Shown here one piece after another: positions 1 to 64,000 of a stretch of DNA of 64,000 bases. The notes under the pieces were generated by a model that saw nothing but the letters and a program-made list of their open reading frames with translations, was not told the origin of the DNA and did not search any database. The position numbers were made by a program, and so were the translations under genes. The stretch lies in IMG/VR virus record IMGVR_UViG_3300023048_000001, positions 64,001-128,000 of that record; one strand, written 5' to 3'. This DNA is from a virus (lineage: Duplodnaviria > Caudoviricetes). Numbering within the stretch: position 1 is the first letter of the stretch; each line of letters opens with the position of its first letter.

Positions 1-1947
1 GTTAACTGAAATGGTTGGAGTAACTGATGGTGTAATAGAAATCGTCTGTGTAACTGATGGTGTCACAGAAATGGTTGGTGTGATCGTTGGCGTAATAGAT
101 ATCGTTGGCGTAATTGTTGGTGTAATAGATATCGTTTGTGTAATTGATGGTGTTACTGTAATAGTTGGGGTGACGGTTACAGTAGGCGTAGGTGTAACTG
201 CTGGTACTAATGGAAAGAACTGTGCAGTTTTATTTGTTGAATCATAGACCAGTGTACCAATGTCTGAACCATCAACGTTACTTGCTGAATTACTTTCACA
301 GTTTACATAAATGACAGCATCGTTAACTAATAGACCACCAACGTTAATAAAGTCAGTACCAGACTGCTGCATCGATCCACCTAAGAAGCTCTGGAATTGA
401 ACGCCAACGTTACCGGACACGCGCTGACCGTACCAGTTCAATCTTAATCTAATCGTAAAGTCTTCCTGTGGGTAGTCATCAGCTAACTGGTTGAAGTTAA
501 CTATAACAGCCTCAGGACCACTTGGAGAGGTATTGTCGCCACCCCATGTCAAATAAACGCCATCATTAGTCTGACGACTCCAACCTACATCTACATCGCG
601 TGCTGGATCAATAATAGCAGTTCTTGTATCCAAGTCAGTACCATCTGATGGAGTCCATGTGTAACGAACCAATGCAAAGTCAAATGGCTGGTTAAATGAA
701 CCCGGTGTTGATGATGGCGTAATCGTAGGTGTAGGTGATGGCGTTAACGTCAATGAACGAGTAACTGTTGGCGTTGGTGTAGGAGTTGCCAATGGTGTTG
801 AGCTAACTATAATTGTTGAAGATGGTGACATTGATGGTGTCAATGAATGTGTTGGAGAAATTGTAGGTGTGACTGATGGTGCTGGTGGAATAAAGTTCAC
901 CGGCTTAACCATAAGAACATCTGGATATGTCTTTTCAACATTCGTAGGAGCTACAAAGAAATCAGTCGAATCATATGAGAAATAGTCAATATCGTTGTCA
1001 ACCATGTTGGCAACGTCAATAACTTTGTCCTTCACCTTGTCATTTGAGGTGAATGGAGTTGTGGCAAGCATGATATACAAGCCTTCTGGTGGAATCGGCT
1101 GTAGAACACCAGTACCGTAATCGATTCTGGTGATTTTAAGCTGTGTACCAGAAGGAATATCACTGAACTTCAAACTATCACCCCCAAGGGTTCTGAAGTC
1201 TAGAATGCTCTTACTGAATAGGTAATAGTTTCTACGGCGGCGAACAAGGATTTCGTTCCAACCAGCCCAAGGTACTTCAGTAAGGGAGTTTGACAAGTAT
1301 TCTGTACATAGTTCTTCTTCTTCATTTGGCTTCTTGATGCTTACTTCGATACGAATAGGAGTGTCGTCCAACTTGTAAGGGAGTGCAGGAGTAGGAAGCA
1401 ATGAAGGTGGATATTGGAATTTAGTAAGGTACTTAGGCACCGCGAAGGTAAAGTAGCCTTCAGCAGTAACCTGAAATAGGGCCACATCGTTAGCAACCAT
1501 CTGAGGGGTAAGCTTGATTGAGCTTCTTGAAACAAGCTGAGCTTTACCATTGTAGAAGTTATCAAATGTTACACGAATCTGGTTCTTATTAACGAATAGT
1601 AGGCTATACTGGTCAGGATCATCAAGTTTTTCTAATTTATTGTTTACATCGTAAACATAAATGGTGGTAGCTGGGTTTGTACCCAAGTCATGATCAATCA
1701 CCCAAACGTTGTTTGGAAGAGTCTGAGTATAATTAAACAGAACACGTCTCTGACTATAATCTTCCAGACCGGGAACCTCTGAAGGGAATTTCTCTCTGAT
1801 ATTATCAGGATTTCTCTTCGTTTTAAGAAGTTTCCCTTTGCATCCATAAGTGATGACACATTTAGAGAATGTGGTTAGACCATTACTGTTTTCAAGTAAA
1901 TCAATATCTCTATCACATATATTACATTTATATGTTAGCGTTGCCAT
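1..1947 (-). CDS. Large Thr/Pro/Ser-repeat (mucin-like) probable virion protein, partial (runs off the left edge)
   Basis: ATG at 1947 (MATLTYKCNICDRD...). The frame is stop-free where read codon by codon (1-720) and is absent from the ORF track, consistent with no stop in the window. TPS(V/I)TPT repeats at 1-210 and 705-890, WVIDHDLGTNP motif, TAAATA motif upstream (~1977-1986). Confidence 0.8.
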   Translation of the reverse strand, partial: MATLTYKCNICDRDIDLLENSNGLTTFSKCVITYGCKGKLLKTKRNPDNIREKFPSEVPGLEDYSQRRVLFNYTQTLPNNVWVIDHDLGTNPATTIYVYDVNNKLEKLDDPDQYSLLFVNKNQIRVTFDNFYNGKAQLVSRSSIKLTPQMVANDVALFQVTAEGYFTFAVPKYLTKFQYPPSLLPTPALPYKLDDTPIRIEVSIKKPNEEEELCTEYLSNSLTEVPWAGWNEILVRRRRNYYLFSKSILDFRTLGGDSLKFSDIPSGTQLKITRIDYGTGVLQPIPPEGLYIMLATTPFTSNDKVKDKVIDVANMVDNDIDYFSYDSTDFFVAPTNVEKTYPDVLMVKPVNFIPPAPSVTPTISPTHSLTPSMSPSSTIIVSSTPLATPTPTPTVTRSLTLTPSPTPTITPSSTPGSFNQPFDFALVRYTWTPSDGTDLDTRTAIIDPARDVDVGWSRQTNDGVYLTWGGDNTSPSGPEAVIVNFNQLADDYPQEDFTIRLRLNWYGQRVSGNVGVQFQSFLGGSMQQSGTDFINVGGLLVNDAVIYVNCESNSASNVDGSDIGTLVYDSTNKTAQFFPLVPAVTPTPTVTVTPTITVTPSITQTISITPTITPTISITPTITPTISVTPSVTQTISITPSVTPTISVN

Positions 1948-1983
1948 CCATTATCACCAAATTCGGGTTATCCACCTATTTAT

Positions 1984-3270
1984 TTAATTTGGTTGCCAGT
2001 ATTTTTTGATACGTTCATCATTTACGGAATGTGGTCTTGGATTCCCATGAAAACAAACAATACGGGCATTCTTAGGGATTTCAATCTGCCCTTGCTTATT
2101 AATGCAATGTCTTTTGTAAGATACGATCTGATTAGGGAACATATCCTGAAGATAATCAATAGAAGGCTTGTTTTCATCAATCCAACGCTGATCACCTTCA
2201 CGATAGCTGGTAATAATTTCTCTGGAACGTGGAACGAATCTAGTATAGATCAAATTAGTTTCAGTTGGATTCCATGACATGACACCACTTCCTAAAGAAT
2301 GTAGAGCATAGAAATCACGTAACCCAGCAAAGTTTCCTCGGTACGAAACAATTTCATCTATATTTCCAGTAATGATAGTGTCCAAATCCATATAGAAGAC
2401 ATGATTGGCAAACTGATCATGCTTAAACAATTCAAGCTTACCCCACCATGTAGGATAATCATTAGAGAATGGGATCACTCTATCAATATCTTTAGAGAAT
2501 CCAGTTGCATTGTCTGTTATACACACAATTTCATGATCAACAGTGATATTCTTCTTGATGCCCTTGGCAAGTGCATTTACATAATCAGCATTGTAAATCT
2601 CACCACCAGTTTTTAATACCATAGCAATCGTAACTTTTTCAGGTCTTTCGAATTTAAAGTTTAGTGGACGTTTGCTGATATCAAGACATTTGATCGCAAT
2701 AAATTGTTCCTTGCGACCATCTACCATCATTTGACGTGAAACATTGATGTCATCAGCATGGCGTGCTAAGAAGTCTTTAACTGCCATATGCTGCGAATGA
2801 TTGTGCCCTTCATCAAAGTCTGAAATATAAATGGTTCCAGAATATGTCATCTTTGTCCACAAATAATCCAATGCAAGTGAAGTAATGTTATTCTGTTTAA
2901 GATCGACTACAGCAAAGCAGAATGTCGTGTTCGATGGAATGATATCATTTAGGTCATGATACCCATTTGTTTGTAAAATCGAATATTTTGTATCATCAAC
3001 ATTATTTCTTTTTAAATATGCAAAGACGGGCTGTGGGAGAACAGCGTACTGGCCTTTCTTAATTTCATTAAAATTTGGATGACGTAAATCATGCTTATCT
3101 GGCTCTGGTAGACCTTTGAAGGTATCGATACCATAGCATTTCTTATTAGTGTGTTTAACAAAAGTGATTAGGTCAATAAAGCTCCCACCATCATTGATTC
3201 TCAAATCTATGACATCACCCTGTAACTTTAGTGAATCTTTAAGGTGTAATTTTTGTTTGTTGTGCATCAT
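1984..3270 (-). CDS. Fusion of a TylF/MycF-like methyltransferase domain and a GT-A (GT8-like) glycosyltransferase domain
   Basis: N-half YGIDTFKGLPEP; C-half VLKTGG..YN.DYV, WWGKLELF, YMDLD (DxD), GDQRWI, VCFHGNPRP; ATGA overlap with the upstream gene. Confidence 0.75.
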   Translation of the reverse strand: MMHNKQKLHLKDSLKLQGDVIDLRINDGGSFIDLITFVKHTNKKCYGIDTFKGLPEPDKHDLRHPNFNEIKKGQYAVLPQPVFAYLKRNNVDDTKYSILQTNGYHDLNDIIPSNTTFCFAVVDLKQNNITSLALDYLWTKMTYSGTIYISDFDEGHNHSQHMAVKDFLARHADDINVSRQMMVDGRKEQFIAIKCLDISKRPLNFKFERPEKVTIAMVLKTGGEIYNADYVNALAKGIKKNITVDHEIVCITDNATGFSKDIDRVIPFSNDYPTWWGKLELFKHDQFANHVFYMDLDTIITGNIDEIVSYRGNFAGLRDFYALHSLGSGVMSWNPTETNLIYTRFVPRSREIITSYREGDQRWIDENKPSIDYLQDMFPNQIVSYKRHCINKQGQIEIPKNARIVCFHGNPRPHSVNDERIKKYWQPN

Positions 3271-3950
3271 AATGGTTTGGATAACTTCTTTACGGCTGCT
3301 GATAGGGTATAACGCGGAAAGCAATCAATATTGCTGGTTGGACTCGCATTGATAACTTCGATATTGGCAGCTTTCAATTGAGTTAAAGTTGATCTGAAGA
3401 TAGATGGTAAATGACTTAGTGATCGGGTGGTCTTCTTTTCATTATAGAAATATCCAGCCGATGCATCGAGACCAAAGAAAGCAATTCGTTTAGGTCGTAA
3501 ATGATAAGCCAAATTCAAAGCACCAAATCCTGAGTTGCCAGTATTGATACAACTTGGGTCTTCATTTAATCCCCAAGTGAGCATATCGTATGGTTTAACA
3601 TCAGCACAACTATGAAAAGGAATTCTATGCAGGTAATTGATGGTTGGGTCAGCTTCAATCTTATGATCACCACTTCTTGCATCCATCATCCCGTAATCTT
3701 CTGGAACAGCAGAAAATAGATCACCAGTGAAACCCTTTGGAATCTGGCCTTTGGTTAAACCCCAAGGATCAAGAGTGAACCATGCATCAGCATAAGGAAG
3801 GTACTTACCTGCATCATTTACGGCAATGATGTAACCCTTATTTCTCAAGTTCTCAAAATTAAAATTCATTAAACTTGGACCCGAACAGACTATGATTACT
3901 GTGTCAGGACGTAATGTTGTGTTGACTCTTGACCATCTGATACCGCTCAT
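3267..3950 (-). CDS. DUF115/MptE-like (GT42/Maf-related) putative glycosyltransferase
   Basis: CSGPSL, IIAVN, NSG..ALNLAYHL, FGLD, VINAS..S motifs; paralog of 6089-6736. Confidence 0.6.
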   Translation of the reverse strand: MSGIRWSRVNTTLRPDTVIIVCSGPSLMNFNFENLRNKGYIIAVNDAGKYLPYADAWFTLDPWGLTKGQIPKGFTGDLFSAVPEDYGMMDARSGDHKIEADPTINYLHRIPFHSCADVKPYDMLTWGLNEDPSCINTGNSGFGALNLAYHLRPKRIAFFGLDASAGYFYNEKKTTRSLSHLPSIFRSTLTQLKAANIEVINASPTSNIDCFPRYTLSAAVKKLSKPL

Positions 3951-4897
3951 TCATGATTCCTTAGTAATTCTTGATAGAAAATACTATTCTCTACCTTCAC
4001 CGCGTTAGACAAATCACTCCAATTCATTTGTCTTTCATATAGTGAAACAATTAAATTCTTTCTTTCTTGATCAGAATTTAGATTTCTGGATGTAACACCA
4101 GCACCCAAACTGATTACGTTAGAATGATATAGCATCGTCTCGATCAATACTGTGGAGTTGATCCCAACTACCATATCTGCATAAGGTATATAGTGGTGAA
4201 CATCACCCTTTACCTCTATAAATTTGTCATAATTTCCTACGTTTGCTGGGACAAGTGGGTGTCGTTTGAAAAGAATATCTCTATCATCATACTGATAGAT
4301 GTCACTAACATATTGCATTAACTCATCCATCGTTTTAAATGGTGAATATTTGACAATCTGAGTATCAGTCTCTACCTGTAGTGGGACAAAGATGAATGGC
4401 TTATCATGAAGCCTATTCTTTTTATTATCTTCTTGTAATTTATTAATTAGTGAATCAGTATAATCTACATCTTTTGATTGTAGGGGTGATGATATGTTTG
4501 ACAACCTGCAATTGACACCAACAAGATCGAAATAGCATGTCTTTCCATAGTGATTGAAGAATCCTAGCTCACCATAGATAATTTTTATACCTCTGGCCTT
4601 CAACGTCTTGATTGTCAATTGGTCGGAGGGTAGGTTTCCATTCCATATAAAAGAAAAGTCAGGTTTAAATCGAATAGCATTGAGGTAGGCATCAGCATTA
4701 CTTTCATTAAAAGTATCCAATTGATAGACTTTATTGTAGTCATCTGTAACAGCGCCAGCCTTGGTGTGACAAATGATATAAGTTTTATGTCCCATTCTTT
4801 CTAATGTATTAGCTAAGTCTTTAAATAGACTAAGAATAGACTTGTAATTCTGAGCAGTTTCATGATTATTTAAAGCTACAGTAAAAAGGAAATTCAT
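3947..4897 (-). CDS. KpsS/KpsC-like capsule polysaccharide biosynthesis protein (GT-B)
   Basis: ELGFF, FVPLQVETDTQI, KRHP and INSTV..E motifs. Confidence 0.75.
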   Translation of the reverse strand: MNFLFTVALNNHETAQNYKSILSLFKDLANTLERMGHKTYIICHTKAGAVTDDYNKVYQLDTFNESNADAYLNAIRFKPDFSFIWNGNLPSDQLTIKTLKARGIKIIYGELGFFNHYGKTCYFDLVGVNCRLSNISSPLQSKDVDYTDSLINKLQEDNKKNRLHDKPFIFVPLQVETDTQIVKYSPFKTMDELMQYVSDIYQYDDRDILFKRHPLVPANVGNYDKFIEVKGDVHHYIPYADMVVGINSTVLIETMLYHSNVISLGAGVTSRNLNSDQERKNLIVSLYERQMNWSDLSNAVKVENSIFYQELLRNHE

Positions 4898-5361
4898 TAT
4901 CTGTACCTTATAAATTTGGCAGGTGATCCCGCTACAATGGCTCTAGCCTCTACAGATTTGTTAACGAAACTGTTGGCTCCAACGATACAATCATTATTGA
5001 GGACAATGCCATGATTGATGGTACATTGACCACTTACCCAAACGTTGTCCCCAATCACCAATGTACTTCTAAGCATCTTCTCTTCAATCAAAGGAACATC
5101 TGTAATCTGGTGAGAAGAGGCCAGTAAGATAGTGCTTGGGCCGATCAACGACCCTTTTCCAATGGACATCTTGCCAGTACATTGAATAAAATTATGATAT
5201 CCAATAACACTCTTTTCACCAATCTCAAGTTCACCTTCCATTTCTATAACAGTATAGGCTCTGATCTGGACCTTATCACGTAGGATGATAGTCCCGCTTC
5301 CGATAAATTTTACCGTTGGATCGATTCTAACGTTATTTCCTTTGATGATATCTAATGTCAT
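4897..5361 (-). CDS. Hexapeptide-repeat (LbH) sugar O-acyltransferase
   Basis: IGDNVWV...IVGANSFVNK...VAGSPAKFIR. Confidence 0.9.
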   Translation of the reverse strand: MTLDIIKGNNVRIDPTVKFIGSGTIILRDKVQIRAYTVIEMEGELEIGEKSVIGYHNFIQCTGKMSIGKGSLIGPSTILLASSHQITDVPLIEEKMLRSTLVIGDNVWVSGQCTINHGIVLNNDCIVGANSFVNKSVEARAIVAGSPAKFIRYR

Positions 5362-6092
5362 TATAACTCTTCTCTAATAAGTTTTATTTCTGGATGAATT
5401 TTTGAATATTTATCCACTAGATTTAGGTAGTGTGGATAGCCAAGATTCTTATATTCTTCAATATCTTTAAATGGTTGCCTATTAGGGATTATTTTATTAA
5501 AGCTGCTGTATCGGGTCTGACTCAATAAATGAATAATAGGAGAACTTAAGGCGAAGGCTACTTTTTTATTCTTTCTATAAAGGTTTTCAAAAATAAAATC
5601 ATCACCACAATAAAAATCAAGAACAGAAGGAATATCCACCCATTCTGACTTTCTAAAAGTAAAATCCCAACCTTGTCTGGTCTTTTCATCAAGAACAACG
5701 TATGAGAGTTCTTTTTTAGCTACAGTCCAATCTTTATGATTAGTTGGGTGGATTACACAGGAAACATCTGATTCAATATCAAAAATTTGTCTTGTATCAC
5801 TTAAAAAGTTAGAAGGGATGCGAATATCATTGTTCAAGAAAGAACAAACATCACCTTGCGCTATTTTTATGAACTCGTTCCATATAGCGTTCAATGGCCT
5901 GTTGAAGCCATTCTGTATAACTACGTTACCTTCGGCCATCATCTGGTCTAGGAATGCCTCTGTACCCGGTTCTACGGAGTTCTGATCCACTATGATCAAC
6001 TCATAGTGCTTGTAATTTTGTTTCTTTAAATCTTTTACCAGATTCTTTGTATGTTCTAAACAATTGAAGTTGACGATTAAGCAAGATATCAT
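5361..6092 (-). CDS. GT2-family glycosyltransferase
   Basis: ISCLIVNFN...LIIVDQNS...FLNNDI...GDD. Confidence 0.85.
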   Translation of the reverse strand: MISCLIVNFNCLEHTKNLVKDLKKQNYKHYELIIVDQNSVEPGTEAFLDQMMAEGNVVIQNGFNRPLNAIWNEFIKIAQGDVCSFLNNDIRIPSNFLSDTRQIFDIESDVSCVIHPTNHKDWTVAKKELSYVVLDEKTRQGWDFTFRKSEWVDIPSVLDFYCGDDFIFENLYRKNKKVAFALSSPIIHLLSQTRYSSFNKIIPNRQPFKDIEEYKNLGYPHYLNLVDKYSKIHPEIKLIREEL

Positions 6093-6736
6093 AAGTAGTT
6101 CTCTAGTTTGTCTTTTCTAAAGCAATCAAGAGCCGAAGATGGTGAACAGTTGACCACATCAATTTTCATATTCTTCAGACCCGGTGCCATGCTGTTGATA
6201 GATGGGATGAACATATCATCATAAACATAATTGCCCATAGGCAGACCATGACCTTCATGCCAGTGAGATTGTCCACGGGATAGTTTCATATCGTAGCCAA
6301 GAAGGATGATTCTTTTCACCTTAATATTGGCTAAAAGGTTTAACATGTGTGCCCCACTGTTATTTCCTCTTACGTTATCAATATTCATGTCAATCCCATA
6401 GTCTCCTGTTCTGCGAAGAACAGTGGCATTTCCAGAGGCTAATATATTTCCTTTAATATAACCATCTGCACTATGCCTTGCAGTGAAACGAAGTTGACAG
6501 GAATGATTCATAACGTTATCATAGTGGGTTCCGATCCAGCTTTCATCGCACCAATACAGTGCAGTTGCATCAGGAAACTCTCTGTACGCTGTATTCAGAC
6601 AGATAATGTTTTTGCCTTTTAATGAAGATTTATCGACCATTTTGAAACTAGGACCACCTCCTATAACAAAAACGTCTCTACCGCTAACTTTATCGTAAAG
6701 TTGTTGTATTTTATCTCGCATTTTGCTACCATTCAT
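6089..6736 (-). CDS. DUF115/MptE-like putative glycosyltransferase
   Basis: GGGPSF, IICLN, NSG, LLGYDM, HWH, VVNCSPSSAL; paralog of 3267-3950. Confidence 0.6.
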   Translation of the reverse strand: MNGSKMRDKIQQLYDKVSGRDVFVIGGGPSFKMVDKSSLKGKNIICLNTAYREFPDATALYWCDESWIGTHYDNVMNHSCQLRFTARHSADGYIKGNILASGNATVLRRTGDYGIDMNIDNVRGNNSGAHMLNLLANIKVKRIILLGYDMKLSRGQSHWHEGHGLPMGNYVYDDMFIPSINSMAPGLKNMKIDVVNCSPSSALDCFRKDKLENYL

Positions 6737-6779
6737 CTTCTAAATACCCAATCAGTTACACCATATTTAGAGGCCAAAA

Positions 6780-7310
6780 ATGCTACCTACTTTAGAAAAA
6801 GAATGCTCGGAATTTTTGAAAGCATCTAATGGATATCCATTACTCAAGAACCTCCCGCTGAACAATGATGGATTCAGAAAAGTAAAAGTCCGTAAGAAGA
6901 AAAATATAAACAGTGATATCGTAAAGATTTTCAATGAAACCTTTAACGATCACACGGACCTAATCATGCAGCGCTCTATATTTGCGCATGGGCCATCAGG
7001 GTTTAAGCCTTCTGATAATCCAAATTTCGCCCCATTCTATATCTTTCCAACTGATGGATTTAAGTTTCTCTATGCACAAGACGTAGCAGAGACTACAGAA
7101 ACCTATAAGGATACGTTGAGTGTCCTCATTGATCATTATGGTAAAGATGGAATTCAAACTTTTAAAGATGTATTGAAATATCAATACACCTTCGATGATC
7201 TAGAAAAAGGTCTAAGAACAAAAACGGAAATGATCATTTATGACATCCCGTACTACTATGCAATCAATTACTTTTTGATTGAAGATTATGCTAATTTCAT
7301 TTCTGAATAA
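6780..7310 (+). CDS. Hypothetical protein
   Basis: 176-aa ORF, GAGG SD, TAAATA upstream. Confidence 0.7.
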   Translation: MLPTLEKECSEFLKASNGYPLLKNLPLNNDGFRKVKVRKKKNINSDIVKIFNETFNDHTDLIMQRSIFAHGPSGFKPSDNPNFAPFYIFPTDGFKFLYAQDVAETTETYKDTLSVLIDHYGKDGIQTFKDVLKYQYTFDDLEKGLRTKTEMIIYDIPYYYAINYFLIEDYANFISE

Positions 7311-7402
7311 TAAGATGATGATTTAAAACAGAAAAGGTGGAATGCCTTTTGTGGTACCTAAATATTAAACCAAAAACAAGAACAACGAGGTAAGAAAACT
7401 TA

Positions 7403-9871
7403 ATGGTAGACGAAAGTAAAATCTCCGTAATCAAGAGAAATGGAGAGAAAGAACAACTAAATCTTGATAAAATTCATAGAGTTGTATCATGGTCATGCGA
7501 AGGAATTAAGGGTGTATCAGCTTCAGAAATTGAAATGCGAAGCCAGCTTAAGTTCTTTCAGGGCATTACCACCAAACAGATTCACAGCACACTCATTAGA
7601 ACAGCAGCAGACCTAATTTCTGAAGATGCTCCTAACTATCAGATCGTAGCCTCAAAGCTACTAAACTATCAGTTAAGAAAGGAAATCTATGGTCATTTTG
7701 AGCCATGGGAACTAGGTGATGTTGTAAGTCTAAACATTGAACGTGGAGTCTATACTAGCGAACTCCTAGAGTGGTATACGGTTGAAGAAATAGCTGAACT
7801 CAATAGTGTTATTGATCATAATAGAGACTTTGATATCGTATATGCTGGTACTGAACAGTGGTCAAGTAAGTACTTGGTGCAGAATCGTGTAACCAAGGAA
7901 AAATATGAGACTCCACAGATTGCATATATGTTGATTGCTGCGACAGCATTCAATTCATATCCAAAGGAAACACGTCTAAAGCATGTTAAGAATTATTACC
8001 ATGAATTAAGCAAGTTCGATATCACCATTCCAACACCTGTTCTAGCCGGTCTACGCACAGATGAAAAGCAGTTCAGTTCTTGTACTGGTATTTCAGTTGG
8101 TGACTCACTTGATAGCATCAAGGCCGCAAACTCGGCCATCATCGATTACGTATCACGTAAAGCAGGTATTGGTCTAAGTGTTGGCCGTATTCGTGCTGAA
8201 GGTTCACCAATTCGTGGTGGTAAGGCTGTGCATACTGGCGTAACACCATTCTTGAAGGCATTCCAAGGAGCTTTGCGCTCATGTTCACAGGGTGCAATTC
8301 GTAATGGATCAATGACAACCCACATTATCTATTTCCATCCAGAAATTGAAACTCAGTTGGTATTGAAGAATAACAAGGGTACGGAAGACAATCGTGTTCG
8401 TCAGATGGACTATTCTTTTACAGTAAATCGTTTGTTCTACAAGCGTGTTCTTGAAGATGGTATGATCACTCTGTTCAACCCAAGCGAAGTTCCAGATTTG
8501 ATGACAGCTTTCTATCATTCTGATAATGATGCGTTTGAAGCTTTATATGCGAAGTATGAAGCTGATCCACGTTTCAAGAATGCTAAAAAGATTTCAGCAT
8601 ATGAACTGTTGGATAACTTTGTGGAAGAACGTGTTAATACGGGCAGAATCTATCTGCTTAACATTGACAATGCAAATCACCACTCACCATACAATCCAGA
8701 CCTACATCCGATTGAACAGTCAAACCTATGTCAGGAAATTCTTCTACCATCAGTCCCAATGGGACAGACTATTAGAAAGATTCTTGAAATCCCTATGGAT
8801 GATGAGTTGTCGCAGGTTCTAAAGTGGGTTGATGATAAGGAAGTAATCACATTTAAGCGTCTTGATGCGGATGGTGTGAATTCAACATATGATGTAACGT
8901 ATAATTCAAGCCGTATCTTCCTTTGCACATTATCTGCAATCAATTGGGGTAACATTCGTAAGCCTGAAGACTTCGAAAAGCCAATGGAATACGCGGTAAG
9001 AGCATTGGATGCTATCTTGTCTTATCAGGATTATCCTTTGATTGAATCTGAACTTTCTACCAGAGACTTCAGAACACTAGGTATCGGTATTAACAACTTA
9101 GCTTATTTCTTGGCTAAGCATGGCGTTAAGTATGATGAAAGTGCTTTAGAATTGGTTGATGAATACATGGAAGCCATGTCATTCTACGCAATCAAGGCTT
9201 CTGTCCAGTTGGCGAAGGAATTTGGTCCATGTGACCGTTATCATGAAACCAAGTGGGCCAAGGGTGAATTCCCATGGGAAAGAAGAGCAAAGGCTATTGA
9301 TGAATTAGTACCTATGAAGTTGAGACTTGATTGGGATGGCCTACGTGCTGACCTATTGAAGTATGGTATTAGAAATGCGTCACTTCTAGCTAACATGCCA
9401 AGTGAAAGTTCAAGTCAGTTAGTCGGTGCAACGAATGGCGTAGAACCACCACGTACCTTAATTTCTAAGAAGAAGTCAAAAGATGGTGTTCTAAAGTTAG
9501 TTGTTCCAGAATATTCAAAACTAAAGAACAAGTATGACCTTCTATGGGATCAGAATGGGGCTGAAGGTTACTTAAAAGTAATCGGAGTCATTTCTAAGTG
9601 GGTTGATCAGGCAACATCGGTCAATACTTCATACAACCCTCAGAAATTTGGTGATAGCATTCCATTTGACACCATCGTAAAGGATATCTTCATGCATTAT
9701 AAGCTTGGTGGTACAACCCTTTACTACAATAACGTTTTTGATGGTGCAACTGATGACTACACAGAAGACGAACAAAAGGTAAAAGCAGTGGACAAGTATT
9801 TGGCTGAGCAATATGCAAAAGCTCAAGCTGAAGAAGAGTTCGAAGATGATTGCTCAGCCTGCAAACTATAA
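7403..9871 (+). CDS. nrdA: Class Ia ribonucleotide reductase alpha subunit with ATP cone
   Basis: VIKRNG ATP cone, PTPV, QFSSC, SCSQG, SNLCQE, LCTL, GIG, MPSESSS, C-terminal CSAC. Confidence 0.97.
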   Translation: MVDESKISVIKRNGEKEQLNLDKIHRVVSWSCEGIKGVSASEIEMRSQLKFFQGITTKQIHSTLIRTAADLISEDAPNYQIVASKLLNYQLRKEIYGHFEPWELGDVVSLNIERGVYTSELLEWYTVEEIAELNSVIDHNRDFDIVYAGTEQWSSKYLVQNRVTKEKYETPQIAYMLIAATAFNSYPKETRLKHVKNYYHELSKFDITIPTPVLAGLRTDEKQFSSCTGISVGDSLDSIKAANSAIIDYVSRKAGIGLSVGRIRAEGSPIRGGKAVHTGVTPFLKAFQGALRSCSQGAIRNGSMTTHIIYFHPEIETQLVLKNNKGTEDNRVRQMDYSFTVNRLFYKRVLEDGMITLFNPSEVPDLMTAFYHSDNDAFEALYAKYEADPRFKNAKKISAYELLDNFVEERVNTGRIYLLNIDNANHHSPYNPDLHPIEQSNLCQEILLPSVPMGQTIRKILEIPMDDELSQVLKWVDDKEVITFKRLDADGVNSTYDVTYNSSRIFLCTLSAINWGNIRKPEDFEKPMEYAVRALDAILSYQDYPLIESELSTRDFRTLGIGINNLAYFLAKHGVKYDESALELVDEYMEAMSFYAIKASVQLAKEFGPCDRYHETKWAKGEFPWERRAKAIDELVPMKLRLDWDGLRADLLKYGIRNASLLANMPSESSSQLVGATNGVEPPRTLISKKKSKDGVLKLVVPEYSKLKNKYDLLWDQNGAEGYLKVIGVISKWVDQATSVNTSYNPQKFGDSIPFDTIVKDIFMHYKLGGTTLYYNNVFDGATDDYTEDEQKVKAVDKYLAEQYAKAQAEEEFEDDCSACKL

Positions 9872-9879
9872 GGATAAGA

Positions 9880-11007
9880 ATGAAGTCATTATTTAATATT
9901 GAAAACACAAAATCACCGATGGAATGTAAAATATTCCTCGATGACGATAACAATGGGGTAACTTTATCTCGCTTTGAGCAGGTAAAGTATCCACGTATCC
10001 AGAAGCTAAGAGAAATCCAAGAGGGTTTCTTCTGGCGTCCACAGGAAATCGAAGTAACCAAAGATGAGAGAGACTTTAAGTCTCTCTCTGAAGCAGGTAA
10101 GCACATTTTCACAAGTAACCTGATGTTCCAGACCCTATTAGACTCTACGCAGTCTCGTGCACCTGAAGCATTGTTTGCATCGATCACTGCACTACCTGAG
10201 GTAGAACATTTCTGTAAAGCATGGGGATTCTTTGAATCAATTCATTCATTCAGCTATTCCTACATTCTAAGAAACATTATTACTAATCCATCAGAAGTCT
10301 TTGACAAGGTAACTGAAATTCAGGAAATTATTGACAGGGCTTCCTCAATTACAGCACCATATGATGACCTACATCACTATAATCAGTATGTTGACATCAA
10401 TGGCTATGATGATACACACACCAAATATAACCATAAGGTTAAAGTTTGGCGTGCATTGATGGCAGCTAATATTCTTGAAGGTGTTCGCTTCTACGTATCA
10501 TTTGCTTGCTCGTGGGCATTTGCTGAGCAGAAGTTAATGGTAGGTAATGCAGATATTATTAAGTTCATCTGCCGTGATGAAAACGTACACTTAGGTTTTA
10601 CTCAGTTCCTTCTAAAGACCTTACCTAAGGATGATTCAGACTACATCCAGATTTCCAAGGATTTGGAACAAGATAGTATTAACATGTTCCTCGATGCTAT
10701 CCAGCAGGAAAAGGATTGGGCAAAGTATTTGTTCAAGTTTGGTTCTATTTTGGGTCTAACTGAAGGCCTATTGGGTGATTACGTGGATTTCATTGCTAAG
10801 AAAAGAATGGATGCTATTGGTTTGAAACTTCCTTATTCCGTTCCTTCAAGTGATCCGCTTCCATGGACCCAAAGCTGGATTTCAGGTAAGGAAGTTCAGG
10901 CAGCAGCACAGGAAACCGAATTGACATCATATGTGATCGGTGTTCTAGATAAGAAGGTTGAACGACGTTCTGTCATTCGTAATTTGAAGTCTATGGGCAT
11001 TGACTGA
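9880..11007 (+). CDS. nrdB: Class Ia ribonucleotide reductase beta subunit
   Basis: FFWRPQEI, QTLLDS, ESIHSFSY (radical Tyr), EGVRFYVSF, RDENVH, QETELTSY. Confidence 0.97.
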   Translation: MKSLFNIENTKSPMECKIFLDDDNNGVTLSRFEQVKYPRIQKLREIQEGFFWRPQEIEVTKDERDFKSLSEAGKHIFTSNLMFQTLLDSTQSRAPEALFASITALPEVEHFCKAWGFFESIHSFSYSYILRNIITNPSEVFDKVTEIQEIIDRASSITAPYDDLHHYNQYVDINGYDDTHTKYNHKVKVWRALMAANILEGVRFYVSFACSWAFAEQKLMVGNADIIKFICRDENVHLGFTQFLLKTLPKDDSDYIQISKDLEQDSINMFLDAIQQEKDWAKYLFKFGSILGLTEGLLGDYVDFIAKKRMDAIGLKLPYSVPSSDPLPWTQSWISGKEVQAAAQETELTSYVIGVLDKKVERRSVIRNLKSMGID

Positions 11008-11065
11008 TAGACAAATGTGAAATTAAGAACTATAATCCCTTGGCCTAAAACCAAGGGATTCTTTT

Positions 11066-11701
11066 ATGTATATTATCGAACCACAAGCCATGCAATTGCT
11101 AATTGGATTGTATAACTCACCTCAGCGTCATTATCATGACCTGAATCATATCAATTTTAGTTTACATAAACTTGGTGAATGTTCGACTAAATTTAGCCTA
11201 GAAAGGGCTGAATTGACTGTATTGAAGTATGCAATCTGGTTTCATGATGCAATCTATTCTCCATATAAAATGGCTGGAACATCTAATGAACTAGAGTCAG
11301 CAGATTTGTTTAGCTCATGCCTTAAAGATAACATAATTCATGATAAGTTCTTTTATAAGGATTTTGAGGAACGTGTTGTTGAAGCCATCCTAGAAACTGA
11401 GTACCATGCTGGAAACCCTACCACTGATCTATACCGAACAACAGATATCATGATGGACATCGACATGGCAGGCTTTGCCAAGCCGTATGCTCTTGCATAT
11501 GGTGATTCTGATCTTATTTTTAAGGAATATGCATTCTTGGGATATTCCAAGACTGATATGATGAAGGCAAGAATTGATTTCTTACAGAAGCTCCTTTTCA
11601 AGGAGTACATCTACAGAACTGAGTATTTCCGTGAAACCCATGAGGCCAAGGCTCGCCAGAACATTACAGACATCATCAAGGCCACACAGGAGACCTCTTA
11701 A
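11066..11701 (+). CDS. HD-superfamily metal-dependent phosphohydrolase
   Basis: RHYHDLNHI, AIWFHDAIY, NELESA, DIDMA, ARQNI. Confidence 0.85.
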   Translation: MYIIEPQAMQLLIGLYNSPQRHYHDLNHINFSLHKLGECSTKFSLERAELTVLKYAIWFHDAIYSPYKMAGTSNELESADLFSSCLKDNIIHDKFFYKDFEERVVEAILETEYHAGNPTTDLYRTTDIMMDIDMAGFAKPYALAYGDSDLIFKEYAFLGYSKTDMMKARIDFLQKLLFKEYIYRTEYFRETHEAKARQNITDIIKATQETS

Positions 11702-11770
11702 AGCTGGGACCGTTCAATTAAACTGTAGAGTCTTCACATTTCATAAATATATGAAAATCGGAACTCTCAA

Positions 11771-12532
11771 ATGTATCTTGTCGAATTGGCTAATCCCAAG
11801 CAATTAAAAACCCATCTGGAATACCATGCAACGCTTAACCCTAAGCTATGGAGTACATTTGCAGATGACAAGAACTACCCAATGCTCAAGCCTGAAGTAC
11901 AAGAGGCATTAGAAAAGATTTCTAATGCCTTTTTAGCTTTCTTGAAAGTTGAAGCAGACAAAGTTGCCGACATTATTTTCACTGGTTCTAATGCAAATTA
12001 TAATTGGTCAAAATTATCAGATATTGACCTGCACATTATTTTAAATTATGATGCTATCTGTAAGGATTGTCAGGAGAACAGTTCAGGATTTGATTTAGAC
12101 GATTGCTACAAAGCAAAGAAGACCGTATGGAATGAATATCATGATATTACTATCAAGGATTACATTGTAGAAGTCTACGTTGAACCAAAGACTGAAGAAC
12201 GTTCTGGTAACGCAGGCGTCTGGTCACTAGTCAAGAAAGACTGGATCAAGGTTCCTCAAAAAGAAGAAGACTTAGTTTATGATGAAACTCAGATCAAAGC
12301 CAAGGCTGCTGATCTAATGCATCAGATTGATATGCTAAGTAAAGAATCAGATGCCACAGCCATTAAAGCTATGCAAGATAAGATCAAGAAAATGAGACAG
12401 GCCGCTATCTCTTCTGGTGGTGAGTTTTCTCTAGAGAATCTTGTATTTAAAGCAATCAGAAACAATGGTTACATGGACAAACTTTACGATTTAGGCAACA
12501 AAGCAGAAGATGATGAATTGTCTTTAAAATGA
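11771..12532 (+). CDS. Pol-beta-superfamily nucleotidyltransferase domain protein
   Basis: FTGSNANYNW...SDIDLH and VEVYVE; TAAATA upstream. Confidence 0.7.
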   Translation: MYLVELANPKQLKTHLEYHATLNPKLWSTFADDKNYPMLKPEVQEALEKISNAFLAFLKVEADKVADIIFTGSNANYNWSKLSDIDLHIILNYDAICKDCQENSSGFDLDDCYKAKKTVWNEYHDITIKDYIVEVYVEPKTEERSGNAGVWSLVKKDWIKVPQKEEDLVYDETQIKAKAADLMHQIDMLSKESDATAIKAMQDKIKKMRQAAISSGGEFSLENLVFKAIRNNGYMDKLYDLGNKAEDDELSLK

Positions 12533-12606
12533 GAATTTTCTGTCCATTTTCTGTTATTAAGAATTTTATAAAATAAATAGACAAATACCCCTTAAGGAAG
12601 GTTTTA

Positions 12607-13773
12607 ATGAATACTAATTTACACGGTTATGCGCCATACTCAGTAAATGATACGCTATGGATGTTAAATCTATCTACTCACGCTATCACTAGCGGTGTTG
12701 TTAAGGTTATCCATGATACTGCTGGTGTTTACTCATATGATGTTTTAGTAGATGGTACAAACAACACAGTCACTGTTGCTCATACTGATGCATACGCATT
12801 GCAGAGCTATGCAGAATTGAAGTTACAGTTGATTGTTACTCCTACTCCGTCACCATCACCTACTGGTACTCCACCAGTTACACAGACTCCACATGCTTCT
12901 CCAACCCCATCAGTAACCGTAAGCAACACTGTACCATTCGGTCCTGACGTTCTAGATATCAACGGCGGTACATGGACATTGAGCCATGCAACAATCGCTA
13001 ATGGTAAGATCGTTTCAACCTCAACCGATGGCGTTGCACCTGTATCTGTTTCAACTGTTGTAACTGTTCCAGTCAATCGTCAGGCTGTCTTTACTCTAGG
13101 TTACAATGAAGGTACTGTTTCCAGCGCTAAGCTAACCCTAACCGGTAACAACTCTGGCGTTGTTCAGCAGCAGTCACTTCTAGGTAGCGGTAAGGTAGAC
13201 GTTGTTCTATTCACTGGTACCAACACCTCATTGACCCTAAAGGTCGAATTGTTTGAAGATTCAACCTTTAAGAAGTATGCACTAGCTGGTTACACATACC
13301 TATTGACTGATGGTGTTATCAAGGTTGTTGCTCCAACCACAACTGTTACTCCCAGCCCAACAGCAACATTGACACCAACACCGTCAACATCTGCTTCTCG
13401 CTCGGTAACTCCTACGCCTTCACCAACCAAGTCAACAACACCTAGCCCAACAGTTTCAGCTACAATCTCAGTTACACCATCTGTGACTGCCTCTGCCGGT
13501 GTTCCTGTAACTCCTACACCGTCTCCAACGCATTCTACTGGCACTACAGTGACACCTAGCCCAACAGCTACAGTATCAGGTACACCAGCAGTAACACACA
13601 CCGTAACACCAACACCTACAACATCAGCTACACACTCAGCAGGCGTTTCACCTTCACCAACACCTACCATTTCATCCAGCGCTGGTTTGGTATCTCCAAC
13701 ACCAACACCTACCGCTACGGTATCAGGTACGCCAGTTGTGACGCCAACACCATCGGTCACAGCAACCCACTAA
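12607..13773 (+). CDS. Thr/Pro/Ser-rich mucin-like probable virion protein
   Basis: Long C-terminal TP(S/T)P repeat tail, beta-rich central domain, TAAATA late motif and AAGG SD. Confidence 0.75.
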   Translation: MNTNLHGYAPYSVNDTLWMLNLSTHAITSGVVKVIHDTAGVYSYDVLVDGTNNTVTVAHTDAYALQSYAELKLQLIVTPTPSPSPTGTPPVTQTPHASPTPSVTVSNTVPFGPDVLDINGGTWTLSHATIANGKIVSTSTDGVAPVSVSTVVTVPVNRQAVFTLGYNEGTVSSAKLTLTGNNSGVVQQQSLLGSGKVDVVLFTGTNTSLTLKVELFEDSTFKKYALAGYTYLLTDGVIKVVAPTTTVTPSPTATLTPTPSTSASRSVTPTPSPTKSTTPSPTVSATISVTPSVTASAGVPVTPTPSPTHSTGTTVTPSPTATVSGTPAVTHTVTPTPTTSATHSAGVSPSPTPTISSSAGLVSPTPTPTATVSGTPVVTPTPSVTATH

Positions 13774-13809
13774 GTATAATCACAGGGGAACGATTATAAA
13801 GGAAATTAC

Positions 13810-14082
13810 ATGAGCGTATATACAGTAACATACAAGTTTAACCCAAATGATTTAGTTTGGGTTCTCGATTCAAATTCTGTAAAGAAGGGTACTTGTGTGC
13901 AATCTGTAGTAAAAATCGCCCAAAAGAACAAGACTGACATCCAGACGGTAATTGAGTATTTGATTCTCTTGGATTGTAATTCTGGAACTATTTGGGTTGA
14001 TGATGCCAATGCCTATGAGTCATTGCAAGATGCGATAGATGCGTTGTCACTACAGATGCAAACGACATCGTGTCCATCTTGA
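13810..14082 (+). CDS. Small hypothetical protein resembling the N-terminal domain of 12607-13773
   Basis: FNPNDLVWVL..AYESLQDA vs YSVNDTLWML..AYALQSYA; AAGGA SD. Confidence 0.7.
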   Translation: MSVYTVTYKFNPNDLVWVLDSNSVKKGTCVQSVVKIAQKNKTDIQTVIEYLILLDCNSGTIWVDDANAYESLQDAIDALSLQMQTTSCPS

Positions 14083-14092
14083 CATTAAACTA

Positions 14093-14135
14093 ATAAATGG
14101 CGCTTTGAGTTTTCACGAATTCAAAGCGCCATTAT
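14093..14135. terminator. Long hairpin, putative terminator
   Basis: ATGGCGCTTTGA...TCAAAGCGCCAT inverted repeat. Confidence 0.55.
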
Positions 14136-14210
14136 CGTTTCTAGAGTCTTTACATTGACATTAAAGATTAGAATGGGTATAATTTAACCACTTTCATTAT
14201 GGAGAATTAT

Positions 14211-14558
14211 ATGAATACTGTTTTAAATACAACTGATGTCATCGACATCCGCCGCGAATCAAAGATCGGCACAACCACTCGCGATATTTCCCATATCTTT
14301 GGGGTTTCACCGCGTACCATCCAGCGTATTATCCGTGGCGAACTATGGGCAACTGTCCCAACTGATAAGTCTATTAAGAATTTCACCAACTATGACATCA
14401 CTTATGATGGTCGCGTTTGGTCAAACTCAAAGGGTGGATATCTTGCTCTTGAAACTCGTGCTGGTGCACCAGCAGTACGTCTGCGTAAGACCTTGAAGTC
14501 AGCACGCAGAATTGAAAAGACTGTGCCGGTATCAACATTACTAGCTAAGCATTTCTAA
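14211..14558 (+). CDS. HTH plus NUMOD4-like DNA-binding protein
   Basis: ISHIFGVSPRTIQRI (HTH) and NYDITYDGRVWS (NUMOD4-like); TTGACA..TATAAT promoter at 14155-14183; GGAG SD. Confidence 0.65.
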   Translation: MNTVLNTTDVIDIRRESKIGTTTRDISHIFGVSPRTIQRIIRGELWATVPTDKSIKNFTNYDITYDGRVWSNSKGGYLALETRAGAPAVRLRKTLKSARRIEKTVPVSTLLAKHF

Positions 14559-14562
14559 GAAT

Positions 14563-14587
14563 AAAGCCCGCGAAAGCGGGCTTTTTC
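14563..14587. terminator. Bidirectional intrinsic terminator
   Basis: AAAGCCCGC-GAAA-GCGGGCTTTTT; same sequence at 21185. Confidence 0.85.
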
Positions 14588-14636
14588 ATTTACAGAGTTC
14601 AATTTTTGCTAATAAATAGCCATAAATGGTTTAGCA

Positions 14637-15107
14637 ATGGCAGATTTAATTACTAGTTTGAAACAGGTAAAGATTGGTGACTTTGTAAAGTTTACTGAGA
14701 AGGACAAGCAAGGTAAGTTCACATATGTTGGTGAAGTTATCTCTATAGAGCAAGGTTGGATCAACATTTTAGCCTTTGAGGGAGAGATTGGATTCAAGAT
14801 AGACAAGGATAATCATTTAGAGACAATCCTCACCCAACCTACCGGTTGGAAGAAGTACAAAGATAATCCTGAGGCTTATCGATTTAAGATTAATACTGAT
14901 AAGTTAAAAGCTCGTCAGAAAGAACAGAAAGCTCGTGAAGATGAAGTGGCTAATATAAAAACAGTGAAGGAAAAAGTAAAAGAGTTCGTCCTCTCACAGA
15001 AAGAACGAACTCTTGAAAAGCTTCTCAAGAAAGTATCCAAGGAATTCAAAGATACTGACCAGAAGTTGCTAACTAACTATATTCAATTAGCGTTGCTTAA
15101 AGTTTAA
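14637..15107 (+). CDS. Hypothetical Lys-rich protein
   Basis: 156-aa ORF, TAAATA upstream. Confidence 0.65.
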   Translation: MADLITSLKQVKIGDFVKFTEKDKQGKFTYVGEVISIEQGWINILAFEGEIGFKIDKDNHLETILTQPTGWKKYKDNPEAYRFKINTDKLKARQKEQKAREDEVANIKTVKEKVKEFVLSQKERTLEKLLKKVSKEFKDTDQKLLTNYIQLALLKV

Positions 15108-15823
15108 GCAACGTCCTCATCAGCAATAGATTCTAGAACAGGAAGTGCCTTAAGCTTATTGGCAAAAGCCATGCAGGCTTGGCCGCCATTAGCTAATAGT
15201 GTTGCAAAGTCATCGAATGAAATCCATGCATGACCCTGTTGACCCCAACCCTTACCCCATGAGTTCTTGATACGAAATAACTTCTTCTCTGTATCAACAC
15301 CATTCAATAGATAAGCGTGACCACCCGCCATGCCACCTGTAGGCTTCACCAAGCCGTTCCCATCGGGAGTGAACATCGATGTGAACCAACGAGTACCAAC
15401 GACGACAGGACCGATTGTGAGAAGGCAGGTAACGATGTCATCTACACTGTTTGCCCAGCGATATTCACTGACAACACCAGCAGACTTCAAAATTTTTGCA
15501 ACTGCACGGACAGTAGAACCATTATAATTTGAACCGGGAATACCATCGTTAGCCTGAGCCTTGTGGTATAGATTGGTTACGTTAAAGAGAGGTTTCTCTC
15601 TATCACCAAGGCCGTCCTGAATCATAGGACCATCTTCTAGCCAATGCGACCATGAAAATACCGTACACATTGATGTGTTGCCTTGATCACCCCACCAGCC
15701 ATTATCCCACCACATCTTTTCTGTGATGAATGGACGCTCTGGTAGAACTGCGGCCATAGGATACAACGCATCACGTTCGTCAGAATGTTCGATGTGACCC
15801 AAGCCAAAATATACATTACCCAT
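15104..15823 (-). CDS. Papain-like (C1 family) cysteine peptidase
   Basis: DQG..SMC, GGHAY, IKNSWGKGWG..G; AGGAG SD. Confidence 0.9.
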   Translation of the reverse strand: MGNVYFGLGHIEHSDERDALYPMAAVLPERPFITEKMWWDNGWWGDQGNTSMCTVFSWSHWLEDGPMIQDGLGDREKPLFNVTNLYHKAQANDGIPGSNYNGSTVRAVAKILKSAGVVSEYRWANSVDDIVTCLLTIGPVVVGTRWFTSMFTPDGNGLVKPTGGMAGGHAYLLNGVDTEKKLFRIKNSWGKGWGQQGHAWISFDDFATLLANGGQACMAFANKLKALPVLESIADEDVA

Positions 15824-15877
15824 TTTACAACTCCTAAAGTTCAAAGTATTTATTGAACCGAAATGGGCTATGATAAT

Positions 15878-16483
15878 TTAGGACTTTTTATGCTTCTTTG
15901 AGGCTTTGTCTAGGTTGATTGTAAGGACATGAACAAGAGTATTGAACTCACCCGGCATATTCAGGGTTTGCATCTTAAAAATCTTGTCAACTTTGTGGGA
16001 TTCGCCCATTAGATAGCGAACGTATGAAGCTGGAATCATTGGCTCATAAGAGACCAAAACCTTCCCAGCATTTGATTTATCCTGCATGGCAATATTAGCA
16101 CTCATGCGAGTCATGATAACTTCTTTCAAAGTACCACCAGTACCAGTGTTCAGCTTGAAGTTTTCAAGTTTTTTGATGAGAGGAACCAGCTTATCATAAA
16201 TCTTTTCCTTAGCATGTACTGGCTTCCAGAAAGGATTGTCCATGCATCGCATAAGAACAATGGCAATCTTCATCTTCATCTCTTCATCAAGATATTTCAA
16301 CGAATCAGGATTGACTTTTATGATACGGTTTACTGTTGTAGAAATAATATCAACAGCATTGATACGTCTACGAATCTTTCTCCATTCATTATATGTTTTG
16401 TTAATGAGCGAACACGTATATTCAAGCTCCTTTTGTGAAGCTTTGTTATTCTCTACTATAATGAAATCTTCGAATAAACTCAT
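15878..16483 (-). CDS. Hypothetical protein
   Basis: 201-aa ORF. Confidence 0.65.
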   Translation of the reverse strand: MSLFEDFIIVENNKASQKELEYTCSLINKTYNEWRKIRRRINAVDIISTTVNRIIKVNPDSLKYLDEEMKMKIAIVLMRCMDNPFWKPVHAKEKIYDKLVPLIKKLENFKLNTGTGGTLKEVIMTRMSANIAMQDKSNAGKVLVSYEPMIPASYVRYLMGESHKVDKIFKMQTLNMPGEFNTLVHVLTINLDKASKKHKKS

Positions 16484-16508
16484 GATTATCTCTTTGTAAT
16501 GCCTAGGT

Positions 16509-16520
16509 ATTTATAAATAA
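16509..16520. promoter_or_regulatory. T4 gp55-like late promoter, bidirectional (TATTTATAAATA)
   Basis: Between divergent genes; TAAATA also precedes genes at ~6741, 7359, 11744, 12573, 14613, 20254 and on the minus strand ~15848, 17343. Confidence 0.6.
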
Positions 16521-16539
16521 TTCTAGTACCGGAGCGTTT

Positions 16540-16827
16540 GTGTTATTAAGTAAGTTCGACCTTAACAATGTTAATTTTTGGAATAAGTATACCTGTACTA
16601 TCGAAGGTACGGTTACAGATGGTGTGACTTTAAATTATGGGACGCAACGCCTTGAGCTTCACTTCAAGTTTCCTAGAAGTAAAGGTATGTGTTACTTTGA
16701 ATCATTTAGGGATTACGCAGAGACATTCTCTAAGACTTTAGAGTATATGGAGTTGGTGGATCAACTCAAAATTGCGTTGCCTTATCTTGAGCATATATAC
16801 TCACATACGGAGCTATTGTGTGGATAA
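16540..16827 (+). CDS. Hypothetical protein
   Basis: 95-aa ORF, GGAG SD, GTG start. Confidence 0.6.
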   Translation: MLLSKFDLNNVNFWNKYTCTIEGTVTDGVTLNYGTQRLELHFKFPRSKGMCYFESFRDYAETFSKTLEYMELVDQLKIALPYLEHIYSHTELLCG

Positions 16828-17152
16828 GACAAAGAAAATTAAAGAGAAAGAGTTAAGGCAGGAGCTAGTGTCTGAGAAGACATTCACTGAGTTAACCCAA
16901 AAGATAGCAGAATATCTTTATAGTTATACGATTAGAACAAAGGATCACGTCTCAAAAGAGCGTCCTAAGATCATCGGTGGCGTATCTTTCTGGCTTGAAC
17001 AAAAGACCATAGATGACACGCCACAAATAATGTTAATGTACAATGTACATCCTAAAAATTGGAACGTTAACAGAGTTACTTACGAATTCGACCTTGAAGA
17101 AAAGGAATACCTAGAATACTTCCTAGGTGTACCATTCCATGTCAATCACTGA
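16820..17152 (+). CDS. Hypothetical protein
   Basis: ORF overlapping the previous stop, GGAG SD. Confidence 0.55.
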   Translation: MDKTKKIKEKELRQELVSEKTFTELTQKIAEYLYSYTIRTKDHVSKERPKIIGGVSFWLEQKTIDDTPQIMLMYNVHPKNWNVNRVTYEFDLEEKEYLEYFLGVPFHVNH

Positions 17153-17319
17153 CCTAGCATCTTCTTAAAGATAGTTGTGGTCAGCTTGTAGAAGCGTACC
17201 GAGCCTTCCCTAAACCCTTCATCTTTAGCCTTTTCCTTGGCTTCTTCCCAACGCTTCTCAGCCTCTTCAACACTGATACCAGCTTTGACCGCAAAACTCT
17301 TCACAACTGATGACGGCAT
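17146..17319 (-). CDS. 57-aa basic helical protein (below the ORF-track cutoff)
   Basis: MPSSVVKSFAVKAGISVEEAEKRWEEAKEKA...; AAGGAG SD and TAAATA upstream. Confidence 0.75.
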   Translation of the reverse strand: MPSSVVKSFAVKAGISVEEAEKRWEEAKEKAKDEGFREGSVRFYKLTTTIFKKMLGQ

Positions 17320-17350
17320 TGCCGTTCTCCTTTAAAGAAAATATTTATTC

Positions 17351-17695
17351 TTAATGGAAAACGGTGGTGTTATTCCACTCGCGTAGCAAGCCATTACTCA
17401 TGCATAGGGTGTCGTCATCGTCTAGATCACCCACATCTAAAGATTTGCCTTCAGGATCATAAACCGGCGTTGAATGGATGGGCAGCATCGTGAAATTCTT
17501 TCCTTCAGTGTCATCAACTGCAACAACATAGATTCTACCTTTAGATAAGAAATCATCTTCAAGATGAATATTGATTTCTTTAAACTCTGTCAGAGGGCAC
17601 CATGGCTCTTTCTGATCGATGATGCCGAAGAATACTTTATCGTTAGACCTGTAAGCAATGCTGTTATAGAACATCTTTAAATTAACCTCTGGCAA
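17351..17695 (-). CDS. Hypothetical protein
   Basis: 114-aa ORF in operon. Confidence 0.55.
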   Translation of the reverse strand: MPEVNLKMFYNSIAYRSNDKVFFGIIDQKEPWCPLTEFKEINIHLEDDFLSKGRIYVVAVDDTEGKNFTMLPIHSTPVYDPEGKSLDVGDLDDDDTLCMSNGLLREWNNTTVFH

Positions 17696-17996
17696 GTACT
17701 AGACTACGAGTACGCTCAACATACGCGTTTTCTAGAGCTTCCGCTAGAGGGAAGGTGTAACCAATACCACTGTGGAGGATACGTAGGTGAATGCCCTTCT
17801 CATCTAGTTTGCCTAGAGGCATGACATCGGTGAAGGACACCTTGGTACCGTTTTCACCCTCTTCAACGTTAATGGCTAGAGCATTGGTGACGTGAAGATA
17901 CTGTCCATCTGAATCTGAGACCTTTGCAGCGAACAACTGACCATTGTTTAAAAATAGACCGACCGGCTGGTTCTTAATACTATCAAATACTGACAT
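17682..17996 (-). CDS. Small beta-barrel (possibly Sm/LSm-like) protein
   Basis: VGLFLNNGQLFAAKV...LHVTNA resembles the Sm1 motif. Confidence 0.5.
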   Translation of the reverse strand: MSVFDSIKNQPVGLFLNNGQLFAAKVSDSDGQYLHVTNALAINVEEGENGTKVSFTDVMPLGKLDEKGIHLRILHSGIGYTFPLAEALENAYVERTRSLVLARG

Positions 17997-18012
17997 TTTT
18001 CTTTTCCTGTTA

Positions 18013-18729
18013 TTATTCTGGTTTTACGTAAATTAATTCTTCAATATATGAGCGATCATCCTTGAATAGGGGAAGCTCAGTTGAAGGGAGTAATTCGTCT
18101 TTGCGCATTGCTACACCATGACGAAATACAGTTGGTAGATCATCCCATGATTTACCCTTTTCAGCAAGTAATTCTTTCATTGCAATAGAATTCTTACCTT
18201 GAATTTCCTTATGTCCTAAAACATCATTGGCGTACATGCTAACGCTGTTACGGATACCGTCATGCTGACGATAGATAAAGTAATTAACTACTTCATCCTT
18301 AGGAAGGTTGAACACACGAGCATCAAAAAATGCTGTGGTAAAATTATGCTTAGCTGATTCGGCATTGAATATACCGGTAGTTAAGCTTGCAGAAACGGAT
18401 ACCATCTTCTGCACTGTGCTACCAAACCATGATTCTGTTGATAGATTATCGTAGTCACGTAGAAATAATGATATTTCATCTGACTGTGAAAATGCAAATA
18501 CACAACCCTGAATTTCTTTCATAAGAAACTGCATTGTTTTCTGCATAATCTGTGGTAGACGTGGATCAAAGGGACGTTCTAGGTTTGTAGTTGTCCAGTT
18601 CTTAAACGCCTTACCATCTAAACGAATGATAGTTGGAGTACGTCTCATCAAATGTTTGGTTTCTACTTGCTCATATGCCTTCATTCTATCTGTTAGTGAA
18701 GGGCTTGATGCTTTGTCTGTATGTTTCAT
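18013..18729 (-). CDS. thg1: tRNA(His) guanylyltransferase Thg1-like (3'-5' polymerase)
   Basis: RMKAYE, IIRLDGKAF, QSDEISL, FDARVF, YFIYRQ.D..RNS. Confidence 0.92.
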   Translation of the reverse strand: MKHTDKASSPSLTDRMKAYEQVETKHLMRRTPTIIRLDGKAFKNWTTTNLERPFDPRLPQIMQKTMQFLMKEIQGCVFAFSQSDEISLFLRDYDNLSTESWFGSTVQKMVSVSASLTTGIFNAESAKHNFTTAFFDARVFNLPKDEVVNYFIYRQHDGIRNSVSMYANDVLGHKEIQGKNSIAMKELLAEKGKSWDDLPTVFRHGVAMRKDELLPSTELPLFKDDRSYIEELIYVKPE

Positions 18730-19761
18730 TTAATCTCCGAATAAAGTGTTGTGAGTTCTATTTGCTCTTATGAATGTAGCGTTTTTATTGAATTCGGAAA
18801 GATTCTTAGCATTAATATATGTGCCAGTTGATCGTAATCCACCTTGGATTTTTTCAACTGTATTACTAACCGATCCTTTATACTCGACTAAGGTTCTAAT
18901 ACCCTCAGAAGCACGGTACTTTGCCATACCACCGTGAAAATTTTCCATGGCTGTTTCGGAAGACATTCCATAGAATTCCATTTTCCCATCTACAAGATGA
19001 CCACCACATTCATCATGGCCTGCAAACATAGTTCCAGACATAACAAAATGTGCGCCAGCAGCGAATGCTTTGCTGAAATCGGATGGGACATTGCATCCAC
19101 CATCTGAACATAGGAGGCCACCCATCTTGTTAACAGCATCAATAGTTTCAAGGATAGCTGAGAACTGAGGGATACCTACACCGGCCACTGTACGTGTTCT
19201 ACAAACGGCTGAAGAGCCGATGCCAACCTTTACGATGTCTGCACCATAATCTAGGAGTGCTGTCGCACCTTCGGGCGTAACAACATTACCAGCCATAATA
19301 ATAGAACCACGGGCGCGAGTTCTAACCCTAGAAACGAATTCATGGAATGACTTCATGTATCCATTAGCAACATCAATGCATATCAGCTTAGGTACACCAT
19401 ACGTTGCACAGAAGTCATTGAACTTCGCAATATCACTTTCACTCATTCCAAGTGTATAAAATACATGTCGGTCTAGTTCGTCATCTTCCTGACTTGTGTA
19501 GAAGTCGTATAGCTCCTGAAGGCTATAATGTTTATGTAGTGCACAGAACATATCATTACTAGCTAATGCTCTTGCCATTTCGAATGTTGAAACTGAACTC
19601 ATATTCGCGGAGATAATTGGTACTCCGCGAATAGTCTGCTTAGCATGTAGTGTTAGATGTTGTGTTACTAGAGAAACCTGCTTGCGTGATGAAAGGGATG
19701 AAATCTTTGGCTCAAGTAATACATCCTTAAAATCTAGCTTAATATCGTCTTTAATAATCAT
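18730..19761 (-). CDS. guaC: GMP reductase
   Basis: KLDFKDVLL.PK.S.LSSR, CIDVANGY, AGNVVT, KVGIG..AVC.TR, SDGGC, FYGMSS, YRASEG. Confidence 0.95.
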   Translation of the reverse strand: MIIKDDIKLDFKDVLLEPKISSLSSRKQVSLVTQHLTLHAKQTIRGVPIISANMSSVSTFEMARALASNDMFCALHKHYSLQELYDFYTSQEDDELDRHVFYTLGMSESDIAKFNDFCATYGVPKLICIDVANGYMKSFHEFVSRVRTRARGSIIMAGNVVTPEGATALLDYGADIVKVGIGSSAVCRTRTVAGVGIPQFSAILETIDAVNKMGGLLCSDGGCNVPSDFSKAFAAGAHFVMSGTMFAGHDECGGHLVDGKMEFYGMSSETAMENFHGGMAKYRASEGIRTLVEYKGSVSNTVEKIQGGLRSTGTYINAKNLSEFNKNATFIRANRTHNTLFGD

Positions 19762-19768
19762 TAAAACC

Positions 19769-20227
19769 TCAACGTGGAGCTAGATTGTACGTCTTAATCA
19801 TACACGATAGCAAATATTCTCTACCTTCATCGGAAATGTATGGATTGATTTTCCACTTATTGGCTTCTAGATTAGCCATTATCTCTTGAGCTTCCTGTCT
19901 AGTAACGGATACATTATAGATTCTTTCCGGTAGCACACATGCTGCTGCCGTAATAGCTCCGTCTAATGAATCAGCATCTTCATAGAAGCAAGTTACTGGA
20001 ATAACTTCCATTAAATGACCAGAAGAAAAATTGCACAGATTATGGAAAGCCTGACGCACACCCTTGCTGTTGATAGCATCAAGAATGATGATGGTTTTAT
20101 GGTTTGTCGCCCACTCTTTGTAAAAGTCATTGTTTTGTAATGAAAGATTACTCACACAGTGAGCAGTCTGAAGGCCGTATTGTAGTTGATTTAGGTATAA
20201 ACCATTGACGAATGAATATAGTCTCAT
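19769..20227 (-). CDS. PTH2-like peptidyl-tRNA hydrolase family protein
   Basis: GLQTAH, W...HKTIIIL, FYED..SL.G.ITA. Confidence 0.7.
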   Translation of the reverse strand: MRLYSFVNGLYLNQLQYGLQTAHCVSNLSLQNNDFYKEWATNHKTIIILDAINSKGVRQAFHNLCNFSSGHLMEVIPVTCFYEDADSLDGAITAAACVLPERIYNVSVTRQEAQEIMANLEANKWKINPYISDEGREYLLSCMIKTYNLAPR

Positions 20228-20284
20228 TTTGAAACCCTTGTGATTTGTTTTTATAAATAGATAAGATTTGAGGAATCAACAATA

Positions 20285-20659
20285 ATGGAAACACTTAGAA
20301 CATTTCTAAACGAATTTGCTGTCCTATCCCTACCTACACCGGATGAGGATGGTAGCGCAGATTCCGATTTAGATCAAGACGAGTTTTCATTCTCAGCGGG
20401 TCCAGAAGGCGATGAATTCTCTTTTGGTGCTGACGATGAAGCTGGTGCCAGTGAAGATGATGAAATGGGTTGCGAATGCAATTGCCCAAGCCATAAGAAG
20501 TTTGACGCACAGGGTTCAGAAGACCTAGATGACGACAAAAGTCTTGACAGCGAAAATATTGAAGTAGTTGATGGTGATCCAGAAGGTGAAGAGGAAGAAT
20601 TCTCACTTGATGATGAAGATGAGCCAGAAGACGAAGAAAGTAAGTTTAACTTTTTCTAA
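20285..20659 (+). CDS. Highly acidic disordered protein
   Basis: D/E-rich, repeated DEFSF motif, CECNC..H; TATAAATA late promoter at ~20252. Confidence 0.75.
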   Translation: METLRTFLNEFAVLSLPTPDEDGSADSDLDQDEFSFSAGPEGDEFSFGADDEAGASEDDEMGCECNCPSHKKFDAQGSEDLDDDKSLDSENIEVVDGDPEGEEEEFSLDDEDEPEDEESKFNFF

Positions 20660-20667
20660 GGATACAT

Positions 20668-21180
20668 ATGGAATTACTAAAAGAAATGATGCTAGAGAGT
20701 GAACTAGCAGATATTAAAACAAAAGTTCTTGGTCTTCATAAGGCCTATAGAACAAAGCTTAATGAAGTGAAAGCATTTAATGCCAAACTTATAACAGAAG
20801 GCCTAGAAGAAGGTGTATTGGATTTTGAAAGTGATGATCTAGGTTATCAGTTTGATGAAATCAAAAAGCGTTTTCAGGCTTCACAGCAGGGTATTAAGAT
20901 AGCTAACAAGTTAGGTGATCCAGAACAGAAGCGTCGAGTTTTCATTAACTTTAATAAGTTGAGAGCAGGCGTTGCTAGATTGGAAAAAGAAATTAAAGCC
21001 AAACTTGCAGAACTTGAAGCACAGATGCGTGGTCAGACTCGCCAGAATTATTTTGAACCTGAAAGCATAGCTCCAAGGACTCAGACTCAACAGGCACCTA
21101 ATCGCCCAACACCGCAAGCTCCACAGCGTCAAGCTCCACAAAGGCCAGTACAACAGCAACAGGCACAGCCTCAGCTATAA
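20668..21180 (+). CDS. Coiled-coil protein with Q/P-rich tail
   Basis: 170-aa ORF, QAPQR repeats. Confidence 0.7.
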   Translation: MELLKEMMLESELADIKTKVLGLHKAYRTKLNEVKAFNAKLITEGLEEGVLDFESDDLGYQFDEIKKRFQASQQGIKIANKLGDPEQKRRVFINFNKLRAGVARLEKEIKAKLAELEAQMRGQTRQNYFEPESIAPRTQTQQAPNRPTPQAPQRQAPQRPVQQQQAQPQL

Positions 21181-21184
21181 ACAA

Positions 21185-21210
21185 AAAGCCCGCGAAAGCG
21201 GGCTTTTTTA
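21185..21210. terminator. Bidirectional intrinsic terminator
   Basis: AAAAAGCCCGC-GAAA-GCGGGCTTTTTT between convergent genes. Confidence 0.9.
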
Positions 21211-22401
21211 TTAACCATTTATATGGCTCATGAATCCAATTCCAACCTTAGATTTAGAATCACCATTTGAGAATTCAGATGTGCTTTCCATGTTGAAAAT
21301 TTCACCTAATGACATAATCTTTTCTTTAGGCTTTACATCCTCACCATAAATCTGTTTAACCAATGCTTTGGTCTTATTTTCATCCAAACGAGTGAACTCA
21401 TATTCAGCAAGCAAACGACCCGGACGCTTTAGAGCATGATCAATCTGATCATAACTCGTGTTGAAGGTACAGATAACTTGGAACTTAAGACCATCACCTA
21501 GAATACCATCAGTAACATTAAGTAGGTTAGATACAGCCTGATTCATACCAGCCTCACGAGACTTAAGAACATTCTCTGCATCTTCAATGATGAGAACACT
21601 ATTCTTGTGGTCCATTAAGAATGTGAGGAACGATGGATCAGATAGGCGAGCGCTCATATCTGGTGAGATATAAATGATCTTTCGGTCAGTAGTGGTTACA
21701 AGGTGACGTAAGAAGGATGTCTTACCAGTACCATTGAAACCATGAAGCATAATAAGACCCTTGCTCTTATTGCCATTGATCGAATCCATGATCTTCGTGT
21801 AAGCATCTTTGAATGAATCATTGTAATGGTTTTCAAGATCAAACTCTTCGCCACCATCATTCACCACAGTGTCAATATTGACTTCCTTTAGATATAAGCC
21901 AGAAAGACGGCTCTCACAGATGAAGTTAATCTTGCACTTCTTAGTTTCACTCTTAGCATTTGCGTCCATGAATCCCATCAAGGATGCATATAACTTTTCA
22001 ATATAATCATCATGAACAAGTGAATCATCGTAAATAACGTTAATACTAATAAAGCCATAGGTGGCGATATTAATGTGGATCAATATGCTGGTACCTTTAC
22101 CCCTAGAGACGTAGTATCTCTGATTAAGATAGATACCCTCTCGTTCTCTTTTACCTTCAGGCTGTCTACTACTATAGTATCCAGTATGATAACTAGAAAA
22201 CAGAGTGAGAAGACCAAATTCATCGGCAATTTGTTTAAACGAATTGTCAAAATCAGCCTTCTTTACGAAGTTTTGGTATTCTACTTCTAATGCTAGGCTA
22301 GCATTATGCTTAATTCCATAATATTCATAAAACAAATCAGCAACGTTATAACTGAATGCTGAATTCCCATGAACATCCATGGAGTACGTGAAATTTCTCA
22401 T
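21211..22401 (-). CDS. AAA+ ATPase
   Basis: Walker A GFNGTGKT, Walker B LIIED, LLNVTDG, D.ALKRPGR. Confidence 0.92.
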   Translation of the reverse strand: MRNFTYSMDVHGNSAFSYNVADLFYEYYGIKHNASLALEVEYQNFVKKADFDNSFKQIADEFGLLTLFSSYHTGYYSSRQPEGKREREGIYLNQRYYVSRGKGTSILIHINIATYGFISINVIYDDSLVHDDYIEKLYASLMGFMDANAKSETKKCKINFICESRLSGLYLKEVNIDTVVNDGGEEFDLENHYNDSFKDAYTKIMDSINGNKSKGLIMLHGFNGTGKTSFLRHLVTTTDRKIIYISPDMSARLSDPSFLTFLMDHKNSVLIIEDAENVLKSREAGMNQAVSNLLNVTDGILGDGLKFQVICTFNTSYDQIDHALKRPGRLLAEYEFTRLDENKTKALVKQIYGEDVKPKEKIMSLGEIFNMESTSEFSNGDSKSKVGIGFMSHING

Positions 22402-22457
22402 TATTATGCTTAACTCCAAGAGATATGGTCAGATTCTACTCACCACCCCACGATTAA

Positions 22458-23201
22458 TCAAGAGTCTGAGAATTCTAATAGAGCATCCCAAGCCTTGACT
22501 TCATCACCAAGTGAAATGATATAGATTAAGTCGGATAGTTCTTTAACGTCATAGATGAAAATACGACGAGACAGTTTTGAATTGAATTTGTAAATCGTAA
22601 TATCCATAATCTGCTTACCAGACACCCACTCAAATTGCATAGTAGTTGGGGTGTTAAAGATATCCGCAGCAGTCGTAACTGACATGAATAGATCATCAGT
22701 AACTTGCTTGGCATCATGATTAAGGAACTTGGCAGGCTTGGTCTTATCACGCTTATGCCCCATCAAGATATGATCAATCATCTGAAGATTCCACAGATAC
22801 TCAGCAGAATTCTTTAACTTGATTAGTTCCTCTCTTGAGGAAGGTTCCATATATTCATTAGCTAGATACCAGCCAATCTTTGCTCTAAAATTACCAAATC
22901 CATCGATAAAGGTAACCTGTGACTCTAGGTCTTCAAGCTCTTCGATTAGATCATCCCTATTCTTAAATGCTTTAAAACGATGCATTTCATCGGCTGTGAC
23001 ACTTACGTATGCATACTTCTGGTCCTTCTTGAGGATTACAAAGTAATCTTGGTCACGTAAGTAGTCGCTAGAAATGTAGACAACATTACCAAAAAATGAG
23101 AAATACTCATTGATGTTGGCGTAATCGTACATGTTCTGCTTGAATGTCTGTTTATCTTTCATTAGTTTGTATTTCTCTTTTAGTATTTTGAAAAGCTTCA
23201 T
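22458..23201 (-). CDS. Hypothetical protein
   Basis: 247-aa ORF in leftward array. Confidence 0.65.
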   Translation of the reverse strand: MKLFKILKEKYKLMKDKQTFKQNMYDYANINEYFSFFGNVVYISSDYLRDQDYFVILKKDQKYAYVSVTADEMHRFKAFKNRDDLIEELEDLESQVTFIDGFGNFRAKIGWYLANEYMEPSSREELIKLKNSAEYLWNLQMIDHILMGHKRDKTKPAKFLNHDAKQVTDDLFMSVTTAADIFNTPTTMQFEWVSGKQIMDITIYKFNSKLSRRIFIYDVKELSDLIYIISLGDEVKAWDALLEFSDS

Positions 23202-23205
23202 TTTG

Positions 23206-23745
23206 TCAGACCATGTTCTTTAGAATATCTTCCCATGAAGCTTCTAAAGAATTCTCAATGGCTTCAATAAGTTCAAAATATTTATTCTCTATTTTTTTAC
23301 ATGCACTTTCATCAAGGTAGACTGGTCTAGGGTTGATCGTGGCAGCTTTATGCTGATAGTCAAATAGTGCATCCTTAACTTCAACTTGCTCAAGCTTATA
23401 TGGATCATTAATTGAGATAAGGAATGAATATTTTAGAGGTTCAGTAGTTATACCTAGATCACCTCTGCGTCTTGAATCTAGTGATTTGCTGCTCAAGTAG
23501 AAGTGACGATTTATGTGAAGGTGATATGAACCTTCAAAATTATTATGAGATTTATCAAAGTTTAGGTTTGTAAAATATTCTACTAGTTTTGAATATCCTA
23601 CATTCTCATTGTATTCTTGTTCCATACCATTAAGTTTAGCTCCAATAGCGTTCATTCTAGATAAAAGAGTATCAAACACGACTTCTTTACCAGTTATGGG
23701 ATCAATATGAACTTCATATCTAGCAGGACGGTAATACATGTTCAT
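23206..23745 (-). CDS. Hypothetical protein
   Basis: 179-aa ORF. Confidence 0.65.
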   Translation of the reverse strand: MNMYYRPARYEVHIDPITGKEVVFDTLLSRMNAIGAKLNGMEQEYNENVGYSKLVEYFTNLNFDKSHNNFEGSYHLHINRHFYLSSKSLDSRRRGDLGITTEPLKYSFLISINDPYKLEQVEVKDALFDYQHKAATINPRPVYLDESACKKIENKYFELIEAIENSLEASWEDILKNMV

Positions 23746-23747
23746 AG

Positions 23748-24113
23748 TTATACCTCAAAATAATCAAGAAGTCCATGGGTATATTCATTCAATGATTTTT
23801 CAGTAATATCTTCAACTTTAGCAAAAACCTCATTAAGAGCCAGAGCAAGTTTTATTTTCTCAAACTCATCGGGTGTAACAGTTTCATAATTCAATGTATT
23901 AACTACAAGAATTACTTCACCATTATCATCAATAACTAATCTTCGATGAATAACATCGAAATTAATAATCTTAGCTTGCATGATTGCTGTAGTGGTTATG
24001 AATGATGTCATACCAAATGTAAAACTATATTGATTTGCTAACATAATAACTGGTGAGTTTGCAAGCTTTTTACAGTAATCAGAGATTTCTGAAATTGTTT
24101 CTTTATGGTTCAT
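23748..24113 (-). CDS. Hypothetical protein
   Basis: 121-aa ORF; TTGGTATAAT upstream on the minus strand. Confidence 0.6.
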   Translation of the reverse strand: MNHKETISEISDYCKKLANSPVIMLANQYSFTFGMTSFITTTAIMQAKIINFDVIHRRLVIDDNGEVILVVNTLNYETVTPDEFEKIKLALALNEVFAKVEDITEKSLNEYTHGLLDYFEV

Positions 24114-24198
24114 ACTACATACTTCCGATATATTGACACATTATACCAATTATTACCTTAACCTACTTAAAATTTTAAATTTAAGTCATTATAACTAC

Positions 24199-24864
24199 TT
24201 AATTATCATTTAAATAACTAATCTTCCCATTAGCCCAATCAATTATATTTTCACCCAAGAAGTTCTCGATAATCTCAAATAAATTATTGATAATTTTTGC
24301 ATGCAAATAATAGGGTGAATGATTAATGGTTCCAAGCGGTGTAACCGCTTGCTTAAATCTTAAGAAGTCTTGTGAAATTAAACGGCTTGGCGTTTCATTA
24401 TTTGGAGATTTCCACTCATAGCTGACAGTTAATTTGTGATTTACGTCGAATTCCATAACCAAATTAGTTGATGTTCCTTTTTGAGTATCATTATCAATAG
24501 ATAATATCTCAATAATTTCTTTTGTATTAGTAAAGCCTTTATGAGTTTTCTCTTTAACTGTTTTATGATATACAGAAATTATTGAAACATCGACAGAATA
24601 ATATTTCTCAATATATTCTTTAATCTTATCCACAGTGGGGTTGTTTGGCTCAGGGAGTGAGTAATCCATCTCTGGTACCATAGTTCTAATTGAAATGTGT
24701 TCAACAAACTTTTTAGATATTTTTGGAATATTGATGATGAGTGTGTCTAATGTAAGATCACCAATGCTAGATGTTGCATTATTAAAACTAAAATTAGGCA
24801 TAATTGTTCGTCCAAAAAGAAAGGCAGACTCCATATTACTGGAATCTGCCCTAATATCAAGCAA
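24199..24864 (-). CDS. Hypothetical protein
   Basis: 221-aa ORF. Confidence 0.6.
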   Translation of the reverse strand: MLDIRADSSNMESAFLFGRTIMPNFSFNNATSSIGDLTLDTLIINIPKISKKFVEHISIRTMVPEMDYSLPEPNNPTVDKIKEYIEKYYSVDVSIISVYHKTVKEKTHKGFTNTKEIIEILSIDNDTQKGTSTNLVMEFDVNHKLTVSYEWKSPNNETPSRLISQDFLRFKQAVTPLGTINHSPYYLHAKIINNLFEIIENFLGENIIDWANGKISYLNDN

Positions 24865-24870
24865 TTAAAC

Positions 24871-25293
24871 TTACTTAAAGATAGCGTTTGCAAACACATT
24901 ATCAAAAGCAGTTTCGTATCTTTTAATTAGTGCAACAATATTTTTATATTCACCCATGTGATCAGTAGTAATAGCACTGACAGGACATGACTGCTTGACG
25001 AATTCTTCTTCGTCATCAACACCAAGTGGCTTTACCACACTTAGGCAGTACTTCTTTTTATTCCAATGTAAGGTAATCCAATATGTGATTCCATTAATCT
25101 GGAAGTCAACCATTTTGAATTCTTTCTTAATTCTATCCTTTCTATCAAATAAAGTAGAAACAGTAGGGCCATCAATCCAGTCAAATGACTTAGCAGTCTC
25201 AAGCGCGTGAATTACTTCTTCAATTTTGGATAGCTTTACTGCATTTGGAACTAAATCACGATGAAAAATTTTATTAAACATAATTAAACTCAC
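24871..25293 (-). CDS. Hypothetical protein
   Basis: 140-aa ORF. Confidence 0.6.
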   Translation of the reverse strand: MSLIMFNKIFHRDLVPNAVKLSKIEEVIHALETAKSFDWIDGPTVSTLFDRKDRIKKEFKMVDFQINGITYWITLHWNKKKYCLSVVKPLGVDDEEEFVKQSCPVSAITTDHMGEYKNIVALIKRYETAFDNVFANAIFK

Positions 25294-25793
25294 GAAAGAT
25301 TGCTAATCCAGTTACTTGCTTCTTTAACATCATCAGTCTTTGAATCTAGAAGCACATTAATGTGTTGAGTGACACTATCAAGAAGGTCTTCATGACCAAC
25401 TTCAAGCTTAGCCTCAGCCGTTGTTGCGTGCATATCATACGCACTGTTGGCATACACCAAGAAGGTTTCAATGTCTCCACCAATAACATTAATGTAAACT
25501 GATACCTTCTCACCAAGATCACCAACAAACTCTACCTGATATGAGCGTTTTGGATTTAAGGAACTTTCTACATATCCATGATAAGTACCCCAAGTTTCTT
25601 GGAAGCCACCTAATGAATTTACAAGACGACTAACTGTGGAGTTAAATTCGCCAGCAACGAAACGCTGTAGCGTAGATACGAATCCATCAACATTAGAAAC
25701 AGATTCGTTAGGTGTAGCAGGCTGATCCATTACAATGTAACGTTCCATTACCTTTACATGATTTTCAATTAGTTCGCGTGCGGTCTGTGTCAT
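25290..25793 (-). CDS. Hypothetical protein, paralog family X
   Basis: MERYIV...SNVDGFV; AAGGA SD, own promoter. Confidence 0.65.
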   Translation of the reverse strand: MTQTARELIENHVKVMERYIVMDQPATPNESVSNVDGFVSTLQRFVAGEFNSTVSRLVNSLGGFQETWGTYHGYVESSLNPKRSYQVEFVGDLGEKVSVYINVIGGDIETFLVYANSAYDMHATTAEAKLEVGHEDLLDSVTQHINVLLDSKTDDVKEASNWISNLS

Positions 25794-25852
25794 ATCTTTC
25801 CTTAATTAGGTGAGTAGCATATCTATGTTATGAGTTATAATCAACTTGAAGT

Positions 25853-26377
25853 TTAGATATCGTGGGTTTCCAAGTAACCGACAATATTATCCAAGGTGAA
25901 GTATCGTGCATTGTTGACAGCCTCAGCATAGGCCTCATTGTCTGTTTCGGTGATGATAGCTTGGGCTGTGATACCAGCGACACCAATATGAGTTCTCACC
26001 CTATTTGGGTAATAATGAGCTTCAGACTCGCTATAGCCAGACCTTTCAAACTCTTCAAAGGTAATAGTGATAATTTCGCTGCCAGTCCACAGAGTAAGTA
26101 CAACATTGGTATCTTCCTTTGATCCACCACGATTAATATCATTCTCGTAATCGACAAATAGTGAGATATTGCTATCGACGTTCTCAACAATACGGAAAGC
26201 ATTGTGCTTAGCCAAAGCCTGTTCAATAGCAAGAGCTACCGCATCAATGTTAACTGCATCATTTCTAAATTTTCTATCTAGTGGAAATTTTTCAACTGGA
26301 TTAGTAAACTTGTCATAGAACGCAAAAAATTTATCGGTGCGAGTAACTTCTATGGCAATCATTTCATCAGTAATCAT
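25853..26377 (-). CDS. Hypothetical protein, paralog family X
   Basis: YDKFTNP...VNIDAVALAI; AAGGA SD, own promoter. Confidence 0.65.
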   Translation of the reverse strand: MITDEMIAIEVTRTDKFFAFYDKFTNPVEKFPLDRKFRNDAVNIDAVALAIEQALAKHNAFRIVENVDSNISLFVDYENDINRGGSKEDTNVVLTLWTGSEIITITFEEFERSGYSESEAHYYPNRVRTHIGVAGITAQAIITETDNEAYAEAVNNARYFTLDNIVGYLETHDI

Positions 26378-26424
26378 AATAGTTTATCCTTAGGTGGATA
26401 GCATATCTATGGTATGAGTTATAA

Positions 26425-26859
26425 TCAACTACGTAGTGGAAACCATGGGTAAGTCTTACCTGTTGCGGCAAGAACATAGTCAGTTACCATCAAATGGCTA
26501 AAAACATCGGCTAATGCCATAAGCAATGGAATGTCTTCCTGAGTATAAGTTGACCACCAGATACGCTCCATTCCATTATAACCATCGTACTTAGCTAGTC
26601 TAGGATCGTTTCTATATTTGATTTCAACGAACCATGAACCATCAAATGGTGCCAGTGGATCAGGATTAACATCAAAATACTGCTGATAATCTATAACAAA
26701 GTAATTGTTATCATCAGCAATACGAATATTCTTTAAAGCACTAGGAAATTCTGTGCGATTTCCATGTTCAATAGTATCTTTGAATGAACTAGAGACAATA
26801 AAGTCACCATTGACAATGCCATTTAGTTCCTTTTTAACATATTCAATATCAATAGTCAT
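26425..26859 (-). CDS. Hypothetical protein
   Basis: 144-aa ORF. Confidence 0.65.
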   Translation of the reverse strand: MTIDIEYVKKELNGIVNGDFIVSSSFKDTIEHGNRTEFPSALKNIRIADDNNYFVIDYQQYFDVNPDPLAPFDGSWFVEIKYRNDPRLAKYDGYNGMERIWWSTYTQEDIPLLMALADVFSHLMVTDYVLAATGKTYPWFPLRS

Positions 26860-27317
26860 GAATTAATTTCCACATCCTTTACTTTATTACTAATCAACAT
26901 AAGAATTCTATCCAAGACATCATCATATCCAATATGGGCGTAATTAGTGACCCTTGCATAATAACGACAACCCTTGGCATGTAGAATTAACTCGTTATTG
27001 CCTTCCGCTTCATCATAATTCGTGAATGTAATACCTGCTGACAGTGTTCCATCAACATTTGTAAGCTGTACATACCATTCATCCTTATCAGATGTGTATG
27101 AACCAAACTTATCATCCACCAAAATGTATTGCGAACTCTTTATGGTAATACGATGATGGGTATCAGGACTAGCAAGAAACCCATTCAATGCTTCAATGAC
27201 AGCATCAAGATTAATATCTCCATTAACATATTCATCCATTTCTGAAAGAATAGCTCCCGGAACAAGATACTTCTCGTTAAACGCTTCTTGAGCTTCGGAA
27301 AAATTTTTCATATCCAA
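26856..27317 (-). CDS. Hypothetical protein, paralog family X
   Basis: NEKYLVPGA...DINLDAVIEAL. Confidence 0.65.
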   Translation of the reverse strand: MDMKNFSEAQEAFNEKYLVPGAILSEMDEYVNGDINLDAVIEALNGFLASPDTHHRITIKSSQYILVDDKFGSYTSDKDEWYVQLTNVDGTLSAGITFTNYDEAEGNNELILHAKGCRYYARVTNYAHIGYDDVLDRILMLISNKVKDVEINS

Positions 27318-27739
27318 TCCTTAACGTTCCAAACTAAATCGAGAACTAGTGGTGCAAGCTCATGGCTATCATCGCCAGCACAGAACTCGTACTCTTCCCA
27401 ATCATCCAAGGTATCTTTCTGCACCGTAGCAGTAAACAAGAAATCAAAATAATGAAGTTCTTCAAAAGATTGCTTTGAATAGTCAGATTTCTTACGTATC
27501 ACATCATGCAAACCACTAAAGTTAGCAGTGATAAGCAGCTTAAGCGGTGCTTCATGGACTTCAAAAGTAAATCTTGTTGTCTTCTGCACCAGTGGATAAC
27601 TGTCCTTAGGGTAAGTACGTGTGGTAGTAGTCTCATCCCAGCTAGGGATAACCGAACCGTCTTCACGGATCAGCGACTTGGACATCTTTTCAATTAGTAG
27701 GTAGGTCATATTTAATCGTACCTTTTCATCGTTCATCAT
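27308..27739 (-). CDS. Hypothetical protein
   Basis: 143-aa ORF. Confidence 0.6.
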   Translation of the reverse strand: MMNDEKVRLNMTYLLIEKMSKSLIREDGSVIPSWDETTTTRTYPKDSYPLVQKTTRFTFEVHEAPLKLLITANFSGLHDVIRKKSDYSKQSFEELHYFDFLFTATVQKDTLDDWEEYEFCAGDDSHELAPLVLDLVWNVKDWI

Positions 27740-28181
27740 CCATCAGGTTTTTAACATGGTCAATCAAATTATAACCTAGATTGAGGAAAATCTCCCCAGC
27801 AGGATCATTGGCAAAGAAGTCAGCATCAAGGTCAATAGGATCAATCTTGTAATGGACTTCAATACCGTCATTATAATTAATTTCTGAATACATTCGCTCG
27901 CCACTGAAACCAAACAACTTACCATTGTCAGTTTGAAGGTGAATTGTCATCTTGCATTCTGAGTTTTCTTTCTTATTAAAATAGAAGACAAATCCATAGA
28001 TGACATATCCTTCGGGATGATTAGGAACCGACAAAGGAGCATACTCATAGCCTAATTTATTAGTCCAGCGTTCAACATCCTGCCCATAGATGACAAGACT
28101 TTCGATATCAGTGTACTCACCATTCATGAAGTTAGTTAATTCACCAATGGCATACACATTGGCCGGGTATTCATATGTCAT
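27726..28181 (-). CDS. Hypothetical protein
   Basis: 151-aa ORF, GAGG SD. Confidence 0.65.
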   Translation of the reverse strand: MTYEYPANVYAIGELTNFMNGEYTDIESLVIYGQDVERWTNKLGYEYAPLSVPNHPEGYVIYGFVFYFNKKENSECKMTIHLQTDNGKLFGFSGERMYSEINYNDGIEVHYKIDPIDLDADFFANDPAGEIFLNLGYNLIDHVKNLMDDER

Positions 28182-28183
28182 CT

Positions 28184-28624
28184 TCAGACCTCACTCGCTA
28201 CAATTAACTTGTTTATATGTACCAACACCATAATCAGCAAATCGCTAACCACATCAGAATGGGGATCAGTAAAATACACCCAACGGTTGGAATCATTATG
28301 CTTAAGGCTAATAAAGGTCTGGTAATTTTCACCATCAAATCTGAAACACACATGGATAGTGCCAGCCGTGGTGTAAATGTATATTTCAGTAGTTACAGAA
28401 AAGAACTTATTAGAACCAAAGGATGTGCTGACATGAGTCTGATCATCCACCTTTCGGCTTAGGTCATAATCCATATCAGGATCAACCAAGGCTTTCTTAA
28501 TCAGATCAACTACGGCATCCACATGCACATTCTCGTATGCATACCTCGTCGGATAGAAAGGGTCTTCAACCAACACATCAGCATGGATAAACTTTTTTTC
28601 AAATTCTTCAGCATTCATAATCAA
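28184..28624 (-). CDS. Hypothetical protein, paralog family X
   Basis: EKKFIHAD...NVHVDAVVDLI. Confidence 0.65.
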   Translation of the reverse strand: MIMNAEEFEKKFIHADVLVEDPFYPTRYAYENVHVDAVVDLIKKALVDPDMDYDLSRKVDDQTHVSTSFGSNKFFSVTTEIYIYTTAGTIHVCFRFDGENYQTFISLKHNDSNRWVYFTDPHSDVVSDLLIMVLVHINKLIVASEV

Positions 28625-29085
28625 TCGTCCCTATCTTCTACATCAGTGATATCTAGAAGGCATCGGGCTGCAATTCGCGCACGTTGCATCATATCGATGA
28701 ATGCCTTAGGCGATTCTTCAGACTGATGAATAAAGATATAGAAACCATCCGAATGAATACTGATACCAGCATGATTACCTACTTGACCGTTATCAGTAAA
28801 ATACAACTGGATATTTTCATCTAGATCACCAACCATTTCAACGGATAGCTTAGCATGAGCAGTCTTATCGAGGACGCGATTCAAATCAACCTTGCGAACA
28901 GTGTTCACACTATGGGAAACATTGAAAGCCTTACGCGTTAGAAGATCATACACAGTGGTGGTAAGTCCTTCTAAGTTAATAGACTCAATATCATACCCAT
29001 GATGTGAAACATATTCAGCATCAGGCTTTAGATACTTCTCAATCATCACACGCTGTAAATCATTCTTTTCTAGTACAGTAGTCAT
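28621..29085 (-). CDS. Hypothetical protein, paralog family X
   Basis: IEKYLKPDA...SINLEGLTTTV. Confidence 0.65.
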   Translation of the reverse strand: MTTVLEKNDLQRVMIEKYLKPDAEYVSHHGYDIESINLEGLTTTVYDLLTRKAFNVSHSVNTVRKVDLNRVLDKTAHAKLSVEMVGDLDENIQLYFTDNGQVGNHAGISIHSDGFYIFIHQSEESPKAFIDMMQRARIAARCLLDITDVEDRDD

Positions 29086-29094
29086 AATAATCCC

Positions 29095-29484
29095 TTAAAT
29101 TAGTGTTCCAATAATATGGCGAATCCTCTTCACGAGAGGGTAATACTTATCTTTCGTACCAGACTCTGAACGTATCTCGTCAGGGATATTAGAATGATAT
29201 TCTTTTGTTACCATACCCGGACCCGGTTTAAGGTTCTCCACGACAGAAAAACTATAGTACATATTAAAATTAGCTTCATGCTCATTGTCGATGTTAAAAA
29301 CCAATGTAAACAAGTAACCCTCTTCAGTTATTTCTTTTACCTTGATCTGCTCATACTTGTCAAGCTTGGTAACACCATTGATGGTCCTCTGGATAATAGA
29401 AAACTTATGAAATACAGTGTCGATATGATCACGCTCAACTAACTCATTGAGCATACGTTCTGAGATAATATGGTACATATTCAT
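29095..29484 (-). CDS. Hypothetical protein
   Basis: 129-aa ORF, AAGGA SD. Confidence 0.65.
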   Translation of the reverse strand: MNMYHIISERMLNELVERDHIDTVFHKFSIIQRTINGVTKLDKYEQIKVKEITEEGYLFTLVFNIDNEHEANFNMYYSFSVVENLKPGPGMVTKEYHSNIPDEIRSESGTKDKYYPLVKRIRHIIGTLI

Positions 29485-29649
29485 TCCTTAGTGATAGACA
29501 GCATGATAGGTCCAGACTAAACATTAATCCAGACCTATAAAATTTTAACAGAAATATTTTTTGAGAGGGAGGGGAATCGTTCAGGAAGGGGTTGGCTAAT
29601 AGTGAGATACACTTTATGGCGCAGAGGACTCAACTAATCATTTTCCAAA

Positions 29650-29767
29650 AAATTCCAGAAAAAATGTAAAATCAGTTGATCGAAACACTTAGGCTTTACG
29701 CAATAGGATGAATACCATTTCATCAAAATTTCCAGAAAAAAAATGTAAAATTGATTGATCGAAACAT
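29650..29767 (+). repeat. Tandem ~40-bp direct repeat AAATT(T)CCAGAAAAAATGTAAAAT..TTGATCGAAACA
   Basis: Copies at ~29650-29688 and ~29725-29767; partial third copy at 63256-63276. Confidence 0.8.
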
Positions 29768-30036
29768 ATACGCTTAGCCACGGGTATAGGGTGGATTACA
29801 AATTAAAAATAATACTGATTCAAATTTCGCCAAACTTGTTTTGAGCTTCCACGTATCCCATACCCTCACTGTGCATACAGTATAGCCTACTGTACCTGAA
29901 CGTATGCTGAATACTATTATGTAATGCTATGTTGTATTACGTTATACTCTATGCTAAGATAGGGTTGTGGCTGGGAAGGATGACACACTGACCATCACGT
30001 AACTCTATTGACTATCATGTAACTATGTGTTAGCTG

Positions 30037-30252
30037 TTAGTCTTTAGGTCTATCAGCATAGGGTGACAGGTCAATACGTATGACACCATTGGTAGCTACC
30101 ACATGTTGAAACAGTTGTCCATCCCTTGTGTATCGTGTAAGACGTTCGGGATAGTATCCATGTACTCTCTTACATAGCCAGTTAGTGGCAGCTACACAAC
30201 CCATGCGTCTATGCTTGGACTGCCATTCATTGATAGCATTGTCAAGTGTCAT
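30037..30252 (-). CDS. Small hypothetical protein
   Basis: 71-aa ORF, ATGA overlap. Confidence 0.55.
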   Translation of the reverse strand: MTLDNAINEWQSKHRRMGCVAATNWLCKRVHGYYPERLTRYTRDGQLFQHVVATNGVIRIDLSPYADRPKD

Positions 30253-30476
30253 ATGCTCTCGTACTTATCTATCAGGTAACCCATGACACCATCATAGCTA
30301 CCAGACGAGTATAGGGTAGAGGTACCGCTCATGAACCCGTCTGTATTGAAGTAGGTGACCAGCACGACATAAGACCCATGCGACTCCACTACCTCATAGT
30401 AGGACGCGTCTACAGAGCCTCTGGTGGAGGCTGAGGTGATGACGAGTTTATCACCACTGATATAGAATGCGTGCAT
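30249..30476 (-). CDS. Small hypothetical protein
   Basis: 75-aa ORF. Confidence 0.55.
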   Translation of the reverse strand: MHAFYISGDKLVITSASTRGSVDASYYEVVESHGSYVVLVTYFNTDGFMSGTSTLYSSGSYDGVMGYLIDKYESI

Positions 30477-30478
30477 GG

Positions 30479-30739
30479 TTATATCCGTTGCAGTGTGGTG
30501 ATGGGTTTGGAACGGTTGAGGGTATCGCCATGGTGCAGCATGAAGCCAATGTATCCACGCTTAGCGCATTCATCCTTAGCGAGTGCGATGTTATCCTGCA
30601 AGGTATGACGACCGTCGAGGATGATGGTAGCACGGTCACCGGTTGCTTCTATGGGCTTCTTGGCATCGTCACGGAAGATGGGAGGCGCAGAGCCTTTGAC
30701 ATAGCCGGTGGACATCTGAAAGAAGGTGGCAAAGATCAT
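30479..30739 (-). CDS. Small hypothetical early protein
   Basis: Directly follows an element B leader. Confidence 0.75.
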   Translation of the reverse strand: MIFATFFQMSTGYVKGSAPPIFRDDAKKPIEATGDRATIILDGRHTLQDNIALAKDECAKRGYIGFMLHHGDTLNRSKPITTLQRI

Positions 30740-30838
30740 GGTAGTTCCTTGTGGTGTGGAGCCATTATAATGGAATTGACTTAGGTGTCAACACCTTTGT
30801 ATAAAAGAAAACCCCCTTTCGGGGGCTTGACTGTGAGG

Positions 30839-31048
30839 TTAGTAGTTAACCTCATTGATATAGGTTGCTAGTCTCGACCCTCGTTTGATTTCACGAGCCT
30901 GTTTACGGGTCAGGGTGGGGAGGCTATCGAAGTAGGCATTGGCAGCTTCCTTGTACTCGGCCTTCTCTTCAGTAGTCATGGCCTTGAGCATGGCGCTCGT
31001 AACGTGCTTGAAATTGGTGGGCATCGCGATGATATTGGAAGCAGCCAT
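30839..31048 (-). CDS. Small hypothetical early protein
   Basis: Element B leader; terminator at 30808-30828. Confidence 0.75.
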   Translation of the reverse strand: MAASNIIAMPTNFKHVTSAMLKAMTTEEKAEYKEAANAYFDSLPTLTRKQAREIKRGSRLATYINEVNY

Positions 31049-31108
31049 GATCGTATCTCCTGTGGTGTGGATTCATTATAACGTAAATGAATCCACTGTC
31101 AACAGGGA

Positions 31109-31357
31109 TCAGGGATTATTTTTACGATGGTTCTGTGTAGCATAGGACTCGTGCATGTGCACCACCCGTCCCGTATCTTGATCTACGGCCCTTGCAGCTA
31201 ATTGGTGTACGTTGAGTTGCATCCGTTCCGCGTAGGCGCACATGTAGCCATCCACGGCTATGATGATATTATCTATTGGGCACTGTGGATGAAGTCTAGC
31301 ACTGAGGCGATGCCAGACAATGTGTTTTGTATCATGCTTGACTTCGATAACTATCAT
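31109..31357 (-). CDS. Small hypothetical protein
   Basis: TAATG coupling to the upstream gene. Confidence 0.55.
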   Translation of the reverse strand: MIVIEVKHDTKHIVWHRLSARLHPQCPIDNIIIAVDGYMCAYAERMQLNVHQLAARAVDQDTGRVVHMHESYATQNHRKNNP

Positions 31358-31725
31358 TAGCGGATGTCCGGCGTTGCAGCGTTGATGTTGTCCACGTTCT
31401 TAGCGAACCAGTCTTCTAACTTCTGCACCACTTCCTGTTCAGTCTTTCCGCTAATCTTGCGGACGTTGACACCAACGGCTTTAAGTGCACGCTTGGCGAA
31501 CATGTGACCTTCGATCATCCAACCGTTGCCATCCTTCTGGACAAGCAGGCGCATGTGGAGCGGGTCATTGTGGATGATACCATTGGCCCAAGTCTTTGAC
31601 GATGCGAACTCAACGCAGATGGTGGACTCGCCAATGAGTTTCCACGGCCATGCCTTGACGTGAGCGTTGGGGAACATGAGGCTAACGTTCTGGACGAAGG
31701 CATTGCAGATGTCATGCTGGCTCAT
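31357..31725 (-). CDS. Hypothetical early protein
   Basis: Element B leader, start MSQHDI. Confidence 0.75.
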   Translation of the reverse strand: MSQHDICNAFVQNVSLMFPNAHVKAWPWKLIGESTICVEFASSKTWANGIIHNDPLHMRLLVQKDGNGWMIEGHMFAKRALKAVGVNVRKISGKTEQEVVQKLEDWFAKNVDNINAATPDIR

Positions 31726-31807
31726 GGTGAATCCTCTGTGGTGTGTAGCCATTATAAAACAAAAGGGCCTGCGGATGCAAGCCCTTTCCATTATATTTTA
31801 AGCGTTA

Positions 31808-32098
31808 TCAGCATGCACCTTCGGCCATACGCAAACGATGCTCAGAGGCATCATCTGGATCATCATAGACAACCCTTTGCCCATCACTACCTGTGCGATA
31901 GATAGGTTGACGTTCGGGTTCATCACGGACCTTGCCTGTTGAGTTGCAGTAGGTACAGGGAGCGTCATATCCACCTTCAAGGTAGAATTCCCAATCGTCA
32001 GCATCAAAAGAATTACGATCCACAACGCCGATGACATCTACCCTCTCTTCGCCATTGCATACAGGGCAAATGATGTATGGGGCTTTAGCATTGGACAT
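31808..32098 (-). CDS. DnaJ-type zinc-finger-like small protein
   Basis: CPVCNG...CTYCNSTG; element B leader. Confidence 0.7.
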   Translation of the reverse strand: MSNAKAPYIICPVCNGEERVDVIGVVDRNSFDADDWEFYLEGGYDAPCTYCNSTGKVRDEPERQPIYRTGSDGQRVVYDDPDDASEHRLRMAEGAC

Positions 32099-32168
32099 GA
32101 TGGAATCCTCTGTGGTGTACTTACATTATAGAGGAATACATTCAAAAAGAAAAGCCCCTGTGAGGGGC

Positions 32169-32366
32169 TTAGTCTAATATCTTGTCTGTATGAAAATAGT
32201 CAGGAACGCGTGACACCCACACCTCAAGATTGGGGTATTGATTCTTAGCCCATGCTTCTACCTTGAGTCTACCGTCACGATCATTGGGAGCATTCACTTG
32301 AACCGTTTCACGTTCGCGCCAGCTAAACCCTTCAGTGTTCGGTTTGGTTTCAACCCGAAATTTCAT
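32169..32366 (-). CDS. Small hypothetical early protein
   Basis: AAGGA SD, own promoter, terminator at 32152-32171. Confidence 0.65.
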   Translation of the reverse strand: MKFRVETKPNTEGFSWRERETVQVNAPNDRDGRLKVEAWAKNQYPNLEVWVSRVPDYFHTDKILD

Positions 32367-32390
32367 GGCTATTCCTTGTGTGTACTTACA

Positions 32391-32594
32391 TTATACAGGA
32401 AGGTCGAGCTTGATTGCAACACGATCAAAGAGACGGTTAGCTACCGCATTCTCTTTTGCCACGTATTCACCTGCCTTCTCTTGGGTCATGAGGGTGGCTT
32501 GATAGTCCACATCCCAATTGCGATGATAGATACCATCCCAAGCGGCAGGGGTGACACGCTTGAGGATAACGTGATCTTTGGCATCGGTCATCAT
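32391..32594 (-). CDS. Small hypothetical early protein
   Basis: GAGGA SD, own promoter. Confidence 0.65.
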   Translation of the reverse strand: MMTDAKDHVILKRVTPAAWDGIYHRNWDVDYQATLMTQEKAGEYVAKENAVANRLFDRVAIKLDLPV

Positions 32595-32776
32595 GATTCC
32601 TCTGTGGGTAGATGCATTATATACAATCATTGAGCATCACGCAACACTTTTTTATAATGAAATAGTGCTTGTATCAATTCGATTTCTATTATAAAATAGG
32701 ATGGAGGTTGGAGATAAGGAGAGGCTAAAAAACAAAGGCCACCCCTTGACAGGATGGCCTTTGTGTGTATGTTCAG

Positions 32777-33139
32777 TTAGAAGCTACGATCATAGAAGGG
32801 GTTGGCACGGCCAATGAAGGCATCACGAACGGTACCCTTGAGCTTGCCACGGACGATTACCTCATGCAGAGACGGTTCGCCAAGCGGTGTGGAATCGTTC
32901 TCCCAACCCTTGACAGCGTAGCCTTCGGATTCGAAGTCCACCTTCCACGACATTTCCTGCAACATGTAACCCTTGATCTTGCCATTCTTGCCGTAGACAA
33001 TTTCGGTCACCTTGGCAGGCTTACGATCACGACCATAGAGGATAGTAGCCCAATCACCCACCTTTGCGTCAGGCTTGGCCGTGGTATCAGCCATCATGCC
33101 GCTGTAGAGGTTGCCGTACTTCATGGTGTTGTTGCTCAT
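32777..33139 (-). CDS. Hypothetical early protein
   Basis: Element B leader; C-terminal FYDRSF. Confidence 0.75.
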   Translation of the reverse strand: MSNNTMKYGNLYSGMMADTTAKPDAKVGDWATILYGRDRKPAKVTEIVYGKNGKIKGYMLQEMSWKVDFESEGYAVKGWENDSTPLGEPSLHEVIVRGKLKGTVRDAFIGRANPFYDRSF

Positions 33140-33378
33140 GGGTCTATCTCCGTGTGGTGTGATGCTATTCTACTAAAGGAATGTGTATCACGCAACCCCT
33201 TTTGAGTAATTATTTTAAATTAAATTAGCACTTGCACCAATTCGATTTCTGTTATAAAATAGGGTTGTGGCTGGGAGAGCAAGTGATTGGGTAAAAAGAA
33301 ACCCTCTCCACACCACATAGAGAGGGTTCCGACTTGCTCAGTTGCTACATGCTACCGTGTCACACTCACCCGTATACT

Positions 33379-33921
33379 TTAGCGAATCTTGATGACCTTG
33401 ACAATCTCAGTCTTATCACCAATGCTTTCGGCAATATCCATTGCCATTTGCTGAATTTCAGCTTGGATACATTCAGTGGCGTATGATTCAATACCCCACC
33501 GGGATTCTTCAGGGCCTTCAACGGGATTCCCGTTTACATCCAGTAGCTTGACAGTGACACCAACATAGTGCCACTCACTCGCGAGCCAGCCCCGCAAGTG
33601 TTTCATATCTTCATTCACGGCAAGCTCAAGCGCCTTACCCGGATGCATATCCGGCTTCACACCATCTGCTACCCAACCTTGAGCTTTCGCTTTCTTCATA
33701 GCGCCAGCAAAGTCATAGAGCCAGATGTCATAACCATCAACATGGATGACACGCTCACCGGGAGCCTTGAACGAACGGTATCCATTGTTACGTGTGTTCA
33801 CATGGCGAACCGTACCGTGTGCATCCGAACGGTCCCACGGACATTCATTGTCAAGATCAACCTCAATGAAATACTGAAAGCTAAGACCATTGATAGAGAA
33901 GATGGTTTCATGAATGCGCAT
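33379..33921 (-). CDS. Hypothetical early protein
   Basis: Element B leader; WHYVGV..ESRWGIES. Confidence 0.75.
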   Translation of the reverse strand: MRIHETIFSINGLSFQYFIEVDLDNECPWDRSDAHGTVRHVNTRNNGYRSFKAPGERVIHVDGYDIWLYDFAGAMKKAKAQGWVADGVKPDMHPGKALELAVNEDMKHLRGWLASEWHYVGVTVKLLDVNGNPVEGPEESRWGIESYATECIQAEIQQMAMDIAESIGDKTEIVKVIKIR

Positions 33922-33978
33922 GGTGGTTCCCTGTGGTGTGGAAGCATTATAACGTAATTGGTCTAACTGTGCAACACC

Positions 33979-34374
33979 TTATTCAATATTGGTGCGCAGA
34001 TAGAGCCAGCCACGGGAAGATTCAGCTTCAATGTACCACTTGCGGAAGTCGTCACGCAATGGCTTGGAAATGGCATCACCCAAGCCATTGTCTTCCAACT
34101 CTTTACGATCCCAAAAGCCTACACCATGACCACGGGCAGTCAGGTACAGATCGTGGCCGAATGCCGCTTCAGGGCTTCCAGAGTCAGGATGGGAACCATA
34201 ACCCTCAACCGCCAGCACTTGACGGGAAAGCTTTGGATATGCTTTGACGAATGCTTCAGCATACTTGCGAGCGGACGCCAGAGCCTTTTTGGTAACCTGT
34301 GGGTTCTTATCCTCACAATCGGCCCATACTGCGACAATGCACATATGCTTGGCGATGATGTCGAAGTCGATCAT
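33979..34374 (-). CDS. Hypothetical early protein
   Basis: Element B leader; GHDLYLT..GHGVGFWDR. Confidence 0.75.
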   Translation of the reverse strand: MIDFDIIAKHMCIVAVWADCEDKNPQVTKKALASARKYAEAFVKAYPKLSRQVLAVEGYGSHPDSGSPEAAFGHDLYLTARGHGVGFWDRKELEDNGLGDAISKPLRDDFRKWYIEAESSRGWLYLRTNIE

Positions 34375-34603
34375 GAGGTTATCTCCCGTGGTGTGGAGCT
34401 ATTATAAAACAAATGGAAAGGGGTTGCAAGGGTTTTGTGTAAAATAAAAGTGCCGGGGGTTATCGTCCGGCGTCCCATTTCGTATTGTCTCATATGGAAG
34501 CGTTATAATGGCAAAGGGTCCGCTACACCCACCGTTCAGCCTAAGTCGTTACTAACCGCTACGGCTGACACGTCCGTAACATAGCGGTCTTCAGGGTTAG
34601 CTC

Positions 34604-34873
34604 TTACTCGTTGGGCTTGAGGAATTCAGGCCAGAGGAAGGCATGCATTTCGTTTTCCGAATTGAGCAGCCAATTGTGGATGCTATTGGGGATACGGTCG
34701 GATTCGTCACCGATTTCACCCGTGTCAACTGCGCAGTTATACGTTGCGCTGTCACCGTTGGGAGCGTAGACCATGGCGGGAGTACCAGCACCCGGATCGT
34801 CAGGAATGATTTCACTCTTATCGAGTACCAGCTTCCAGCCGTCTTTGGTAAGGGTCTTCACGTTATCGCTCAT
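34604..34873 (-). CDS. Hypothetical early protein
   Basis: Element B leader; DDPGAGTPAMV. Confidence 0.75.
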   Translation of the reverse strand: MSDNVKTLTKDGWKLVLDKSEIIPDDPGAGTPAMVYAPNGDSATYNCAVDTGEIGDESDRIPNSIHNWLLNSENEMHAFLWPEFLKPNE

Positions 34874-34942
34874 GGTGTATCTCCTGTGGTGTGATTCCAT
34901 TATACTGGAACCATGGCAGAATGCAATACTTTTGTTGAATAA

Positions 34943-35293
34943 TTAAGGGCTAAAGTATTCTTTGATAACCCTTGACGCTTCAGCAATATTATGGGTTAGC
35001 ATTTCATCAGAGATAGGACCAATCAATTCCCTGATATCTTTCTCATTGTCAAGGGTTATCAACCTATCACCGTAACCACCCATGGCGTCTACCATATTGG
35101 TTCCGTTAATGTCAAATGCCCTGTCATCATCGAGCAATACCCAAGCGTGACCGATGTAGGGATCGATTTCCTCGCACAGTTCTACCACCATTGTCAAGCC
35201 ATAGGCCCGATGCATGGCCAGTGCCAGATACATGCATTTGCCGCACATATAAGCATCGATGATTGACTCAGGTACGGGCTTGATGGCATGCAT
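34943..35293 (-). CDS. Hypothetical protein with possible Cys-His-Asp triad
   Basis: G.C..LALA..., HAWV...FDING. Confidence 0.55.
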   Translation of the reverse strand: MHAIKPVPESIIDAYMCGKCMYLALAMHRAYGLTMVVELCEEIDPYIGHAWVLLDDDRAFDINGTNMVDAMGGYGDRLITLDNEKDIRELIGPISDEMLTHNIAEASRVIKEYFSP

Positions 35294-35455
35294 TAATATC
35301 TACCAGATGTCTTATGTGTGGTTACATTATACACAATCCATTACATAACACAACTCTTTTTTATAATGAAATAGGTGTTGACTGATTTCGATTTCTATTA
35401 TAAAATAGGTTGTGGCTGGGAGACTGTGCATAATGGAACTAAGCACACCACGCAA

Positions 35456-35773
35456 CTACTTTGTTATACAGAAATCGTAATCAGGGTGACGTGCCAAGTA
35501 GTTCTTAAGAAATTCCTTAGCTTCGTCCATGCTGGCAAAATCATGCTGAAACGTTCCCCAACCCCACTGACCGTTTCCCTTGGGTACACGAATCATCAAC
35601 CTGATAGGTGCATGGTCACCAGTGCGAACACGATAGGGTGTATATTCATCTTTACAAGCCAGCATGGCTATGGTATCACCATCAGGCGTCTCGGCGCTGG
35701 GCCATCCTCGCCGTTCGAATGAACGATAACGACCAGTGGGTGCAGACTGGACTTTCCATGCATATTTAATCAC
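35456..35773 (-). CDS. Hypothetical protein
   Basis: 105-aa ORF, TAG stop. Confidence 0.65.
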   Translation of the reverse strand: MIKYAWKVQSAPTGRYRSFERRGWPSAETPDGDTIAMLACKDEYTPYRVRTGDHAPIRLMIRVPKGNGQWGWGTFQHDFASMDEAKEFLKNYLARHPDYDFCITK

Positions 35774-35966
35774 GATGGTTCACCAGTTGTTCATTCAGCA
35801 CTGCACACCTTGCATCAGCCTGACGCTTATGTTCGTGCAAGGGTACGGAACCATAGCAGTCCCATGGATATGCTGAATCGACTATGTATGATCCACGGCT
35901 ACCGTATCGAATAACACGGTAGCCAGTAAGGATGCCAGAGATGTACCACGGCAGGACTTCCCACAT
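35766..35966 (-). CDS. Small hypothetical protein
   Basis: MWEVLP..., AAGGTG SD. Confidence 0.5.
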   Translation of the reverse strand: MWEVLPWYISGILTGYRVIRYGSRGSYIVDSAYPWDCYGSVPLHEHKRQADARCAVLNEQLVNHRD

Positions 35967-35967
35967 G

Positions 35968-36174
35968 TTACACCACCTTGCGCGGATCGCGCGATTCAAT
36001 GATGTCACCCGTGGCGTAGTTCGTGGTGCGGTAATACATGGGACGGCCATCAACCATCTTGATACCGATGGAAGGATTGGCATTCAGGAAATCTTCAATG
36101 ACCATCTTCTGGATAGCAGCCTGACGAGTAGCGGCTTCGGTGTTGAAGACGTTGGGGGCGGTTGCGAGGGTCAT
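35968..36174 (-). CDS. Small hypothetical early protein
   Basis: Element B leader. Confidence 0.75.
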   Translation of the reverse strand: MTLATAPNVFNTEAATRQAAIQKMVIEDFLNANPSIGIKMVDGRPMYYRTTNYATGDIIESRDPRKVV

Positions 36175-36251
36175 TGTGTATCTCCTGTGGTGTGGAATCA
36201 TTATAACGTAATTGACCAGAGCCGTCAACAACTTTATATAAAAAAAGTCCC

Positions 36252-36503
36252 CTATTCGGGGACTTTGTTGATGAAGACGTGGAGTTCATCGAAGGCCGAT
36301 TCGTACAGTGCAGCCTTACAGTCTTGAGGCGTTCCGGTTTCCAGTGTCGAATCGATCTTACCATTTTCGAAAATGTCAATAGCGGACTTACCGTTACGGA
36401 CAGAGGCGATGTATCGATAACCTACATTCTCACCCTTGGCCTTGTCTAGCACGTTATTGACCATTTCGCAACGAGAGCGCAGACTTTCGTGAGTGAATCG
36501 CAT
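36252..36503 (-). CDS. Small hypothetical early protein
   Basis: GGAG SD, own promoter, terminator at 36241-36266. Confidence 0.7.
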   Translation of the reverse strand: MRFTHESLRSRCEMVNNVLDKAKGENVGYRYIASVRNGKSAIDIFENGKIDSTLETGTPQDCKAALYESAFDELHVFINKVPE

Positions 36504-36560
36504 GGTGCTATCTCCGGTGGTTAATTCCATTATACATGAAGCTCAACCATCGTACAAGGG

Positions 36561-36824
36561 TTAGCTATTCACTCCATAGAGCGCCAGCACGGCCTTCAGA
36601 TGGTGTTTGTTTGCGAATTCCAAGCGCTGAATCAGCATGATTTCTTCCACTGCGGATTCACACTTGACACCGAGATATGCCAGACCGATTGCCTTCAGGC
36701 CATTGTCCAACTGGTCCAGATTCGAACCCGGAATCATCTTAATGAATTCGACCACCATCTTACTGAAACCGTCGAAGTCGGTGGTGATGGTAAGAGCGGC
36801 GAGAGTATCAATGTTATCGGTCAT
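36561..36824 (-). CDS. Small hypothetical early protein
   Basis: Element B leader. Confidence 0.75.
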   Translation of the reverse strand: MTDNIDTLAALTITTDFDGFSKMVVEFIKMIPGSNLDQLDNGLKAIGLAYLGVKCESAVEEIMLIQRLEFANKHHLKAVLALYGVNS

Positions 36825-37001
36825 GGTAGTTCCCTGTGGTGTGATTACATTATACACAATCAATCCGGATATGCAACTCTTTTTTATAATGAAATAGGTG
36901 TTGACTGATTTCGATTTCTGTTATAAAATAGGTTGTGGCTGGGGAACCAGCATCAATTAAAATAAAACCCACCCTTGACAGGTGGGTTTCGTTATGATGG
37001 A

Positions 37002-37397
37002 TCAGCCGTATACGACGCTACCGAAGAGCATGTATTGCATGATGATATCAGCATCTTCACCATCGTAATTTTCATTCATCACGTTCATGATGCGGGAGAC
37101 AGGGATGGTATCCCAATTCTTCTTAATCAGTTCCAACGTGAGGATATGCTTATCTTCGCTCTCCATATCCGTGAAGGTGAGACCCTTACCCTTGCGGAGC
37201 ATTTGAGCCTGCACGTCTTCGATACAGATGGAACCTTTGATGGGCATGTCATCAGCATTGAGTTCAGCCTTGGCATCTTCGTACTCGTCATCATCATAAG
37301 ACAGTTCGAAACCGTAGTCCACAAAGAAGGGAAGGCCAGTGGTCAGAGCATGATAAGCAATGTTGATCATTTCTTCGTTCGTGGCGATCAGCTTCAT
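37002..37397 (-). CDS. Acidic hypothetical early protein
   Basis: Element B leader; C-terminal DADIIMQYMLFG.VVYG. Confidence 0.75.
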   Translation of the reverse strand: MKLIATNEEMINIAYHALTTGLPFFVDYGFELSYDDDEYEDAKAELNADDMPIKGSICIEDVQAQMLRKGKGLTFTDMESEDKHILTLELIKKNWDTIPVSRIMNVMNENYDGEDADIIMQYMLFGSVVYG

Positions 37398-37543
37398 GGT
37401 GTATCTCCTGTGGTGTGGAATCAGTATAACGTAATTCCAGATAGAGTCAACAATTATTTTAAATTAAATTGGCACTTGCACCAATTCGATTTCTATTATA
37501 AAATAGGTTGTGGCTGGGGAACTGACCGAAATGAAACCCGAAT

Positions 37544-37777
37544 TTACTCGGGCTTGCACGCTTGATCAAGGTTGAGGTGCCAGCTATCACGGGCACCATT
37601 GTGGTACAGGTAAGAGCCATCATTGAATCTGACGTTGGAAATCATGGTTCCACGCTGATCATCAATGACATACACTCCCGTAGCCTTGCCTTCACGCTGT
37701 AGCTTGGATATGACAGCCAGCACGAAATCAGGGCCACCATTGCGGGAATTGTCAAGGATTTCCTTCGCAATGGTCAT
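37544..37777 (-). CDS. Small hypothetical protein
   Basis: ATGA coupling. Confidence 0.6.
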   Translation of the reverse strand: MTIAKEILDNSRNGGPDFVLAVISKLQREGKATGVYVIDDQRGTMISNVRFNDGSYLYHNGARDSWHLNLDQACKPE

Positions 37778-38061
37778 GAATTCGGAACATCTTTAATCGT
37801 TACCTTTTTGGTCCACACGTCTTCCAGACCCGTGAGGTATGAATAGGCCGTCTGATAGGTCTCACGCGCAGGCTTATAGCCCAACCCTAGCACGCCACGG
37901 ACACCACCACTGGCATTTGTAACCTGCACCAGCTTGACACCACCATATGCACGGTCGAAATGGAAGTTACCCACTTCGTTAAAGGATTGCGGTGTGCCTG
38001 CTACACGATTGAGCATGGTTGCGAGGTTGTCAAAATCTTGTTTAGTGATACGGTCGGCCAT
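37774..38061 (-). CDS. Hypothetical early protein
   Basis: Element B leader; AYGG..L...GG. Confidence 0.75.
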   Translation of the reverse strand: MADRITKQDFDNLATMLNRVAGTPQSFNEVGNFHFDRAYGGVKLVQVTNASGGVRGVLGLGYKPARETYQTAYSYLTGLEDVWTKKVTIKDVPNS

Positions 38062-38264
38062 GTCTATCTCCTGTGGTGTGGAAACATTATAATGGAATTC
38101 ACAATGTAGTGCAACCCTTTTATAAAGAAAACCCCGCAATTAGCGGGGTTTGTGTCTGGCGTTGAACCGTGCGATACGCGCGTCACGGTGTTTGCTGCGG
38201 GGTTTGGTTGGGTTCCAATGGTCCCAACCCCATGATGGACGATAGTGGTAGTTCATGGTTATCC

Positions 38265-38657
38265 TTATTCGTGGCGGTCGTGAACAGAGAGGGGAGCGCC
38301 ATAGGTTTCGGCAAAGCGGCTGTCACTGGTATATGCCCAATTTCCGCCAGCCATGGGAGCATTCATATCACCTTCCACCTTGAGACGGTAGGGACAACCT
38401 TCCATTGCAGGTGGCAACACTTCGAAGATGACAGCACGCTTCCGGTAATCTTCAGTCATATCTTCCAATTTCCAATTACCACGCTCACATGGTACGAAAA
38501 AGCTTTTTGCATTGACTCCGAACGTATCCAGTGCCGTGACACCACCGTTTGTGCAGTCGGTTCCCATGCGCAGGATATCCACTAACAGGTAACGTCCACA
38601 TTCATTCAAGGCCTGAGCGCCAGCAAAGGTATGGGTAGTGAAGTGATTGAAGCGCAT
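38265..38657 (-). CDS. Hypothetical early protein
   Basis: Element B leader; DCTNGGV..MAGGN...SDSRF..HDR.E. Confidence 0.75.
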   Translation of the reverse strand: MRFNHFTTHTFAGAQALNECGRYLLVDILRMGTDCTNGGVTALDTFGVNAKSFFVPCERGNWKLEDMTEDYRKRAVIFEVLPPAMEGCPYRLKVEGDMNAPMAGGNWAYTSDSRFAETYGAPLSVHDRHE

Positions 38658-38839
38658 GGTGAAACTCCTGTGGTGTGGAATCATTATAATTGAATATACG
38701 CCAGTGTCAAGCATGATATTCAATTAAATTAGTTGTTGACTGATTTCGATTTCTGTTATAAAATAGGTTGTGGCTGGGGAACTATCATCACGGGAGAAGA
38801 AACCCCTCCACACCACATAGAGGGGTTCCGTGTTACACT

Positions 38840-39052
38840 TTAAGCGCGGAGCGAAAGAACCATGGCAACACCCGGCACGTCCTGCACTTCCAGAGCGCTG
38901 TAAATCTTCACGCCAGCATCCGAAACCATGAATGCACGGGCCGTATCATCGCTGGGGTTGATATTGTGGGTTTTGAGATATTCACGGAAGGCTTCCACAC
39001 CCTTGTCAGCGGCTTCGCCTATGGTGACCACGTTGATGACTTTGCGGCTCAT
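38840..39052 (-). CDS. Small hypothetical protein
   Basis: AAGGGA SD. Confidence 0.65.
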   Translation of the reverse strand: MSRKVINVVTIGEAADKGVEAFREYLKTHNINPSDDTARAFMVSDAGVKIYSALEVQDVPGVAMVLSLRA

Positions 39053-39083
39053 TTTGGTTCCCTTGGAAGTGAATTAGATTATA

Positions 39084-39383
39084 TCAGGAATTGTTGCAAG
39101 CGGCAAGCGCTTTGGCACGGCGTGCATCACGTTCAGTGATGGAATGCTTGGAATATTCTTTCTTGTAATGCTTGTTCAAAAACCCGTTGATGCTGCGCAG
39201 GTACTTGAACGAATTGTCGAATGCTGCCTTGTCGGCCTGATATTCGCGACTCAACCGGATATGTTCGGGAGTCAAACCCATCGGACCCTTCTCAGGATAC
39301 TTGTCATTCAGGATAGCTGACATACGGTCAACTTGAGCGTTGAACTCTTTTTGAACATCGAGGGCTTCTTGAAATGACATCAT
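39084..39383 (-). CDS. Hypothetical early protein
   Basis: Element B leader; GPMGLTPE. Confidence 0.75.
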   Translation of the reverse strand: MMSFQEALDVQKEFNAQVDRMSAILNDKYPEKGPMGLTPEHIRLSREYQADKAAFDNSFKYLRSINGFLNKHYKKEYSKHSITERDARRAKALAACNNS

Positions 39384-39459
39384 GGCTTTGGTTTCCTGTG
39401 GTGTGATTCCATTATACATGAACCACACTATGGGTCAAGCATTTCTTTTAAATAAAATG

Positions 39460-39660
39460 CTATTGGTTAATGACAGCCTTGATTGAACCCGGTGCCCAGC
39501 CAGTGTCAGTTTTGTTCAACTGTACGGCGGCACTCATGTTAACCACATTCGTCCGAGGGCTCTTCACAAGCCCTAGGAGCTTGATGGCAAACTCTACGGC
39601 TTCATTGGGATTGTCGAAAATCACCAATGGTACACGCGGATCGGTGTTATCAATTTGCAC
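39460..39660 (-). CDS. Small hypothetical protein
   Basis: GGAGG SD, GTG start, TAG stop. Confidence 0.6.
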   Translation of the reverse strand: MQIDNTDPRVPLVIFDNPNEAVEFAIKLLGLVKSPRTNVVNMSAAVQLNKTDTGWAPGSIKAVINQ

Positions 39661-39916
39661 GATCAGCCTCCAATTTCTTGCGGTAGGTGATTTCTTCCTC
39701 GACCTTGGCGCGCATCGTTGCGATGAACGTTTCACCCAATGCCACCCATTCCGCATCGGTATTGTCTTTATAGTAGCAGACATATACCGATTCAGTTTCG
39801 TAAAAGCTGGCGGTGTCATCAGTAAAGGAAAAGTACAGGTAGCCATCACGGTTATTGATCAGTTCGCAACGGCTGTCAATCTTTGCCAGTTTACGATTAA
39901 CGTCACGAATTGCCAT
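39650..39916 (-). CDS. Hypothetical early protein
   Basis: Element B leader. Confidence 0.75.
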   Translation of the reverse strand: MAIRDVNRKLAKIDSRCELINNRDGYLYFSFTDDTASFYETESVYVCYYKDNTDAEWVALGETFIATMRAKVEEEITYRKKLEADRAN

Positions 39917-40313
39917 GTTAGTTCCCTGTGGTGTGGAATCATTATAATGGAAAGGTGCGATGTGGTCAACACCTTTCCACCATTATTTTATCAGGAATCG
40001 CGACGCTTGAACTCAGCGTCAATCGCATCCATTTCAGCATCAATTACATTTGCTTCGCGAAGGTCTTCCGTGGTGTTCTGCATGGCTTCATTGAGAGCTT
40101 CATAGCGGAGGATGAGCCAGTTATTCGTCTTATCAGCGAAGTCATACATGGTAACAGTTCCTTATGTGGTGTGGTTCCATTATACACAATCCATTATATA
40201 CCGCAAGGGATTTCTTTAAAATAATTGGATCTTTTTGCGAGGCTAGTCTTCCAGCCTCCATCCTATTTTATAACACAAATCGAAAAGGTGCAAGAAGTAT
40301 TTTCATTATATCC

Positions 40314-40406
40314 TCAACGAATTATTAAGCTGATACAGGCGACCACGACAAGGGTTGCGGCCAATACGATAAACGTGATCCAGAGTGCAGCCTCAAGCTT
40401 GCTCAT
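40314..40406 (-). CDS. 30-aa single-pass membrane peptide
   Basis: MSKLEAALWITFIVLAATLVVVACISLIIR; AGAGG SD, TGTATAAT upstream. Confidence 0.6.
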   Translation of the reverse strand: MSKLEAALWITFIVLAATLVVVACISLIIR

Positions 40407-40559
40407 ACGATACCTCTTACCCATGTGGTGATCCCCTTGTGGGTTCCATTATACACAGTCCATTCTAAAATACAATACATTTATTTTCAAAATAATGCTT
40501 GACAGGTGCCTAGGGTTAGCTTATAGTGGATCACCTAACACCACATCGGAGGTCAACAC

Positions 40560-40847
40560 ATGTCCGTAACCAAACAGGACGTGGCGCGCTATGCTGCGGA
40601 GAAAGGGATAGAGATTGAGGATGAAGGTAGTGGTCGAGACCGTCACATCCATGGATACTCGCCCGATGGGTTCATCTTTAAAGCCACTGAAACCCATAAC
40701 ATCGGGTGCTATGATGGTGGTCATTGGGATGGTAAGCCGGTAGACTGGACGCATGTAATGGGTCAGCTTAAACTGATTCCTTGCCCCAACTATCCCAACT
40801 GCGAAATCTGCAATGAAGAGACGTATGTCGGCCCTTCCCAACTGTAG
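40560..40847 (+). CDS. Hypothetical protein with C-terminal Cys cluster
   Basis: TTGACA promoter, ACACCACA..GGAGG leader in + orientation; CPNYPNCEIC; TAG stop. Confidence 0.75.
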   Translation: MSVTKQDVARYAAEKGIEIEDEGSGRDRHIHGYSPDGFIFKATETHNIGCYDGGHWDGKPVDWTHVMGQLKLIPCPNYPNCEICNEETYVGPSQL

Positions 40848-41034
40848 GCAATGGTGGTTCATCCACTATAAGCCTGAACCATGGACGACCTATGCCATGG
40901 TGCTACGTTGGAGTACACAACGCCGTGATCTGTTCAATCTAAATTAAGTCCTTACGCAAGCGTAACCCTAGGGACATATAGCACAAGGCCTGAAGATATC
41001 TTCAGGCCTTTATCGTTTAAACTGTGCGGTTAGA

Positions 41035-41265
41035 TCAGTCGAACAAACTGTTGACGTTGTAGTTCAACACTTCCTCGGCTTCCTGACGGGAGCAACCATT
41101 CTCCACCATGGAGGCAATGAGTTCAGGCTTGTGTGGAGACATACTGGCATGCTCGGCACCACCCAGCACATCGTAGGCTGTCTTGTTGTGCTGGATCATC
41201 TGCTGACCCACTGCGATCAACATAGCACCGAACACATGTTTTTGATGCTCGATCTTGATATGCAT
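41035..41265 (-). CDS. Small hypothetical protein
   Basis: AGGAG SD. Confidence 0.65.
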   Translation of the reverse strand: MHIKIEHQKHVFGAMLIAVGQQMIQHNKTAYDVLGGAEHASMSPHKPELIASMVENGCSRQEAEEVLNYNVNSLFD

Positions 41266-41274
41266 CCCATTCTC

Positions 41275-41469
41275 CTAGGGTTCTTTTAAAACAGTAGCAC
41301 CATCATGCAACACGTCAGCTTCCACAATGAGAGGATGGCTCTCATTGTTGTTCTCGCGTTCGATCCAGTATGCAGGACCACCATTGTACGTGCTGAAAGC
41401 TCGCACAAGCCAATTCTTTCCCTGATAGGCAATCAGGGTACCGTTCTCATAGATCGTCTTCATTACCAC
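41275..41469 (-). CDS. Small hypothetical protein
   Basis: GAGG SD, TAG stop. Confidence 0.6.
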   Translation of the reverse strand: MVMKTIYENGTLIAYQGKNWLVRAFSTYNGGPAYWIERENNNESHPLIVEADVLHDGATVLKEP

Positions 41470-41666
41470 TGTCCTCGATCAGTTGCCACGTAAACATGGA
41501 CATCATCATGGTCATAGTGATAGCTGATCCGCAATACCTCTCCACGCATCCGTGGATTCTCACCATAGACGCATTCACCGACACGAGGAACGGGAACACC
41601 ATGGACAGTGTTACCCGCAGTCTCAGAATCCAGAATGCCTGTTTCATCGTAAAGAATAACTCGCAT
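41463..41666 (-). CDS. Small hypothetical early protein
   Basis: Element B leader; VPRVGE motif. Confidence 0.7.
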   Translation of the reverse strand: MRVILYDETGILDSETAGNTVHGVPVPRVGECVYGENPRMRGEVLRISYHYDHDDVHVYVATDRGQW

Positions 41667-41725
41667 AGTTTGCTCCGTGGTGTCTATGGTTTAAATATAA
41701 TGGAACGAAGTCACTATGTCAACAC

Positions 41726-41989
41726 TTATGGAGTCGGATAGTCTCGATCAACACCCAACTCTTCGAAGTCACTGAGCAACATGGTTTTGAGCTTGTCTTT
41801 GGGAATGTCTGCGATGATCTTTGCATTATCGAAGTGGACAGACATATGGGACATTGGCGCACCCAACTGCAATGCCGTGAAGACATGCCAGTGAGGGTAT
41901 TCATTCTTATCGTAATTGTTGACATCGGGTGGAATCTTCATATTGGCCTGTTTTGCAGCAGGGACAAGCATTTCAGCGAAAGCAAACAT
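41726..41989 (-). CDS. Hypothetical protein
   Basis: GGAG SD. Confidence 0.65.
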   Translation of the reverse strand: MFAFAEMLVPAAKQANMKIPPDVNNYDKNEYPHWHVFTALQLGAPMSHMSVHFDNAKIIADIPKDKLKTMLLSDFEELGVDRDYPTP

Positions 41990-41991
41990 GA

Positions 41992-42183
41992 TTAGGCTCC
42001 GATAGTGAAGTGGATATTGTACAGCTTAAAGAATGCGATAATACCGATGATGAAAAGGATCAGGAACACAAGGGTTCCAAAGAACTGAATCACGACCCCT
42101 TCAAGCCCGTCACCACTGAACAAACACTTGAACATCATGCAGAACGCTACAGCGATGTAGAACACTAGGCAGAACGTAATCAT
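41992..42183 (-). CDS. Small two-TM membrane protein
   Basis: Two hydrophobic stretches; ATGA coupling. Confidence 0.65.
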   Translation of the reverse strand: MITFCLVFYIAVAFCMMFKCLFSGDGLEGVVIQFFGTLVFLILFIIGIIAFFKLYNIHFTIGA

Positions 42184-42557
42184 TTCGCAATCTCCAACAC
42201 GTCTTCAACGCGTTCCATTTCAACAGTGAAGTTACCGAGTTGCATATCACCGTATTCTCCCGGCTGCAATCCGACCAGATAAGAAGCGCCAGCATACTCA
42301 TGGTGAGCATGACCAAACAGGAACCGCATCTTGACAGGGAAGACAGATTCGACTTGAACGCTGAACGTGTCGGGCCCTATGGAGTCAGTGATGACTGTGG
42401 ATGCAGTGCCATCTAGGTTTACATTAACAGTAATCGCCTTGTATGGCTTACCCTTATAGTAGGCCATGACGTGGTACGTCTTGTGGAAGCCCACCTGTTC
42501 CTCAGCATGGACCACGGTACTGAAGAGCATGGTGAAGATCAGAATGAGCTTGTACAT
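42180..42557 (-). CDS. Secreted/periplasmic hypothetical protein
   Basis: Signal peptide MYKLILIFTMLFSTVVHA; GAGG SD. Confidence 0.7.
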   Translation of the reverse strand: MYKLILIFTMLFSTVVHAEEQVGFHKTYHVMAYYKGKPYKAITVNVNLDGTASTVITDSIGPDTFSVQVESVFPVKMRFLFGHAHHEYAGASYLVGLQPGEYGDMQLGNFTVEMERVEDVLEIAK

Positions 42558-42565
42558 GACTGGCC

Positions 42566-43075
42566 TCAGATGTAGATGATTTCGATTTTGTCAACCACGT
42601 CACCATCCAGCGTTGCACGGATAGCACCCTTGGTGGGATCGCGGTCATAATACTTGAGGTGTTGCGTAGTCTGACCACCACCGAGCTTTTCAAACGATTC
42701 ATAGCTAATCGGTGTTGGAACTGAACTGAAATAGAGGTTGCTATCATCATTGTCTAAGAATCCAGACATACCAAACTTCGTGTATGCCTTGATGACGACT
42801 TTCAATGCATCACGAGTATGGAAGTCATCTTCCTCCAACGTCTGGATGTAGTCAGCAGCCTCCCGCATGGATATACGATGGTGTGACCACGGCTGAATCT
42901 GCAAACCCTTGTGGGTGAAGATACGCCAGTTGGCATTGTCATACTGATTGGTGAGAAACCCAACCGCAGCATTCGACTCGCCACGATTGGCGGAAGGAAT
43001 GATCTGGAAGATTTTCACTCCCTTGCGCTTCATGATATCAGACAGTTCGATTTGCACGAGGTTGAAGGTACTCAT
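42566..43075 (-). CDS. Hypothetical early protein
   Basis: GAGGA SD, TTGACG promoter. Confidence 0.7.
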   Translation of the reverse strand: MSTFNLVQIELSDIMKRKGVKIFQIIPSANRGESNAAVGFLTNQYDNANWRIFTHKGLQIQPWSHHRISMREAADYIQTLEEDDFHTRDALKVVIKAYTKFGMSGFLDNDDSNLYFSSVPTPISYESFEKLGGGQTTQHLKYYDRDPTKGAIRATLDGDVVDKIEIIYI

Positions 43076-43373
43076 GGATCACATCCTCTGGTTGATGGTT
43101 TCAATATAACGTAATCACCTAATACCGTCAAGCATTATATTCAAAGAATTTCATTCAGCTTAGGTTCAGGTATAGTGTTATAAAATAGGTGAGGGATGGG
43201 AGAACGGGAAGTTCCTGTGATCGAGGCGTGAAGAAAAGGCTTGACCCCATCACCCGTTAAGCTAAGATGATGGAACCAAGCCTTCGTTGTTAAGACGCTT
43301 GAGCGTGCCCTCTACCTTTGTGAAGTCGGCCAGTACGTCTACCACTTCCCCTTCAGGATCGAAGATCAACCAT

Positions 43374-43598
43374 TCAGGCGCATCGCTGTTGGTTCGTTCT
43401 TGACAGGTGTACATGATTGCCAGTCACCTTTAGGGGTTCCAAGCTAGCATCGTCCCAGCCACACATCCACTGATAGAAGTGAGGGGAAAGCGCCATGTGT
43501 GCATATGGGCTGTCTTGCCATGTCTTCCCATCACGGAAGGCCTTCTGGCCTTCCTTATACGGATCAATGCTGAAAACGTTGTTTACTTGAGTGCCCAT
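43374..43598 (-). CDS. Small protein with Rmf-like aromatic motif
   Basis: PYKEGQKAF..G...SPY...WMCGWDDA. Confidence 0.55.
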   Translation of the reverse strand: MGTQVNNVFSIDPYKEGQKAFRDGKTWQDSPYAHMALSPHFYQWMCGWDDASLEPLKVTGNHVHLSRTNQQRCA

Positions 43599-43689
43599 GG
43601 GCCTTGTCCTCTTGAGACGATCTTAAGGATGGTAAGGAGTCTCTAGGATACCTGAATTTCGGCAGATATCCTAGAGGTCACCCGGCGAG

Positions 43690-44145
43690 TCATGCGGCCT
43701 GCTGGCTATCCAGCACATTGACGATGGCGCTGGCGATCTGCTGAGCGAGGGCACCGTTACTGCGCTTGCCATTGCTGGCGGTAACCTTGGGAGCCGTTTC
43801 AGCCTTCGCGGGACGACCCGGACGACGCTTCGGTGCAGCTTCAGCGACCGGTGCAGCTTCAGCCTTGGGCGCACGCTTACCGGTATTCTGCTTGCGTGCA
43901 AGCTGTTCGATCTGGAAGCTGATTTTCTTCGCGTCGAATTCCCAGATGGTGGACGGCTTACCGCCGCGACCTTCCGTTTTCTTCTTTTCGGTACCGACTG
44001 CCGTTGCCATGCCCATGCGGGTAAGGAACGAAATGTCCGGCTGCTGCAACACGGTCGTCTGGCCGTTGATGGTGAGAGCGATACGACCGGCAAGCTGCTT
44101 CGGGGTACCAATGAACTTACCGTCGTTCGCGTTGAGGTTCTTCAT
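43690..44145 (-). CDS. Basic putative DNA-binding protein with Ala/Pro/Lys tail and AT-hook-like KRRPGRP
   Basis: GGAG SD; domain similar to 51343-51729. Confidence 0.7.
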   Translation of the reverse strand: MKNLNANDGKFIGTPKQLAGRIALTINGQTTVLQQPDISFLTRMGMATAVGTEKKKTEGRGGKPSTIWEFDAKKISFQIEQLARKQNTGKRAPKAEAAPVAEAAPKRRPGRPAKAETAPKVTASNGKRSNGALAQQIASAIVNVLDSQQAA

Positions 44146-44398
44146 GATCGTTTCTCCGAGTAGTTGTTGTTTAACCGAGGGCTTATTTGCTGTCGGTGGA
44201 AGTAGACTACTCAAACATTGAAACGAATGCAATACCCTGTATAACGAAATTCAGGGTATAGACAGTTTGGTATAGATGATATTCTTTAAATAAACGCACT
44301 TTTGACGGGTTGTTCACGTTAAAGTGGTTTTTCGTGAGATTGGTGTGAAGGCCTAGTGCTTTTGATGTATACAAGTCTACGGCCTTCACACATGTTAA

Positions 44399-45040
44399 TC
44401 AAGCTTTTACAACACTCGCATTGAGCGAAACGGTATCAAAGGTGATCTTGAGCAGGTCACCATGGGCTCCCATCACGTTTGTAACGGCATCAGTGATACG
44501 GTTGAACAGGTTACATATAGCCTGAGGGGTGTGGCCCTTCCAACGTACAAGGGAACGGTCATAGCCTACAGACATCCAATGACAGGCTTGCTCAAAGGCA
44601 AGGATGGCTTTCACCATGTCAGGATGGCTGTTGTTGATCCCGTGACGCTTCTCAAGCCATTCCAGATAGAACGGGAAGGCTTTCATCTGAAAATTGTCCA
44701 GACGGTTGGAGTGACGGGTTTCGCAGGTCTTAATGGTGAAGTTGGTTTCAAAAGAGAACCGAGCCATGTCCCATGCGAGCATCTTGCATGCTGCAACTGA
44801 ACCATGGGCTTTCCACCATCCACCACGAATGCGAATGTGGTAGATCGAACCAAAGGCCTGCATCTCTTGCTCAATGCCTGCATCGTCCGCTTCGAAATGT
44901 TCCAGTACATCGTGGGTGACGCCATAGGCTACGGGCATCGGATCGAACGTGGTTGCTTCCTGTAAGCGCCATCCAGTGGAACGGACGGAATGGTTGATGG
45001 ACTGGTCTATATATTCGAATACGCGAACTGTGTTCGTCAT
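44399..45040 (-). CDS. HDxxEH-motif putative metalloprotein
   Basis: GWR...FDP...HDVLEH...E..AFG; paralog of 49214-50059; GGGGAG SD. Confidence 0.7.
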   Translation of the reverse strand: MTNTVRVFEYIDQSINHSVRSTGWRLQEATTFDPMPVAYGVTHDVLEHFEADDAGIEQEMQAFGSIYHIRIRGGWWKAHGSVAACKMLAWDMARFSFETNFTIKTCETRHSNRLDNFQMKAFPFYLEWLEKRHGINNSHPDMVKAILAFEQACHWMSVGYDRSLVRWKGHTPQAICNLFNRITDAVTNVMGAHGDLLKITFDTVSLNASVVKA

Positions 45041-45258
45041 TGTTTTTGTCTCCCCACCGAGTGAGACAACTGTATAGATGTCGTCAGTATTAATCAACTG
45101 ACTTTTCACGACACTTTCACGAGTCAGATAGTGACCATTCACGTCACAATATGCCCTAAGCCATTGTGCCCCAACGCATGAGGGCAGGCTTTGCAATATC
45201 CTTAAGAATATGCTAGGCCTGCCCTCTATTCATGCTGGTGTTAAGCTTTCGTTATGTG

Positions 45259-45435
45259 TTACTGGTAGTGCCCGTCATAGGGATCGCTACGGTTCCATGC
45301 GTTGGCCGGACACTGGCCGTGGTAACGTGAGACAGGGTTATGCCAGAACACATTCCCATCCTCGACGCGTTCCAGAACGTAGGTGGAACCTCTCCACTTG
45401 ACCTCAGTGGGCAGCGGATGCTTGTCAGTCGTCAT
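45259..45435 (-). CDS. Small hypothetical protein
   Basis: AAGGA SD. Confidence 0.55.
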   Translation of the reverse strand: MTTDKHPLPTEVKWRGSTYVLERVEDGNVFWHNPVSRYHGQCPANAWNRSDPYDGHYQ

Positions 45436-45679
45436 TGCGGTTATCCTTATGGGCATCGGCACGGTAGACGGTAGAACCATAGGACTCACCCACCACTTCC
45501 CAATTGTAACCCACGTCAGGAAGTTTCTTACCCGGACCCGGTGCACAATAGTAGCTGTCACCGATTGCGTAGACTGCAACCGTGTAACGAGTGGACTGGT
45601 AACGGTAGTCACTCATTTCAGCTAGATCATAGCCAATGAGGAAGGCGATCCGTTCAGCAGCAGTGTGGCGCTTAGCCAT
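45425..45679 (-). CDS. Small hypothetical early protein
   Basis: AAGGAG SD, own promoter. Confidence 0.7.
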   Translation of the reverse strand: MAKRHTAAERIAFLIGYDLAEMSDYRYQSTRYTVAVYAIGDSYYCAPGPGKKLPDVGYNWEVVGESYGSTVYRADAHKDNRNDD

Positions 45680-45844
45680 GGTGTCTCCTTAGGTTGATTC
45701 ACTATAACGTAATCGGTTCTATAACGCAATAGTTTTATAATAAAAATACCTCTTGTGCTAATTCGATTTCTGTTATAAAATAGGATGGAGGCTGGAAAGC
45801 TAGCAATTGATTAAAGAAAACCCAGCGCAAGGCCGGGTTTGGTG

Positions 45845-46060
45845 TTAGAACGCCTTGGGAGCTTTCAAGCGTTCACAGAGAGATTCGATCACACCCACGA
45901 GGGCAATAGCCACGTCTTCCGCAGTGGAGTTCCGTACACGTTCCACGCCATTGATCTTGATGACATAGAACGGTTTGGTGAAGTCATGCGGCATACGCTT
46001 GACAACCTCCAATTTGAAATCTTCGGACCTCGATGCCACTACCGTGGATTCGGTATACAT
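45845..46060 (-). CDS. Small hypothetical early protein
   Basis: GAGGGA SD, TGTATAAT promoter. Confidence 0.7.
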   Translation of the reverse strand: MYTESTVVASRSEDFKLEVVKRMPHDFTKPFYVIKINGVERVRNSTAEDVAIALVGVIESLCERLKAPKAF

Positions 46061-46176
46061 GATGGTTCCCTCTTGTGTGTATTACATTATACAGAAATCC
46101 TAAAAGAATGCAAGCGTACAAATGTACGTATTTCAAATAAAACAAAACCCCATGGATTTCTCCACAGGGTTGTATG

Positions 46177-46253
46177 TGGTGGGTGCACTTGGATTCGAAC
46201 CAAGGATAGCCCGATTATGAGTCGGGGGCTTTAGGCCTCTAAGCTATACACCC
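46177..46253 (-). tRNA. tRNA with CAT anticodon (Ile2-like or Met)
   Basis: Cloverleaf GGGTGTA..., CCCGA-CTCATAA-TCGGG, GGTTCGAATCC, encoded CCA. Confidence 0.9.
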
Positions 46254-46260
46254 TTTTTTG

Positions 46261-46614
46261 TTACTTGACTGGAACGGCCTTGACCCGAATGGCATTGTAG
46301 CCTTCGCCATCATCACGTTCGAATCGTTTCCACTTGCGGTCATCTGTCTGGCTAATCTCTTCACTGAGATAGCCACCTATTGGCCGTTCGTCAGATGTCT
46401 CGATGTATCCTAGAACGGGTTCGCCTTCGTCTTCAGCATCCTTGTAGGAATTGCTGACAGCATCACCATCCTTTGCCGTGGTGAATTCGTAATTGAACGG
46501 ATCGGTCCATTCGTCCAGAATCCAGAACAGGCCATTCACGCTTGATGCGACTGCGATGCCGATTTCCGGGACTTCAGCATCAGCGAGACGATACACGTAA
46601 GCTTTCAGAGCCAT
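46261..46614 (-). CDS. Hypothetical protein within the tRNA cluster
   Basis: AAGGA SD, 117 aa. Confidence 0.7.
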   Translation of the reverse strand: MALKAYVYRLADAEVPEIGIAVASSVNGLFWILDEWTDPFNYEFTTAKDGDAVSNSYKDAEDEGEPVLGYIETSDERPIGGYLSEEISQTDDRKWKRFERDDGEGYNAIRVKAVPVK

Positions 46615-46685
46615 CTGGTTTCCTTAAGTTAAAAAACGATGATACGCCATGGTCGATTACTCGTTATCACATTGTATCATCAAAC

Positions 46686-46838
46686 AGGCGGAGATAGAGG
46701 GAGTCGAACCCCCAAAACAATGCTTCATCTATTAGGCATGTACTTAGCCATTTTATCACTGGTTGTCTGCGCAAACTTCCAGAGGATTACACATTGCACT
46801 GACACGCATGTCAGCAGCTACCAATTGCTTTTATCTCC
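46686..46838 (-). ncRNA. ~153-nt tRNA-like RNA with greatly expanded middle domain
   Basis: GGAGATA/TATCTCC acceptor stem plus G discriminator, GGGGG-TTCGACT-CCCTC T arm, AGC-AATTGGTA-GCT D-like arm. Confidence 0.65.
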
Positions 46839-46909
46839 ATAAAACTAAGTTCAGGGAATCGAACACCTGAAGTACGTGACACTGTACTCAGCAGCCATGC
46901 TAACAAAGA

Positions 46910-46985
46910 TGGTGGGTTGTGCGGGATTCGAACCCGCGACCACGGGATTAAAAGTCCCATGCTCTACCAACTGAGCTAACAACCC
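46910..46985 (-). tRNA. tRNA-Lys (TTT)
   Basis: GGGTTGTTAGCTCAGTTGGTAGAGC, loop CTTTTAA, GGTTCGAATCC, CCA. Confidence 0.97.
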
Positions 46986-47259
46986 GAAACTATTACTACA
47001 CTAATCGCGGTAGCAGCGGGACATTCTTTCCTGTCCTAAGTCAAATGGATTCTCACCATTATAGTCAGTTTTAACTCAACTGGCAAACTTTTTTATATTA
47101 TTCGGTTTCGTAATCAACGGTCGGGTACCGTAGGTGTAGTCGCCATCACCCCAATCTATCAATTACCACTAGCTCTAAGACTACTTTTCCGGCCCAGCGA
47201 TCCACCGAAAGTTTGCTGGGTGAATTACATTATACAGATTTGGAGTAGGTTGTCAACAC

Positions 47260-47454
47260 TTACCAGAAGAACAAACCCATCACGACGCCCAGCGGTGCAA
47301 CAACGATGCCGATGGCACGCAGAGCCAGTTCACCACCGATATCCGACAGTTGAGCCAGTGCAATGATACCCGTGATTGCCTTGACGGCGTTGATCCCCCA
47401 ACCAAGCGCGGCGACGATCCAGAGGATGAAGTAGAGAATTCCGATTTTGAACAT
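47260..47454 (-). CDS. Small membrane protein
   Basis: Hydrophobic; GWGIN...RAIGIVVAPLG. Confidence 0.75.
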   Translation of the reverse strand: MFKIGILYFILWIVAALGWGINAVKAITGIIALAQLSDIGGELALRAIGIVVAPLGVVMGLFFW

Positions 47455-47514
47455 GTTGGTGAATCCTTGTTGGTATAATGCAATTATACAGACTTTAAAA
47501 CAGGTTGTAAAGCT

Positions 47515-48399
47515 TTACATCTTGCCATAGTTACTCGTTTTGAACTTGTCGCGAAGCTCAATAATCTCCACATAACGACTGTATCGACGCCACGGCAGTT
47601 TCAACATACGAATGAGATTTTCGAAATTCCTGTTATGGTCTTTCACCTTGCGGGAATTGACTTCGTTACTGGAAATCAGGTCACGGCGAGCTACCGGATT
47701 CTTAATAGCATGTTCCACAAAACTCTGTGCGAATGCCATATGTTCTTCCTGCATTTCCCATGTCTGAGCAATGTCAAACATGCGGAATTCCACTGTCTCA
47801 TAGCAACGGCGATAAGCAATGGGACCAGCCTTCATGCTTTCAGCCTGCGACGATGTATATACGTCACTGGATTTTTGTCGGGTGTTTAGTAGCCCATGAT
47901 ACGAGTCAGATGGGCTACAGAATGCAAACATGGCTTCAGGATGATTGAGCATCAGTTGGCGAACCTTCTGCGCTTCGGATGAATCCTTGATGCCGATGTG
48001 TACGTGACCACCACTGCCGCACTGTTCTTCCACCCAGCGGATAAGGCCTAGGTCTTCACAGAGGCCATCGACCTTGTGATAGAACTCGTTGAGCTGATCC
48101 CAGCCAGTCAGGATAGCACTGGACACTTCCACACATCCGGGATCATACCCGAAGGCATTGAGAATATGCATGTTGTCCCGTTCGAACTTAGGCAGTAAAG
48201 CTTCCCGCACGGCTTCGTAGTGAGCTTCAGCAGGCTCACGAAACTGCGAAATAATGTAACGCCTGTTATCGTACTTGTCATGCGGAAAATACTTGTCCGC
48301 AGTTGCCTTGATATGCGGTGGCACCGTTTCGTCAAATTCCCACGGACGCAGACGGGTAAGCTCAACGCCAGCGGTGCGGTGCCATTCGATATTCTTCAC
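47515..48399 (-). CDS. Putative amidoligase (COOH-NH2 ligase, GCS2/glutamine synthetase fold)
   Basis: GVEL, D...VEVSS.IL, SGGHVHIG, TVEFRMF. Confidence 0.75.
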   Translation of the reverse strand: MKNIEWHRTAGVELTRLRPWEFDETVPPHIKATADKYFPHDKYDNRRYIISQFREPAEAHYEAVREALLPKFERDNMHILNAFGYDPGCVEVSSAILTGWDQLNEFYHKVDGLCEDLGLIRWVEEQCGSGGHVHIGIKDSSEAQKVRQLMLNHPEAMFAFCSPSDSYHGLLNTRQKSSDVYTSSQAESMKAGPIAYRRCYETVEFRMFDIAQTWEMQEEHMAFAQSFVEHAIKNPVARRDLISSNEVNSRKVKDHNRNFENLIRMLKLPWRRYSRYVEIIELRDKFKTSNYGKM

Positions 48400-48520
48400 G
48401 GGAAGTTACCTGTTTGTTGATGATTTACATTATACAGAAACGAGAATTGGTGTCAACACTTTTCTATAAAAGAAAAGCCCTCACTAGGAGGGCTTTCGTT
48501 TGTTCAGCCGATGATTCGAC

Positions 48521-48739
48521 TTAGAGCGTGATGTGACGCATCTGGCCGTTCGGACCTTCGACAACCACGAAATTCTTGCCGTCCTTTTCCTTGACCACTG
48601 CCGGGACGCCGTACTTGATGGCATTTGCCATGCTGGTGTAATTCTTCGCGGCGGACACGTCGAGCGGACTACGGCCGGTCATGCGATTGGTGTCATTGAA
48701 ACGGGCAGCGGACAGGATGCGGAAGTTGGCGGTGGACAT
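48521..48739 (-). CDS. Small hypothetical early protein
   Basis: AAGGA SD, TTGACA..TAGAAT promoter. Confidence 0.75.
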   Translation of the reverse strand: MSTANFRILSAARFNDTNRMTGRSPLDVSAAKNYTSMANAIKYGVPAVVKEKDGKNFVVVEGPNGQMRHITL

Positions 48740-48815
48740 GTGGTGTGTTCCTTGTTGGTTGGTGTGTAAGTAATTCTAAAAGAATTGAACTAGGCTGTCA
48801 ACACTTTTCTTGAAA

Positions 48816-49166
48816 TTAATTTAGAGCTTTCACCAGCAGGTGCAGACTCTTGAGATACGTGACGGCATCGCCTTCACTGTATGCATGGACCAGATCGTTA
48901 CGTTTAGTAACGTTATCCTCGGTGACGATGCCACGGACCTTGCAGGCCGTCCAATCGATTTCGATAACACGCTTGCGCCAGCCGATGGTGATGATACCGA
49001 AGTCAGTCACCGCAGCGAACCACGGGCTTTCAACTAGATCGGTGTAATAGCGCGGATCACGAGGCCAATACTGGTTGATCATTTCGAACATGTGACTGAC
49101 CTTGATGTCAGCCAGCATGAACAGTGCAGCAGCTTTGTGATGGTCAAACGGACGCAGTGCTGGCAT
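48816..49166 (-). CDS. Hypothetical protein
   Basis: AGGAG SD; IGWRKRVIEIDW. Confidence 0.75.
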   Translation of the reverse strand: MPALRPFDHHKAAALFMLADIKVSHMFEMINQYWPRDPRYYTDLVESPWFAAVTDFGIITIGWRKRVIEIDWTACKVRGIVTEDNVTKRNDLVHAYSEGDAVTYLKSLHLLVKALN

Positions 49167-49213
49167 GTGTTGCTCCTGAATATGTTTATAGCTTACTGAA
49201 TTCTTTTAAGATG

Positions 49214-50059
49214 TCAAGCAACTTGTGCAAGCATTTCCACTTTCAAAGGGACGAAGTTAACCGTTTCGTCAAGCATATCGAATTCGCTGGGGTAGATGGG
49301 ATTGCGACCGATGCGCATGGTGCGGACACGACCATCCGCGTCACCGTAATAGTTGTCAACCTTGGCAACGGTAGAGGTAATGATAGCTTCCAGCTTGTCC
49401 GTATCAAACGTGATGGACAGTGTGTCACCAAAGTCAACATGACGACTATGGCTCTTAATGGCGATCATATTCATTTCCATGAACTGGATAAGGTCACTAT
49501 TGGAATGCTTGCCATAACGAGCCTGCGCACGATTCCAGCCACGGAATGACCAGATAAGTGCAGACTGAATAGCACCCATCTTCTTTTCGAATTCTTCCTG
49601 CTTACTCACGTCGAACGTCCACGTATCGGTACGCCAGTCATGCTTGGACAGGGCACGACGAATGGTCGTATAGCAATACCTATGGAAGTCACGCACCAGT
49701 GCACGCAGGATAGGATCATCCGGGAGTGGTTCATCGCACGGCTCGACCTTCCATTCACGTTGTTCAAGAAAGTTGTAGAAATCCGTATAGATGGTTTCCA
49801 GCATGTAATCACGGGAATGGTACTGATTCCACATACGCTTACCACAGCGAAACAGGAATGCGGCTCCAAAGGCCATCATTTCATCTTCAATGCTGTCCTT
49901 GTCATCTTCATGATGTTCGTACACATCATGGCACACCACATGCGGAGAATGGCACGGATCGAAGTGCGGACGATTCTCTATGCGCCAGCCACCGCTAGGA
50001 CCAAAGAAATGACCATTGGTGATTTCAGCATAAACAAACTTGCGGGTCTGGATCGTCAT
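49214..50059 (-). CDS. HDxxEH-motif putative metalloprotein
   Basis: GWR...FDP...HDVYEH...EMMAFG; element B leader. Confidence 0.7.
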   Translation of the reverse strand: MTIQTRKFVYAEITNGHFFGPSGGWRIENRPHFDPCHSPHVVCHDVYEHHEDDKDSIEDEMMAFGAAFLFRCGKRMWNQYHSRDYMLETIYTDFYNFLEQREWKVEPCDEPLPDDPILRALVRDFHRYCYTTIRRALSKHDWRTDTWTFDVSKQEEFEKKMGAIQSALIWSFRGWNRAQARYGKHSNSDLIQFMEMNMIAIKSHSRHVDFGDTLSITFDTDKLEAIITSTVAKVDNYYGDADGRVRTMRIGRNPIYPSEFDMLDETVNFVPLKVEMLAQVA

Positions 50060-50425
50060 AGGATTCATTCCTGTGGTGTGTTGATGGATTTAATTATACA
50101 CACCACCATCACTGATGCAAGTCCTTTTAAGAATGAAATTGAGGTTTTATTTTACACAAACGTATTGACTGATTTCGATTTCTATTATAAAATAGGATGG
50201 AGGCTGGAAGACTAGCCTCCCGAAACTGAACAAATAAAAAGCCCCGACCAACGTGGCCGAGGCTTTGTGTATCATTCAAGTTTGTATCATCTAAGTGTTA
50301 ATCAATTCTCAATATGGTTGTGAGCGGATTACATATAGATACCCTCGTTCATGATTTGATGTTACTGACAATGTTGCGTCTGAGGTTACATCTTACGGCA
50401 CCACCAACACTTTGTAAAGCTTTTA

Positions 50426-50491
50426 TTACGTCTTGTTCTTGTGACGCATGTACAGGATGAACGCCACCGTTAGCACGAGCAGAATGACCAC
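50426..50491 (-). CDS. 21-aa membrane peptide
   Basis: MVILLVLTVAFILYMRHKNKT, AAGGAG SD, GTG start. Confidence 0.45.
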   Translation of the reverse strand: MVILLVLTVAFILYMRHKNKT

Positions 50492-50494
50492 GAC

Positions 50495-50860
50495 TTACTC
50501 CTTCAGGTTGGAAACGCCAGTCCACGGAATTACACTGGCATCGGTCAGGTTGAACACGTTACCACGAGCGAAGTTCTTGGCCGGAGCCGACCAGCTTGAC
50601 GCCTTGAGGATGTCACCACGCTTGAAGTAGACACCCTTATCCGACTTGACGGTATTGTCTTCCTTCACGATGAAACCGAAAGCCGAACCCGTCTTCTCGA
50701 CAAGCACACCATTGCGGGTATCCATGGAGACGAGACGCACCAGCTTATCACCTTCAAGATACATGATGCACTTTCCGAAGCCATGCTCATTGCCACCGAA
50801 CTTATTGAAGTCACGGGTGACGAGGGTGTTGATCAGAGGAAGGGTATCTTCGATATTCAA
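50495..50860 (-). CDS. Hypothetical phage protein
   Basis: GDILKASSWSAPAK..RGNV motif; own promoter. Confidence 0.75.
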   Translation of the reverse strand: MNIEDTLPLINTLVTRDFNKFGGNEHGFGKCIMYLEGDKLVRLVSMDTRNGVLVEKTGSAFGFIVKEDNTVKSDKGVYFKRGDILKASSWSAPAKNFARGNVFNLTDASVIPWTGVSNLKE

Positions 50861-50904
50861 TGTGGTGTATCCCTTGAGTTGATGGAAGAATTATATAACG
50901 TAAT

Positions 50905-51072
50905 TCAGATGGTGTCAACATGTTTCGGCATATTTCTACATGCTTCTAGTGCTTCTACCATCTGACGCAAAATATGGGCTACCTGTGTACCAGTGTACTC
51001 GTTTTTACCACTCTCAATCGACTGTGCAATGGTTTCAACATTGACAGCCCTTCCACCTTCACGAATGATCAT
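50905..51072 (-). CDS. Small hypothetical protein
   Basis: GAGGA SD. Confidence 0.55.
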   Translation of the reverse strand: MIIREGGRAVNVETIAQSIESGKNEYTGTQVAHILRQMVEALEACRNMPKHVDTI

Positions 51073-51142
51073 AATGATTCCTCTATGTGAAGGTAGTGTA
51101 TGCAATCTCACATCTTTAAAACAAGATGCGGTGCAACAATCA

Positions 51143-51229
51143 TTAGTGGGAACGGATGTAAGGAATAGCCACAATGCCCACTACAACGATGATGTACAGG
51201 ACAGCGCTAAAGAAGTTCGAAAGTGACAT
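51143..51229 (-). CDS. 28-aa single-pass membrane peptide
   Basis: MSLSNFFSAVLYIIVVVGIVAIPYIRSH with a full element B promoter/leader. Confidence 0.7.
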   Translation of the reverse strand: MSLSNFFSAVLYIIVVVGIVAIPYIRSH

Positions 51230-51342
51230 GAGTCTATCTCCGTGGTGTGGAATCATTATATTTAAGATGATCCAGCATGTCAACACTTTGAGCATAAAAA
51301 AAGCCCCCAATGTGGGGGCTTTTGAGTATTACATGACTTGGA

Positions 51343-51729
51343 TCAGGCCAGCGAGGCGGACACCGAACGCGTGAACTTGAGGGCATCATTCGAATGAAGC
51401 TCGATGATATTCGCGGCCTTGCCACGGCTACCCGGATTCGCCTTGAGTTCACCGACCTTCTTGACGATGCCGTATTTGAGCATCATGGAAAGGTGCGGAC
51501 CTTCCAGCGGGACGCCATTGAGCAGGACACCGGCGATCAGTTCACCCGTGGTACCGCTGATGACTTCATTCTGCGCCGTGGCGGCAGCAGCCTTGGGAGC
51601 CTTCGGTGCGGACTTCTTGGCAGCAGGTGCAGCAGCTTTCTTCTCGACGGGCTTCTTTGCCGGAGCAGCCTTGACATTCTTGACGGTGGACTTGGGAGCG
51701 GCAGCGGCGGTCTTCGTGGACTTCGACAT
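51343..51729 (-). CDS. Basic putative DNA-binding protein with histone H1-like N-terminal Ala/Lys/Pro tail
   Basis: KAAPAKK repeats; domain similar to 43690-44145; GAGGA SD. Confidence 0.75.
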   Translation of the reverse strand: MSKSTKTAAAAPKSTVKNVKAAPAKKPVEKKAAAPAAKKSAPKAPKAAAATAQNEVISGTTGELIAGVLLNGVPLEGPHLSMMLKYGIVKKVGELKANPGSRGKAANIIELHSNDALKFTRSVSASLA

Positions 51730-51839
51730 GGTGTGATCCTCAGGTTTGTTGTTGGTGGACTGGTTTGCTTCCCAGTGATTAAAAGTATACTCCACTCTAA
51801 AAGATTGTCAACACTTTTTTAGAATGGAATGAACTTTTT

Positions 51840-52553
51840 TTACAACCCCTTGAATTCTTTGGGCATAAGCTTGACATTGCCAATGCTCAGGGATTCAAAG
51901 TTATTCTCATTGAACGCTAAGTTCTTGATTTGCGTGGTCTTTGGTAGCTTTTCCTTGATGGCATTGCTGATGATGACAGGAATACCACTGTTTACAGGCT
52001 TGACTTGAGCCGCTTCGATCACGTTACGGGATACTTCAATGATGTTGAGCATGATAGAGCCAACCATGGGCAGACCCGTTTCCTTATCTAGTACAGGATA
52101 GCTCTGCTTGTCATCCTTGTTGACTTCGGTAACAAAATTGATCTTGACACCGTTGGTCAGTGTGAGGTAGTTACGATCATTGCTGGCACGACGATTGTCG
52201 TCACGATCACCATCCAAGGTTTTCTTGAGTGAGGCAATCTCAACCGACTTTCGATCTTCGAAGGCCTTGTTCAGATCAGCCACGCTCAAACCCTTGATCT
52301 TTTCAGATTCTTTGAGGATATCCATGATATCGCCCAACGTGAGGGCTTCGATTGCCTCAATCCTGCGCTCATAGAGCTTCGCAGTAGAGAATCGTGAAAT
52401 GAAGTTGATATCGGCCTTATAGCCGGAACTAGCCACATATCCCTTGACAGTAGCGAATCCGCCACCGTTGGAATCCATGAGGCTTTCCAGTGCAGCGGCC
52501 TGACGTGCTGCCGCAATGAACTTTTGACCGTTATTTTCGATGATGACGCGCAT
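51840..52553 (-). CDS. Hypothetical protein
   Basis: 237 aa, AAGGA SD, TTGACA..TAGAAT promoter. Confidence 0.75.
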   Translation of the reverse strand: MRVIIENNGQKFIAAARQAAALESLMDSNGGGFATVKGYVASSGYKADINFISRFSTAKLYERRIEAIEALTLGDIMDILKESEKIKGLSVADLNKAFEDRKSVEIASLKKTLDGDRDDNRRASNDRNYLTLTNGVKINFVTEVNKDDKQSYPVLDKETGLPMVGSIMLNIIEVSRNVIEAAQVKPVNSGIPVIISNAIKEKLPKTTQIKNLAFNENNFESLSIGNVKLMPKEFKGL

Positions 52554-52716
52554 ACGGGTGTTCCTTATTATAGTTTCATTCTAAAGGGAAATGGATCAAG
52601 TGTCAAGAGGTTTGTGTATGAAGGTCATACACGAAAATTTGATTATCTGTTTGGTACCTTATCAACATAGCAAAAAGGGCAGCGGTTTCCCGCCACCCTT
52701 CATACTTGATCGGAGC

Positions 52717-53322
52717 TTAGTTCTTTTCGTGCTTATACTTGCTGTAATACACGTTTGCAGTCTGCAACGGCATACCCAATTCCTTTTCCATGCGCGCCAG
52801 CGTATGGGCACGTACACGACCAGCGTTCACGTCTTCCGTATAGATGGCCTTGCCAAGCTGGTAATTGCTGCCGGACGAAGGGGAACGGGTGGCCTTCGGC
52901 TTGCGCTCGACAGAAGCGATGATTTCACCATCTTCACCGATGACCGGAGTTTCGTCTTCCTCTTCGTCACCTTCAGCCACAATTTCAATGGGACGATACT
53001 TGAGAGCTTCCGGGTAGACATCGCTATCGCTGTTCTGCCATTCCTGCCAGATGATGGCCTCGGCTTTCATCTTTTCGAAATGCTCAGCGCCGAACGTTGC
53101 GTTGAGGTCGAACTTCTGGTCAGCGTGGGTCAGGTGGGTAATGGCACGCTGTAGGGTCAGTACGGACAGGTGATCGTTCCCCAGCACGTCATGGGACACG
53201 TCCGGGAACATACGGCGAAGCTGATTGATGGCAGCAGTGTGTGCAGCGTCCTGCGGGGTGTTGGCGTAGGTGTAGCCTTCGAAGTCGGAATCATTGAGGG
53301 CAAATGCGAGAGCAGAATTCAT
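52717..53322 (-). CDS. Hypothetical protein, possible C-terminal HTH
   Basis: LGMPLQTANVYY; own promoter. Confidence 0.7.
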   Translation of the reverse strand: MNSALAFALNDSDFEGYTYANTPQDAAHTAAINQLRRMFPDVSHDVLGNDHLSVLTLQRAITHLTHADQKFDLNATFGAEHFEKMKAEAIIWQEWQNSDSDVYPEALKYRPIEIVAEGDEEEDETPVIGEDGEIIASVERKPKATRSPSSGSNYQLGKAIYTEDVNAGRVRAHTLARMEKELGMPLQTANVYYSKYKHEKN

Positions 53323-53403
53323 TATTATGTAATCCGTTTAGTTATGTGGTGTTGGTGTGAAGAGAACTGTAATGGGCGTGTTACACCCTGTCAACAACTT
53401 TTT

Positions 53404-53898
53404 CTACTTTTCTTCACTTTCGTTAGTAATGGTGTTGGAACACAGATCACGAATCCCGTCAAGCGCCAGCGAATCCCGGAAGTTCGCCAGATTGATGTCA
53501 CGAGCGCATTCATTACAATAGTGGGCACGGGTGCTTCGGTTGAACCAATAGGCTCCCGGAGCCAGACAGGCAGAACGGTTGCACAAGCCACCACGTTCAC
53601 CTTTAACCTTTGAAAGCTGGGTAAGGGTGTTGATGTGTTCGCGTTCGAACTGGCGGTGTTGCTTGTTGATCAGAAATGCATGATCGATCACGCTGGGGAA
53701 GTTGTTAGGGGAGTAGTTATGTTGCGTGAGCCAGTTTTCGATAAGTGCAGAGCACTTTTGATTATTCGTTTCGTAGAACAGTTCAGGCCAAGGTTTGGCA
53801 ATGTACATATTCACGAAACGCTGCCCCATGCGTTGCTTATCGTGTGCTTCTTTGCGGTAGTGATAATCGTAGAACTCGATAAGTAAGCTGATGGTCAT
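53404..53898 (-). CDS. Hypothetical protein with C-terminal Cys cluster
   Basis: RMGQRF.N...LFY; CNRSAC...YCNECA; TAG stop. Confidence 0.7.
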   Translation of the reverse strand: MTISLLIEFYDYHYRKEAHDKQRMGQRFVNMYIAKPWPELFYETNNQKCSALIENWLTQHNYSPNNFPSVIDHAFLINKQHRQFEREHINTLTQLSKVKGERGGLCNRSACLAPGAYWFNRSTRAHYCNECARDINLANFRDSLALDGIRDLCSNTITNESEEK

Positions 53899-54172
53899 TT
53901 GCCCTATCCCTCGTTTGAGTATGTGAAGAGTGTAAAGGGTGATTCACACATGTCAATAGGCTGTGTAACATTTGTGATGCTCTTTTTCGGTGGGGGTTTT
54001 GTTTCATTGATACCTTCAAAGATTGTGAGGGTAGTTCTCCAGCCACAACCTATTTTACCATATGGAACCTGAATGTAGCCTGAACAATCAATTGAATATA
54101 ATGGTTGACAGGTGGGTTACGTTTTAGTAGTCTGGATGGATGTGATATCGACCAAGGGAGGTCCGAACCTGA

Positions 54173-54571
54173 ATGGTTTGTAAAGTTATCGTTAAGCCAT
54201 TGTTAGCTGTTGAGCAACCGGTCATTGACCAGTTTCGTCTACACAATCATGGCTATGAAGAAGGTAGGATGCTGGAAGCCATTGACTTTGCTTACAATGA
54301 AAGGAACCTTGGCGAGGATGACAATAGAGTATACCGGGCAGTGACCGCTGGTTACATTCTGGATGATGGTGAGTTACATTCATGGGGTCTGATATACGAG
54401 TTGTATGAGTCCCGTGGGGTGTATTCCTATCACATGGATGTATACACGGTACCCAAGGCCAGAGGGATGGGTTACGGTACACTGATAGTGAAGACCCTCA
54501 AGCAATTACATGATGGCTACATCTATACGTACAAGGCACATTCTTCGATCTACACCAGACTAGGGATGTAA
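54173..54571 (+). CDS. GNAT-like acetyltransferase
   Basis: VYTVPKARGMGYGT (acetyl-CoA motif A); GGAGG SD; paralog of 58123-58509. Confidence 0.7.
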   Translation: MVCKVIVKPLLAVEQPVIDQFRLHNHGYEEGRMLEAIDFAYNERNLGEDDNRVYRAVTAGYILDDGELHSWGLIYELYESRGVYSYHMDVYTVPKARGMGYGTLIVKTLKQLHDGYIYTYKAHSSIYTRLGM

Positions 54572-54622
54572 TTAAGTCCTTACGCTTGCGTAACCATAAA
54601 GGCCCCTACAGGGGCCTTTGTT

Positions 54623-54982
54623 TTATGCGAGGATTGAGAGTGGATGAGTCTCGACTTCTACCGCATTGTTGAATTTAAATGCCACTTGTCCAATGGACAC
54701 TGGTTCAACTATCTTAATCTTAAAGATTTTAACAACATAGCCATACTTCTGCAACAGTTCAATCATCCCCTGATTGAACCATGTACGTAATGCTTCCATG
54801 CTATCACATCCAAAGTGATATTCAGGAGCAATCAACCTATGTGGTGGTGCTGGATGAGAGTCAGCCTTAAGGTGTTCATGGATGATATCGCAATACGCTG
54901 CATCATCACTATAACTCATATCTAGGCCCTTCATGGAGAACGGACCCACACCGGACGGAGTTTCAACACGGTAGACAAGCAT
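54623..54982 (-). CDS. Hypothetical protein
   Basis: VYRVE...GPF...HP.P...FG..S...WF. Confidence 0.7.
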   Translation of the reverse strand: MLVYRVETPSGVGPFSMKGLDMSYSDDAAYCDIIHEHLKADSHPAPPHRLIAPEYHFGCDSMEALRTWFNQGMIELLQKYGYVVKIFKIKIVEPVSIGQVAFKFNNAVEVETHPLSILA

Positions 54983-54996
54983 GGGTCCAATAATCC

Positions 54997-55293
54997 TTAA
55001 GCAGCCGTGGCAACAGTCTTGGCAGCAATCTTACGGGCAGTAGCCTCGTTGGTGCGACGGATGGCACGGTTCAGTGCATCACGCAGAGCGGTGGCACGCT
55101 TGACGTTGGTGACCAGCGTCAGCGGACCCGTACCCTGACTATAAGCATTGATTCCGGCTTCTGCAAGAATCTGTGCAACTTCGTTACGCGACTGGATGGT
55201 GCCCTCGTAGGTACGAGCCTCAGCCTGCGAATCGAACAGCTTGCCGTCAGAGGTTTCGAACTTGGTAACAGCCTTGATGGAGGTAATAGCCAT
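54997..55293 (-). CDS. Hypothetical protein
   Basis: FETSDGKLF...EA..YE; AGGA SD. Confidence 0.75.
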   Translation of the reverse strand: MAITSIKAVTKFETSDGKLFDSQAEARTYEGTIQSRNEVAQILAEAGINAYSQGTGPLTLVTNVKRATALRDALNRAIRRTNEATARKIAAKTVATAA

Positions 55294-55330
55294 GGTGTTA
55301 TGTCCTGTTAAATAGTGTGTTTGATGATGT

Positions 55331-55470
55331 AGAAAATGGCAAAACCTTGGAAAATCAGGTAAATAACCATTAAAAATTGATAAAAACGCTTAAAAATCAA
55401 CGATTTAGGGTCATTTTCAGCGTATTTTGGCATCGAAAAGGCCAAAAACAACCCCAAAAACCCGAAAATT
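55331..55470. other. Helically phased A-tract (bent DNA) with IHF consensus site
   Basis: A/T tracts about every 10 bp; AATCAAcgatTTA at 55395-55407. Confidence 0.7.
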
Positions 55471-55483
55471 ATGATCAATGTGG

Positions 55484-56485
55484 TCATGTGTGTAGGAGTT
55501 CGTGTGCCTGACGATGGAGATAATTTACGTCATCTTCACTGAGGTTGTCAACTAATTTAATTGTTCCATTGAGGATATTTTCAGAAACTTTGTGTATGAA
55601 GGTCAAATCTGCCTTGGATACGACCTCACGGTAATTATTTAAAGCAAAATCTCTGAACCATCCTGAGGTGAGAGTGGTACAAACACGTTCCAGTGCCTTG
55701 TGGAAGGCCTTTGAGACGTCTCTCTCACCATTTAAAAGATATCTCTCAGTGGCTATCACGTAACTCTCTTCTAGTACGCAACAGATTTGCTGATGGTGAG
55801 TCAGGTCATCCCACTTTCTCTTTAAACATAATGCCATTTCAAGATCATCCTTCATCTTTTCATAGATGGGACGGTCCTCATGCTTCACGGCTTCATGGAT
55901 ATCATCGTGAATGACGAAATATCTCACGCTGTAGTGCTTGTCACTGAAGAATTCAGAATTGGTCATGTTCAGCTTGGGAGTAGACTTACGTCTCACACGG
56001 TTGGTCGTCTCCTTCTTACGTAGCTGGGCATACCTCAGGTCCATCTTTAACTTATTCTCAGACACGTATGCCTGTAGGTCTAGGTAGTCCTGTACATTCT
56101 TAGCAAAATGGATAGGGTGATTGATGTGGGCTCGCTTAGTAGCGAACAGGTCAGCGATGGGGAGGGCTTCAAAGGTGTTGTTGAAATCATCATCCACCAA
56201 AGGACCAAGCATCGTTCCACGGTTGTAGATGTATTCTACCGAGGGAAGGAGGTTGTTTTCAATTTCATAGTGAACCTTGCGCTCACCATAGAGGTCTAGT
56301 ATTACACTGACCTTGTACTCAGACTTACTTTTAAACTTAATGACATGGGAGCTAACACGCTCATACCATGCATCATATTCATCGGTAGACATAAAAACGT
56401 CAAAGTCCGCTCGTGCTAGACGGGCAGACTCGACTTTAATCTTATTGTGTGCAGCTAATGCACGAGAGCCAATAATGTACATCAC
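55484..56485 (-). CDS. Putative nucleotidyltransferase-like phage protein
   Basis: IIGSRAL...DFDV; HDDIHE; EESYVIA.ER; TLTSGWFR. Confidence 0.6.
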   Translation of the reverse strand: MMYIIGSRALAAHNKIKVESARLARADFDVFMSTDEYDAWYERVSSHVIKFKSKSEYKVSVILDLYGERKVHYEIENNLLPSVEYIYNRGTMLGPLVDDDFNNTFEALPIADLFATKRAHINHPIHFAKNVQDYLDLQAYVSENKLKMDLRYAQLRKKETTNRVRRKSTPKLNMTNSEFFSDKHYSVRYFVIHDDIHEAVKHEDRPIYEKMKDDLEMALCLKRKWDDLTHHQQICCVLEESYVIATERYLLNGERDVSKAFHKALERVCTTLTSGWFRDFALNNYREVVSKADLTFIHKVSENILNGTIKLVDNLSEDDVNYLHRQAHELLHT

Positions 56486-56530
56486 AAATCCTAAATGATG
56501 TACACATTCTATTGACTAGCTGTGTTTAAA

Positions 56531-56857
56531 TCAAACTGGCGGGTTGAAATGGATATCCGGCCAGATGACGTAGGTCTTGTCTTCATTGATGATGATACCA
56601 CCCATGAGGCCATGACGTGCGGCAATCTCAAGGATTTGTGCCGGGGAACCTTCCATTGCCCAGCAACGCGGCTGCGCCATGTGGAAGCTGAAACCCTTCT
56701 TGACAACCGTAGCACAAACTGTCTGCTCTTCGATATGATCGAACAGAGCCTTCAGGTCTTCATGCGAATCACCACGGCTATAAGACGCCAGATTCACTGA
56801 CAACTCACGATTCGATCCGTTGTAGGATTGAATCATCTTTTCGATAAGGGGATGCAT
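56531..56857 (-). CDS. Hypothetical protein
   Basis: GAGGA SD. Confidence 0.65.
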   Translation of the reverse strand: MHPLIEKMIQSYNGSNRELSVNLASYSRGDSHEDLKALFDHIEEQTVCATVVKKGFSFHMAQPRCWAMEGSPAQILEIAARHGLMGGIIINEDKTYVIWPDIHFNPPV

Positions 56858-56866
56858 GATGGTTCC

Positions 56867-57502
56867 TCAGAGTGATGCAACGTTGAGTTTGGGAAGCATT
56901 GCCTTTGACCAACGATAGAACATGTGCCGTCCTACCCGAGCGATGAGCTTGTAATTCTTGTCCTTAGCCCAATAAGGTTTAACATATTCAGCATGGTAGT
57001 GCGTCATGCCATCGATGTCAATCTTCTTGGAAGGCTTTAACGCACCAAGCATGACCAGCTTTGCGATAGTATATGACTGTTCCCATTCCGCTGCAACAGC
57101 ATCGTTCGTGAAATCAATATCATGGTTCTCACCATCGCATACCCATGAGAATGAACACTTGGCCTTGATGAGGTTACCATGACTGTCTGTGTTGGCCTGA
57201 TTGACCACACCACAGATGGTGGAAGGGAAGTGGGGAGACATGGTGCGTTCCAGTACAACGGTGGCAACCATCACCTTTCCATTTGCATCCTCACCACGCG
57301 ATTCAAAGAATACGTTTTGAGCCATGCAATCCAATTGCACCATATCCAACATCTGAATAGGTTTAACAGTGTTGGGTGGAATCGCAACGGCTATATGTGA
57401 CCGTGGCCGAACGATTGCGTATTCCCACAATGCTGCAATCATTAGTGAAGCAAATAACCCGAAGCTTACCCAAGCCATGAAAGAACACAGGCGAGTTCGC
57501 AT
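56867..57502 (-). CDS. SleB-like cell wall hydrolase (Hydrolase_2) with N-terminal TM anchor
   Basis: CMAQNVFFESRGE, VA.VV.ER, FPSTICGVV.Q, C.FSW, THYHA.YV.P.W, GRH.FY; AAGGAG SD. Confidence 0.9.
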   Translation of the reverse strand: MRTRLCSFMAWVSFGLFASLMIAALWEYAIVRPRSHIAVAIPPNTVKPIQMLDMVQLDCMAQNVFFESRGEDANGKVMVATVVLERTMSPHFPSTICGVVNQANTDSHGNLIKAKCSFSWVCDGENHDIDFTNDAVAAEWEQSYTIAKLVMLGALKPSKKIDIDGMTHYHAEYVKPYWAKDKNYKLIARVGRHMFYRWSKAMLPKLNVASL

Positions 57503-57548
57503 CTCTACTCCTTGTTGAGTCAGTGGGGTAATGATACGGTTATATAAT

Positions 57549-57902
57549 TTAAATGTCAATAGCTGGGAAGCGAGCCATAGCAGTAGGGACACCACCCAAT
57601 GCACGAGTGGCTTCCTTCCATTCTTTACCATGGATGTATCGTGCATAAGGGAACATGATCCCCTGAACGATATGTGCTATTTCGTGAGGAATGATTTCCT
57701 GTATCACGTAATCCCGGTTCATACGTGCATAGGCTGGATTGATGTAGACGACATTGATGTTCTGGTCAGCCAGACCTACATAGTCATCACCAATATCTTC
57801 AATTCTGAGCTTGATGTTATACATGTCAAGATCAGGCCACAGAAGCTTCGCCTTGGCTAGGCAACGATTGAATGCAATATGCAGTGCGGGATAGAGTTCC
57901 AT
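57549..57902 (-). CDS. SprT-like zinc metalloprotease
   Basis: IPHEIAH...HGKEWK. Confidence 0.85.
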   Translation of the reverse strand: MELYPALHIAFNRCLAKAKLLWPDLDMYNIKLRIEDIGDDYVGLADQNINVVYINPAYARMNRDYVIQEIIPHEIAHIVQGIMFPYARYIHGKEWKEATRALGGVPTAMARFPAIDI

Positions 57903-58122
57903 GGTAAAAGAATATCCGATTTAAATTATACGGTCAAGCCTTTCACCAAAATCTTCAAAGTCGAGAAGGCATATCCCCCAGCCACAACCTATTTTATCAT
58001 ATCTATTCTGAACGTAGGCTGAACAGATCAATATCGTTTAGATTCGGTTCATATGTTAACGGCATAATGACTTCTGTGAATTTGGCATCAACGTTTGAGC
58101 ATCATATAACAGGTTGTTAAGA

Positions 58123-58509
58123 ATGAGTTACGTAATCGTCTATAGTGAACCACTTGAGTCAATTAGTTCGGAAATGCGCAAAGAGCTTTACACACTGAAC
58201 TCTGGTACCAATGGAAGGATGCAATGCAACCTTGCATATTACGGTACACAGAATGCTCGCATGCAAAATGCTACAGTGTTCTATATCCTCAAAAGGAATA
58301 AAGTCGTTTCATGGGCAGTTGTGTATAATCCAACTCTTTACCCAAATCGATTCTCCAAGAAATTTGAAATGGATATCTTCACCCGTAAGTCAGCCCGTGG
58401 TAATGGCTATGGAACTGCTGTTGCGGAAACAGTGAGAGATGCATTTAAAGGTAAACTCATTCATGCGTGTAAGGGCATGACATCAGTCTATAGACGTGCT
58501 GGTATTTAA
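58123..58509 (+). CDS. GNAT-like acetyltransferase
   Basis: IFTRKSARGNGYGT; paralog of 54173-54571. Confidence 0.7.
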   Translation: MSYVIVYSEPLESISSEMRKELYTLNSGTNGRMQCNLAYYGTQNARMQNATVFYILKRNKVVSWAVVYNPTLYPNRFSKKFEMDIFTRKSARGNGYGTAVAETVRDAFKGKLIHACKGMTSVYRRAGI

Positions 58510-58554
58510 GTCCTTACGCTTGCGTAATGTAGAGGTGTATGGTACAGTCCTAGC

Positions 58555-59058
58555 ATGGACACTATTATCTTCTTTGATCTTGAAAATACTCTCATATGGG
58601 ATTGGACGGATAACCGCGATCCCATGTGGCTAAAGCACCCTGAAATCACCGAGTGGATTTTCGCTCAAGGTGATTTCCGTGCTGGTCTCTTTTCATGGGC
58701 TATCTGGAATCCTAAAGATATAGCCGAGTTCAGTGAAGAGGGTGGAGTCCGTGAAGCCATCGAAACAACCCACCAGTTTCAATTTGAGGATGATCTAATC
58801 ATCACTCGTGGAATGCTGGGTGACCGCTTCAGGAAATGGTTTAAAACTATGCCTTGGGTCTCTGACGATGATTGGTTTGAGTTCTTCAAGAAGCGCCAGA
58901 CCATCCAAGAGCTATGGCTCCATGAATTCAATCAGCCGAACACTCGTGTTGTTCTATTGGATGACACTGTAGAGAACGTGACTATGATTAATAATAGTGT
59001 CGAGAACAACCGTCTAGAGTTGATCGACCCATGGACCTTTAAGGGAATGTTTAAATGA
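58555..59058 (+). CDS. HAD-superfamily-like protein
   Basis: IFFDLENTLI, LFSWA, VLLDD. Confidence 0.6.
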   Translation: MDTIIFFDLENTLIWDWTDNRDPMWLKHPEITEWIFAQGDFRAGLFSWAIWNPKDIAEFSEEGGVREAIETTHQFQFEDDLIITRGMLGDRFRKWFKTMPWVSDDDWFEFFKKRQTIQELWLHEFNQPNTRVVLLDDTVENVTMINNSVENNRLELIDPWTFKGMFK

Positions 59059-59378
59059 CAATGCGTTTCTTCGCTATCCAATGCACTGCTTGCAATGATG
59101 TGCTAATCAGCCGTGCAGGCCATGACTTCAACCGCTGCTCATGTGAGGACATGCTATTCATCGATGGAAACAGTTCCCTGTCAGGTGATGGCTACTATCG
59201 TGTGGGTTACAACATCACTGAAGCTCGTCCTAGTGTCAATGTCATGTATGTCGATCTTCCCATTACACCAAGGGAAGCTTACGATGACTGGAACAAAAGA
59301 ATTGATAAGTGGAAGAAAATCGATATTACTAAGTATCCACCTATCGAAATTCCCAAAGAATCTGACAAGAATAAATAG
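59055..59378 (+). CDS. Zn-ribbon protein
   Basis: C..C.D...S...HDF..CSC...IDG. Confidence 0.7.
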   Translation: MTMRFFAIQCTACNDVLISRAGHDFNRCSCEDMLFIDGNSSLSGDGYYRVGYNITEARPSVNVMYVDLPITPREAYDDWNKRIDKWKKIDITKYPPIEIPKESDKNK

Positions 59379-59398
59379 ATCAAACATTAGGTAATAAC

Positions 59399-59731
59399 AT
59401 GACAGCACACGTTTCAAGTACTCAAATCCTCGATCATATTAAAACTGCTACCTCTATCTCTGTAGAAGGTAAGGTCTTTGATAAGATCACTGTAACAGAT
59501 ACAAAGGTATCAATCGGTCCTTATACCTTCCTCATTGATCATTTTGATATTGGTGGTCTGTCTCCACAGACTATCGTACTCATGGATACTGATGGTGAGT
59601 ATAGACATCTTATGCTCCTAGGTGAGGATGATACCCGTCTCGATCATCCTGATTGGTCCATTGAACAATATAACCCTGAAAAGATTCGCAATCATCACCT
59701 CCTACCAAAGGGTGACAAGAAGACCAAATAA
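59399..59731 (+). CDS. Hypothetical protein
   Basis: 110-aa ORF, AGGT SD. Confidence 0.6.
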   Translation: MTAHVSSTQILDHIKTATSISVEGKVFDKITVTDTKVSIGPYTFLIDHFDIGGLSPQTIVLMDTDGEYRHLMLLGEDDTRLDHPDWSIEQYNPEKIRNHHLLPKGDKKTK

Positions 59732-59734
59732 GGT

Positions 59735-59763
59735 TTGACAGGAAGTTATAAAACATCTAATAT
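59735..59763 (+). promoter_or_regulatory. Sigma70-like promoter of the RNA operon
   Basis: TTGACA-N17-TAATAT. Confidence 0.65.
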
Positions 59764-59771
59764 TTGTCTCG

Positions 59772-59990
59772 TGGTCAACAACATGTAACTCACCGCTAGG
59801 GCGGATATATTCACCAGTAATATATGAAGGTGCGATCCCTTGAGACAGCGTTAGACGTTCTATATGAGGGTGCGATTCCTTCCTGTTGTTGTGAAGCCAA
59901 AGTTACGGTGAAAAGTGATGCATAAGCCAAGCGTGCGTGTGCAAACATCTGATCCATTTTTCTAGAGAATGAAATCTAGCCGTAGCGGTA
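59772..59990 (+). ncRNA. Putative structured RNA(s) with two T-loop-like hairpins
   Basis: CAACAACA/TGTTGTTG closing stem; repeated TATATGARGGTGCGATYCCTT. Confidence 0.5.
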
Positions 59991-60008
59991 CTAAATTTAG
60001 AATAATAT

Positions 60009-60093
60009 GCCACTATGGCGGAATAGGTAGACGCAGCAGACTTAAAATCTGCCGCCCTTGGGCGTCCGGGTTCGATTCCCGGTGGTGGTACCA
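60009..60093 (+). tRNA. tRNA-Leu (TAA)
   Basis: GCAGA-CTTAAAA-TCTGC, long variable arm, GGTTCGATTCC, CCA. Confidence 0.96.
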
Positions 60094-60110
60094 TATTATT
60101 CAAACAGTTT

Positions 60111-60238
60111 GATCCCTTAGCTCAGTGGTCTGATGGAAGAACAATCATTCTTAGTGTAATCAGAATGACCTTCGGAAGTCTTAGAGCGGAGAACTCTAAA
60201 TCCTCGCGTCGTGGGTTCGAATCCCACAGGGATCGCCA
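60111..60238 (+). tRNA. CTA-anticodon (amber suppressor-type) tRNA with a 50-nt D-loop insertion
   Basis: GATCCCT/AGGGATC acceptor, GCTC/GAGC D stem, loop CTCTAAA (CTA at 60196-60198), GTGGG-TTCGAAT-CCCAC, GCCA end. Confidence 0.8.
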
Positions 60239-60327
60239 AATTGATGTAGTTGCAGTGAGACACACTCCTGTAATTTAAGTAGGCAAGAATGCAGTGACTT
60301 AATACTTCTTTTTAGTGTGTATAACAC

Positions 60328-60362
60328 AAAAGCCCTTGACGATTGTTAAGGGCTTTCTTTTT
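60328..60362 (+). terminator. Intrinsic terminator of the tRNA operon
   Basis: AAAGCCCTTGAC...GTTAAGGGCTTTCTTTTT. Confidence 0.8.
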
Positions 60363-60372
60363 GGAAAATATA

Positions 60373-60612
60373 ATGGAACTTCTAATCAACATCTTATTCG
60401 TCCTCCACTTCGGCTATCATGCCGCTGCTACCATTGGTGGAGTCTGGTCCCTTCTACATAGCCACAATGCTCACAAACGTAGCTGGTGGAAGATTGCCCT
60501 AGCTTTTGTATGGCTCGCTTTGAGTATCTTGCTACTCGTTGTCAGCCATGATAAACTCCATCATCACGAGGACGAATGCAATCATGTTCAAACTATTCAA
60601 GAAAAAGCCTGA
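60373..60612 (+). CDS. Small His-rich membrane protein
   Basis: Two TM segments. Confidence 0.6.
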   Translation: MELLINILFVLHFGYHAAATIGGVWSLLHSHNAHKRSWWKIALAFVWLALSILLLVVSHDKLHHHEDECNHVQTIQEKA

Positions 60613-60991
60613 ACCTTTCATCCATCACGATCTGTACAAAAACGCAATCAAAGCTATTGATGAGCTTTTCAAGGATATGCTCAATGATGATGCCAAGATG
60701 CGTAAGCTTTACCTATTCCATTATGGTGAAGCGCCAGCCACAGAACTTCATGCCACCTTCGCAGCTACCCTAGTCCATAACCTCTACAATAGGGTTAGCC
60801 TAGAGCTTCCAACTAAGTTTAAAGAGAAACACGATACCTTTACATCCACTCTGGAATTCTGTTATACTCCTTATCTTGAAACAGGTGCAGTACTGGTCGA
60901 ACTCAAGATCGCCACACTGTTACTCTGGAAAGCAACAGAACATCATCATAAAGATTGGACTACCTATGAAGAAGCAAACCCACAAACCTAA
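60584..60991 (+). CDS. Hypothetical protein
   Basis: GAGGA SD. Confidence 0.6.
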   Translation: MFKLFKKKPEPFIHHDLYKNAIKAIDELFKDMLNDDAKMRKLYLFHYGEAPATELHATFAATLVHNLYNRVSLELPTKFKEKHDTFTSTLEFCYTPYLETGAVLVELKIATLLLWKATEHHHKDWTTYEEANPQT

Positions 60992-61109
60992 AATTAATAA
61001 CCTTGTGGCGAAACATGCCATGAAGGTGAACAAGGCTGCGGTCATGCGTGATCGTAAGAATGACTATAACCGTACCGACAAACATAAGAAGGGAGAAGGT
61101 GATGAGTAA
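60966..61109 (+). CDS. Small basic phage protein
   Basis: NLVAKHA...NKA.V..DRK..Y.R..KHK. Confidence 0.6.
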   Translation: MKKQTHKPKINNLVAKHAMKVNKAAVMRDRKNDYNRTDKHKKGEGDE

Positions 61110-61290
61110 TTTCTTTAATTGGTACTTCGTTATCGGTGGTACTCTCTCACTTGCTCTCGTAATTGCATATATGTTCAATCCGGGAATGATCGATCCTCGA
61201 CTACTCATCGTGACCAACTCATTTGCTGTTGCTGGTCTCGGATTCCGTATAGCTTATGATCATTATCACCCTGAAGCGTCAAAGCATTGA
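61102..61290 (+). CDS. Small membrane protein
   Basis: GGAG SD, two hydrophobic segments. Confidence 0.6.
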   Translation: MSNFFNWYFVIGGTLSLALVIAYMFNPGMIDPRLLIVTNSFAVAGLGFRIAYDHYHPEASKH

Positions 61291-61357
61291 CATTTGTGAT
61301 TTTAAAGCATATTATACTTGCACCTAATATAAACATCGAAGGATGCAATAAAAACCA

Positions 61358-61582
61358 ATGAGTAATGCGAAAAATCTTCAGGCTCAAATTCAGAAGCTCA
61401 GTAAGGATTTGGTTGAAGCAGAACATAACCTGAATCAGGCTGAATCCAATCCTGATACCGATGAAGCTACTATGCTGGAACTTGAAGATATCGTACAAGA
61501 TGTTCAGGATGCCCTCTATGATGCTCAGGAAGAACTCGATAGACTCTATGCTCCCGATGCCTACTACGATGATAACTATTAA
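61358..61582 (+). CDS. Small acidic coiled-coil protein
   Basis: TTGACA..TATACT promoter, AAGGA SD; terminator at 61607-61632. Confidence 0.7.
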   Translation: MSNAKNLQAQIQKLSKDLVEAEHNLNQAESNPDTDEATMLELEDIVQDVQDALYDAQEELDRLYAPDAYYDDNY

Positions 61583-61703
61583 TCAATAACTCATCTAGTA
61601 ATGAATAGACCCGCTTCGGCGGGTTTTCTTTTGCCCATCATTTGAACATACAAAGAAAAAGGCCACCCGAAGATGACCTTTCATTATAACTTAACCTAAT
61701 ACC

Positions 61704-61940
61704 TTAGACTTCAGATTCTTGCTCTGCCTTCTCACTCAAAGCTTTCTGATCCTCACGGCCTTCCCACATAGAAAAGACACCATAAACCATGACTGCAAAC
61801 ATCAAAATCCAGAAATCCAATAAATCAACAGTGACACCATGACGATGCATTACGTTAAACATCAATGACAGACCCACATACTGCAAGACCTGATAGAACT
61901 TAATGTTCTCCTTCACCCAATCCTTAATCTTTGTCCACAT
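61704..61940 (-). CDS. Small membrane protein
   Basis: GGAG SD, two TM segments. Confidence 0.6.
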   Translation of the reverse strand: MWTKIKDWVKENIKFYQVLQYVGLSLMFNVMHRHGVTVDLLDFWILMFAVMVYGVFSMWEGREDQKALSEKAEQESEV

Positions 61941-62028
61941 GTATATACACTCCAAAAGTAATGTATATATTGTATCCTCTTAACAAACAAAAAGAAAGGG
62001 TCGTTTTCACGACCCTTTCATGGGTAAT

Positions 62029-62481
62029 TCAATATTCTGTTCCTTCGCACACTAACCCCCACTTATAACGTAACCCTCTCAGGTTCTTACCCAAATCCTC
62101 AAGGAAGTATCTCTTCTCCTGCCGTATACTGTCATGCACCATCTGCAAATCTTGAAGAAATTCACACCTCATCTTCAAAAACTTCGCATCAATGTCATCC
62201 CGTACATCCAAATGATCCATGTAATGCTGCACCAGATAACACACCGATGTATGGTTACCCCTGTCCATTTCCGGTAAATATAAAGGGTCAGGCATGATCA
62301 TCCCTATCGTATCCCTACACCCTCCCTCTCCCCTGTAACTACATCTGATTATCTGTAATTGATGATCGAAGGTCGTACTCTTCCTACCCTGCTCAACCAT
62401 CCGTATCTCAACATATTCTAAAACTATCTCTTCATTGATATAACCATTAAGATATTCTGATATACCTATCGTTGACATCAT
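62029..62481 (-). CDS. Hypothetical protein
   Basis: GAGG SD; QG..S......C.YRG..G...IG...PD..Y...M...LQ..HD. Confidence 0.7.
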   Translation of the reverse strand: MMSTIGISEYLNGYINEEIVLEYVEIRMVEQGRKSTTFDHQLQIIRCSYRGEGGCRDTIGMIMPDPLYLPEMDRGNHTSVCYLVQHYMDHLDVRDDIDAKFLKMRCEFLQDLQMVHDSIRQEKRYFLEDLGKNLRGLRYKWGLVCEGTEY

Positions 62482-62603
62482 TCCTCTCCCTAAAGATTAG
62501 ACTCCTGCCATCCTCAATATAACCCATCCATACCACAAGTGTCAATCAACACAAAAATGTGACTGCCATTCTCCCCGCCTCCATCCTATTTTATCATATC
62601 CAA

Positions 62604-62805
62604 CCTGAACCTAACCTGAACAAAATTTATTTTCTCGATCACCCGTTTAACACCCCGAATCTGCGTATCATAGGCCTCCACCAACAAGGTATCCCATCTA
62701 ACACACCTTACCTGAACGGTTACTGAACCAATTGTTAAGAATGTTAAAACTTCGTTATCTTTAAAATGAATGGAACCTGAACCGTGGCTGAACGATGCCA
62801 GAACC
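62604..62805 (+). repeat. Cluster of 11-bp-periodic CTGAAC direct repeats
   Basis: Pairs or triplet at ~62605, 62712, 62777. Confidence 0.7.
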
Positions 62806-62877
62806 GGTTTCATCTTAAAGATATACACAATCATCTTTAAAGTATTCGATGAATGCAACGTTCATCTTAAAACATAA

Positions 62878-63108
62878 GTGTAGTTTTTCCCCTTGCGAGC
62901 AAAGAATCATCCTAATAGTGATGTATCGCATAGGGCAGAATGACACCAATCACTTACTCAATCATACCAATCCCTATAAAACAGTGGGATATCGTGGACT
63001 GCAACGGTCTATACGATAGGGTTAAGTGTGTTTTATCCCCTTACAAGCAAAGAATCTATACAATCATTCATCATAAAAATGATGTATCGCATAGGGGAAA
63101 AGTACACT
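62878..63108. repeat. Two imperfect direct repeats, each a long hairpin
   Basis: GTGT..CCCCTT.C.AGCAAAGAATC...TGATGTATCGCATAGGG..ACAC at ~62878-62946 and ~63025-63108. Confidence 0.75.
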
Positions 63109-63582
63109 AAGTCTCTTTAAACATAAACAAACCCTGACCAAATTAAGTCCTTACGCTTGCGTAACCATAGGACATGTGTTAGTATATACATACTGAAACC
63201 GTTGGGAGACAACGACTGTAGATATTTTTAAATGAAAAATTAGCCAAAAGGTTATAAATTTTCAGAAAAAATGTAATCGCGATGCACGGGAAGTACCCTT
63301 GAAAGTAATCATCATATAACACAATTACTTACCCGTTTCCGCACCCTTCTGCACCACCCATTCCCACTATTTTCCACCTATTCCCATTAATATTCTATTG
63401 AATTATTTCTTCAATAGAATCAATGACTTATAACTGTACAAATGTATGGTCTGTAAGTGCTTGTAAACACTACAAAATATTAGTGTTTCTAATTACCTTT
63501 TGAGTGCACGTAACCTCGTTCCTATGGGAACGAGGAATCATGGCGTTGAGCCTTGTAACCTCGTACCTAACCTATGTCTAGA

Positions 63583-63939
63583 TTAACTCCAAGCTAATAC
63601 CTGATCTACAGTAGTAGCATGTTTAGTAATGAACTTAAAAGGGAATCTAGCATCAGGGCTATTGTCTTCTACCTTCTGTTTAGTCCATAGGAGTTTAACA
63701 CGTCCTAGGTTAGGCATGGCATAACTAAGTTCACTGGTGGAATATACACGTACTTCATCACTAGGGAATGCATTAGCGAAATCTAATCTGAACTTAGGAT
63801 CATTGAGTTCTTCTTTGGTAATATCTTCCATCCCATTGAAGTCTTGTGGCTTCATGAGTGACCAAGGGAATTCCATCTTCTCGTGTTTATGATTAGCTTT
63901 GACGGTAGCTTTACGTACTGCGATATAGTGAGTGTTCAT
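63583..63939 (-). CDS. Hypothetical protein
   Basis: 118-aa ORF, GGA SD. Confidence 0.6.
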   Translation of the reverse strand: MNTHYIAVRKATVKANHKHEKMEFPWSLMKPQDFNGMEDITKEELNDPKFRLDFANAFPSDEVRVYSTSELSYAMPNLGRVKLLWTKQKVEDNSPDARFPFKFITKHATTVDQVLAWS

Positions 63940-64000
63940 AGGTTATCCGTTCTTAGATTTAGCTATGGATTTAAATTGTTCAGGATTGAACAGGGTGATG

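Follow-up and report, generated by a model that had tools for sequence, protein, structure and literature searches.

A candidate promoter module dispersed among the terminator-promoter cassettes of an uncultured giant phage

The 64,000-nucleotide window analysed here, part of the record of an uncultured giant phage, contains 14 copies of a short sequence, Element A, which appears to be a modular promoter core of the kind that host sigma-70 RNA polymerase recognises. The best reading, to which we assign a probability of about one half, is a recombining promoter module that would give rise to local antisense or insulating transcripts. The copies span window positions 29,932-62,621 and a whole-record scan (174.6 kb) found none elsewhere. 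Scanning all 174,626 bp for the -10 and initial-transcribed unit returned 13 copies, with a degenerate copy at 43182 bringing the total to 14, and all of these map to one 33-kb block (scan positions 29,956-62,592). A 20-mer search with TTCGATTTCTRTTATAAAAT allowing up to three mismatches gave nine matches against 0.02 expected, TTATAAAATAGG with at most one mismatch gave 12 against 0.44, and 13 of the 14 genome-wide occurrences of TAAAATAGG lie within Element A. The 14-copy dispersed element claimed by an earlier, sequence-only reading was thus confirmed far above chance. The orientation that it described, mostly plus to the left of 51 kb and minus to the right, also holds, as copies are on the plus strand up to 50,189, save 40269-, and on the minus strand from 54,056. 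In contrast, its proposal of periodic protein-loading sites finds no support, since the copies are unevenly spaced (those of repeat family D2, eight in number, lie 563 to 7,017 bp apart) and all are confined to that one block.

Element A is hosted by an array of about 19 PeSL-like leftward cassettes (30700-51330, minus strand), which separate approximately 25 leftward ORFan genes in the GC-richer 33-kb block. Each cassette comprises a terminator, an AT-rich stretch, a TTGACA-N16/17-TATAAT promoter, the leader CACACCACAGGAG and an ATG. Element A is present in eight or nine of them, in the slot between the terminator and the AT-rich stretch, and is an accessory module of these terminator-promoter cassettes. 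Because the small ORFan genes have consensus host-type promoters, we infer that the block is an early or hyperplastic region. Minus-strand coding predominates at 30-54 kb, and such long plus-strand ORFs as exist, few in number, extend over intergenic promoters; the sole plus-strand gene in this array is 40560-40847, and apart from the sites that drive it, the only strong plus-strand promoter-like sites are Element A or adjoin it.

PeSL and PmSL are the promoter-early and promoter-middle stem-loop cassettes of T4-type phages (Arbiol et al. 2010, PMC2839356; Comeau et al. 2014, PMC4122927). They too are conserved regulatory units of small size that recur between the small ORFan genes of a variable region, with an identical core beside unrelated flanking genes, as is the case for Element A, whose neighbours are unrelated ORFans (PMC2839356, PMC4122927). 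The likeness extends to sigma-70-like promoters adjoining A3-4/G3...C3/T3-4 stem-loops, to the existence of both early (-35) and activator-box versions, and to recombination between copies. However, a PeSL runs in the direction of its gene and finishes with a Shine-Dalgarno sequence and the start codon, whereas Element A is an additional module that lies between stem-loop and AT-rich stretch, usually oriented the opposite way and without a gene. Orphan, oppositely oriented promoters are absent from the PeSL/PmSL descriptions in PMC2839356 and PMC4122927, and the true PeSL analogues here are the leftward cassettes (element B), not Element A.

All copies of Element A have in common a -10 hexamer (TAAAAT), an AGG discriminator and a fixed transcript start of about 15 bases, namely TTGT or ATGGA followed by GGCTGG and purines. 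This anatomy supports the promoter-like shape noticed earlier, and it is from such features of the sequence that we infer promoter activity. Upstream of the common unit, two different halves are found. Class i (ten copies) has TTGnnn followed by a 17-bp spacer, which is invariant in nine, and resembles a -35-dependent promoter. In class ii (43182+, 54056-, 57995- and 62592-), the -35 and spacer are replaced by two 11-bp-phased GTTCAGG direct repeats, with a TGn extended -10 before TAAAAT in three of the four copies, an apparent activator-dependent anatomy. Both transcribed-start variants occur with both upstream halves. The TTGACT-N17-TAAAAT geometry, described before as exact, is so in four copies (35402, 36925, 38760 and 50189), which score 10/12 with a 17-bp spacer; five further class i copies have kept just TTG from the -35, with unchanged spacing (8/12 overall), the class ii copies have GTTCAGG repeats instead, and copy 29956 retains the geometry (TTGTAT-N17-TAAGAT) but has a different spacer. 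The internal palindrome CTATT-ATAA-AATAG likewise survives in part, being perfect only in copies with A at the R position and broken by G.

Boxes bound by OmpR/PhoB-type response regulators, such as PhoP or PHO boxes, consist of direct repeats with an 11-bp period that replace the -35. The class ii repeats share this period and the place of the -35, directly upstream of an extended -10, but the GTTCAGG unit matches no verifiable box, and no Trans_reg_C gene was found in the searched half of the phage. The strong early promoters of coliphage T5, as reportedly shown by Gentz and Bujard in 1985 and Kammerer et al. in 1986, are conserved outside the hexamers and have an influential downstream transcribed region. 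They resemble Element A as a family for host polymerase with conserved spacer and first transcribed bases beyond the -35 and -10, but they drive genes and their spacers are similar rather than identical, whereas in Element A the -35 is weaker, the spacer is invariant and a gene is mostly lacking.

The invariance of this spacer (2.0 bits per column, versus 0-0.4 bits in the spacers of the surely functional leftward promoters of the same block) goes beyond sigma-70 recognition and suggests an additional binding factor or recent spread. One alternative is that Element A serves chiefly to bind a protein, as an operator or as a loading site for some phage or host factor, and is either a non-productive promoter or one whose key feature is the bound regulator; the candidate site would be the invariant 24 bp TTCGATTTCTRTTATAAAATAGG, with its tandem GATTTC repeat and CTATT/AATAG inverted repeat. 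Such a site would fit with a spacer and -10 that are constant while the -35 hexamer varies (TTGACT, TTGCAC, TTGTAT, TTGTGC), with the free spacers of neighbouring functional promoters, and with the sharp edges of conservation. We nevertheless consider it unlikely. The class ii copies lack the entire spacer yet retain the -10 and transcribed start, and therefore the family-wide unit is the polymerase-proximal part; in addition, the palindrome is lost in copies with G at the R position, and no DNA-binding gene could be assigned among the neighbours, which are all ORFans.

The sequence-only reading had held that the element drives no gene, which is correct for ten of the 14 copies. A leftward promoter lies back-to-back with nine of these ten orphans and, in eight or nine cases, belongs to an early-gene cassette; the slot and orientation of the orphans are constant. 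It had also described forward copies as back-to-back and pointing into a terminator. This applies to seven copies with a hairpin approximately 25-40 nt downstream, all of class i: 32693 (32669-32715, ATGGA variant, facing terminator 32732-32764), 33256 (33232-33279, TTGT variant, 33298-33330), 36925 (36901-36947, 36964-36990), 37500 (37476-37522, TTGCAC -35, hairpin ~37528-37543), 38760 (38736-38782, TTGACT, 38799-38830), 45777 (45753-45799, ATGGA variant, 45818-45840) and 50189 (50165-50211, TTGACT, ATGGA variant, 50238-50266). Copy 32693 is back-to-back with the leftward promoter of gene 32391-32591, and the terminators 33298-33330 and 38799-38830 both contain the leader motif CCACACCACA in the loop. 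No clear hairpin follows the remaining three forward copies. Between copy 35402 (35378-35424, class i) and the stop codon of gene 35456-35773(-), no terminator is clearly present. Copy 29956 (29932-29978), a diverged class i element reading TTGTAT-N17-TAAGAT-AGG-GTTGTGGCTGG, is located at a GC-content boundary and is back-to-back with a leftward GTTCAG-repeat promoter at ~29895-29911. Copy 43182 (43154-43204, class ii) has GTTCAG repeats, TAAAAT and AGG followed by the degenerate start TGAGGGATGGG; downstream of it lie a TTGACC-N16-TAAGAT site and no plus-strand gene.

The other four copies are on the minus strand, upstream of and codirectional with genes, and a second sigma-70-type promoter is positioned between each of them and its gene. 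The reversed class i copy 40269- (40247-40293) stands upstream of, and in tandem with, the consensus promoter and leader that serve gene 39991-40149(-). The class ii copy 54056- (54034-54085), in which the two GTTCAGG units are followed by TGG-TAAAAT, precedes a TTGACA-N16-TACACT promoter and gene 53404-53898(-), and is back-to-back with the rightward promoter of gene 54173-54571, which is weakly GNAT-like (Pfam scores under the cut-off). Copy 57995- (57973-58024, class ii) precedes TTGACC-N17-TATTCT and gene 57549-57902(-) and is back-to-back with the rightward unit 58114-58509, while copy 62592- (62570-62621, class ii, ATGGA variant) precedes TTGACA-N18-TATATT and gene 62029-62481(-).

Since the copies are mosaics, in which the nearest copy changes from segment to segment and all four combinations occur between the -35 block, R position and transcribed-start variant, they have evidently exchanged segments by recombination. 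This active exchange, together with the four gene-linked copies, raises the question of whether the orphans are functionless relics, i.e., promoters of rightward units that lost their cargo by cassette recombination and are kept alike by gene conversion. Class ii copies are indeed part of a recurring unit in which the element is accompanied by a rightward gene and a hairpin (repeat families D14 and D15), and decay is visible in copies 29956 and 43182. However, eight orphans retain a perfect 23-bp core, gene conversion has not homogenised the spacers of the neighbouring leftward promoters, and the orphans are the majority and always occupy the same slot in the same orientation, all of which makes the relic explanation rather improbable.

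The facing hairpins are the terminators of convergent leftward genes and have long U tails on the minus strand. On the plus strand the U tails are short (3-6 T of 9), no better than those of terminators that face no Element A (4.6 vs 4.7 T of 9, p = 0.8); the hairpins show no adaptation to halting Element A transcripts and no sign of selection for termination. The size of the predicted RNA is uncertain for this reason. The predicted RNAs are alike only in their first 12-15 nt and have neither a common fold nor an Rfam match, which speaks against the tiny non-coding RNA family suggested earlier. Transcripts were said to begin often with a short hairpin; the hairpins at 36938 (GCTGG-GGAA-CCAGC), 45791, 50200 (9 bp) and 40239 (GAGGCTGG-AAGA-CTAGCCTC) are real, but these are only four of the 14 copies.

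Sibling trans-acting small RNAs, with a shared 5' seed (GUGGCUGGGGAAC or GGAGGCUGGAAGAC), ends at borrowed terminators, and phage early leaders or host messages as targets, would account for the conserved 5' end and the nearby hairpin in seven copies, and in pairing with CACACCACAGGAG leaders the TTGT seed ranks with the best 2.5-3.4% of random genomic 16-mers. We regard them as very improbable, as this pairing was not robust, with composition-matched shuffles doing as well (p = 0.09-0.44), the ATGGA seed does not stand out (28-31% in the 16-mer comparison), the plus-strand U tails are weak, no shared structure or family emerged, and the same 5' end heads ordinary mRNAs in four copies. Least probable are replication or antitermination start points, whether T4-type R-loop origins (promoter, G-rich start, AT-rich stretch) or lambda-Q-type loading sites for read-through of terminators into long antisense RNA that shuts off early genes: promoters without genes, a G-rich non-template start before an A-rich stretch, a close terminator and joint conservation of spacer and transcribed start would suit them, but ten copies in 20 kb far exceed any known origin set, the A-rich stretch is merely the U tail of the convergent terminator, the transcribed start has no -10-like pause element, and neither a GC-skew feature at the copies nor a candidate factor was found. 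Overall, trans-acting sRNAs, R-loop primers (an earlier suggestion for which nothing specific was found) and DNA-entry sites have little support as roles of Element A.

For a local antisense or insulator role, transcription from an orphan copy would collide head-on with the 3' end of the preceding gene, at a terminator hairpin in seven copies. The product would be an RNA of ~45-65 nt complementary to the 3' hairpin of the preceding mRNA, and polymerase read-through would yield a longer antisense RNA. Head-on polymerase occupancy beside the release site could insulate neighbouring cassettes; the upstream message may also be destabilised, as with lambda OOP RNA. OOP is a 77-nt cis-antisense RNA, transcribed from promoter pO, that overlaps the 3' end of the cII message. 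In both systems a short RNA, predicted in the case of Element A, is made from a dedicated promoter towards a phage gene, stops at a hairpin and can pair with the 3' end of the opposing message. OOP nevertheless comes from one locus, has an efficient terminator of its own and overlaps coding sequence, whereas Element A has about nine loci, overlaps mostly the 3' hairpin only, borrows that hairpin and has no known RNase III effect. In the four gene-linked copies, the same core would simply be an extra upstream promoter. Taken together, Element A appears to be a new addition to the promoter-terminator cassettes that are shuffled in T4-like phages.

Element A is a promoter-like core present in 14 copies between positions 29,932 and 62,621 of the window, each named here by position and strand. 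Its 20-mer TTCGATTTCTRTTATAAAAT gave nine matches against 0.02 expected, and TTATAAAATAGG gave 12 against 0.44 expected. A whole-genome scan with the -10 and transcribed-start unit recovered 13 copies (14 with the degenerate copy 43182) and zero copies beyond window positions 29,956-62,592; TAAAATAGG occurs 14 times in the 174 kb, 13 of them within Element A, and no solo halves of the element were found over the same length. Common to all 14 copies are TAAAAT (as TAAGAT in a single copy), AGG, either TTGT or ATGGA as the start of the transcribed part, GGCTGG and a purine run. Two classes can be distinguished upstream of this unit. Nine copies of class i carry TTG followed by three variable bases (ACT in four, CAC in three, TAT and TGC) and an invariant spacer, with the fixed sequence TTCGATTT(C/G)T(A/G)TTATAAAATAGG, and copy 29956 keeps the geometry, TTGTAT-N17-TAAGAT, with a different spacer. 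In class ii (copies 43182+, 54056-, 57995- and 62592-), two GTTCAGG-like units with an 11-bp spacing take the place of the -35 and spacer, and three of these four copies have an extended -10, i.e., TGn immediately 5' of TAAAAT. Paired TTCAG units of the class ii type number only nine in the entire record, and each upstream half is found with the TTGT as well as with the ATGGA start. Element A has the hallmarks of a sigma-70-type promoter, for which TTGACA-like -35 and TATAAT-like -10 hexamers separated by 17 ± 1 bp, or else an extended -10 with TGn, are expected: TTGACT-N17-TAAAAT, matching at 10 of 12 bases, is present in four copies and TTGnnn-N17-TAAAAT in five further ones. Transcription is predicted to start about 6-8 nt past TAAAAT, and the RNA would begin near GUGGCUGG or GGAGGCUGG. 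The best-supported reading is that Element A would act as a promoter module for the host polymerase, forming part of the phage's recombining cassettes, with one form dependent on the -35 and another on an activator.

Since the ribonucleotide reductase of this phage shares at best about 50% identity with its counterparts in RaK2, GAP32 and CBB-type giant phages, we judge the source to be a distantly placed, uncultured jumbo phage; CheckV estimated the completeness of the 174,626-bp IMG/VR virus record, of which the window covers bases 64,001-128,000, at about 50%. The G+C content rises from about 0.38 to about 0.47 near 30 kb and drops again after about 58 kb, and the GC-richer block contains all Element A copies. 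The steps up and back fall at about 29500-30100 and about 58000-63000, with all leftward cassettes also inside, and the left boundary coincides exactly with the first Element A copy. IMG/VR pattern scans for the element returned a single chance match, located in coding DNA, a metagenome scan returned five chance matches, all lacking the transcribed-start motif, and megablast and blastn searches of cultured phages gave no match. Protein-anchored searches found no relative. Ribonucleotide reductase relatives in IMG/VR were all at or below 53% identity, and five large ones carried neither the motif nor the neighbouring gene. Gene 49214-50068 has a 76%-identical homologue (protein P0001) on an 11-kb Logan contig.

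Between 30 and 54 kb the minus strand is the coding strand, and the genes of this array are small and mutually unrelated. Pfam searches with 20 neighbour genes left 18 without a family, the other two being a sub-threshold GNAT match and a cell-wall hydrolase. About 19 genes possess a leftward cassette that opens with a terminator hairpin bearing a long U tail and continues with an AT-rich stretch, a near-consensus TTGACA-N16/17-TATAAT promoter, the leader CACACCACAGGAG and ATG. The leader of these cassettes (30700-51330, minus strand) shows an invariant CACACCACA followed by GGAG and ATG, with a fixed CA-rich start of the 5' untranslated region. In eight to nine leftward cassettes, a forward Element A is placed between the terminator and the AT-rich stretch and points in the opposite direction, with the two -35 elements about 22-24 bp apart. 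Several copies have a second plus-strand TATAAT-GAAATAGG (35362-35367, 32653-32658 and 36885-36890), about 40 nt 5' of the element's TAAAAT-AGG, suggestive of a partial tandem duplication of the -10/discriminator unit within the shared AT-rich stretch.

Four copies (40269-, 54056-, 57995- and 62592-) lie upstream of a gene that runs in the same direction, with a second sigma-70-type promoter in between in each case. Copies 54056-, 57995- and 62592- belong to a repeated module comprising the element, a rightward promoter, a rightward gene and the hairpin TTACGC(AA/TT)GCGTAA (repeat families D14 and D15). To the right of 40269- there is likewise this hairpin with a rightward gene, but here a small leftward gene intervenes before the promoter of the rightward gene. 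The closing hairpin, in full AAGTCCTTACGC(AA/TT)GCGTAAC, is located at 40941-40972, 54569-54600, 58503-58534 and 63140-63171, at a distance of about 530-680 bp from a minus-strand Element A copy, which in every case lies to its left. The plus-strand genes 54173-54571 and 58114-58509 encode small proteins that are paralogues (31% identical, E = 7e-14), the former giving weak GNAT acetyltransferase matches with two Pfam scores, each under the cut-off. Between two class ii copies, the minus-strand gene 56867-57646 encodes a 259-aa protein whose C-terminus carries a domain for cell-wall hydrolysis (Pfam Hydrolase_2, E = 7.6e-21). On the same strand, gene 57549-57902 has its ATG only 6 nt past TTGACC-N17-TATTCT (57902-57937) and lacks a ribosome site, and the message from this proximal promoter may be leaderless. 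The loops of terminators 33298-33330 and 38799-38830 read CCACACCACATAGAG, the early-leader motif, on the plus strand, and the end of the minus-strand message would therefore expose its complement. CTTGACAGG is found in two further terminator loops (32732-32764 and 36964-36990), TTGACAGGTGGGTT(T/A)CGTT recurs as the promoter (54104-54132) of the rightward gene 54173-54571, and some regulatory pieces appear to be reused in differing roles.

The sequence-only reading held that forward copies usually point into a terminator. This is correct for seven forward copies, in which the preceding gene has its hairpin about 25-40 nt past the predicted start, whereas no hairpin is met ahead of copies 35402, 29956 and 43182. 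The arrangement follows from the insertion position of the module and is no evidence of a designed RNA end. The hairpins facing Element A are the terminators of convergent genes, whose minus-strand tails are long. On the plus strand, the U tails contain 3-6 T of nine, with a mean of 4.6 compared with 4.7 at ten terminators that face no element (p = 0.8), and we reject the idea that these terminators are adapted to stop Element A RNA. In eight forward class i copies, the promoter is convergent with a gene and the predicted RNA is complementary to the 3' end of that gene, as for OOP; of the discrete RNA end typical of OOP, seven copies have the hairpin but only the short U tail.

The published description of the PeSL cassettes of T4-type phages (PMC4122927) fits the leftward cassettes, in which the one-way PeSL order of stem-loop, promoter, Shine-Dalgarno and start codon is found. 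Element A resembles PeSLs in being a conserved cassette that is repeated in a region of small ORFan genes, its core identical and its neighbours unrelated. In contrast to PeSLs, ten copies, which we call orphans, aim away from the adjoining gene, with no ribosome site or open reading frame ahead. The PeSL publications (PMC2839356, PMC4122927) do not mention orphan promoters in the opposite orientation. As Element A is not co-directional with a gene bearing a Shine-Dalgarno and start codon, it fits better as a new accessory module within PeSL-like cassettes. The -35-dependent and activator-dependent forms have a parallel in the PeSL and PmSL pair reported for phage nt-1.

Exchange among copies has been proposed for PeSLs, and here it is shown within one genome. 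In its -35 and spacer, copy 50189 most resembles 35402 (0.96), but in its transcribed start it matches 40269- exactly; 40269-, for its part, has a -35 block nearest to that of 33256, and the transcribed start of the class ii copy 54056- is nearest to that of the class i copy 38760. Among the -35 block, the A/G column of the class i spacer and the start variant, each pair shows all four combinations. By this comparison, Element A copies are mosaics, and such combinations require repeated exchange among copies. The class i spacer carries 2.0 bits of information at every column, compared with 0-0.4 bits per column in the functional leftward promoters of the same block, and because these neighbouring spacers vary so freely, homogenisation alone is inadequate to explain the invariant core. 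Either the class i spacer would be read by something besides sigma-70, or class i spread recently.

As to the role of the orphan copies within a promoter module for host polymerase, each would produce a short RNA complementary to the 3' hairpin of its neighbour or, on read-through, a longer antisense RNA, and a polymerase on the orphan copy would sit head-on beside the release site of the leftward transcript. For these reasons we favour a local role, in which the orphan copies would insulate cassettes from one another, exert an antisense effect like that of OOP, or do both. Two other readings are kept alive. Element A may be a binding site for a regulator, as the invariant class i spacer suggests, or the orphans may be relics, which is consistent with the decayed copies 29956 and 43182 and with the existence of gene-driving copies. 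A further reading, in our view unlikely, is that a phage factor acting on the Element A core fires about ten antisense promoters jointly, so that the whole early ORFan array is shut down or insulated. A phage-specific control point would then lie in the invariant spacer, the -10, the discriminator and the fixed 5' start, and shut-down or insulation would result from convergent transcription together with RNA pairing to the terminator hairpins at the 3' gene ends.

Little or no specific support was obtained for small RNAs that act in trans, for R-loop origins, for antitermination sites of the Q type, or for sites of DNA entry or periodic loading. Predicted Element A RNAs have no common fold apart from the borrowed terminator hairpins, 5' hairpins occur in just four copies, and Rfam gave no match in the region. 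Pairing of the 5' end with the leader as an anti-leader seed was not above composition-matched shuffles (p = 0.09-0.44) and was rejected; against random genomic 16-mers, the G-rich TTGT variant ranked in the top 2.5-3.4% and the ATGGA variant at 28-31%. Thus, neither a seed with matching targets among phage leaders nor a conserved fold, as expected of trans-acting sibling sRNAs, was found. On the earlier proposal of R-loop primers, an A-rich stretch is present past the start, where a T4-type R-loop origin would have a DNA-unwinding element, but it is the tail of the convergent terminator; ten copies in 20 kb is atypical for such origins (few per genome), and no GC-skew signal is present at the copies. 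Neither of the two transcribed starts, TTGTGGCTGGGGAAC and ATGGAGGCTGGAAGAC, has a TAnnnT-like element, the -10-like pause inducer of lambda Q-type sites. A promoter for a phage single-subunit RNA polymerase was not supported: class ii copies lack the upstream half that it would require, and Pfam RNA_pol (T7-type polymerase) had no match in the 174 kb, which is weak evidence as the control search was silent too. Also unsupported were a phage-encoded OmpR-type activator, with no Trans_reg_C domain in the 174-kb record (about half of the genome), a small peptide (ATGGAGGCTGG...), rejected on reading the sequence because its start lies only 3 nt past the -10 and lacks a ribosome site, and Chi-like, CRISPR-repeat-like, two-tetrad G-quadruplex and sigma-54-like resemblances, which were seen by eye only and were partial or confined to some copies.

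Recombining promoter-terminator cassettes are the known building blocks of variable early regions in large phages, and backward promoters that run into a neighbour's terminator are unexplained in that literature. One core with two upstream halves represents a clean natural experiment on how a phage can rewire a promoter that depends on its -35 into one that depends on an activator. Active orphan promoters would provide compact natural parts, e.g., bidirectional promoter pairs and promoter-terminator insulators, and early phage programmes would gain a further level of control through antisense regulation, insulation or co-ordinated shut-off. Should joint firing by a phage factor prove true, it would point to a general 'anti-cassette' layer, so far undescribed, in PeSL-type regions.

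Follow-up and report, generated by a model that had tools for sequence, protein, structure and literature searches.

Terminator hairpins with tips complementary to a shared 5' leader among the early genes of an uncultured giant phage: a candidate RNA-pairing device

The window analyzed in this study comprises 64,000 nt (positions 64,001 to 128,000 of IMGVR_UViG_3300023048_000001) and originates from an uncultured jumbo (giant) phage (Caudoviricetes). Two hairpins, referred to as hp1 and hp2, reside in the early-gene region of this phage (Table 1). The first lies 48 nt past the stop codon of a gene encoding 180 amino acids, the second 10 nt past the stop codon of a 70-aa gene, and both are located upstream of the next promoter. 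On the gene strand, a GC-rich stem of 14 pairs (hp1) or 13 pairs (hp2) is followed by the U-rich tract given in the table. Based on the U-rich tract on the minus strand and the position after the stop codon, hp1 and hp2 are Rho-independent (intrinsic) terminators of minus-strand early transcription units, as judged from their sequence anatomy.

Table 1. Coordinates of the hairpins, leaders, element A copies and related features in the window.
Feature	Position	Strand	Sequence or remark
hp1, intrinsic terminator hairpin following the 180-aa early gene	33298..33330	-	plus-strand letters GAAACCCTCTC / CACACCACATA / GAGAGGGTTCC (arm / tip / arm)
hp1 tip	33309-33319		reads UAUGUGGUGUG in gene-strand RNA
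hp1 U-rich tract	33289..33297	-	UUUCUUUUUA, starting within the stem
hp2, intrinsic terminator hairpin following the 70-aa early gene	38799..38829	-	plus-strand letters GAAACCCCTC / CACACCACATA / GAGGGGTTCC (arm / tip / arm)
hp2 tip	38809-38819		identical to the hp1 tip
hp2 U-rich tract	38790..38798	-	UUUCUUCU
Canonical leader, predicted 5' end of the mRNA ending in hp1	33932..33940	-	CACACCACA
Canonical leader of the upstream promoter; transcript can traverse the 114-aa and 70-aa genes to hp2	39397..39405	-	
Leader of the gene downstream of hp1	33153..33161	-	one of the 16 exact minus-strand copies
Leader of the DUF8317 protein gene downstream of hp2	38669..38677	-	
Element A copy facing hp1	33231..33276	+	TTGCAC-N17-TAAAAT, then AGGGTTGTGGCTGGG
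Element A copy facing hp2	38736..38781	+	TTGACT-N17-TAAAAT, then AGGTTGTGGCTGGGG
Decayed third family member	35435..35452	-	plus strand GGAACTAAGCACACCACG; 3' arm lost
Internal anti-leader within the coding region of the 284-aa gene	49932..49940	-	UGUGGUGUG, ~140 nt after the leader of its own mRNA

The early mRNAs of the phage share a short leader motif (element B). In total, CACACCACA occurs 20 times in the window, compared to 0.73 expected occurrences, with 16 exact copies on the minus strand. Fifteen of these 16 follow a -10 box of the sigma70 type and precede a GGAG-like ribosome site and the ATG, the exception being the copy at 48747, where the motif runs directly into the ATG. With three to five further copies carrying one mismatch, about 19-21 leaders were counted in all; the preliminary description, which had proposed more than 20 leaders beside the SD, was thus slightly generous in its count. 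Located right after TATAAT plus 5 nt, the leader is the predicted initially transcribed sequence.

On the plus strand, both hairpins show CACACCACATA at their tip, corresponding to AUGUGGUGUG in minus-strand RNA, the exact complement of CACACCACA. Accordingly, the observation that the loops at ~33297-33330 and ~38799-38830 represent the leader in inverted orientation was borne out by the sequence of both hairpins. The complement spans (C)ACACCACA, the predicted first nine bases of approximately 20 early mRNAs, adjoining the GGAG ribosome site, and the tip shows exact complementarity over 9-10 nt to 16 leaders. The probability for a given 9-mer to land in an 11-nt loop is ~1e-5, and a chance origin of the tip-leader complementarity is excluded. 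Folding predicts that U-G, A-U and U-G pairs close the 11-nt 'loop' in minus-strand RNA, leaving a GUGGU pentaloop. The anti-leader UGUGGUGUG previously claimed to be exposed by the mRNA end is hence found at the tip, but is predicted to be partly paired, with GUGGU alone unpaired. On the plus strand, the tip and the 3' arm resemble a leader with its ribosome site (CACACCACA-TA-GAGAGG vs CACACCACA-G-GAG).

Both hairpins are situated 35-46 nt downstream of a copy of element A, which features sigma70 geometry. The same arrangement was found for seven of the nine element A copies recovered by the 23-nt spacer pattern search, indicating that the position behind element A is not special to hp1 and hp2. 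The -10 box and the G-rich start of element A are retained even by kin with a protein identity of 56-58%; its spacer is conserved among the copies of the phage's own genome and less so in the relative, and its transcript start varies (UUGUGG or AUGGAGG) without a matching change in the hairpin. The region evolves through duplication of terminator-element A-promoter modules.

Two metagenomic phages with about 75% nucleotide identity (L013 and L038) were used for comparison, providing six hairpin copies in three genomes, namely hp1 and hp2 of the phage studied here, hp1, hp2 and a third hairpin (hp3) of L013, and hp2 of L038. A loop that is not conserved in relatives had been named beforehand as an argument against a regulatory role; the tip was found to be invariant, letter for letter, in all six copies. 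The stems vary only through compensatory indels of one or two base pairs, and the flanks diverge. While hp1 is identical in L013, the hp2 orthologues in L013 and L038 possess a stem two base pairs longer with an unchanged tip, and hp3 combines a different middle stem (GGAACTA/TAGTTCC) with the same 10-nt tip CACACCACAT. In L013, the mRNA of hp3 carries a leader at 10366 (L013 numbering), and hp3 has no U-tract and hence is not a terminator. Homology between its decayed counterpart in the window and L013 stops at 35451. Identity between paralogues reaches 0.94 over the hairpin vs 0.42-0.53 upstream of it, and the linker between hairpin and element A is nearly unalignable between orthologues. 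Furthermore, a 54-nt block with hp1 is 100% identical, whereas the 180-aa protein encoded upstream is only 51% identical to its orthologue. At the same distance, the loop has changed in 7 of about 15 orthologous terminators (hp1 and hp2 counted), and paralogous terminators also drift in the loop; terminator loops are therefore not generally frozen. The invariant tip, the compensatory stems and the diverged flanks would fit an RNA-level role tied to the leader. Among the three related genomes, a changed leader was not found, leader and tip both being kept in all of them, and the hairpin was not found in the short contigs of more distant kin with variant leaders (L043, L045, L057, and L058).

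Some ordinary neighbouring terminators are likewise identical between the two phages, so part of the orthologue conservation could reflect a recent exchange of DNA blocks. This would agree with a reading that we regard as rather doubtful, in which the tip has no pairing function and represents the relic of an inverted promoter-leader module, generated by template switch or module recombination and persisting through UG-rich wobble pairs that lengthen the terminator stem. Growth of the region by duplicated modules, the leader-like appearance of tip and 3' arm on the plus strand, and the 4.7 kcal/mol contributed by the apical U-G, A-U and U-G pairs all speak in its favour. However, selection on structure only would free five loop bases and permit the change from U-G to C-G, whereas three paralogue families with flanks at random-level identity agree in 10 out of 10 bases, and the loops of other paralogous terminators drift. 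In addition, the hp1 and hp2 orthologues group by locus, which argues against a recent homogenization of the paralogues.

The gene-strand fold of hp1 amounts to -20.6 to -22 kcal/mol, with 14 pairs including three G-U pairs. All six hairpin copies contain two or three G-U pairs on the gene strand, corresponding to A-C mismatches on the plus strand, and fold energies over the copies range from -16 to -24 kcal/mol for the gene strand vs -10 to -17 kcal/mol for the other strand. Since the G-U pairs lie on the gene strand, the minus strand is the strand of the selected structure. This bears on the earlier claim that plus-strand RNA transcribed from element A exposes a copy of the leader. As far as the predicted fold is concerned, the claim holds, as all 11 tip nucleotides stay unpaired in plus-strand RNA. 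Such an RNA, displaying the leader copy in an open 11-nt loop, might titrate a leader-binding protein or neutralize the gene-strand hairpin as a cis-antisense RNA, and the conserved -10 box and G-rich start of element A, as well as its position 35-46 nt (counted from the -10 box) before all three hairpin families, are compatible with this. We nevertheless consider this role decidedly unlikely, because the A-C mismatches occur in every copy, the folds are 6-8 kcal/mol weaker, and the hairpin is not followed by a U-tract on the plus strand, so that a defined short RNA is not predicted. Element A also faces ordinary terminators, and the hairpin does not follow the variation of the transcript start. 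The model for a decoy is provided by sponges of the CsrB/RsmZ type, in which hairpin loops likewise display a motif of mRNA leaders. In such sponges, a single RNA holds many copies of the motif and the binding protein is known, whereas each predicted element A transcript harbors a single copy and the fold is selected on the opposite strand in all six hairpins; moreover, we know of no protein binding the leader, which counts against a decoy. Of the global antisense or decoy regulator originally proposed, an RNA-level role remains in accordance with the conserved tip, while the plus-strand decoy is disfavoured and the link to element A, a general layout of a region in which most copies face a terminator, is positional. 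A more elaborate, three-layer RNA circuit that would time the early programme of the phage appears very improbable to us: the 5' leader would serve as a tag on ~20 early mRNAs, the terminator tips of two or three early operons as anti-tags closing or silencing these mRNAs, and element A cis-antisense RNAs with a copy of the tag would neutralize the anti-tags. If this were true, terminator hairpins would double as sequence-specific trans-regulators, a role that, to our knowledge, has not been described for intrinsic terminators.

Pairing of the gene-strand tip with the leader is thermodynamically feasible, as opening of the apical pairs costs ~4.7 kcal/mol and the 9-bp tip-leader duplex yields -13.7 kcal/mol; the leader is predicted to be unpaired in the full hp1 mRNA fold. 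Standard folding does not score a loop-leader contact, and a limit on the pairing reading is that a 9-bp helix within an 11-nt loop, of which only GUGGU is unpaired, would be strained. Leader and GGAG can form 13 bp with one bulge with the hp1 sequence UCUC(A)UGUGGUGUG, and cofolding of leader and hp1 gains 3 kcal/mol over the two folded separately. In hp1 and hp2, this extended complement comprises the tip and 4 nt of the 5' arm; the GC-rich lower stem is not covered, and the extension is missing from hp3.

The 13-bp pairing and the gain on cofolding would also suit a reading in which the terminator is the target. Leader-carrying RNAs would pair with the nascent terminator at its tip and at the upper part of the 5' arm and weaken termination at two or three sites. 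They might be abortive or short initial transcripts released by ~20 strong promoters, or else abundant early mRNAs pairing through their 5' ends. The motif being the predicted initially transcribed sequence is in line with this, and a precedent exists in phage T7, for which it was demonstrated in vitro and in vivo that abortive transcripts of the promoter phi10 antiterminate at T-phi, the short RNAs binding to C+U stretches located within the 5' half of the stem (PMC2952870; Lee, Nguyen and Kang 2010). Both phages share complementarity between the initially transcribed sequence and a portion of an intrinsic terminator hairpin. Here, however, the centre of the complement is the tip, and not the 5' half of the GC-rich stem responsible for termination, and transcription is presumably carried out by the host polymerase. 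Moreover, hp3 of L013, lacking both the U-tract and the additional GGAG complement, is difficult to reconcile with a terminator target, and the downstream genes possess their own promoters, so that a benefit of read-through is not obvious. Altogether, we consider this explanation unlikely.

At the DNA level, each hairpin copy and the inverted copy at the following early promoter are about 140-156 bp apart. A protein such as a shut-off repressor, recognizing double-stranded CACACCACA at positions +1 to +9 of the early promoters, might also bind the inverted copies, with the paired sites bracketing element A and the next promoter, and the spacer of element A is conserved within the genome and less so in the relative, as might be expected of an operator. 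We judge this highly improbable, given that the two loci differ in spacing by 16 bp, which is out of helical phase, and that the canonical leader is missing from the gene downstream of hp3. A hairpin would also be unnecessary for DNA binding, yet the motif is positioned exactly at the tip in three families with differing stems.

The reading favoured here, which we put forward tentatively, is that hp1, hp2 and hp3, the last of which is intact only in the relative, constitute a family of 3'-end hairpins with a tip pairing with the shared 5' leader; the tip itself is probably an RNA-pairing control device. The proposed mechanism would consist in RNA-RNA pairing between the hairpin tip and the unstructured 5' leader, for which the RNAs would have to meet and the weak apical pairs to open. 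Pairing in cis could take place because leader and complement reside on the same transcript, since the hp1 mRNA, starting at 33940, and the hp2 transcripts derived from the upstream promoter would bear the leader at their own 5' end. The latter, starting at 39405, can reach hp2, as no terminator lies between this leader and hp2. The 70-aa gene has an additional internal promoter with a different leader. In trans, the terminator hairpin or a stable 3' fragment might act on the remaining leaders. In either case, the stretch beside the ribosome site would be masked or the fate of the 5' end altered, and the expression of early genes would presumably be damped or timed. The tip is present in only two or three of about 18 terminators, and the loss of the third member in the phage's own genome suggests that the device is dispensable in part.

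Several known systems resemble parts of this arrangement. The c4 antisense RNA of phages P1/P7 and the CI RNA of satellite phage P4 are structured RNAs released by processing of a leader transcript, and they govern an immunity operon; made from the same transcription unit, they carry exposed bases complementary to repeated targets at or near ribosome sites or leaders. The hairpins described here likewise hold a complement to a repeated leader, of which GUGGU is predicted to be exposed, but this complement is found in an mRNA terminator tip and the targets would be ~20 separate early mRNAs. The Rfam C4 model did not match in a cmscan of positions 28000-58000 (E up to 1), which returned only tRNAs and chance-level hits. 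In Staphylococcus aureus, base pairing between the 3' UTR of the icaR mRNA and the Shine-Dalgarno region in the 5' UTR of the same mRNA was reported by Ruiz de los Mozos et al. in 2013. The hp1 mRNA similarly features a leader at the 5' end and an anti-leader at the 3' end of one transcript; however, icaR uses an anti-SD stretch in a long 3' UTR, whereas the putative pairing bases of hp1 lie inside a terminator tip and are complementary to bases upstream of the SD. CpxQ, DapZ and SroC represent Hfq-dependent sRNAs derived from 3' UTRs which share the terminator of the mRNA and carry single-stranded seeds upstream of it. The candidate regulatory RNA described here would correspond to them in consisting of an mRNA 3' end with its terminator hairpin, and differs in having its complement in the terminator tip, whereas their seed lies outside the terminator loop. 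Finally, the Cuckoo/CcsR RNAs of Alphaproteobacteria possess conserved loops complementary to the ribosome-site regions of many mRNAs. In CcsR, a dedicated sRNA with tandem hairpins, C/U-rich anti-SD words make up the loops; in contrast, each terminator of this study displays one UG-rich tip, whose complement is the leader rather than the SD.

Should the pairing prove real, the loop of an intrinsic terminator would carry a second, sequence-specific message, and a giant phage would need no dedicated sRNA gene to co-ordinate a whole class of early mRNAs, relying instead on a common 5' tag and a small number of 3' anti-tags. The known phage repertoire would thereby gain a compact means to damp or time the expression of early genes. 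The 9-nt tag and the 33-nt hairpin, both working with sigma70 promoters, would furthermore offer a simple test system.

Besides the hairpins, the anti-leader also occurs within the coding region of the 284-aa gene (Table 1), where it is paired with the leader of its own mRNA in the MFE fold. This copy is kept in the relative, in which the entire gene segment is conserved as well.

The terminator hairpins hp1 and hp2, whose loops carry the leader (element B, the short motif between the -10 box and the GGAG-ATG of early genes), were found with the sequences given in the preliminary description. On the minus strand, both come after stop codons and before U-rich tracts and are, therefore, terminators of early genes. 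Their 11-nt centre reads CACACCACATA on the plus strand, and the gene-strand (minus-strand) RNA carries the leader complement. Chance does not explain this arrangement, because a given 9-mer in an 11-nt loop has a probability of approximately 1e-5.

Coordinates of the features discussed (window positions unless a related contig is named)
Feature	Position	Strand	Remark
hp1	33298-33330	-	
hp2	38799-38829	-	
Word CAACUGAG at hp1	33331-33350	-	
180-aa gene	33379-33921		L013:12736-13275
End of homology to L013 at hp3 site	35451		
Terminator pair with common loop	32732-32764, 36964-36990	-	
Paralogous terminators	30810, 36246, 51302		loops differ
Inverted element A copy	35440-35486	-	CTGATTACGATTTCTGTATAA...
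RTTCAG-type element A	43179	+	
RTTCAG-type element A	57998, 62595	-	
RTTCAG-type element A, related contigs	L043:3818; L045:601, 4735		
Promoter of 70-aa gene	39053-39110	-	TGATATAAT
Promoter of transcripts reaching hp2	39405		
Leader copy outside the common context	48747	-	
284-aa gene	49214-50068		
Internal anti-leader of 284-aa gene	49932-49940	-	UGUGGUGUG; local word GCAUGUGGUGUGC
Left edge of early-gene cluster	~29500		sharp G+C step
tRNA-Leu gene	60009		

The record represents a 174.6-kb IMG/VR virus, approximately 50% complete (CheckV), of which bases 64001-128000 were analyzed. Its gene content, with ribonucleotide reductase, a GMP-reductase-like gene, tRNAs, and numerous orphan genes, is consistent with a jumbo phage; the same protein is also present on a 346-kb contig. 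From ~29.5 to 58 kb, G+C reaches up to 47%. The rise from 36-41% to ~47% is sharp and coincides with the cluster's left edge; past 58 kb, near the tRNA-Leu gene, G+C falls back to ~40%. On the minus strand, the early region comprises a long series of small genes, each with a near-consensus sigma70 promoter and many with an intrinsic terminator.

The motif CACACCACA occurs 20 times, compared to 0.73 occurrences expected. The preliminary count of more than 20 leaders is slightly too high: 16 exact copies lie on the minus strand, and 3-5 further copies have one mismatch. With a single exception (Table), all exact minus-strand copies share the same context, namely a TTGACA-like box, 16-17 nt, TATAAT, five bases (often GATTC), the motif, a GGAG-like ribosome site, approximately seven bases, and ATG. 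Assuming usual spacing, transcription would start at the first A or C in this motif, which would therefore form the 5'-terminal nine bases of a ~20-nt leader; in the full hp1 mRNA, the leader is predicted to be unpaired. The same leader precedes early genes in the related contigs L013 and L038. In distant kin, the promoter-leader start TATAATGGAAC-CACACC is kept and the continuation differs (CACACCAACAAGGA; CACACAACGGAG), as in L057 and L058, Logan contigs encoding 46-53% homologues of the 180-aa protein upstream of hp1 (CACACCAACAAGGA; CACACCACC immediately ahead of ATG). This tag is, therefore, oldest in its first six transcribed bases.

In every copy of the hairpin, the gene-strand RNA folds with 12-15 pairs, 2-3 of them G-U, which become A-C mismatches on the plus strand, and fold energies range between -16 and -24 kcal/mol on the gene strand versus -10 and -17 kcal/mol on the plus strand. 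The third family member hp3, intact in L013 and not a terminator, shows the same bias. The G-U pattern and the fold energies therefore indicate that the selected structure is the gene-strand RNA. A plus-strand RNA exposing a copy of the leader as a decoy, as had been proposed, is quite unlikely, being disfavoured by the wobble-pair pattern, the missing U-tract on the plus strand, and the single motif copy per RNA. Plus-strand coding was rejected as well, since L013 or L038 has interruptions in the GTG/TTG frames that follow the hairpins.

The minus-strand RNA had also been expected to expose the anti-leader. The complement is indeed present at the tip, but the predicted fold closes the centre by U-G, A-U, and U-G (C-G, A-U, and U-G in hp3) around a GUGGU pentaloop, and the anti-leader is thus only partly exposed. 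By calculation, opening of the apical pairs costs ~4.7 kcal/mol, against a yield of -13.7 kcal/mol for a 9-bp tip-leader duplex; pairing between tip and leader appears feasible in this model. A T-box-like interaction of the GUGGU loop with tRNA ACCA ends was discarded, as the leader complement is twice as long.

A near-identity search of positions 33000-39100 against GenBank phages gave no match, and exact-pattern and protein-seeded scans of IMG/VR gave no match above 38% protein identity. Protein searches with the two flanking genes recovered no more than distant kin, from phages of Pseudomonas, Xylella, and Brevundimonas. A 57-kb JGI contig was found via its DUF7275 protein (86% protein identity), and walking along it uncovered the orthologous early region, which is 74-79% identical at the nucleotide level. 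When metagenomes were scanned with the core of element A, a promoter-like plus-strand repeat, 28 matches were obtained, of which only L038 (a 1.4-kb contig) represented kin and the remainder chance.

The hp1 orthologue is identical. The hp2 orthologues (L013 and L038) feature a 12-bp stem CCCCTCTC/GAGAGGGG where ours reads CCCCTC/GAGGGG, a compensatory loss of two base pairs, and their tip is unchanged. In L013, hp3 has the stem GGAACTA/TAGTTCC and the centre AGCACACCACATGCC; its site in our genome retains only GGAACTAAGCACACCACG, without the 3' arm. Conservation of the loop in relatives, named as a check in the preliminary description, was observed for the ten bases AUGUGGUGUG, which are constant in six copies from three paralogue families. 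A protein site at the DNA level is very improbable, as it leaves the tip position in three different stems unexplained. When paralogues are compared, identity is at random level (0.42-0.53) for the upstream 40 nt and 0.94 for the hairpins, and between orthologues the linker from the U-tract to element A is almost unalignable. The loop is kept in eight and changed in seven of ~15 orthologous terminators (hp1 and hp2 included), and loops of paralogous terminators differ; invariant loops are thus not the general rule. A relic whose role is structural only is doubtful, since the frozen pentaloop would be left unexplained. A mobile palindromic element was likewise rejected, hp1 and hp2 having neither common flanks nor terminal repeats.

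Identity between the two phages extends to some neighbouring terminators, and block exchange may therefore inflate the orthologue signal. The 180-aa protein (phrog_11104) shares only 51% identity with its L013 orthologue, and the 54 nt just downstream of its gene, containing hp1, are 100% identical in L013, which points to mosaic exchange or very uneven constraint. No lineage among the kin combined an altered leader with a retained hairpin: L043, L045, L046, L047, L052, L057, and L058 had the same leader, or no hairpin within the contig, or represented unrelated high-GC phages, and short contigs of distant kin with variant leaders yielded no hairpin with an anti-leader tip. Overall, the case for selection on the tip sequence itself is good, but not conclusive.

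RNA pairing between tip and leader is, tentatively, our first-ranked reading. The pairing could act in cis, because the leader stands at the predicted 5' end of the hp1 mRNA, of the transcripts reaching hp2 from the upstream promoter (Table), and of the relative's hp3 mRNA, and the tip could also pair in trans with other leaders. The outcome would be altered ribosome access beside GGAG or an altered fate of the 5' end. Cis pairing with the following gene's leader in a read-through RNA was rejected as a general rule, as a different leader precedes both the gene that follows hp3 and the corresponding gene here. Reversed roles, in which short leader-bearing transcripts from approximately twenty strong promoters bind the nascent terminator and lower termination, are unlikely: T7 abortive transcripts reduce termination at T-phi in this way (PMC2952870), and the leader with GGAG can pair with hp1 over 13 bp, the cofold being 3 kcal/mol better than the separate folds, but the complementary stretch has its centre at the tip, and hp3 is not a terminator.

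For tip-leader pairing, the nearest described systems include the c4 (P1/P7) and CI (P4) antisense RNAs, the icaR 3' UTR-5' UTR pairing, 3' UTR-derived sRNAs, and the T7 abortive-transcript effect. To our knowledge, none of these places the complement of a shared mRNA 5' tag in the tips of ordinary terminators. The observation itself is confirmed, and its interpretation is partly supported.

Element A is a 45-70 bp repeat consisting of TTGACT (or TTGCAC)-N17-TAAAAT followed by AGG(T/A)TG(T/G)(G/A)GGCTGG, back to back with a minus-strand promoter. Of the nine copies found by the spacer pattern, seven point at the terminator that closes the preceding minus-strand gene, at a distance of 30-70 nt. 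Kin at 56-58% protein identity retain the -10 box and G-rich start, and the spacer varies; element A is probably a real promoter. Pairing of the conserved start of its transcript with the leader or hairpin loop was rejected: it never exceeds 5-7 bp, and this start is variable (UUGUGG or AUGGAGG) with the hairpin unchanged. An Rfam search returned no family for the hairpins or element A. In some copies (Table), direct repeats RTTCAG-N5-RTTCAG replace the -35 box; all retain (T/G)ATAAAATAG followed by the G-rich start, a core conserved in kin with only 56-58% protein identity, and resemble the T4 late promoter TATAAATA in their -10-only architecture. A diverged inverted copy overlaps the last codons and stop of a 105-aa gene and adjoins the decayed third hairpin; it looks like a recombination scar.

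Further observations concern the surroundings of the hairpins. The gene-strand word CAACUGAG lies 8-9 nt before hp1 (here and in L013) and before hp2 of L013 and L038, and is absent at our hp2; it may belong to the same RNA element or mark a site of processing. Two other minus-strand terminators, with differing basal stems and both unchanged in L013, have in common the loop CTTGACA (plus strand), containing the -35 hexamer TTGACA. An extended -10 promoter with a non-canonical leader serves the 70-aa gene before hp2; it is located inside the end of the preceding gene and is conserved in L013. Within the 284-aa gene, an anti-leader occurs ~140 nt past the CACACCACA leader of its own mRNA, with which it pairs in the minimum-energy fold of the first 220 nt; the local word equals the hp3 tip of the relative and is conserved in L011, as is, equally, the surrounding coding sequence.

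Follow-up and report, generated by a model that had tools for sequence, protein, structure and literature searches.

A phage tRNA(CUA) gene with a 50-nucleotide insert in its D-loop, and similar inserts in other phage tRNA arrays

A virus genome was found to encode a tRNA with a CUA anticodon whose D-loop holds 50 extra nucleotides. In our preferred reading, to which we give a probability of about 0.45, this gene yields an expressed tRNA-shaped RNA that would keep the extra sequence as an arm, rather than lose it as an intron, and that would read UAG weakly or in a regulated way, if at all. Amber tRNAs as such are already known from jumbo phages; what is new here is the insert. Inserts in the D-loop are also present in other phage tRNA arrays, and at least two families of them keep the insert by compensatory change, one being unannotated in the cultured Lactobacillus phage A2.

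The stretch analysed (64,000 nt, hereafter the window) corresponds to bases 64001-128000 of a 174,626-base IMG/VR virus record, for which CheckV gives a completeness of about 50%. Positions are those of the window, unless they are given as genome positions, which refer to the record.

Results

A complete tRNA body around an enlarged D-loop

Positions 60111-60238 (+), read directly, make up a complete tRNA body whose anticodon is CUA and whose CCA end is encoded. The acceptor stem (60111-60117 with 60228-60234) is paired at 7 positions out of 7, U8 and A9 lie directly 3' of its 5' strand, and the D-stem joins GCTC (60120-60123) to GAGC (60184-60187) by four pairs out of four. After G26 (60188) comes the anticodon stem (60189-60193 with 60201-60205), paired at four of its five positions, with a mismatch between A30 and C40. 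The anticodon loop, CTCTAAA (60194-60200), has CTA at 60196-60198 as well as U33 and A37. It is followed by a variable loop of 5 nt, GCGTC, whose C48 is able to pair with G15, by the T-arm GTGGG-TTCGAAT-CCCAC (5/5 in the stem), by the discriminator G73 and by CCA at 60236-60238. Four stems with one anticodon-stem mismatch, U33, A37 and an encoded CCA had been reported in a first-pass annotation of the sequence, and the direct reading agrees on each point. The nucleotides of the L-shape are all present (U8, A14, G15:C48, G18, G19, A21, G53-T54-T55-C56, A58).

Compared with the canonical elongator tRNA family (RF00005), the gene has the 7-bp acceptor, 4-bp D and 5-bp T stems, the GTTCRANYC motif and U33/R37. 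The D-loop, however, is not canonical: it begins with AGTGGTC, in which A14, G18 and G19 are found, ends with TTA, and totals some 60 nt, as against about 7-11 nt. The parts of the gene and its surroundings are listed in Table 1.

Table 1. Features of the tRNA(CUA) locus, in window coordinates
Feature	Position	Strand	Evidence
Promoter-like site TTGACA-17-TAATAT, just 3' of the stop of an upstream 110-aa ORF	59735..59763	+	Consensus scan, 10/12 matches
Non-coding leader with two T-arm-like hairpins	59772..59990	+	Sequence reading
tRNA-Leu(UAA), canonical	60009..60093	+	ARAGORN; Rfam tRNA 57.1 bits
tRNA(CUA) 5' part (acceptor 5' strand, U8 A9, D-stem 5' strand, D-loop start AGTGGTC)	60111..60130	+	Direct reading; ARAGORN after deletion
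Insert, 50 nt, between G19/U20 and A21	60131..60180	+	Deletion restores tRNA; predicted fold
tRNA(CUA) 3' part (A21, D-stem 3' strand, anticodon arm, variable loop, T-arm, acceptor 3' strand, G73, CCA)	60181..60238	+	Direct reading; Rfam; ARAGORN after deletion
Intrinsic terminator, 12-bp stem then T run	60329..60356	+	Scan of the region

ARAGORN called 3 tRNAs in the window, and the intact tRNA(CUA) gene was not among them. The intact gene also remained below the gathering score of the Rfam tRNA model, with a partial match at 60175-60235 (24.4 bits for a threshold of 29). Once positions 60131-60180 had been deleted, ARAGORN called a tRNA(cta) of 78 nt with a normal cloverleaf, exactly the length that had been predicted for the tRNA left after removal of the insert. 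When the whole record was searched for a T-arm together with a paired acceptor stem, the locus was recovered alongside ordinary tRNAs, and the few chance matches fell within ORFs and were devoid of the other arms. Because deletion restores a 78-nt tRNA and the locus is recovered among ordinary tRNAs, we conclude that the gene is not a chance look-alike.

The insert is predicted to form a hairpin

The insert lies in the D-loop between G19/U20 and A21, and its edges can slide by up to 3 nt, since the GTC repeat at its ends creates four equivalent deletion frames, from 60128-60177 to 60131-60180. This repeat had been described as a duplication flanking the insert; it is present, but too short to be taken as a target-site duplication. 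No second copy of the insert was found in the 174.6-kb record, and a mobile miniature element, for which this 3-nt GTC would be the sole candidate target-site duplication, was rejected.

In the minimum-energy fold of the whole RNA, the acceptor, D and T stems are kept and the insert forms a hairpin. Its predicted base consists of a 5-bp and a 2-bp helix, followed by an internal loop and then by an apical stem of 7 bp (60145-60151 with 60162-60168), which closes a 10-nt loop (60152-60161) starting with TAG. An alternative basal pairing joins GAAG to CTTC. The earlier description of the insert as structured is therefore borne out for the predicted pairings (7-bp apical stem, 5+2-bp basal stems, GAAG/CTTC alternative), but not for the energy, which is ordinary when compared with shuffled sequences (z -0.49 for the insert alone, -1.34 for the whole RNA). 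A spare anticodon-arm mimic, of the sort that certain phage suppressor tRNAs have, was also looked for within the insert and rejected, as no stem of at least 5 bp carries a 7-nt loop of the U33 type.

A tRNA pair in a short plus-strand block

Judged from its sequence, the source is a jumbo phage, with Bacillus phage G as a distant relative. For a DUF7275 protein encoded in the window (55484-56485, -), an identical copy occurs on a 346-kb contig and a relative with 86% identity on a contig of 57 kb; the protein also matches gp205 of phage G at 37%. The window also encodes a ribonucleotide reductase and a peptidoglycan hydrolase (Hydrolase_2 family), and the latter gene points to a bacterial host.

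The tRNA-Leu(UAA) ends 17 nt upstream of the tRNA(CUA). The pair sits in a short plus-strand block, 146 of the 156 crude genes of the region being on the opposite strand; the genes near the pair are small, and the phage is gene-dense. Promoter-like sites are no more numerous in the region than in shuffled sequences, and the site listed in Table 1 is a suggestion only. The leader may form a further structured RNA, transcribed together with the two tRNAs. Its two hairpins read AAGG-TGCGATC-CCTT and GAGG-GTGCGAT-TCCTTC, with TATATGA ahead of each. At a larger scale, G+C content steps from 0.36-0.41 to 0.43-0.48 at about position 28000 and remains high until about 60000; the step coincides with a shift from large genes to small minus-strand genes.

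No intron signature was found

The first-pass annotation had envisaged a suppressor gated by splicing. We searched for a bulge-helix-bulge motif (two 3-nt bulges, 4 bp apart). The best arrangement had 9 pairs out of 10, with a G/A mismatch in the central helix, and about one match of this quality is expected by chance in 704 trials. It implies moreover an intron of 45 nt, which would leave an over-long D-loop. The minimum-energy fold does contain two 3-nt loops, UGG and AGU, opposite each other rather than staggered. With a chance-level best arrangement and a wrong intron length, an archaeal-type intron was rejected.

Profile searches of the 174.6-kb record detected no tRNA splicing endonuclease EndA (PF01974), no RtcB (PF01139) and no RNase III; RtcB and a splicing nuclease, both singled out beforehand as worth looking for, are thus missing from the record. 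No ligase of the T4 Rnl1 type was detected in it either, a weak negative, as the control genomes likewise gave no match. One protein of an RNA-ligase family (PF09414, 321 aa) is encoded at genome 166130-167095 (-), in a tRNA-rich region and with no nuclease partner; it keeps a cut-and-rejoin route thinkable. Another protein of the phage, of 279 aa (genome 37714-38553, +), has a PTH2 peptidyl-tRNA hydrolase domain.

Group I introns in tRNAs interrupt the anticodon loop and measure at least 200 nt, a size that 50 nt falls far short of. No ribozyme, group I or other intron family came up in a permissive Rfam scan of 59700-60500, and both a group I intron and a self-cleaving ribozyme were rejected on this basis. 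In the absence of a convincing bulge-helix-bulge, of splicing genes, of a ribozyme or group I match and, as described below, of an in-frame TAG gene, the proposal of a splicing-gated suppressor was not upheld.

The record reveals no need for amber suppression

ORFs in the standard code cover 96-100% of the first 88 kb. Elsewhere in the record, allowing read-through of TAG raises ORF coverage no more than read-through of TGA or TAA does. At eight sites, long frames meet at an in-frame TAG, but either the opposite strand scores as well or better, or the frames are separate genes. None of these eight junctions, which had to be inspected as candidates for in-frame TAG genes, was convincing, and no believable gene of this kind is present in the 174.6-kb record, about 50% of the genome. 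The earlier statement that the genes are read in the standard code thus agrees with both ORF coverage and the inspection of in-frame TAGs. A TAG-recoded ("code 15") phage was rejected: the CUA anticodon is there, but no convincing gene with an in-frame TAG was seen in the record, which is about half of the genome.

Among 234 stops of a crude gene set, 148 were TAA, 70 TGA and 16 TAG. TAG is therefore the rarest stop, and it accounts for only 1 of 78 in the large-gene half. As had been pointed out, it does end the gene at 59055-59378. Read-through of TAG stops would extend the proteins by a median of 4.5 codons, versus 8 and 5.5 codons for the other stops, which indicates that TAG-ending genes have no special back-up stops.

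Uninterrupted relatives in other jumbo phages

Exact 18- and 22-mers (anticodon arm; T-arm plus acceptor strand) had no match in viral contigs. Of the 27 loci returned by a degenerate pattern associating CUA with a D-loop insert, none pairs its acceptor stem. In BLAST searches of cultured phages, matches were confined to the 3' half of the gene and were to generic tRNAs, and the two ORFs flanking the tRNA locus had no kin in the viral contigs. Among the viral contigs and cultured phages searched, the tRNA(CUA) with an insert is a singleton.

Uninterrupted tRNA(CUA) genes, annotated as tRNA-Pyl or tRNA-Sup, are present in Pectobacterium phage CBB, Xanthomonas phage XacN1 and Sinorhizobium phage Phosso, three jumbo phages using the standard code. 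Their CUCUAAA loop is that of our gene, their variable loop and T-arm are nearly the same, the bodies are 68-76% identical, and the CBB gene likewise adjoins a tRNA-Leu(UAA). However, their D-loop is 7-8 nt long and standard finders detect them, whereas our gene has 50 nt more and a mismatch in the anticodon stem.

Other rebuilt tRNA-like genes in the same phage

ARAGORN and the T-arm/acceptor scan revealed large inserted domains in three tRNA-like genes, at genome 110690-110838, 155508-155622 and 169940-170062. Flanked by tRNA-Met and tRNA-Lys, the first of them (window 46690-46838, -; 149 nt) combines a paired acceptor stem with D- and T-arms and has a fold z of -1.93; in place of an anticodon region it carries a 6-bp/4-nt hairpin and a larger domain. 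Abnormal anticodon loops were called by ARAGORN at genome 149852-149942 (-) and 147035-147108 (-), one being an 8-nt loop read as UAAA. In the other odd tRNAs of this phage, the decoding half is rebuilt, and the tRNA(CUA) is the only odd tRNA of the record that associates a D-loop insert with an intact anticodon arm. A role of the tRNA(CUA) as a decoy, or non-decoding look-alike, the alternative offered in the first-pass annotation, would fit the many other rebuilt tRNA-like genes of the phage. Adjoining the tRNA-like gene at 155508-155622, a sequence of 125 nt (genome 155373-155497, -) has a paired acceptor-like stem and two T-arm-like hairpins.

D-loop inserts in other phage tRNA arrays

Viral contigs were scanned with a pattern that a normal tRNA cannot match (TAGCTCAG, 35-65 nt, AGAGC, 24-28 nt, GGTTCRAWTCC). 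It was found at 91 loci, corresponding to 79 distinct sequences. Of these 79, 31 are single molecules that pair their acceptor stem and hold an insert of 30-60 nt inside the D-loop. Acceptor pairing was absent from 34, 10 were tandem partial tRNA copies, and in the remaining 4, of which three have a CUA anticodon, the extra arm lies in the variable region. Three tRNA(CUA) of viral contigs (L034, L062, L080) have a normal D-arm, a long extra arm in the variable region and an encoded CCA.

Among the 31 D-loop-insert molecules, the anticodon arm is canonical in 10 and non-canonical in 21. The insert is 3' of G18G19, as in our gene, in 11 of them, and 5' of G18G19 in 20. Many are embedded in same-strand tRNA arrays, according to ARAGORN. 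As we defined this set (insert in the D-loop; D-stem, G18G19 and T-arm kept; adjacent tRNA on the same strand), the tRNA(CUA) gene belongs to it. However, none of the 31 has a CUA anticodon, and their inserts are unrelated in sequence to that of our gene. One family, with an insert in tRNA-Ile(GAU), was considered as prophage attachment sites, and this was ruled out, as ARAGORN places the family inside tRNA arrays.

In two pairs of related sequences, L014/L029 and L006/L076, the insert hairpin stays paired: 3 and 4 doubly compensated pairs, respectively, are among the differences, and no pair is broken. A homologue of L006/L076 is present in Lactobacillus phage A2 (AJ251789.2, 38534-38662), unannotated, between ORF51 and ORF52. 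It has a conserved two-tier hairpin in the D-loop, and no U33. In the three-way alignment of this family, conservation is higher in the insert than in the anticodon arm, double changes are seen in 8 of the 38 predicted pairs, and the elbow pair G19:C56 has become C19:G56 in A2. From the compensatory pairs, the conservation of the insert in the A2 family and the switch of the elbow pair, we infer that these D-loop inserts are kept parts of folded, L-shaped RNAs. A second unannotated tRNA-like gene of A2, at about 38396-38466, is the upstream neighbour of the first; it scores 45 bits with the Rfam tRNA model and overlaps the end of ORF51.

Applied to cellular genomes, the same pattern gave at least 120 loci, and among the matches listed many are archaeal D-loop introns. 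In Bacteroidales genomes (L219, L220, L224, L225; via L097, L113, L194), extra copies of tRNA-Phe(GAA) have a hairpin in the D-loop. A normal tRNA-Phe is found 6-10 kb away, and its 3' part is identical. By their sequence, these extra copies look like ends of integrated elements with a tRNA-like attachment site. The cellular class, comprising archaeal introns as well as these tRNA-Phe copies, is therefore mixed, and none of the matches listed is related to our gene. A literature search found no description of D-loop hairpin inserts in bacterial or phage tRNAs.

Discussion

A proposed extra arm kept on a tRNA body

We propose that the gene descends from an amber-suppressor-type tRNA(CUA) of jumbo phages, and that the 50-nt arm would have been gained between G19/U20 and A21, where the D-loop has its variable pocket. 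Transcription would run from the promoter-like site to the terminator of Table 1, together with the tRNA-Leu(UAA), and the usual tRNA end-processing enzymes would trim the ends down to the encoded CCA. The arm would stay on. Since all the nucleotides of the L-shape are kept, it would project beside the elbow, in the way the variable arm of class II tRNAs projects from the core. With a bulky arm by the elbow and a mismatched anticodon stem, a poor or regulated UAG reader, or a non-decoding look-alike, would be more likely than a routine suppressor; as a look-alike, the RNA would bind a tRNA-handling protein. The tRNA(CUA) would then be grouped with the other RNAs that this phage appears to have rebuilt on a tRNA chassis. 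The insert-bearing tRNAs of other phages, being unrelated to the gene, bear on this proposal by analogy.

The main alternative is a functional tRNA(CUA) that took a 50-nt insertion not long ago and is being lost as a pseudogene. We judge such a disabled gene unlikely, though several observations would suit it: the gene is a singleton, without relatives in the contigs searched, its insert folds no better than chance, one pair of its anticodon stem is mismatched, the record gives no sign that amber suppression is needed, and an engineered D-loop insert was unstable in E. coli (PMC5397188). Yet all the other stems and the conserved tertiary nucleotides are intact, the insert falls exactly in one of the few pockets that tolerate a hairpin without breaking the fold, and the same site is used elsewhere by insert-bearing tRNA-like genes under structural selection. 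In a gene-dense phage, the gene also still has a promoter-like site on one side and a terminator on the other. Alternatively, the 50 nt could be a true intervening sequence, excised before the two halves are rejoined into a 78-nt amber suppressor gated by splicing. That excision yields a textbook tRNA, that an RNA-ligase-family protein (PF09414, 321 aa) is encoded in a tRNA-rich region and that archaeal D-loop introns of similar size exist all speak for it. It nevertheless seems quite improbable, given a record with no convincing bulge-helix-bulge, no EndA, RtcB or RNase III and no in-frame TAG gene to serve, a host that is bacterial by its peptidoglycan hydrolase gene, and an insert that matches no ribozyme or group I intron and is too short for the latter.

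If the arm does stay on, the 128-nt RNA could still be charged and read UAG as a working suppressor. Its CUCUAAA loop is identical to that of other jumbo-phage tRNA(CUA), its acceptor end is intact, with G73 and CCA, and TAG is the rarest stop (16/234, and 1/78 in the large-gene half); ribosomes, besides, accept a large domain on the variable loop of a tRNA (PMC5397188). What makes this outcome improbable is the A30/C40 mismatch, the lack of special protection of TAG-ending genes (median extension of 4.5 codons), and the fact that no gene of the record needs read-through. The position of the arm beside the elbow also weighs against it; the elbow of tRNAs is a contact site of RNase P and of ribosomal elements. 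A more elaborate version, in which the UAG of the apical loop (60152-60154) pairs with the CUA anticodon of the same molecule and keeps it inactive until opened, is hardly credible. The triplet is there, and with 14 bp plus loops the arm would in principle be long enough, but an unpaired TAG occurs in 31% of shuffled inserts, the cognate codon is unpaired in the insert of 4 out of 13 D-loop-insert tRNAs, for 3.7 expected, and the minimum-energy fold partly pairs the triplet. As a long shot, phage D-loop hairpins could be an undescribed extension of tRNA, with the arm serving here as a handle that makes a competent amber suppressor conditional, for example by docking of a phage protein or by cutting and rejoining of the Rnl2 type. 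In that case, read-through of stop codons would be turned on in the course of infection.

In phage tRNA arrays, standard tRNA finders overlook a set of genes whose D-loops hold inserts, and this wider set, tractable in A2, may matter more than the tRNA(CUA) gene alone. Should the arms stay on the mature RNAs, they would represent a new kind of tRNA expansion, and might account for some of the "tRNA look-alike" load of jumbo phages. Should they be removed, an undescribed route of tRNA processing would operate in bacteria or their phages.

Comparison with known systems

Archaeal D-loop introns, cut by EndA at a bulge-helix-bulge and joined by RtcB, are likewise short and occupy a position in the D-loop. 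They differ in that our gene has no convincing bulge-helix-bulge, the record encodes neither EndA nor RtcB, and the host is judged to be bacterial. Group I introns likewise interrupt tRNA genes, in bacteria, plastids and phages, and hide them from finders; however, they sit in the anticodon loop and match an Rfam model, whereas the present insert has 50 nt, sits in the D-loop and gave no match.

The T4 RNAs named RNAC and RNAD are possibly tRNA-like in shape. They are non-standard small stable RNAs, co-transcribed with phage tRNAs. The T4 tRNA region makes two small RNAs whose role is unexplained (PMC3014915).

Extra domains have also been placed on tRNAs by design. [quoted passage not shown] The V-Spinach tRNA thus has its extra arm in the variable loop, whereas that of our gene is in the D-loop. 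In class II tRNAs, the long variable arm is likewise an extra helix on an L-shaped tRNA, and it stays on the mature molecule; its site is the variable loop rather than the D-loop.
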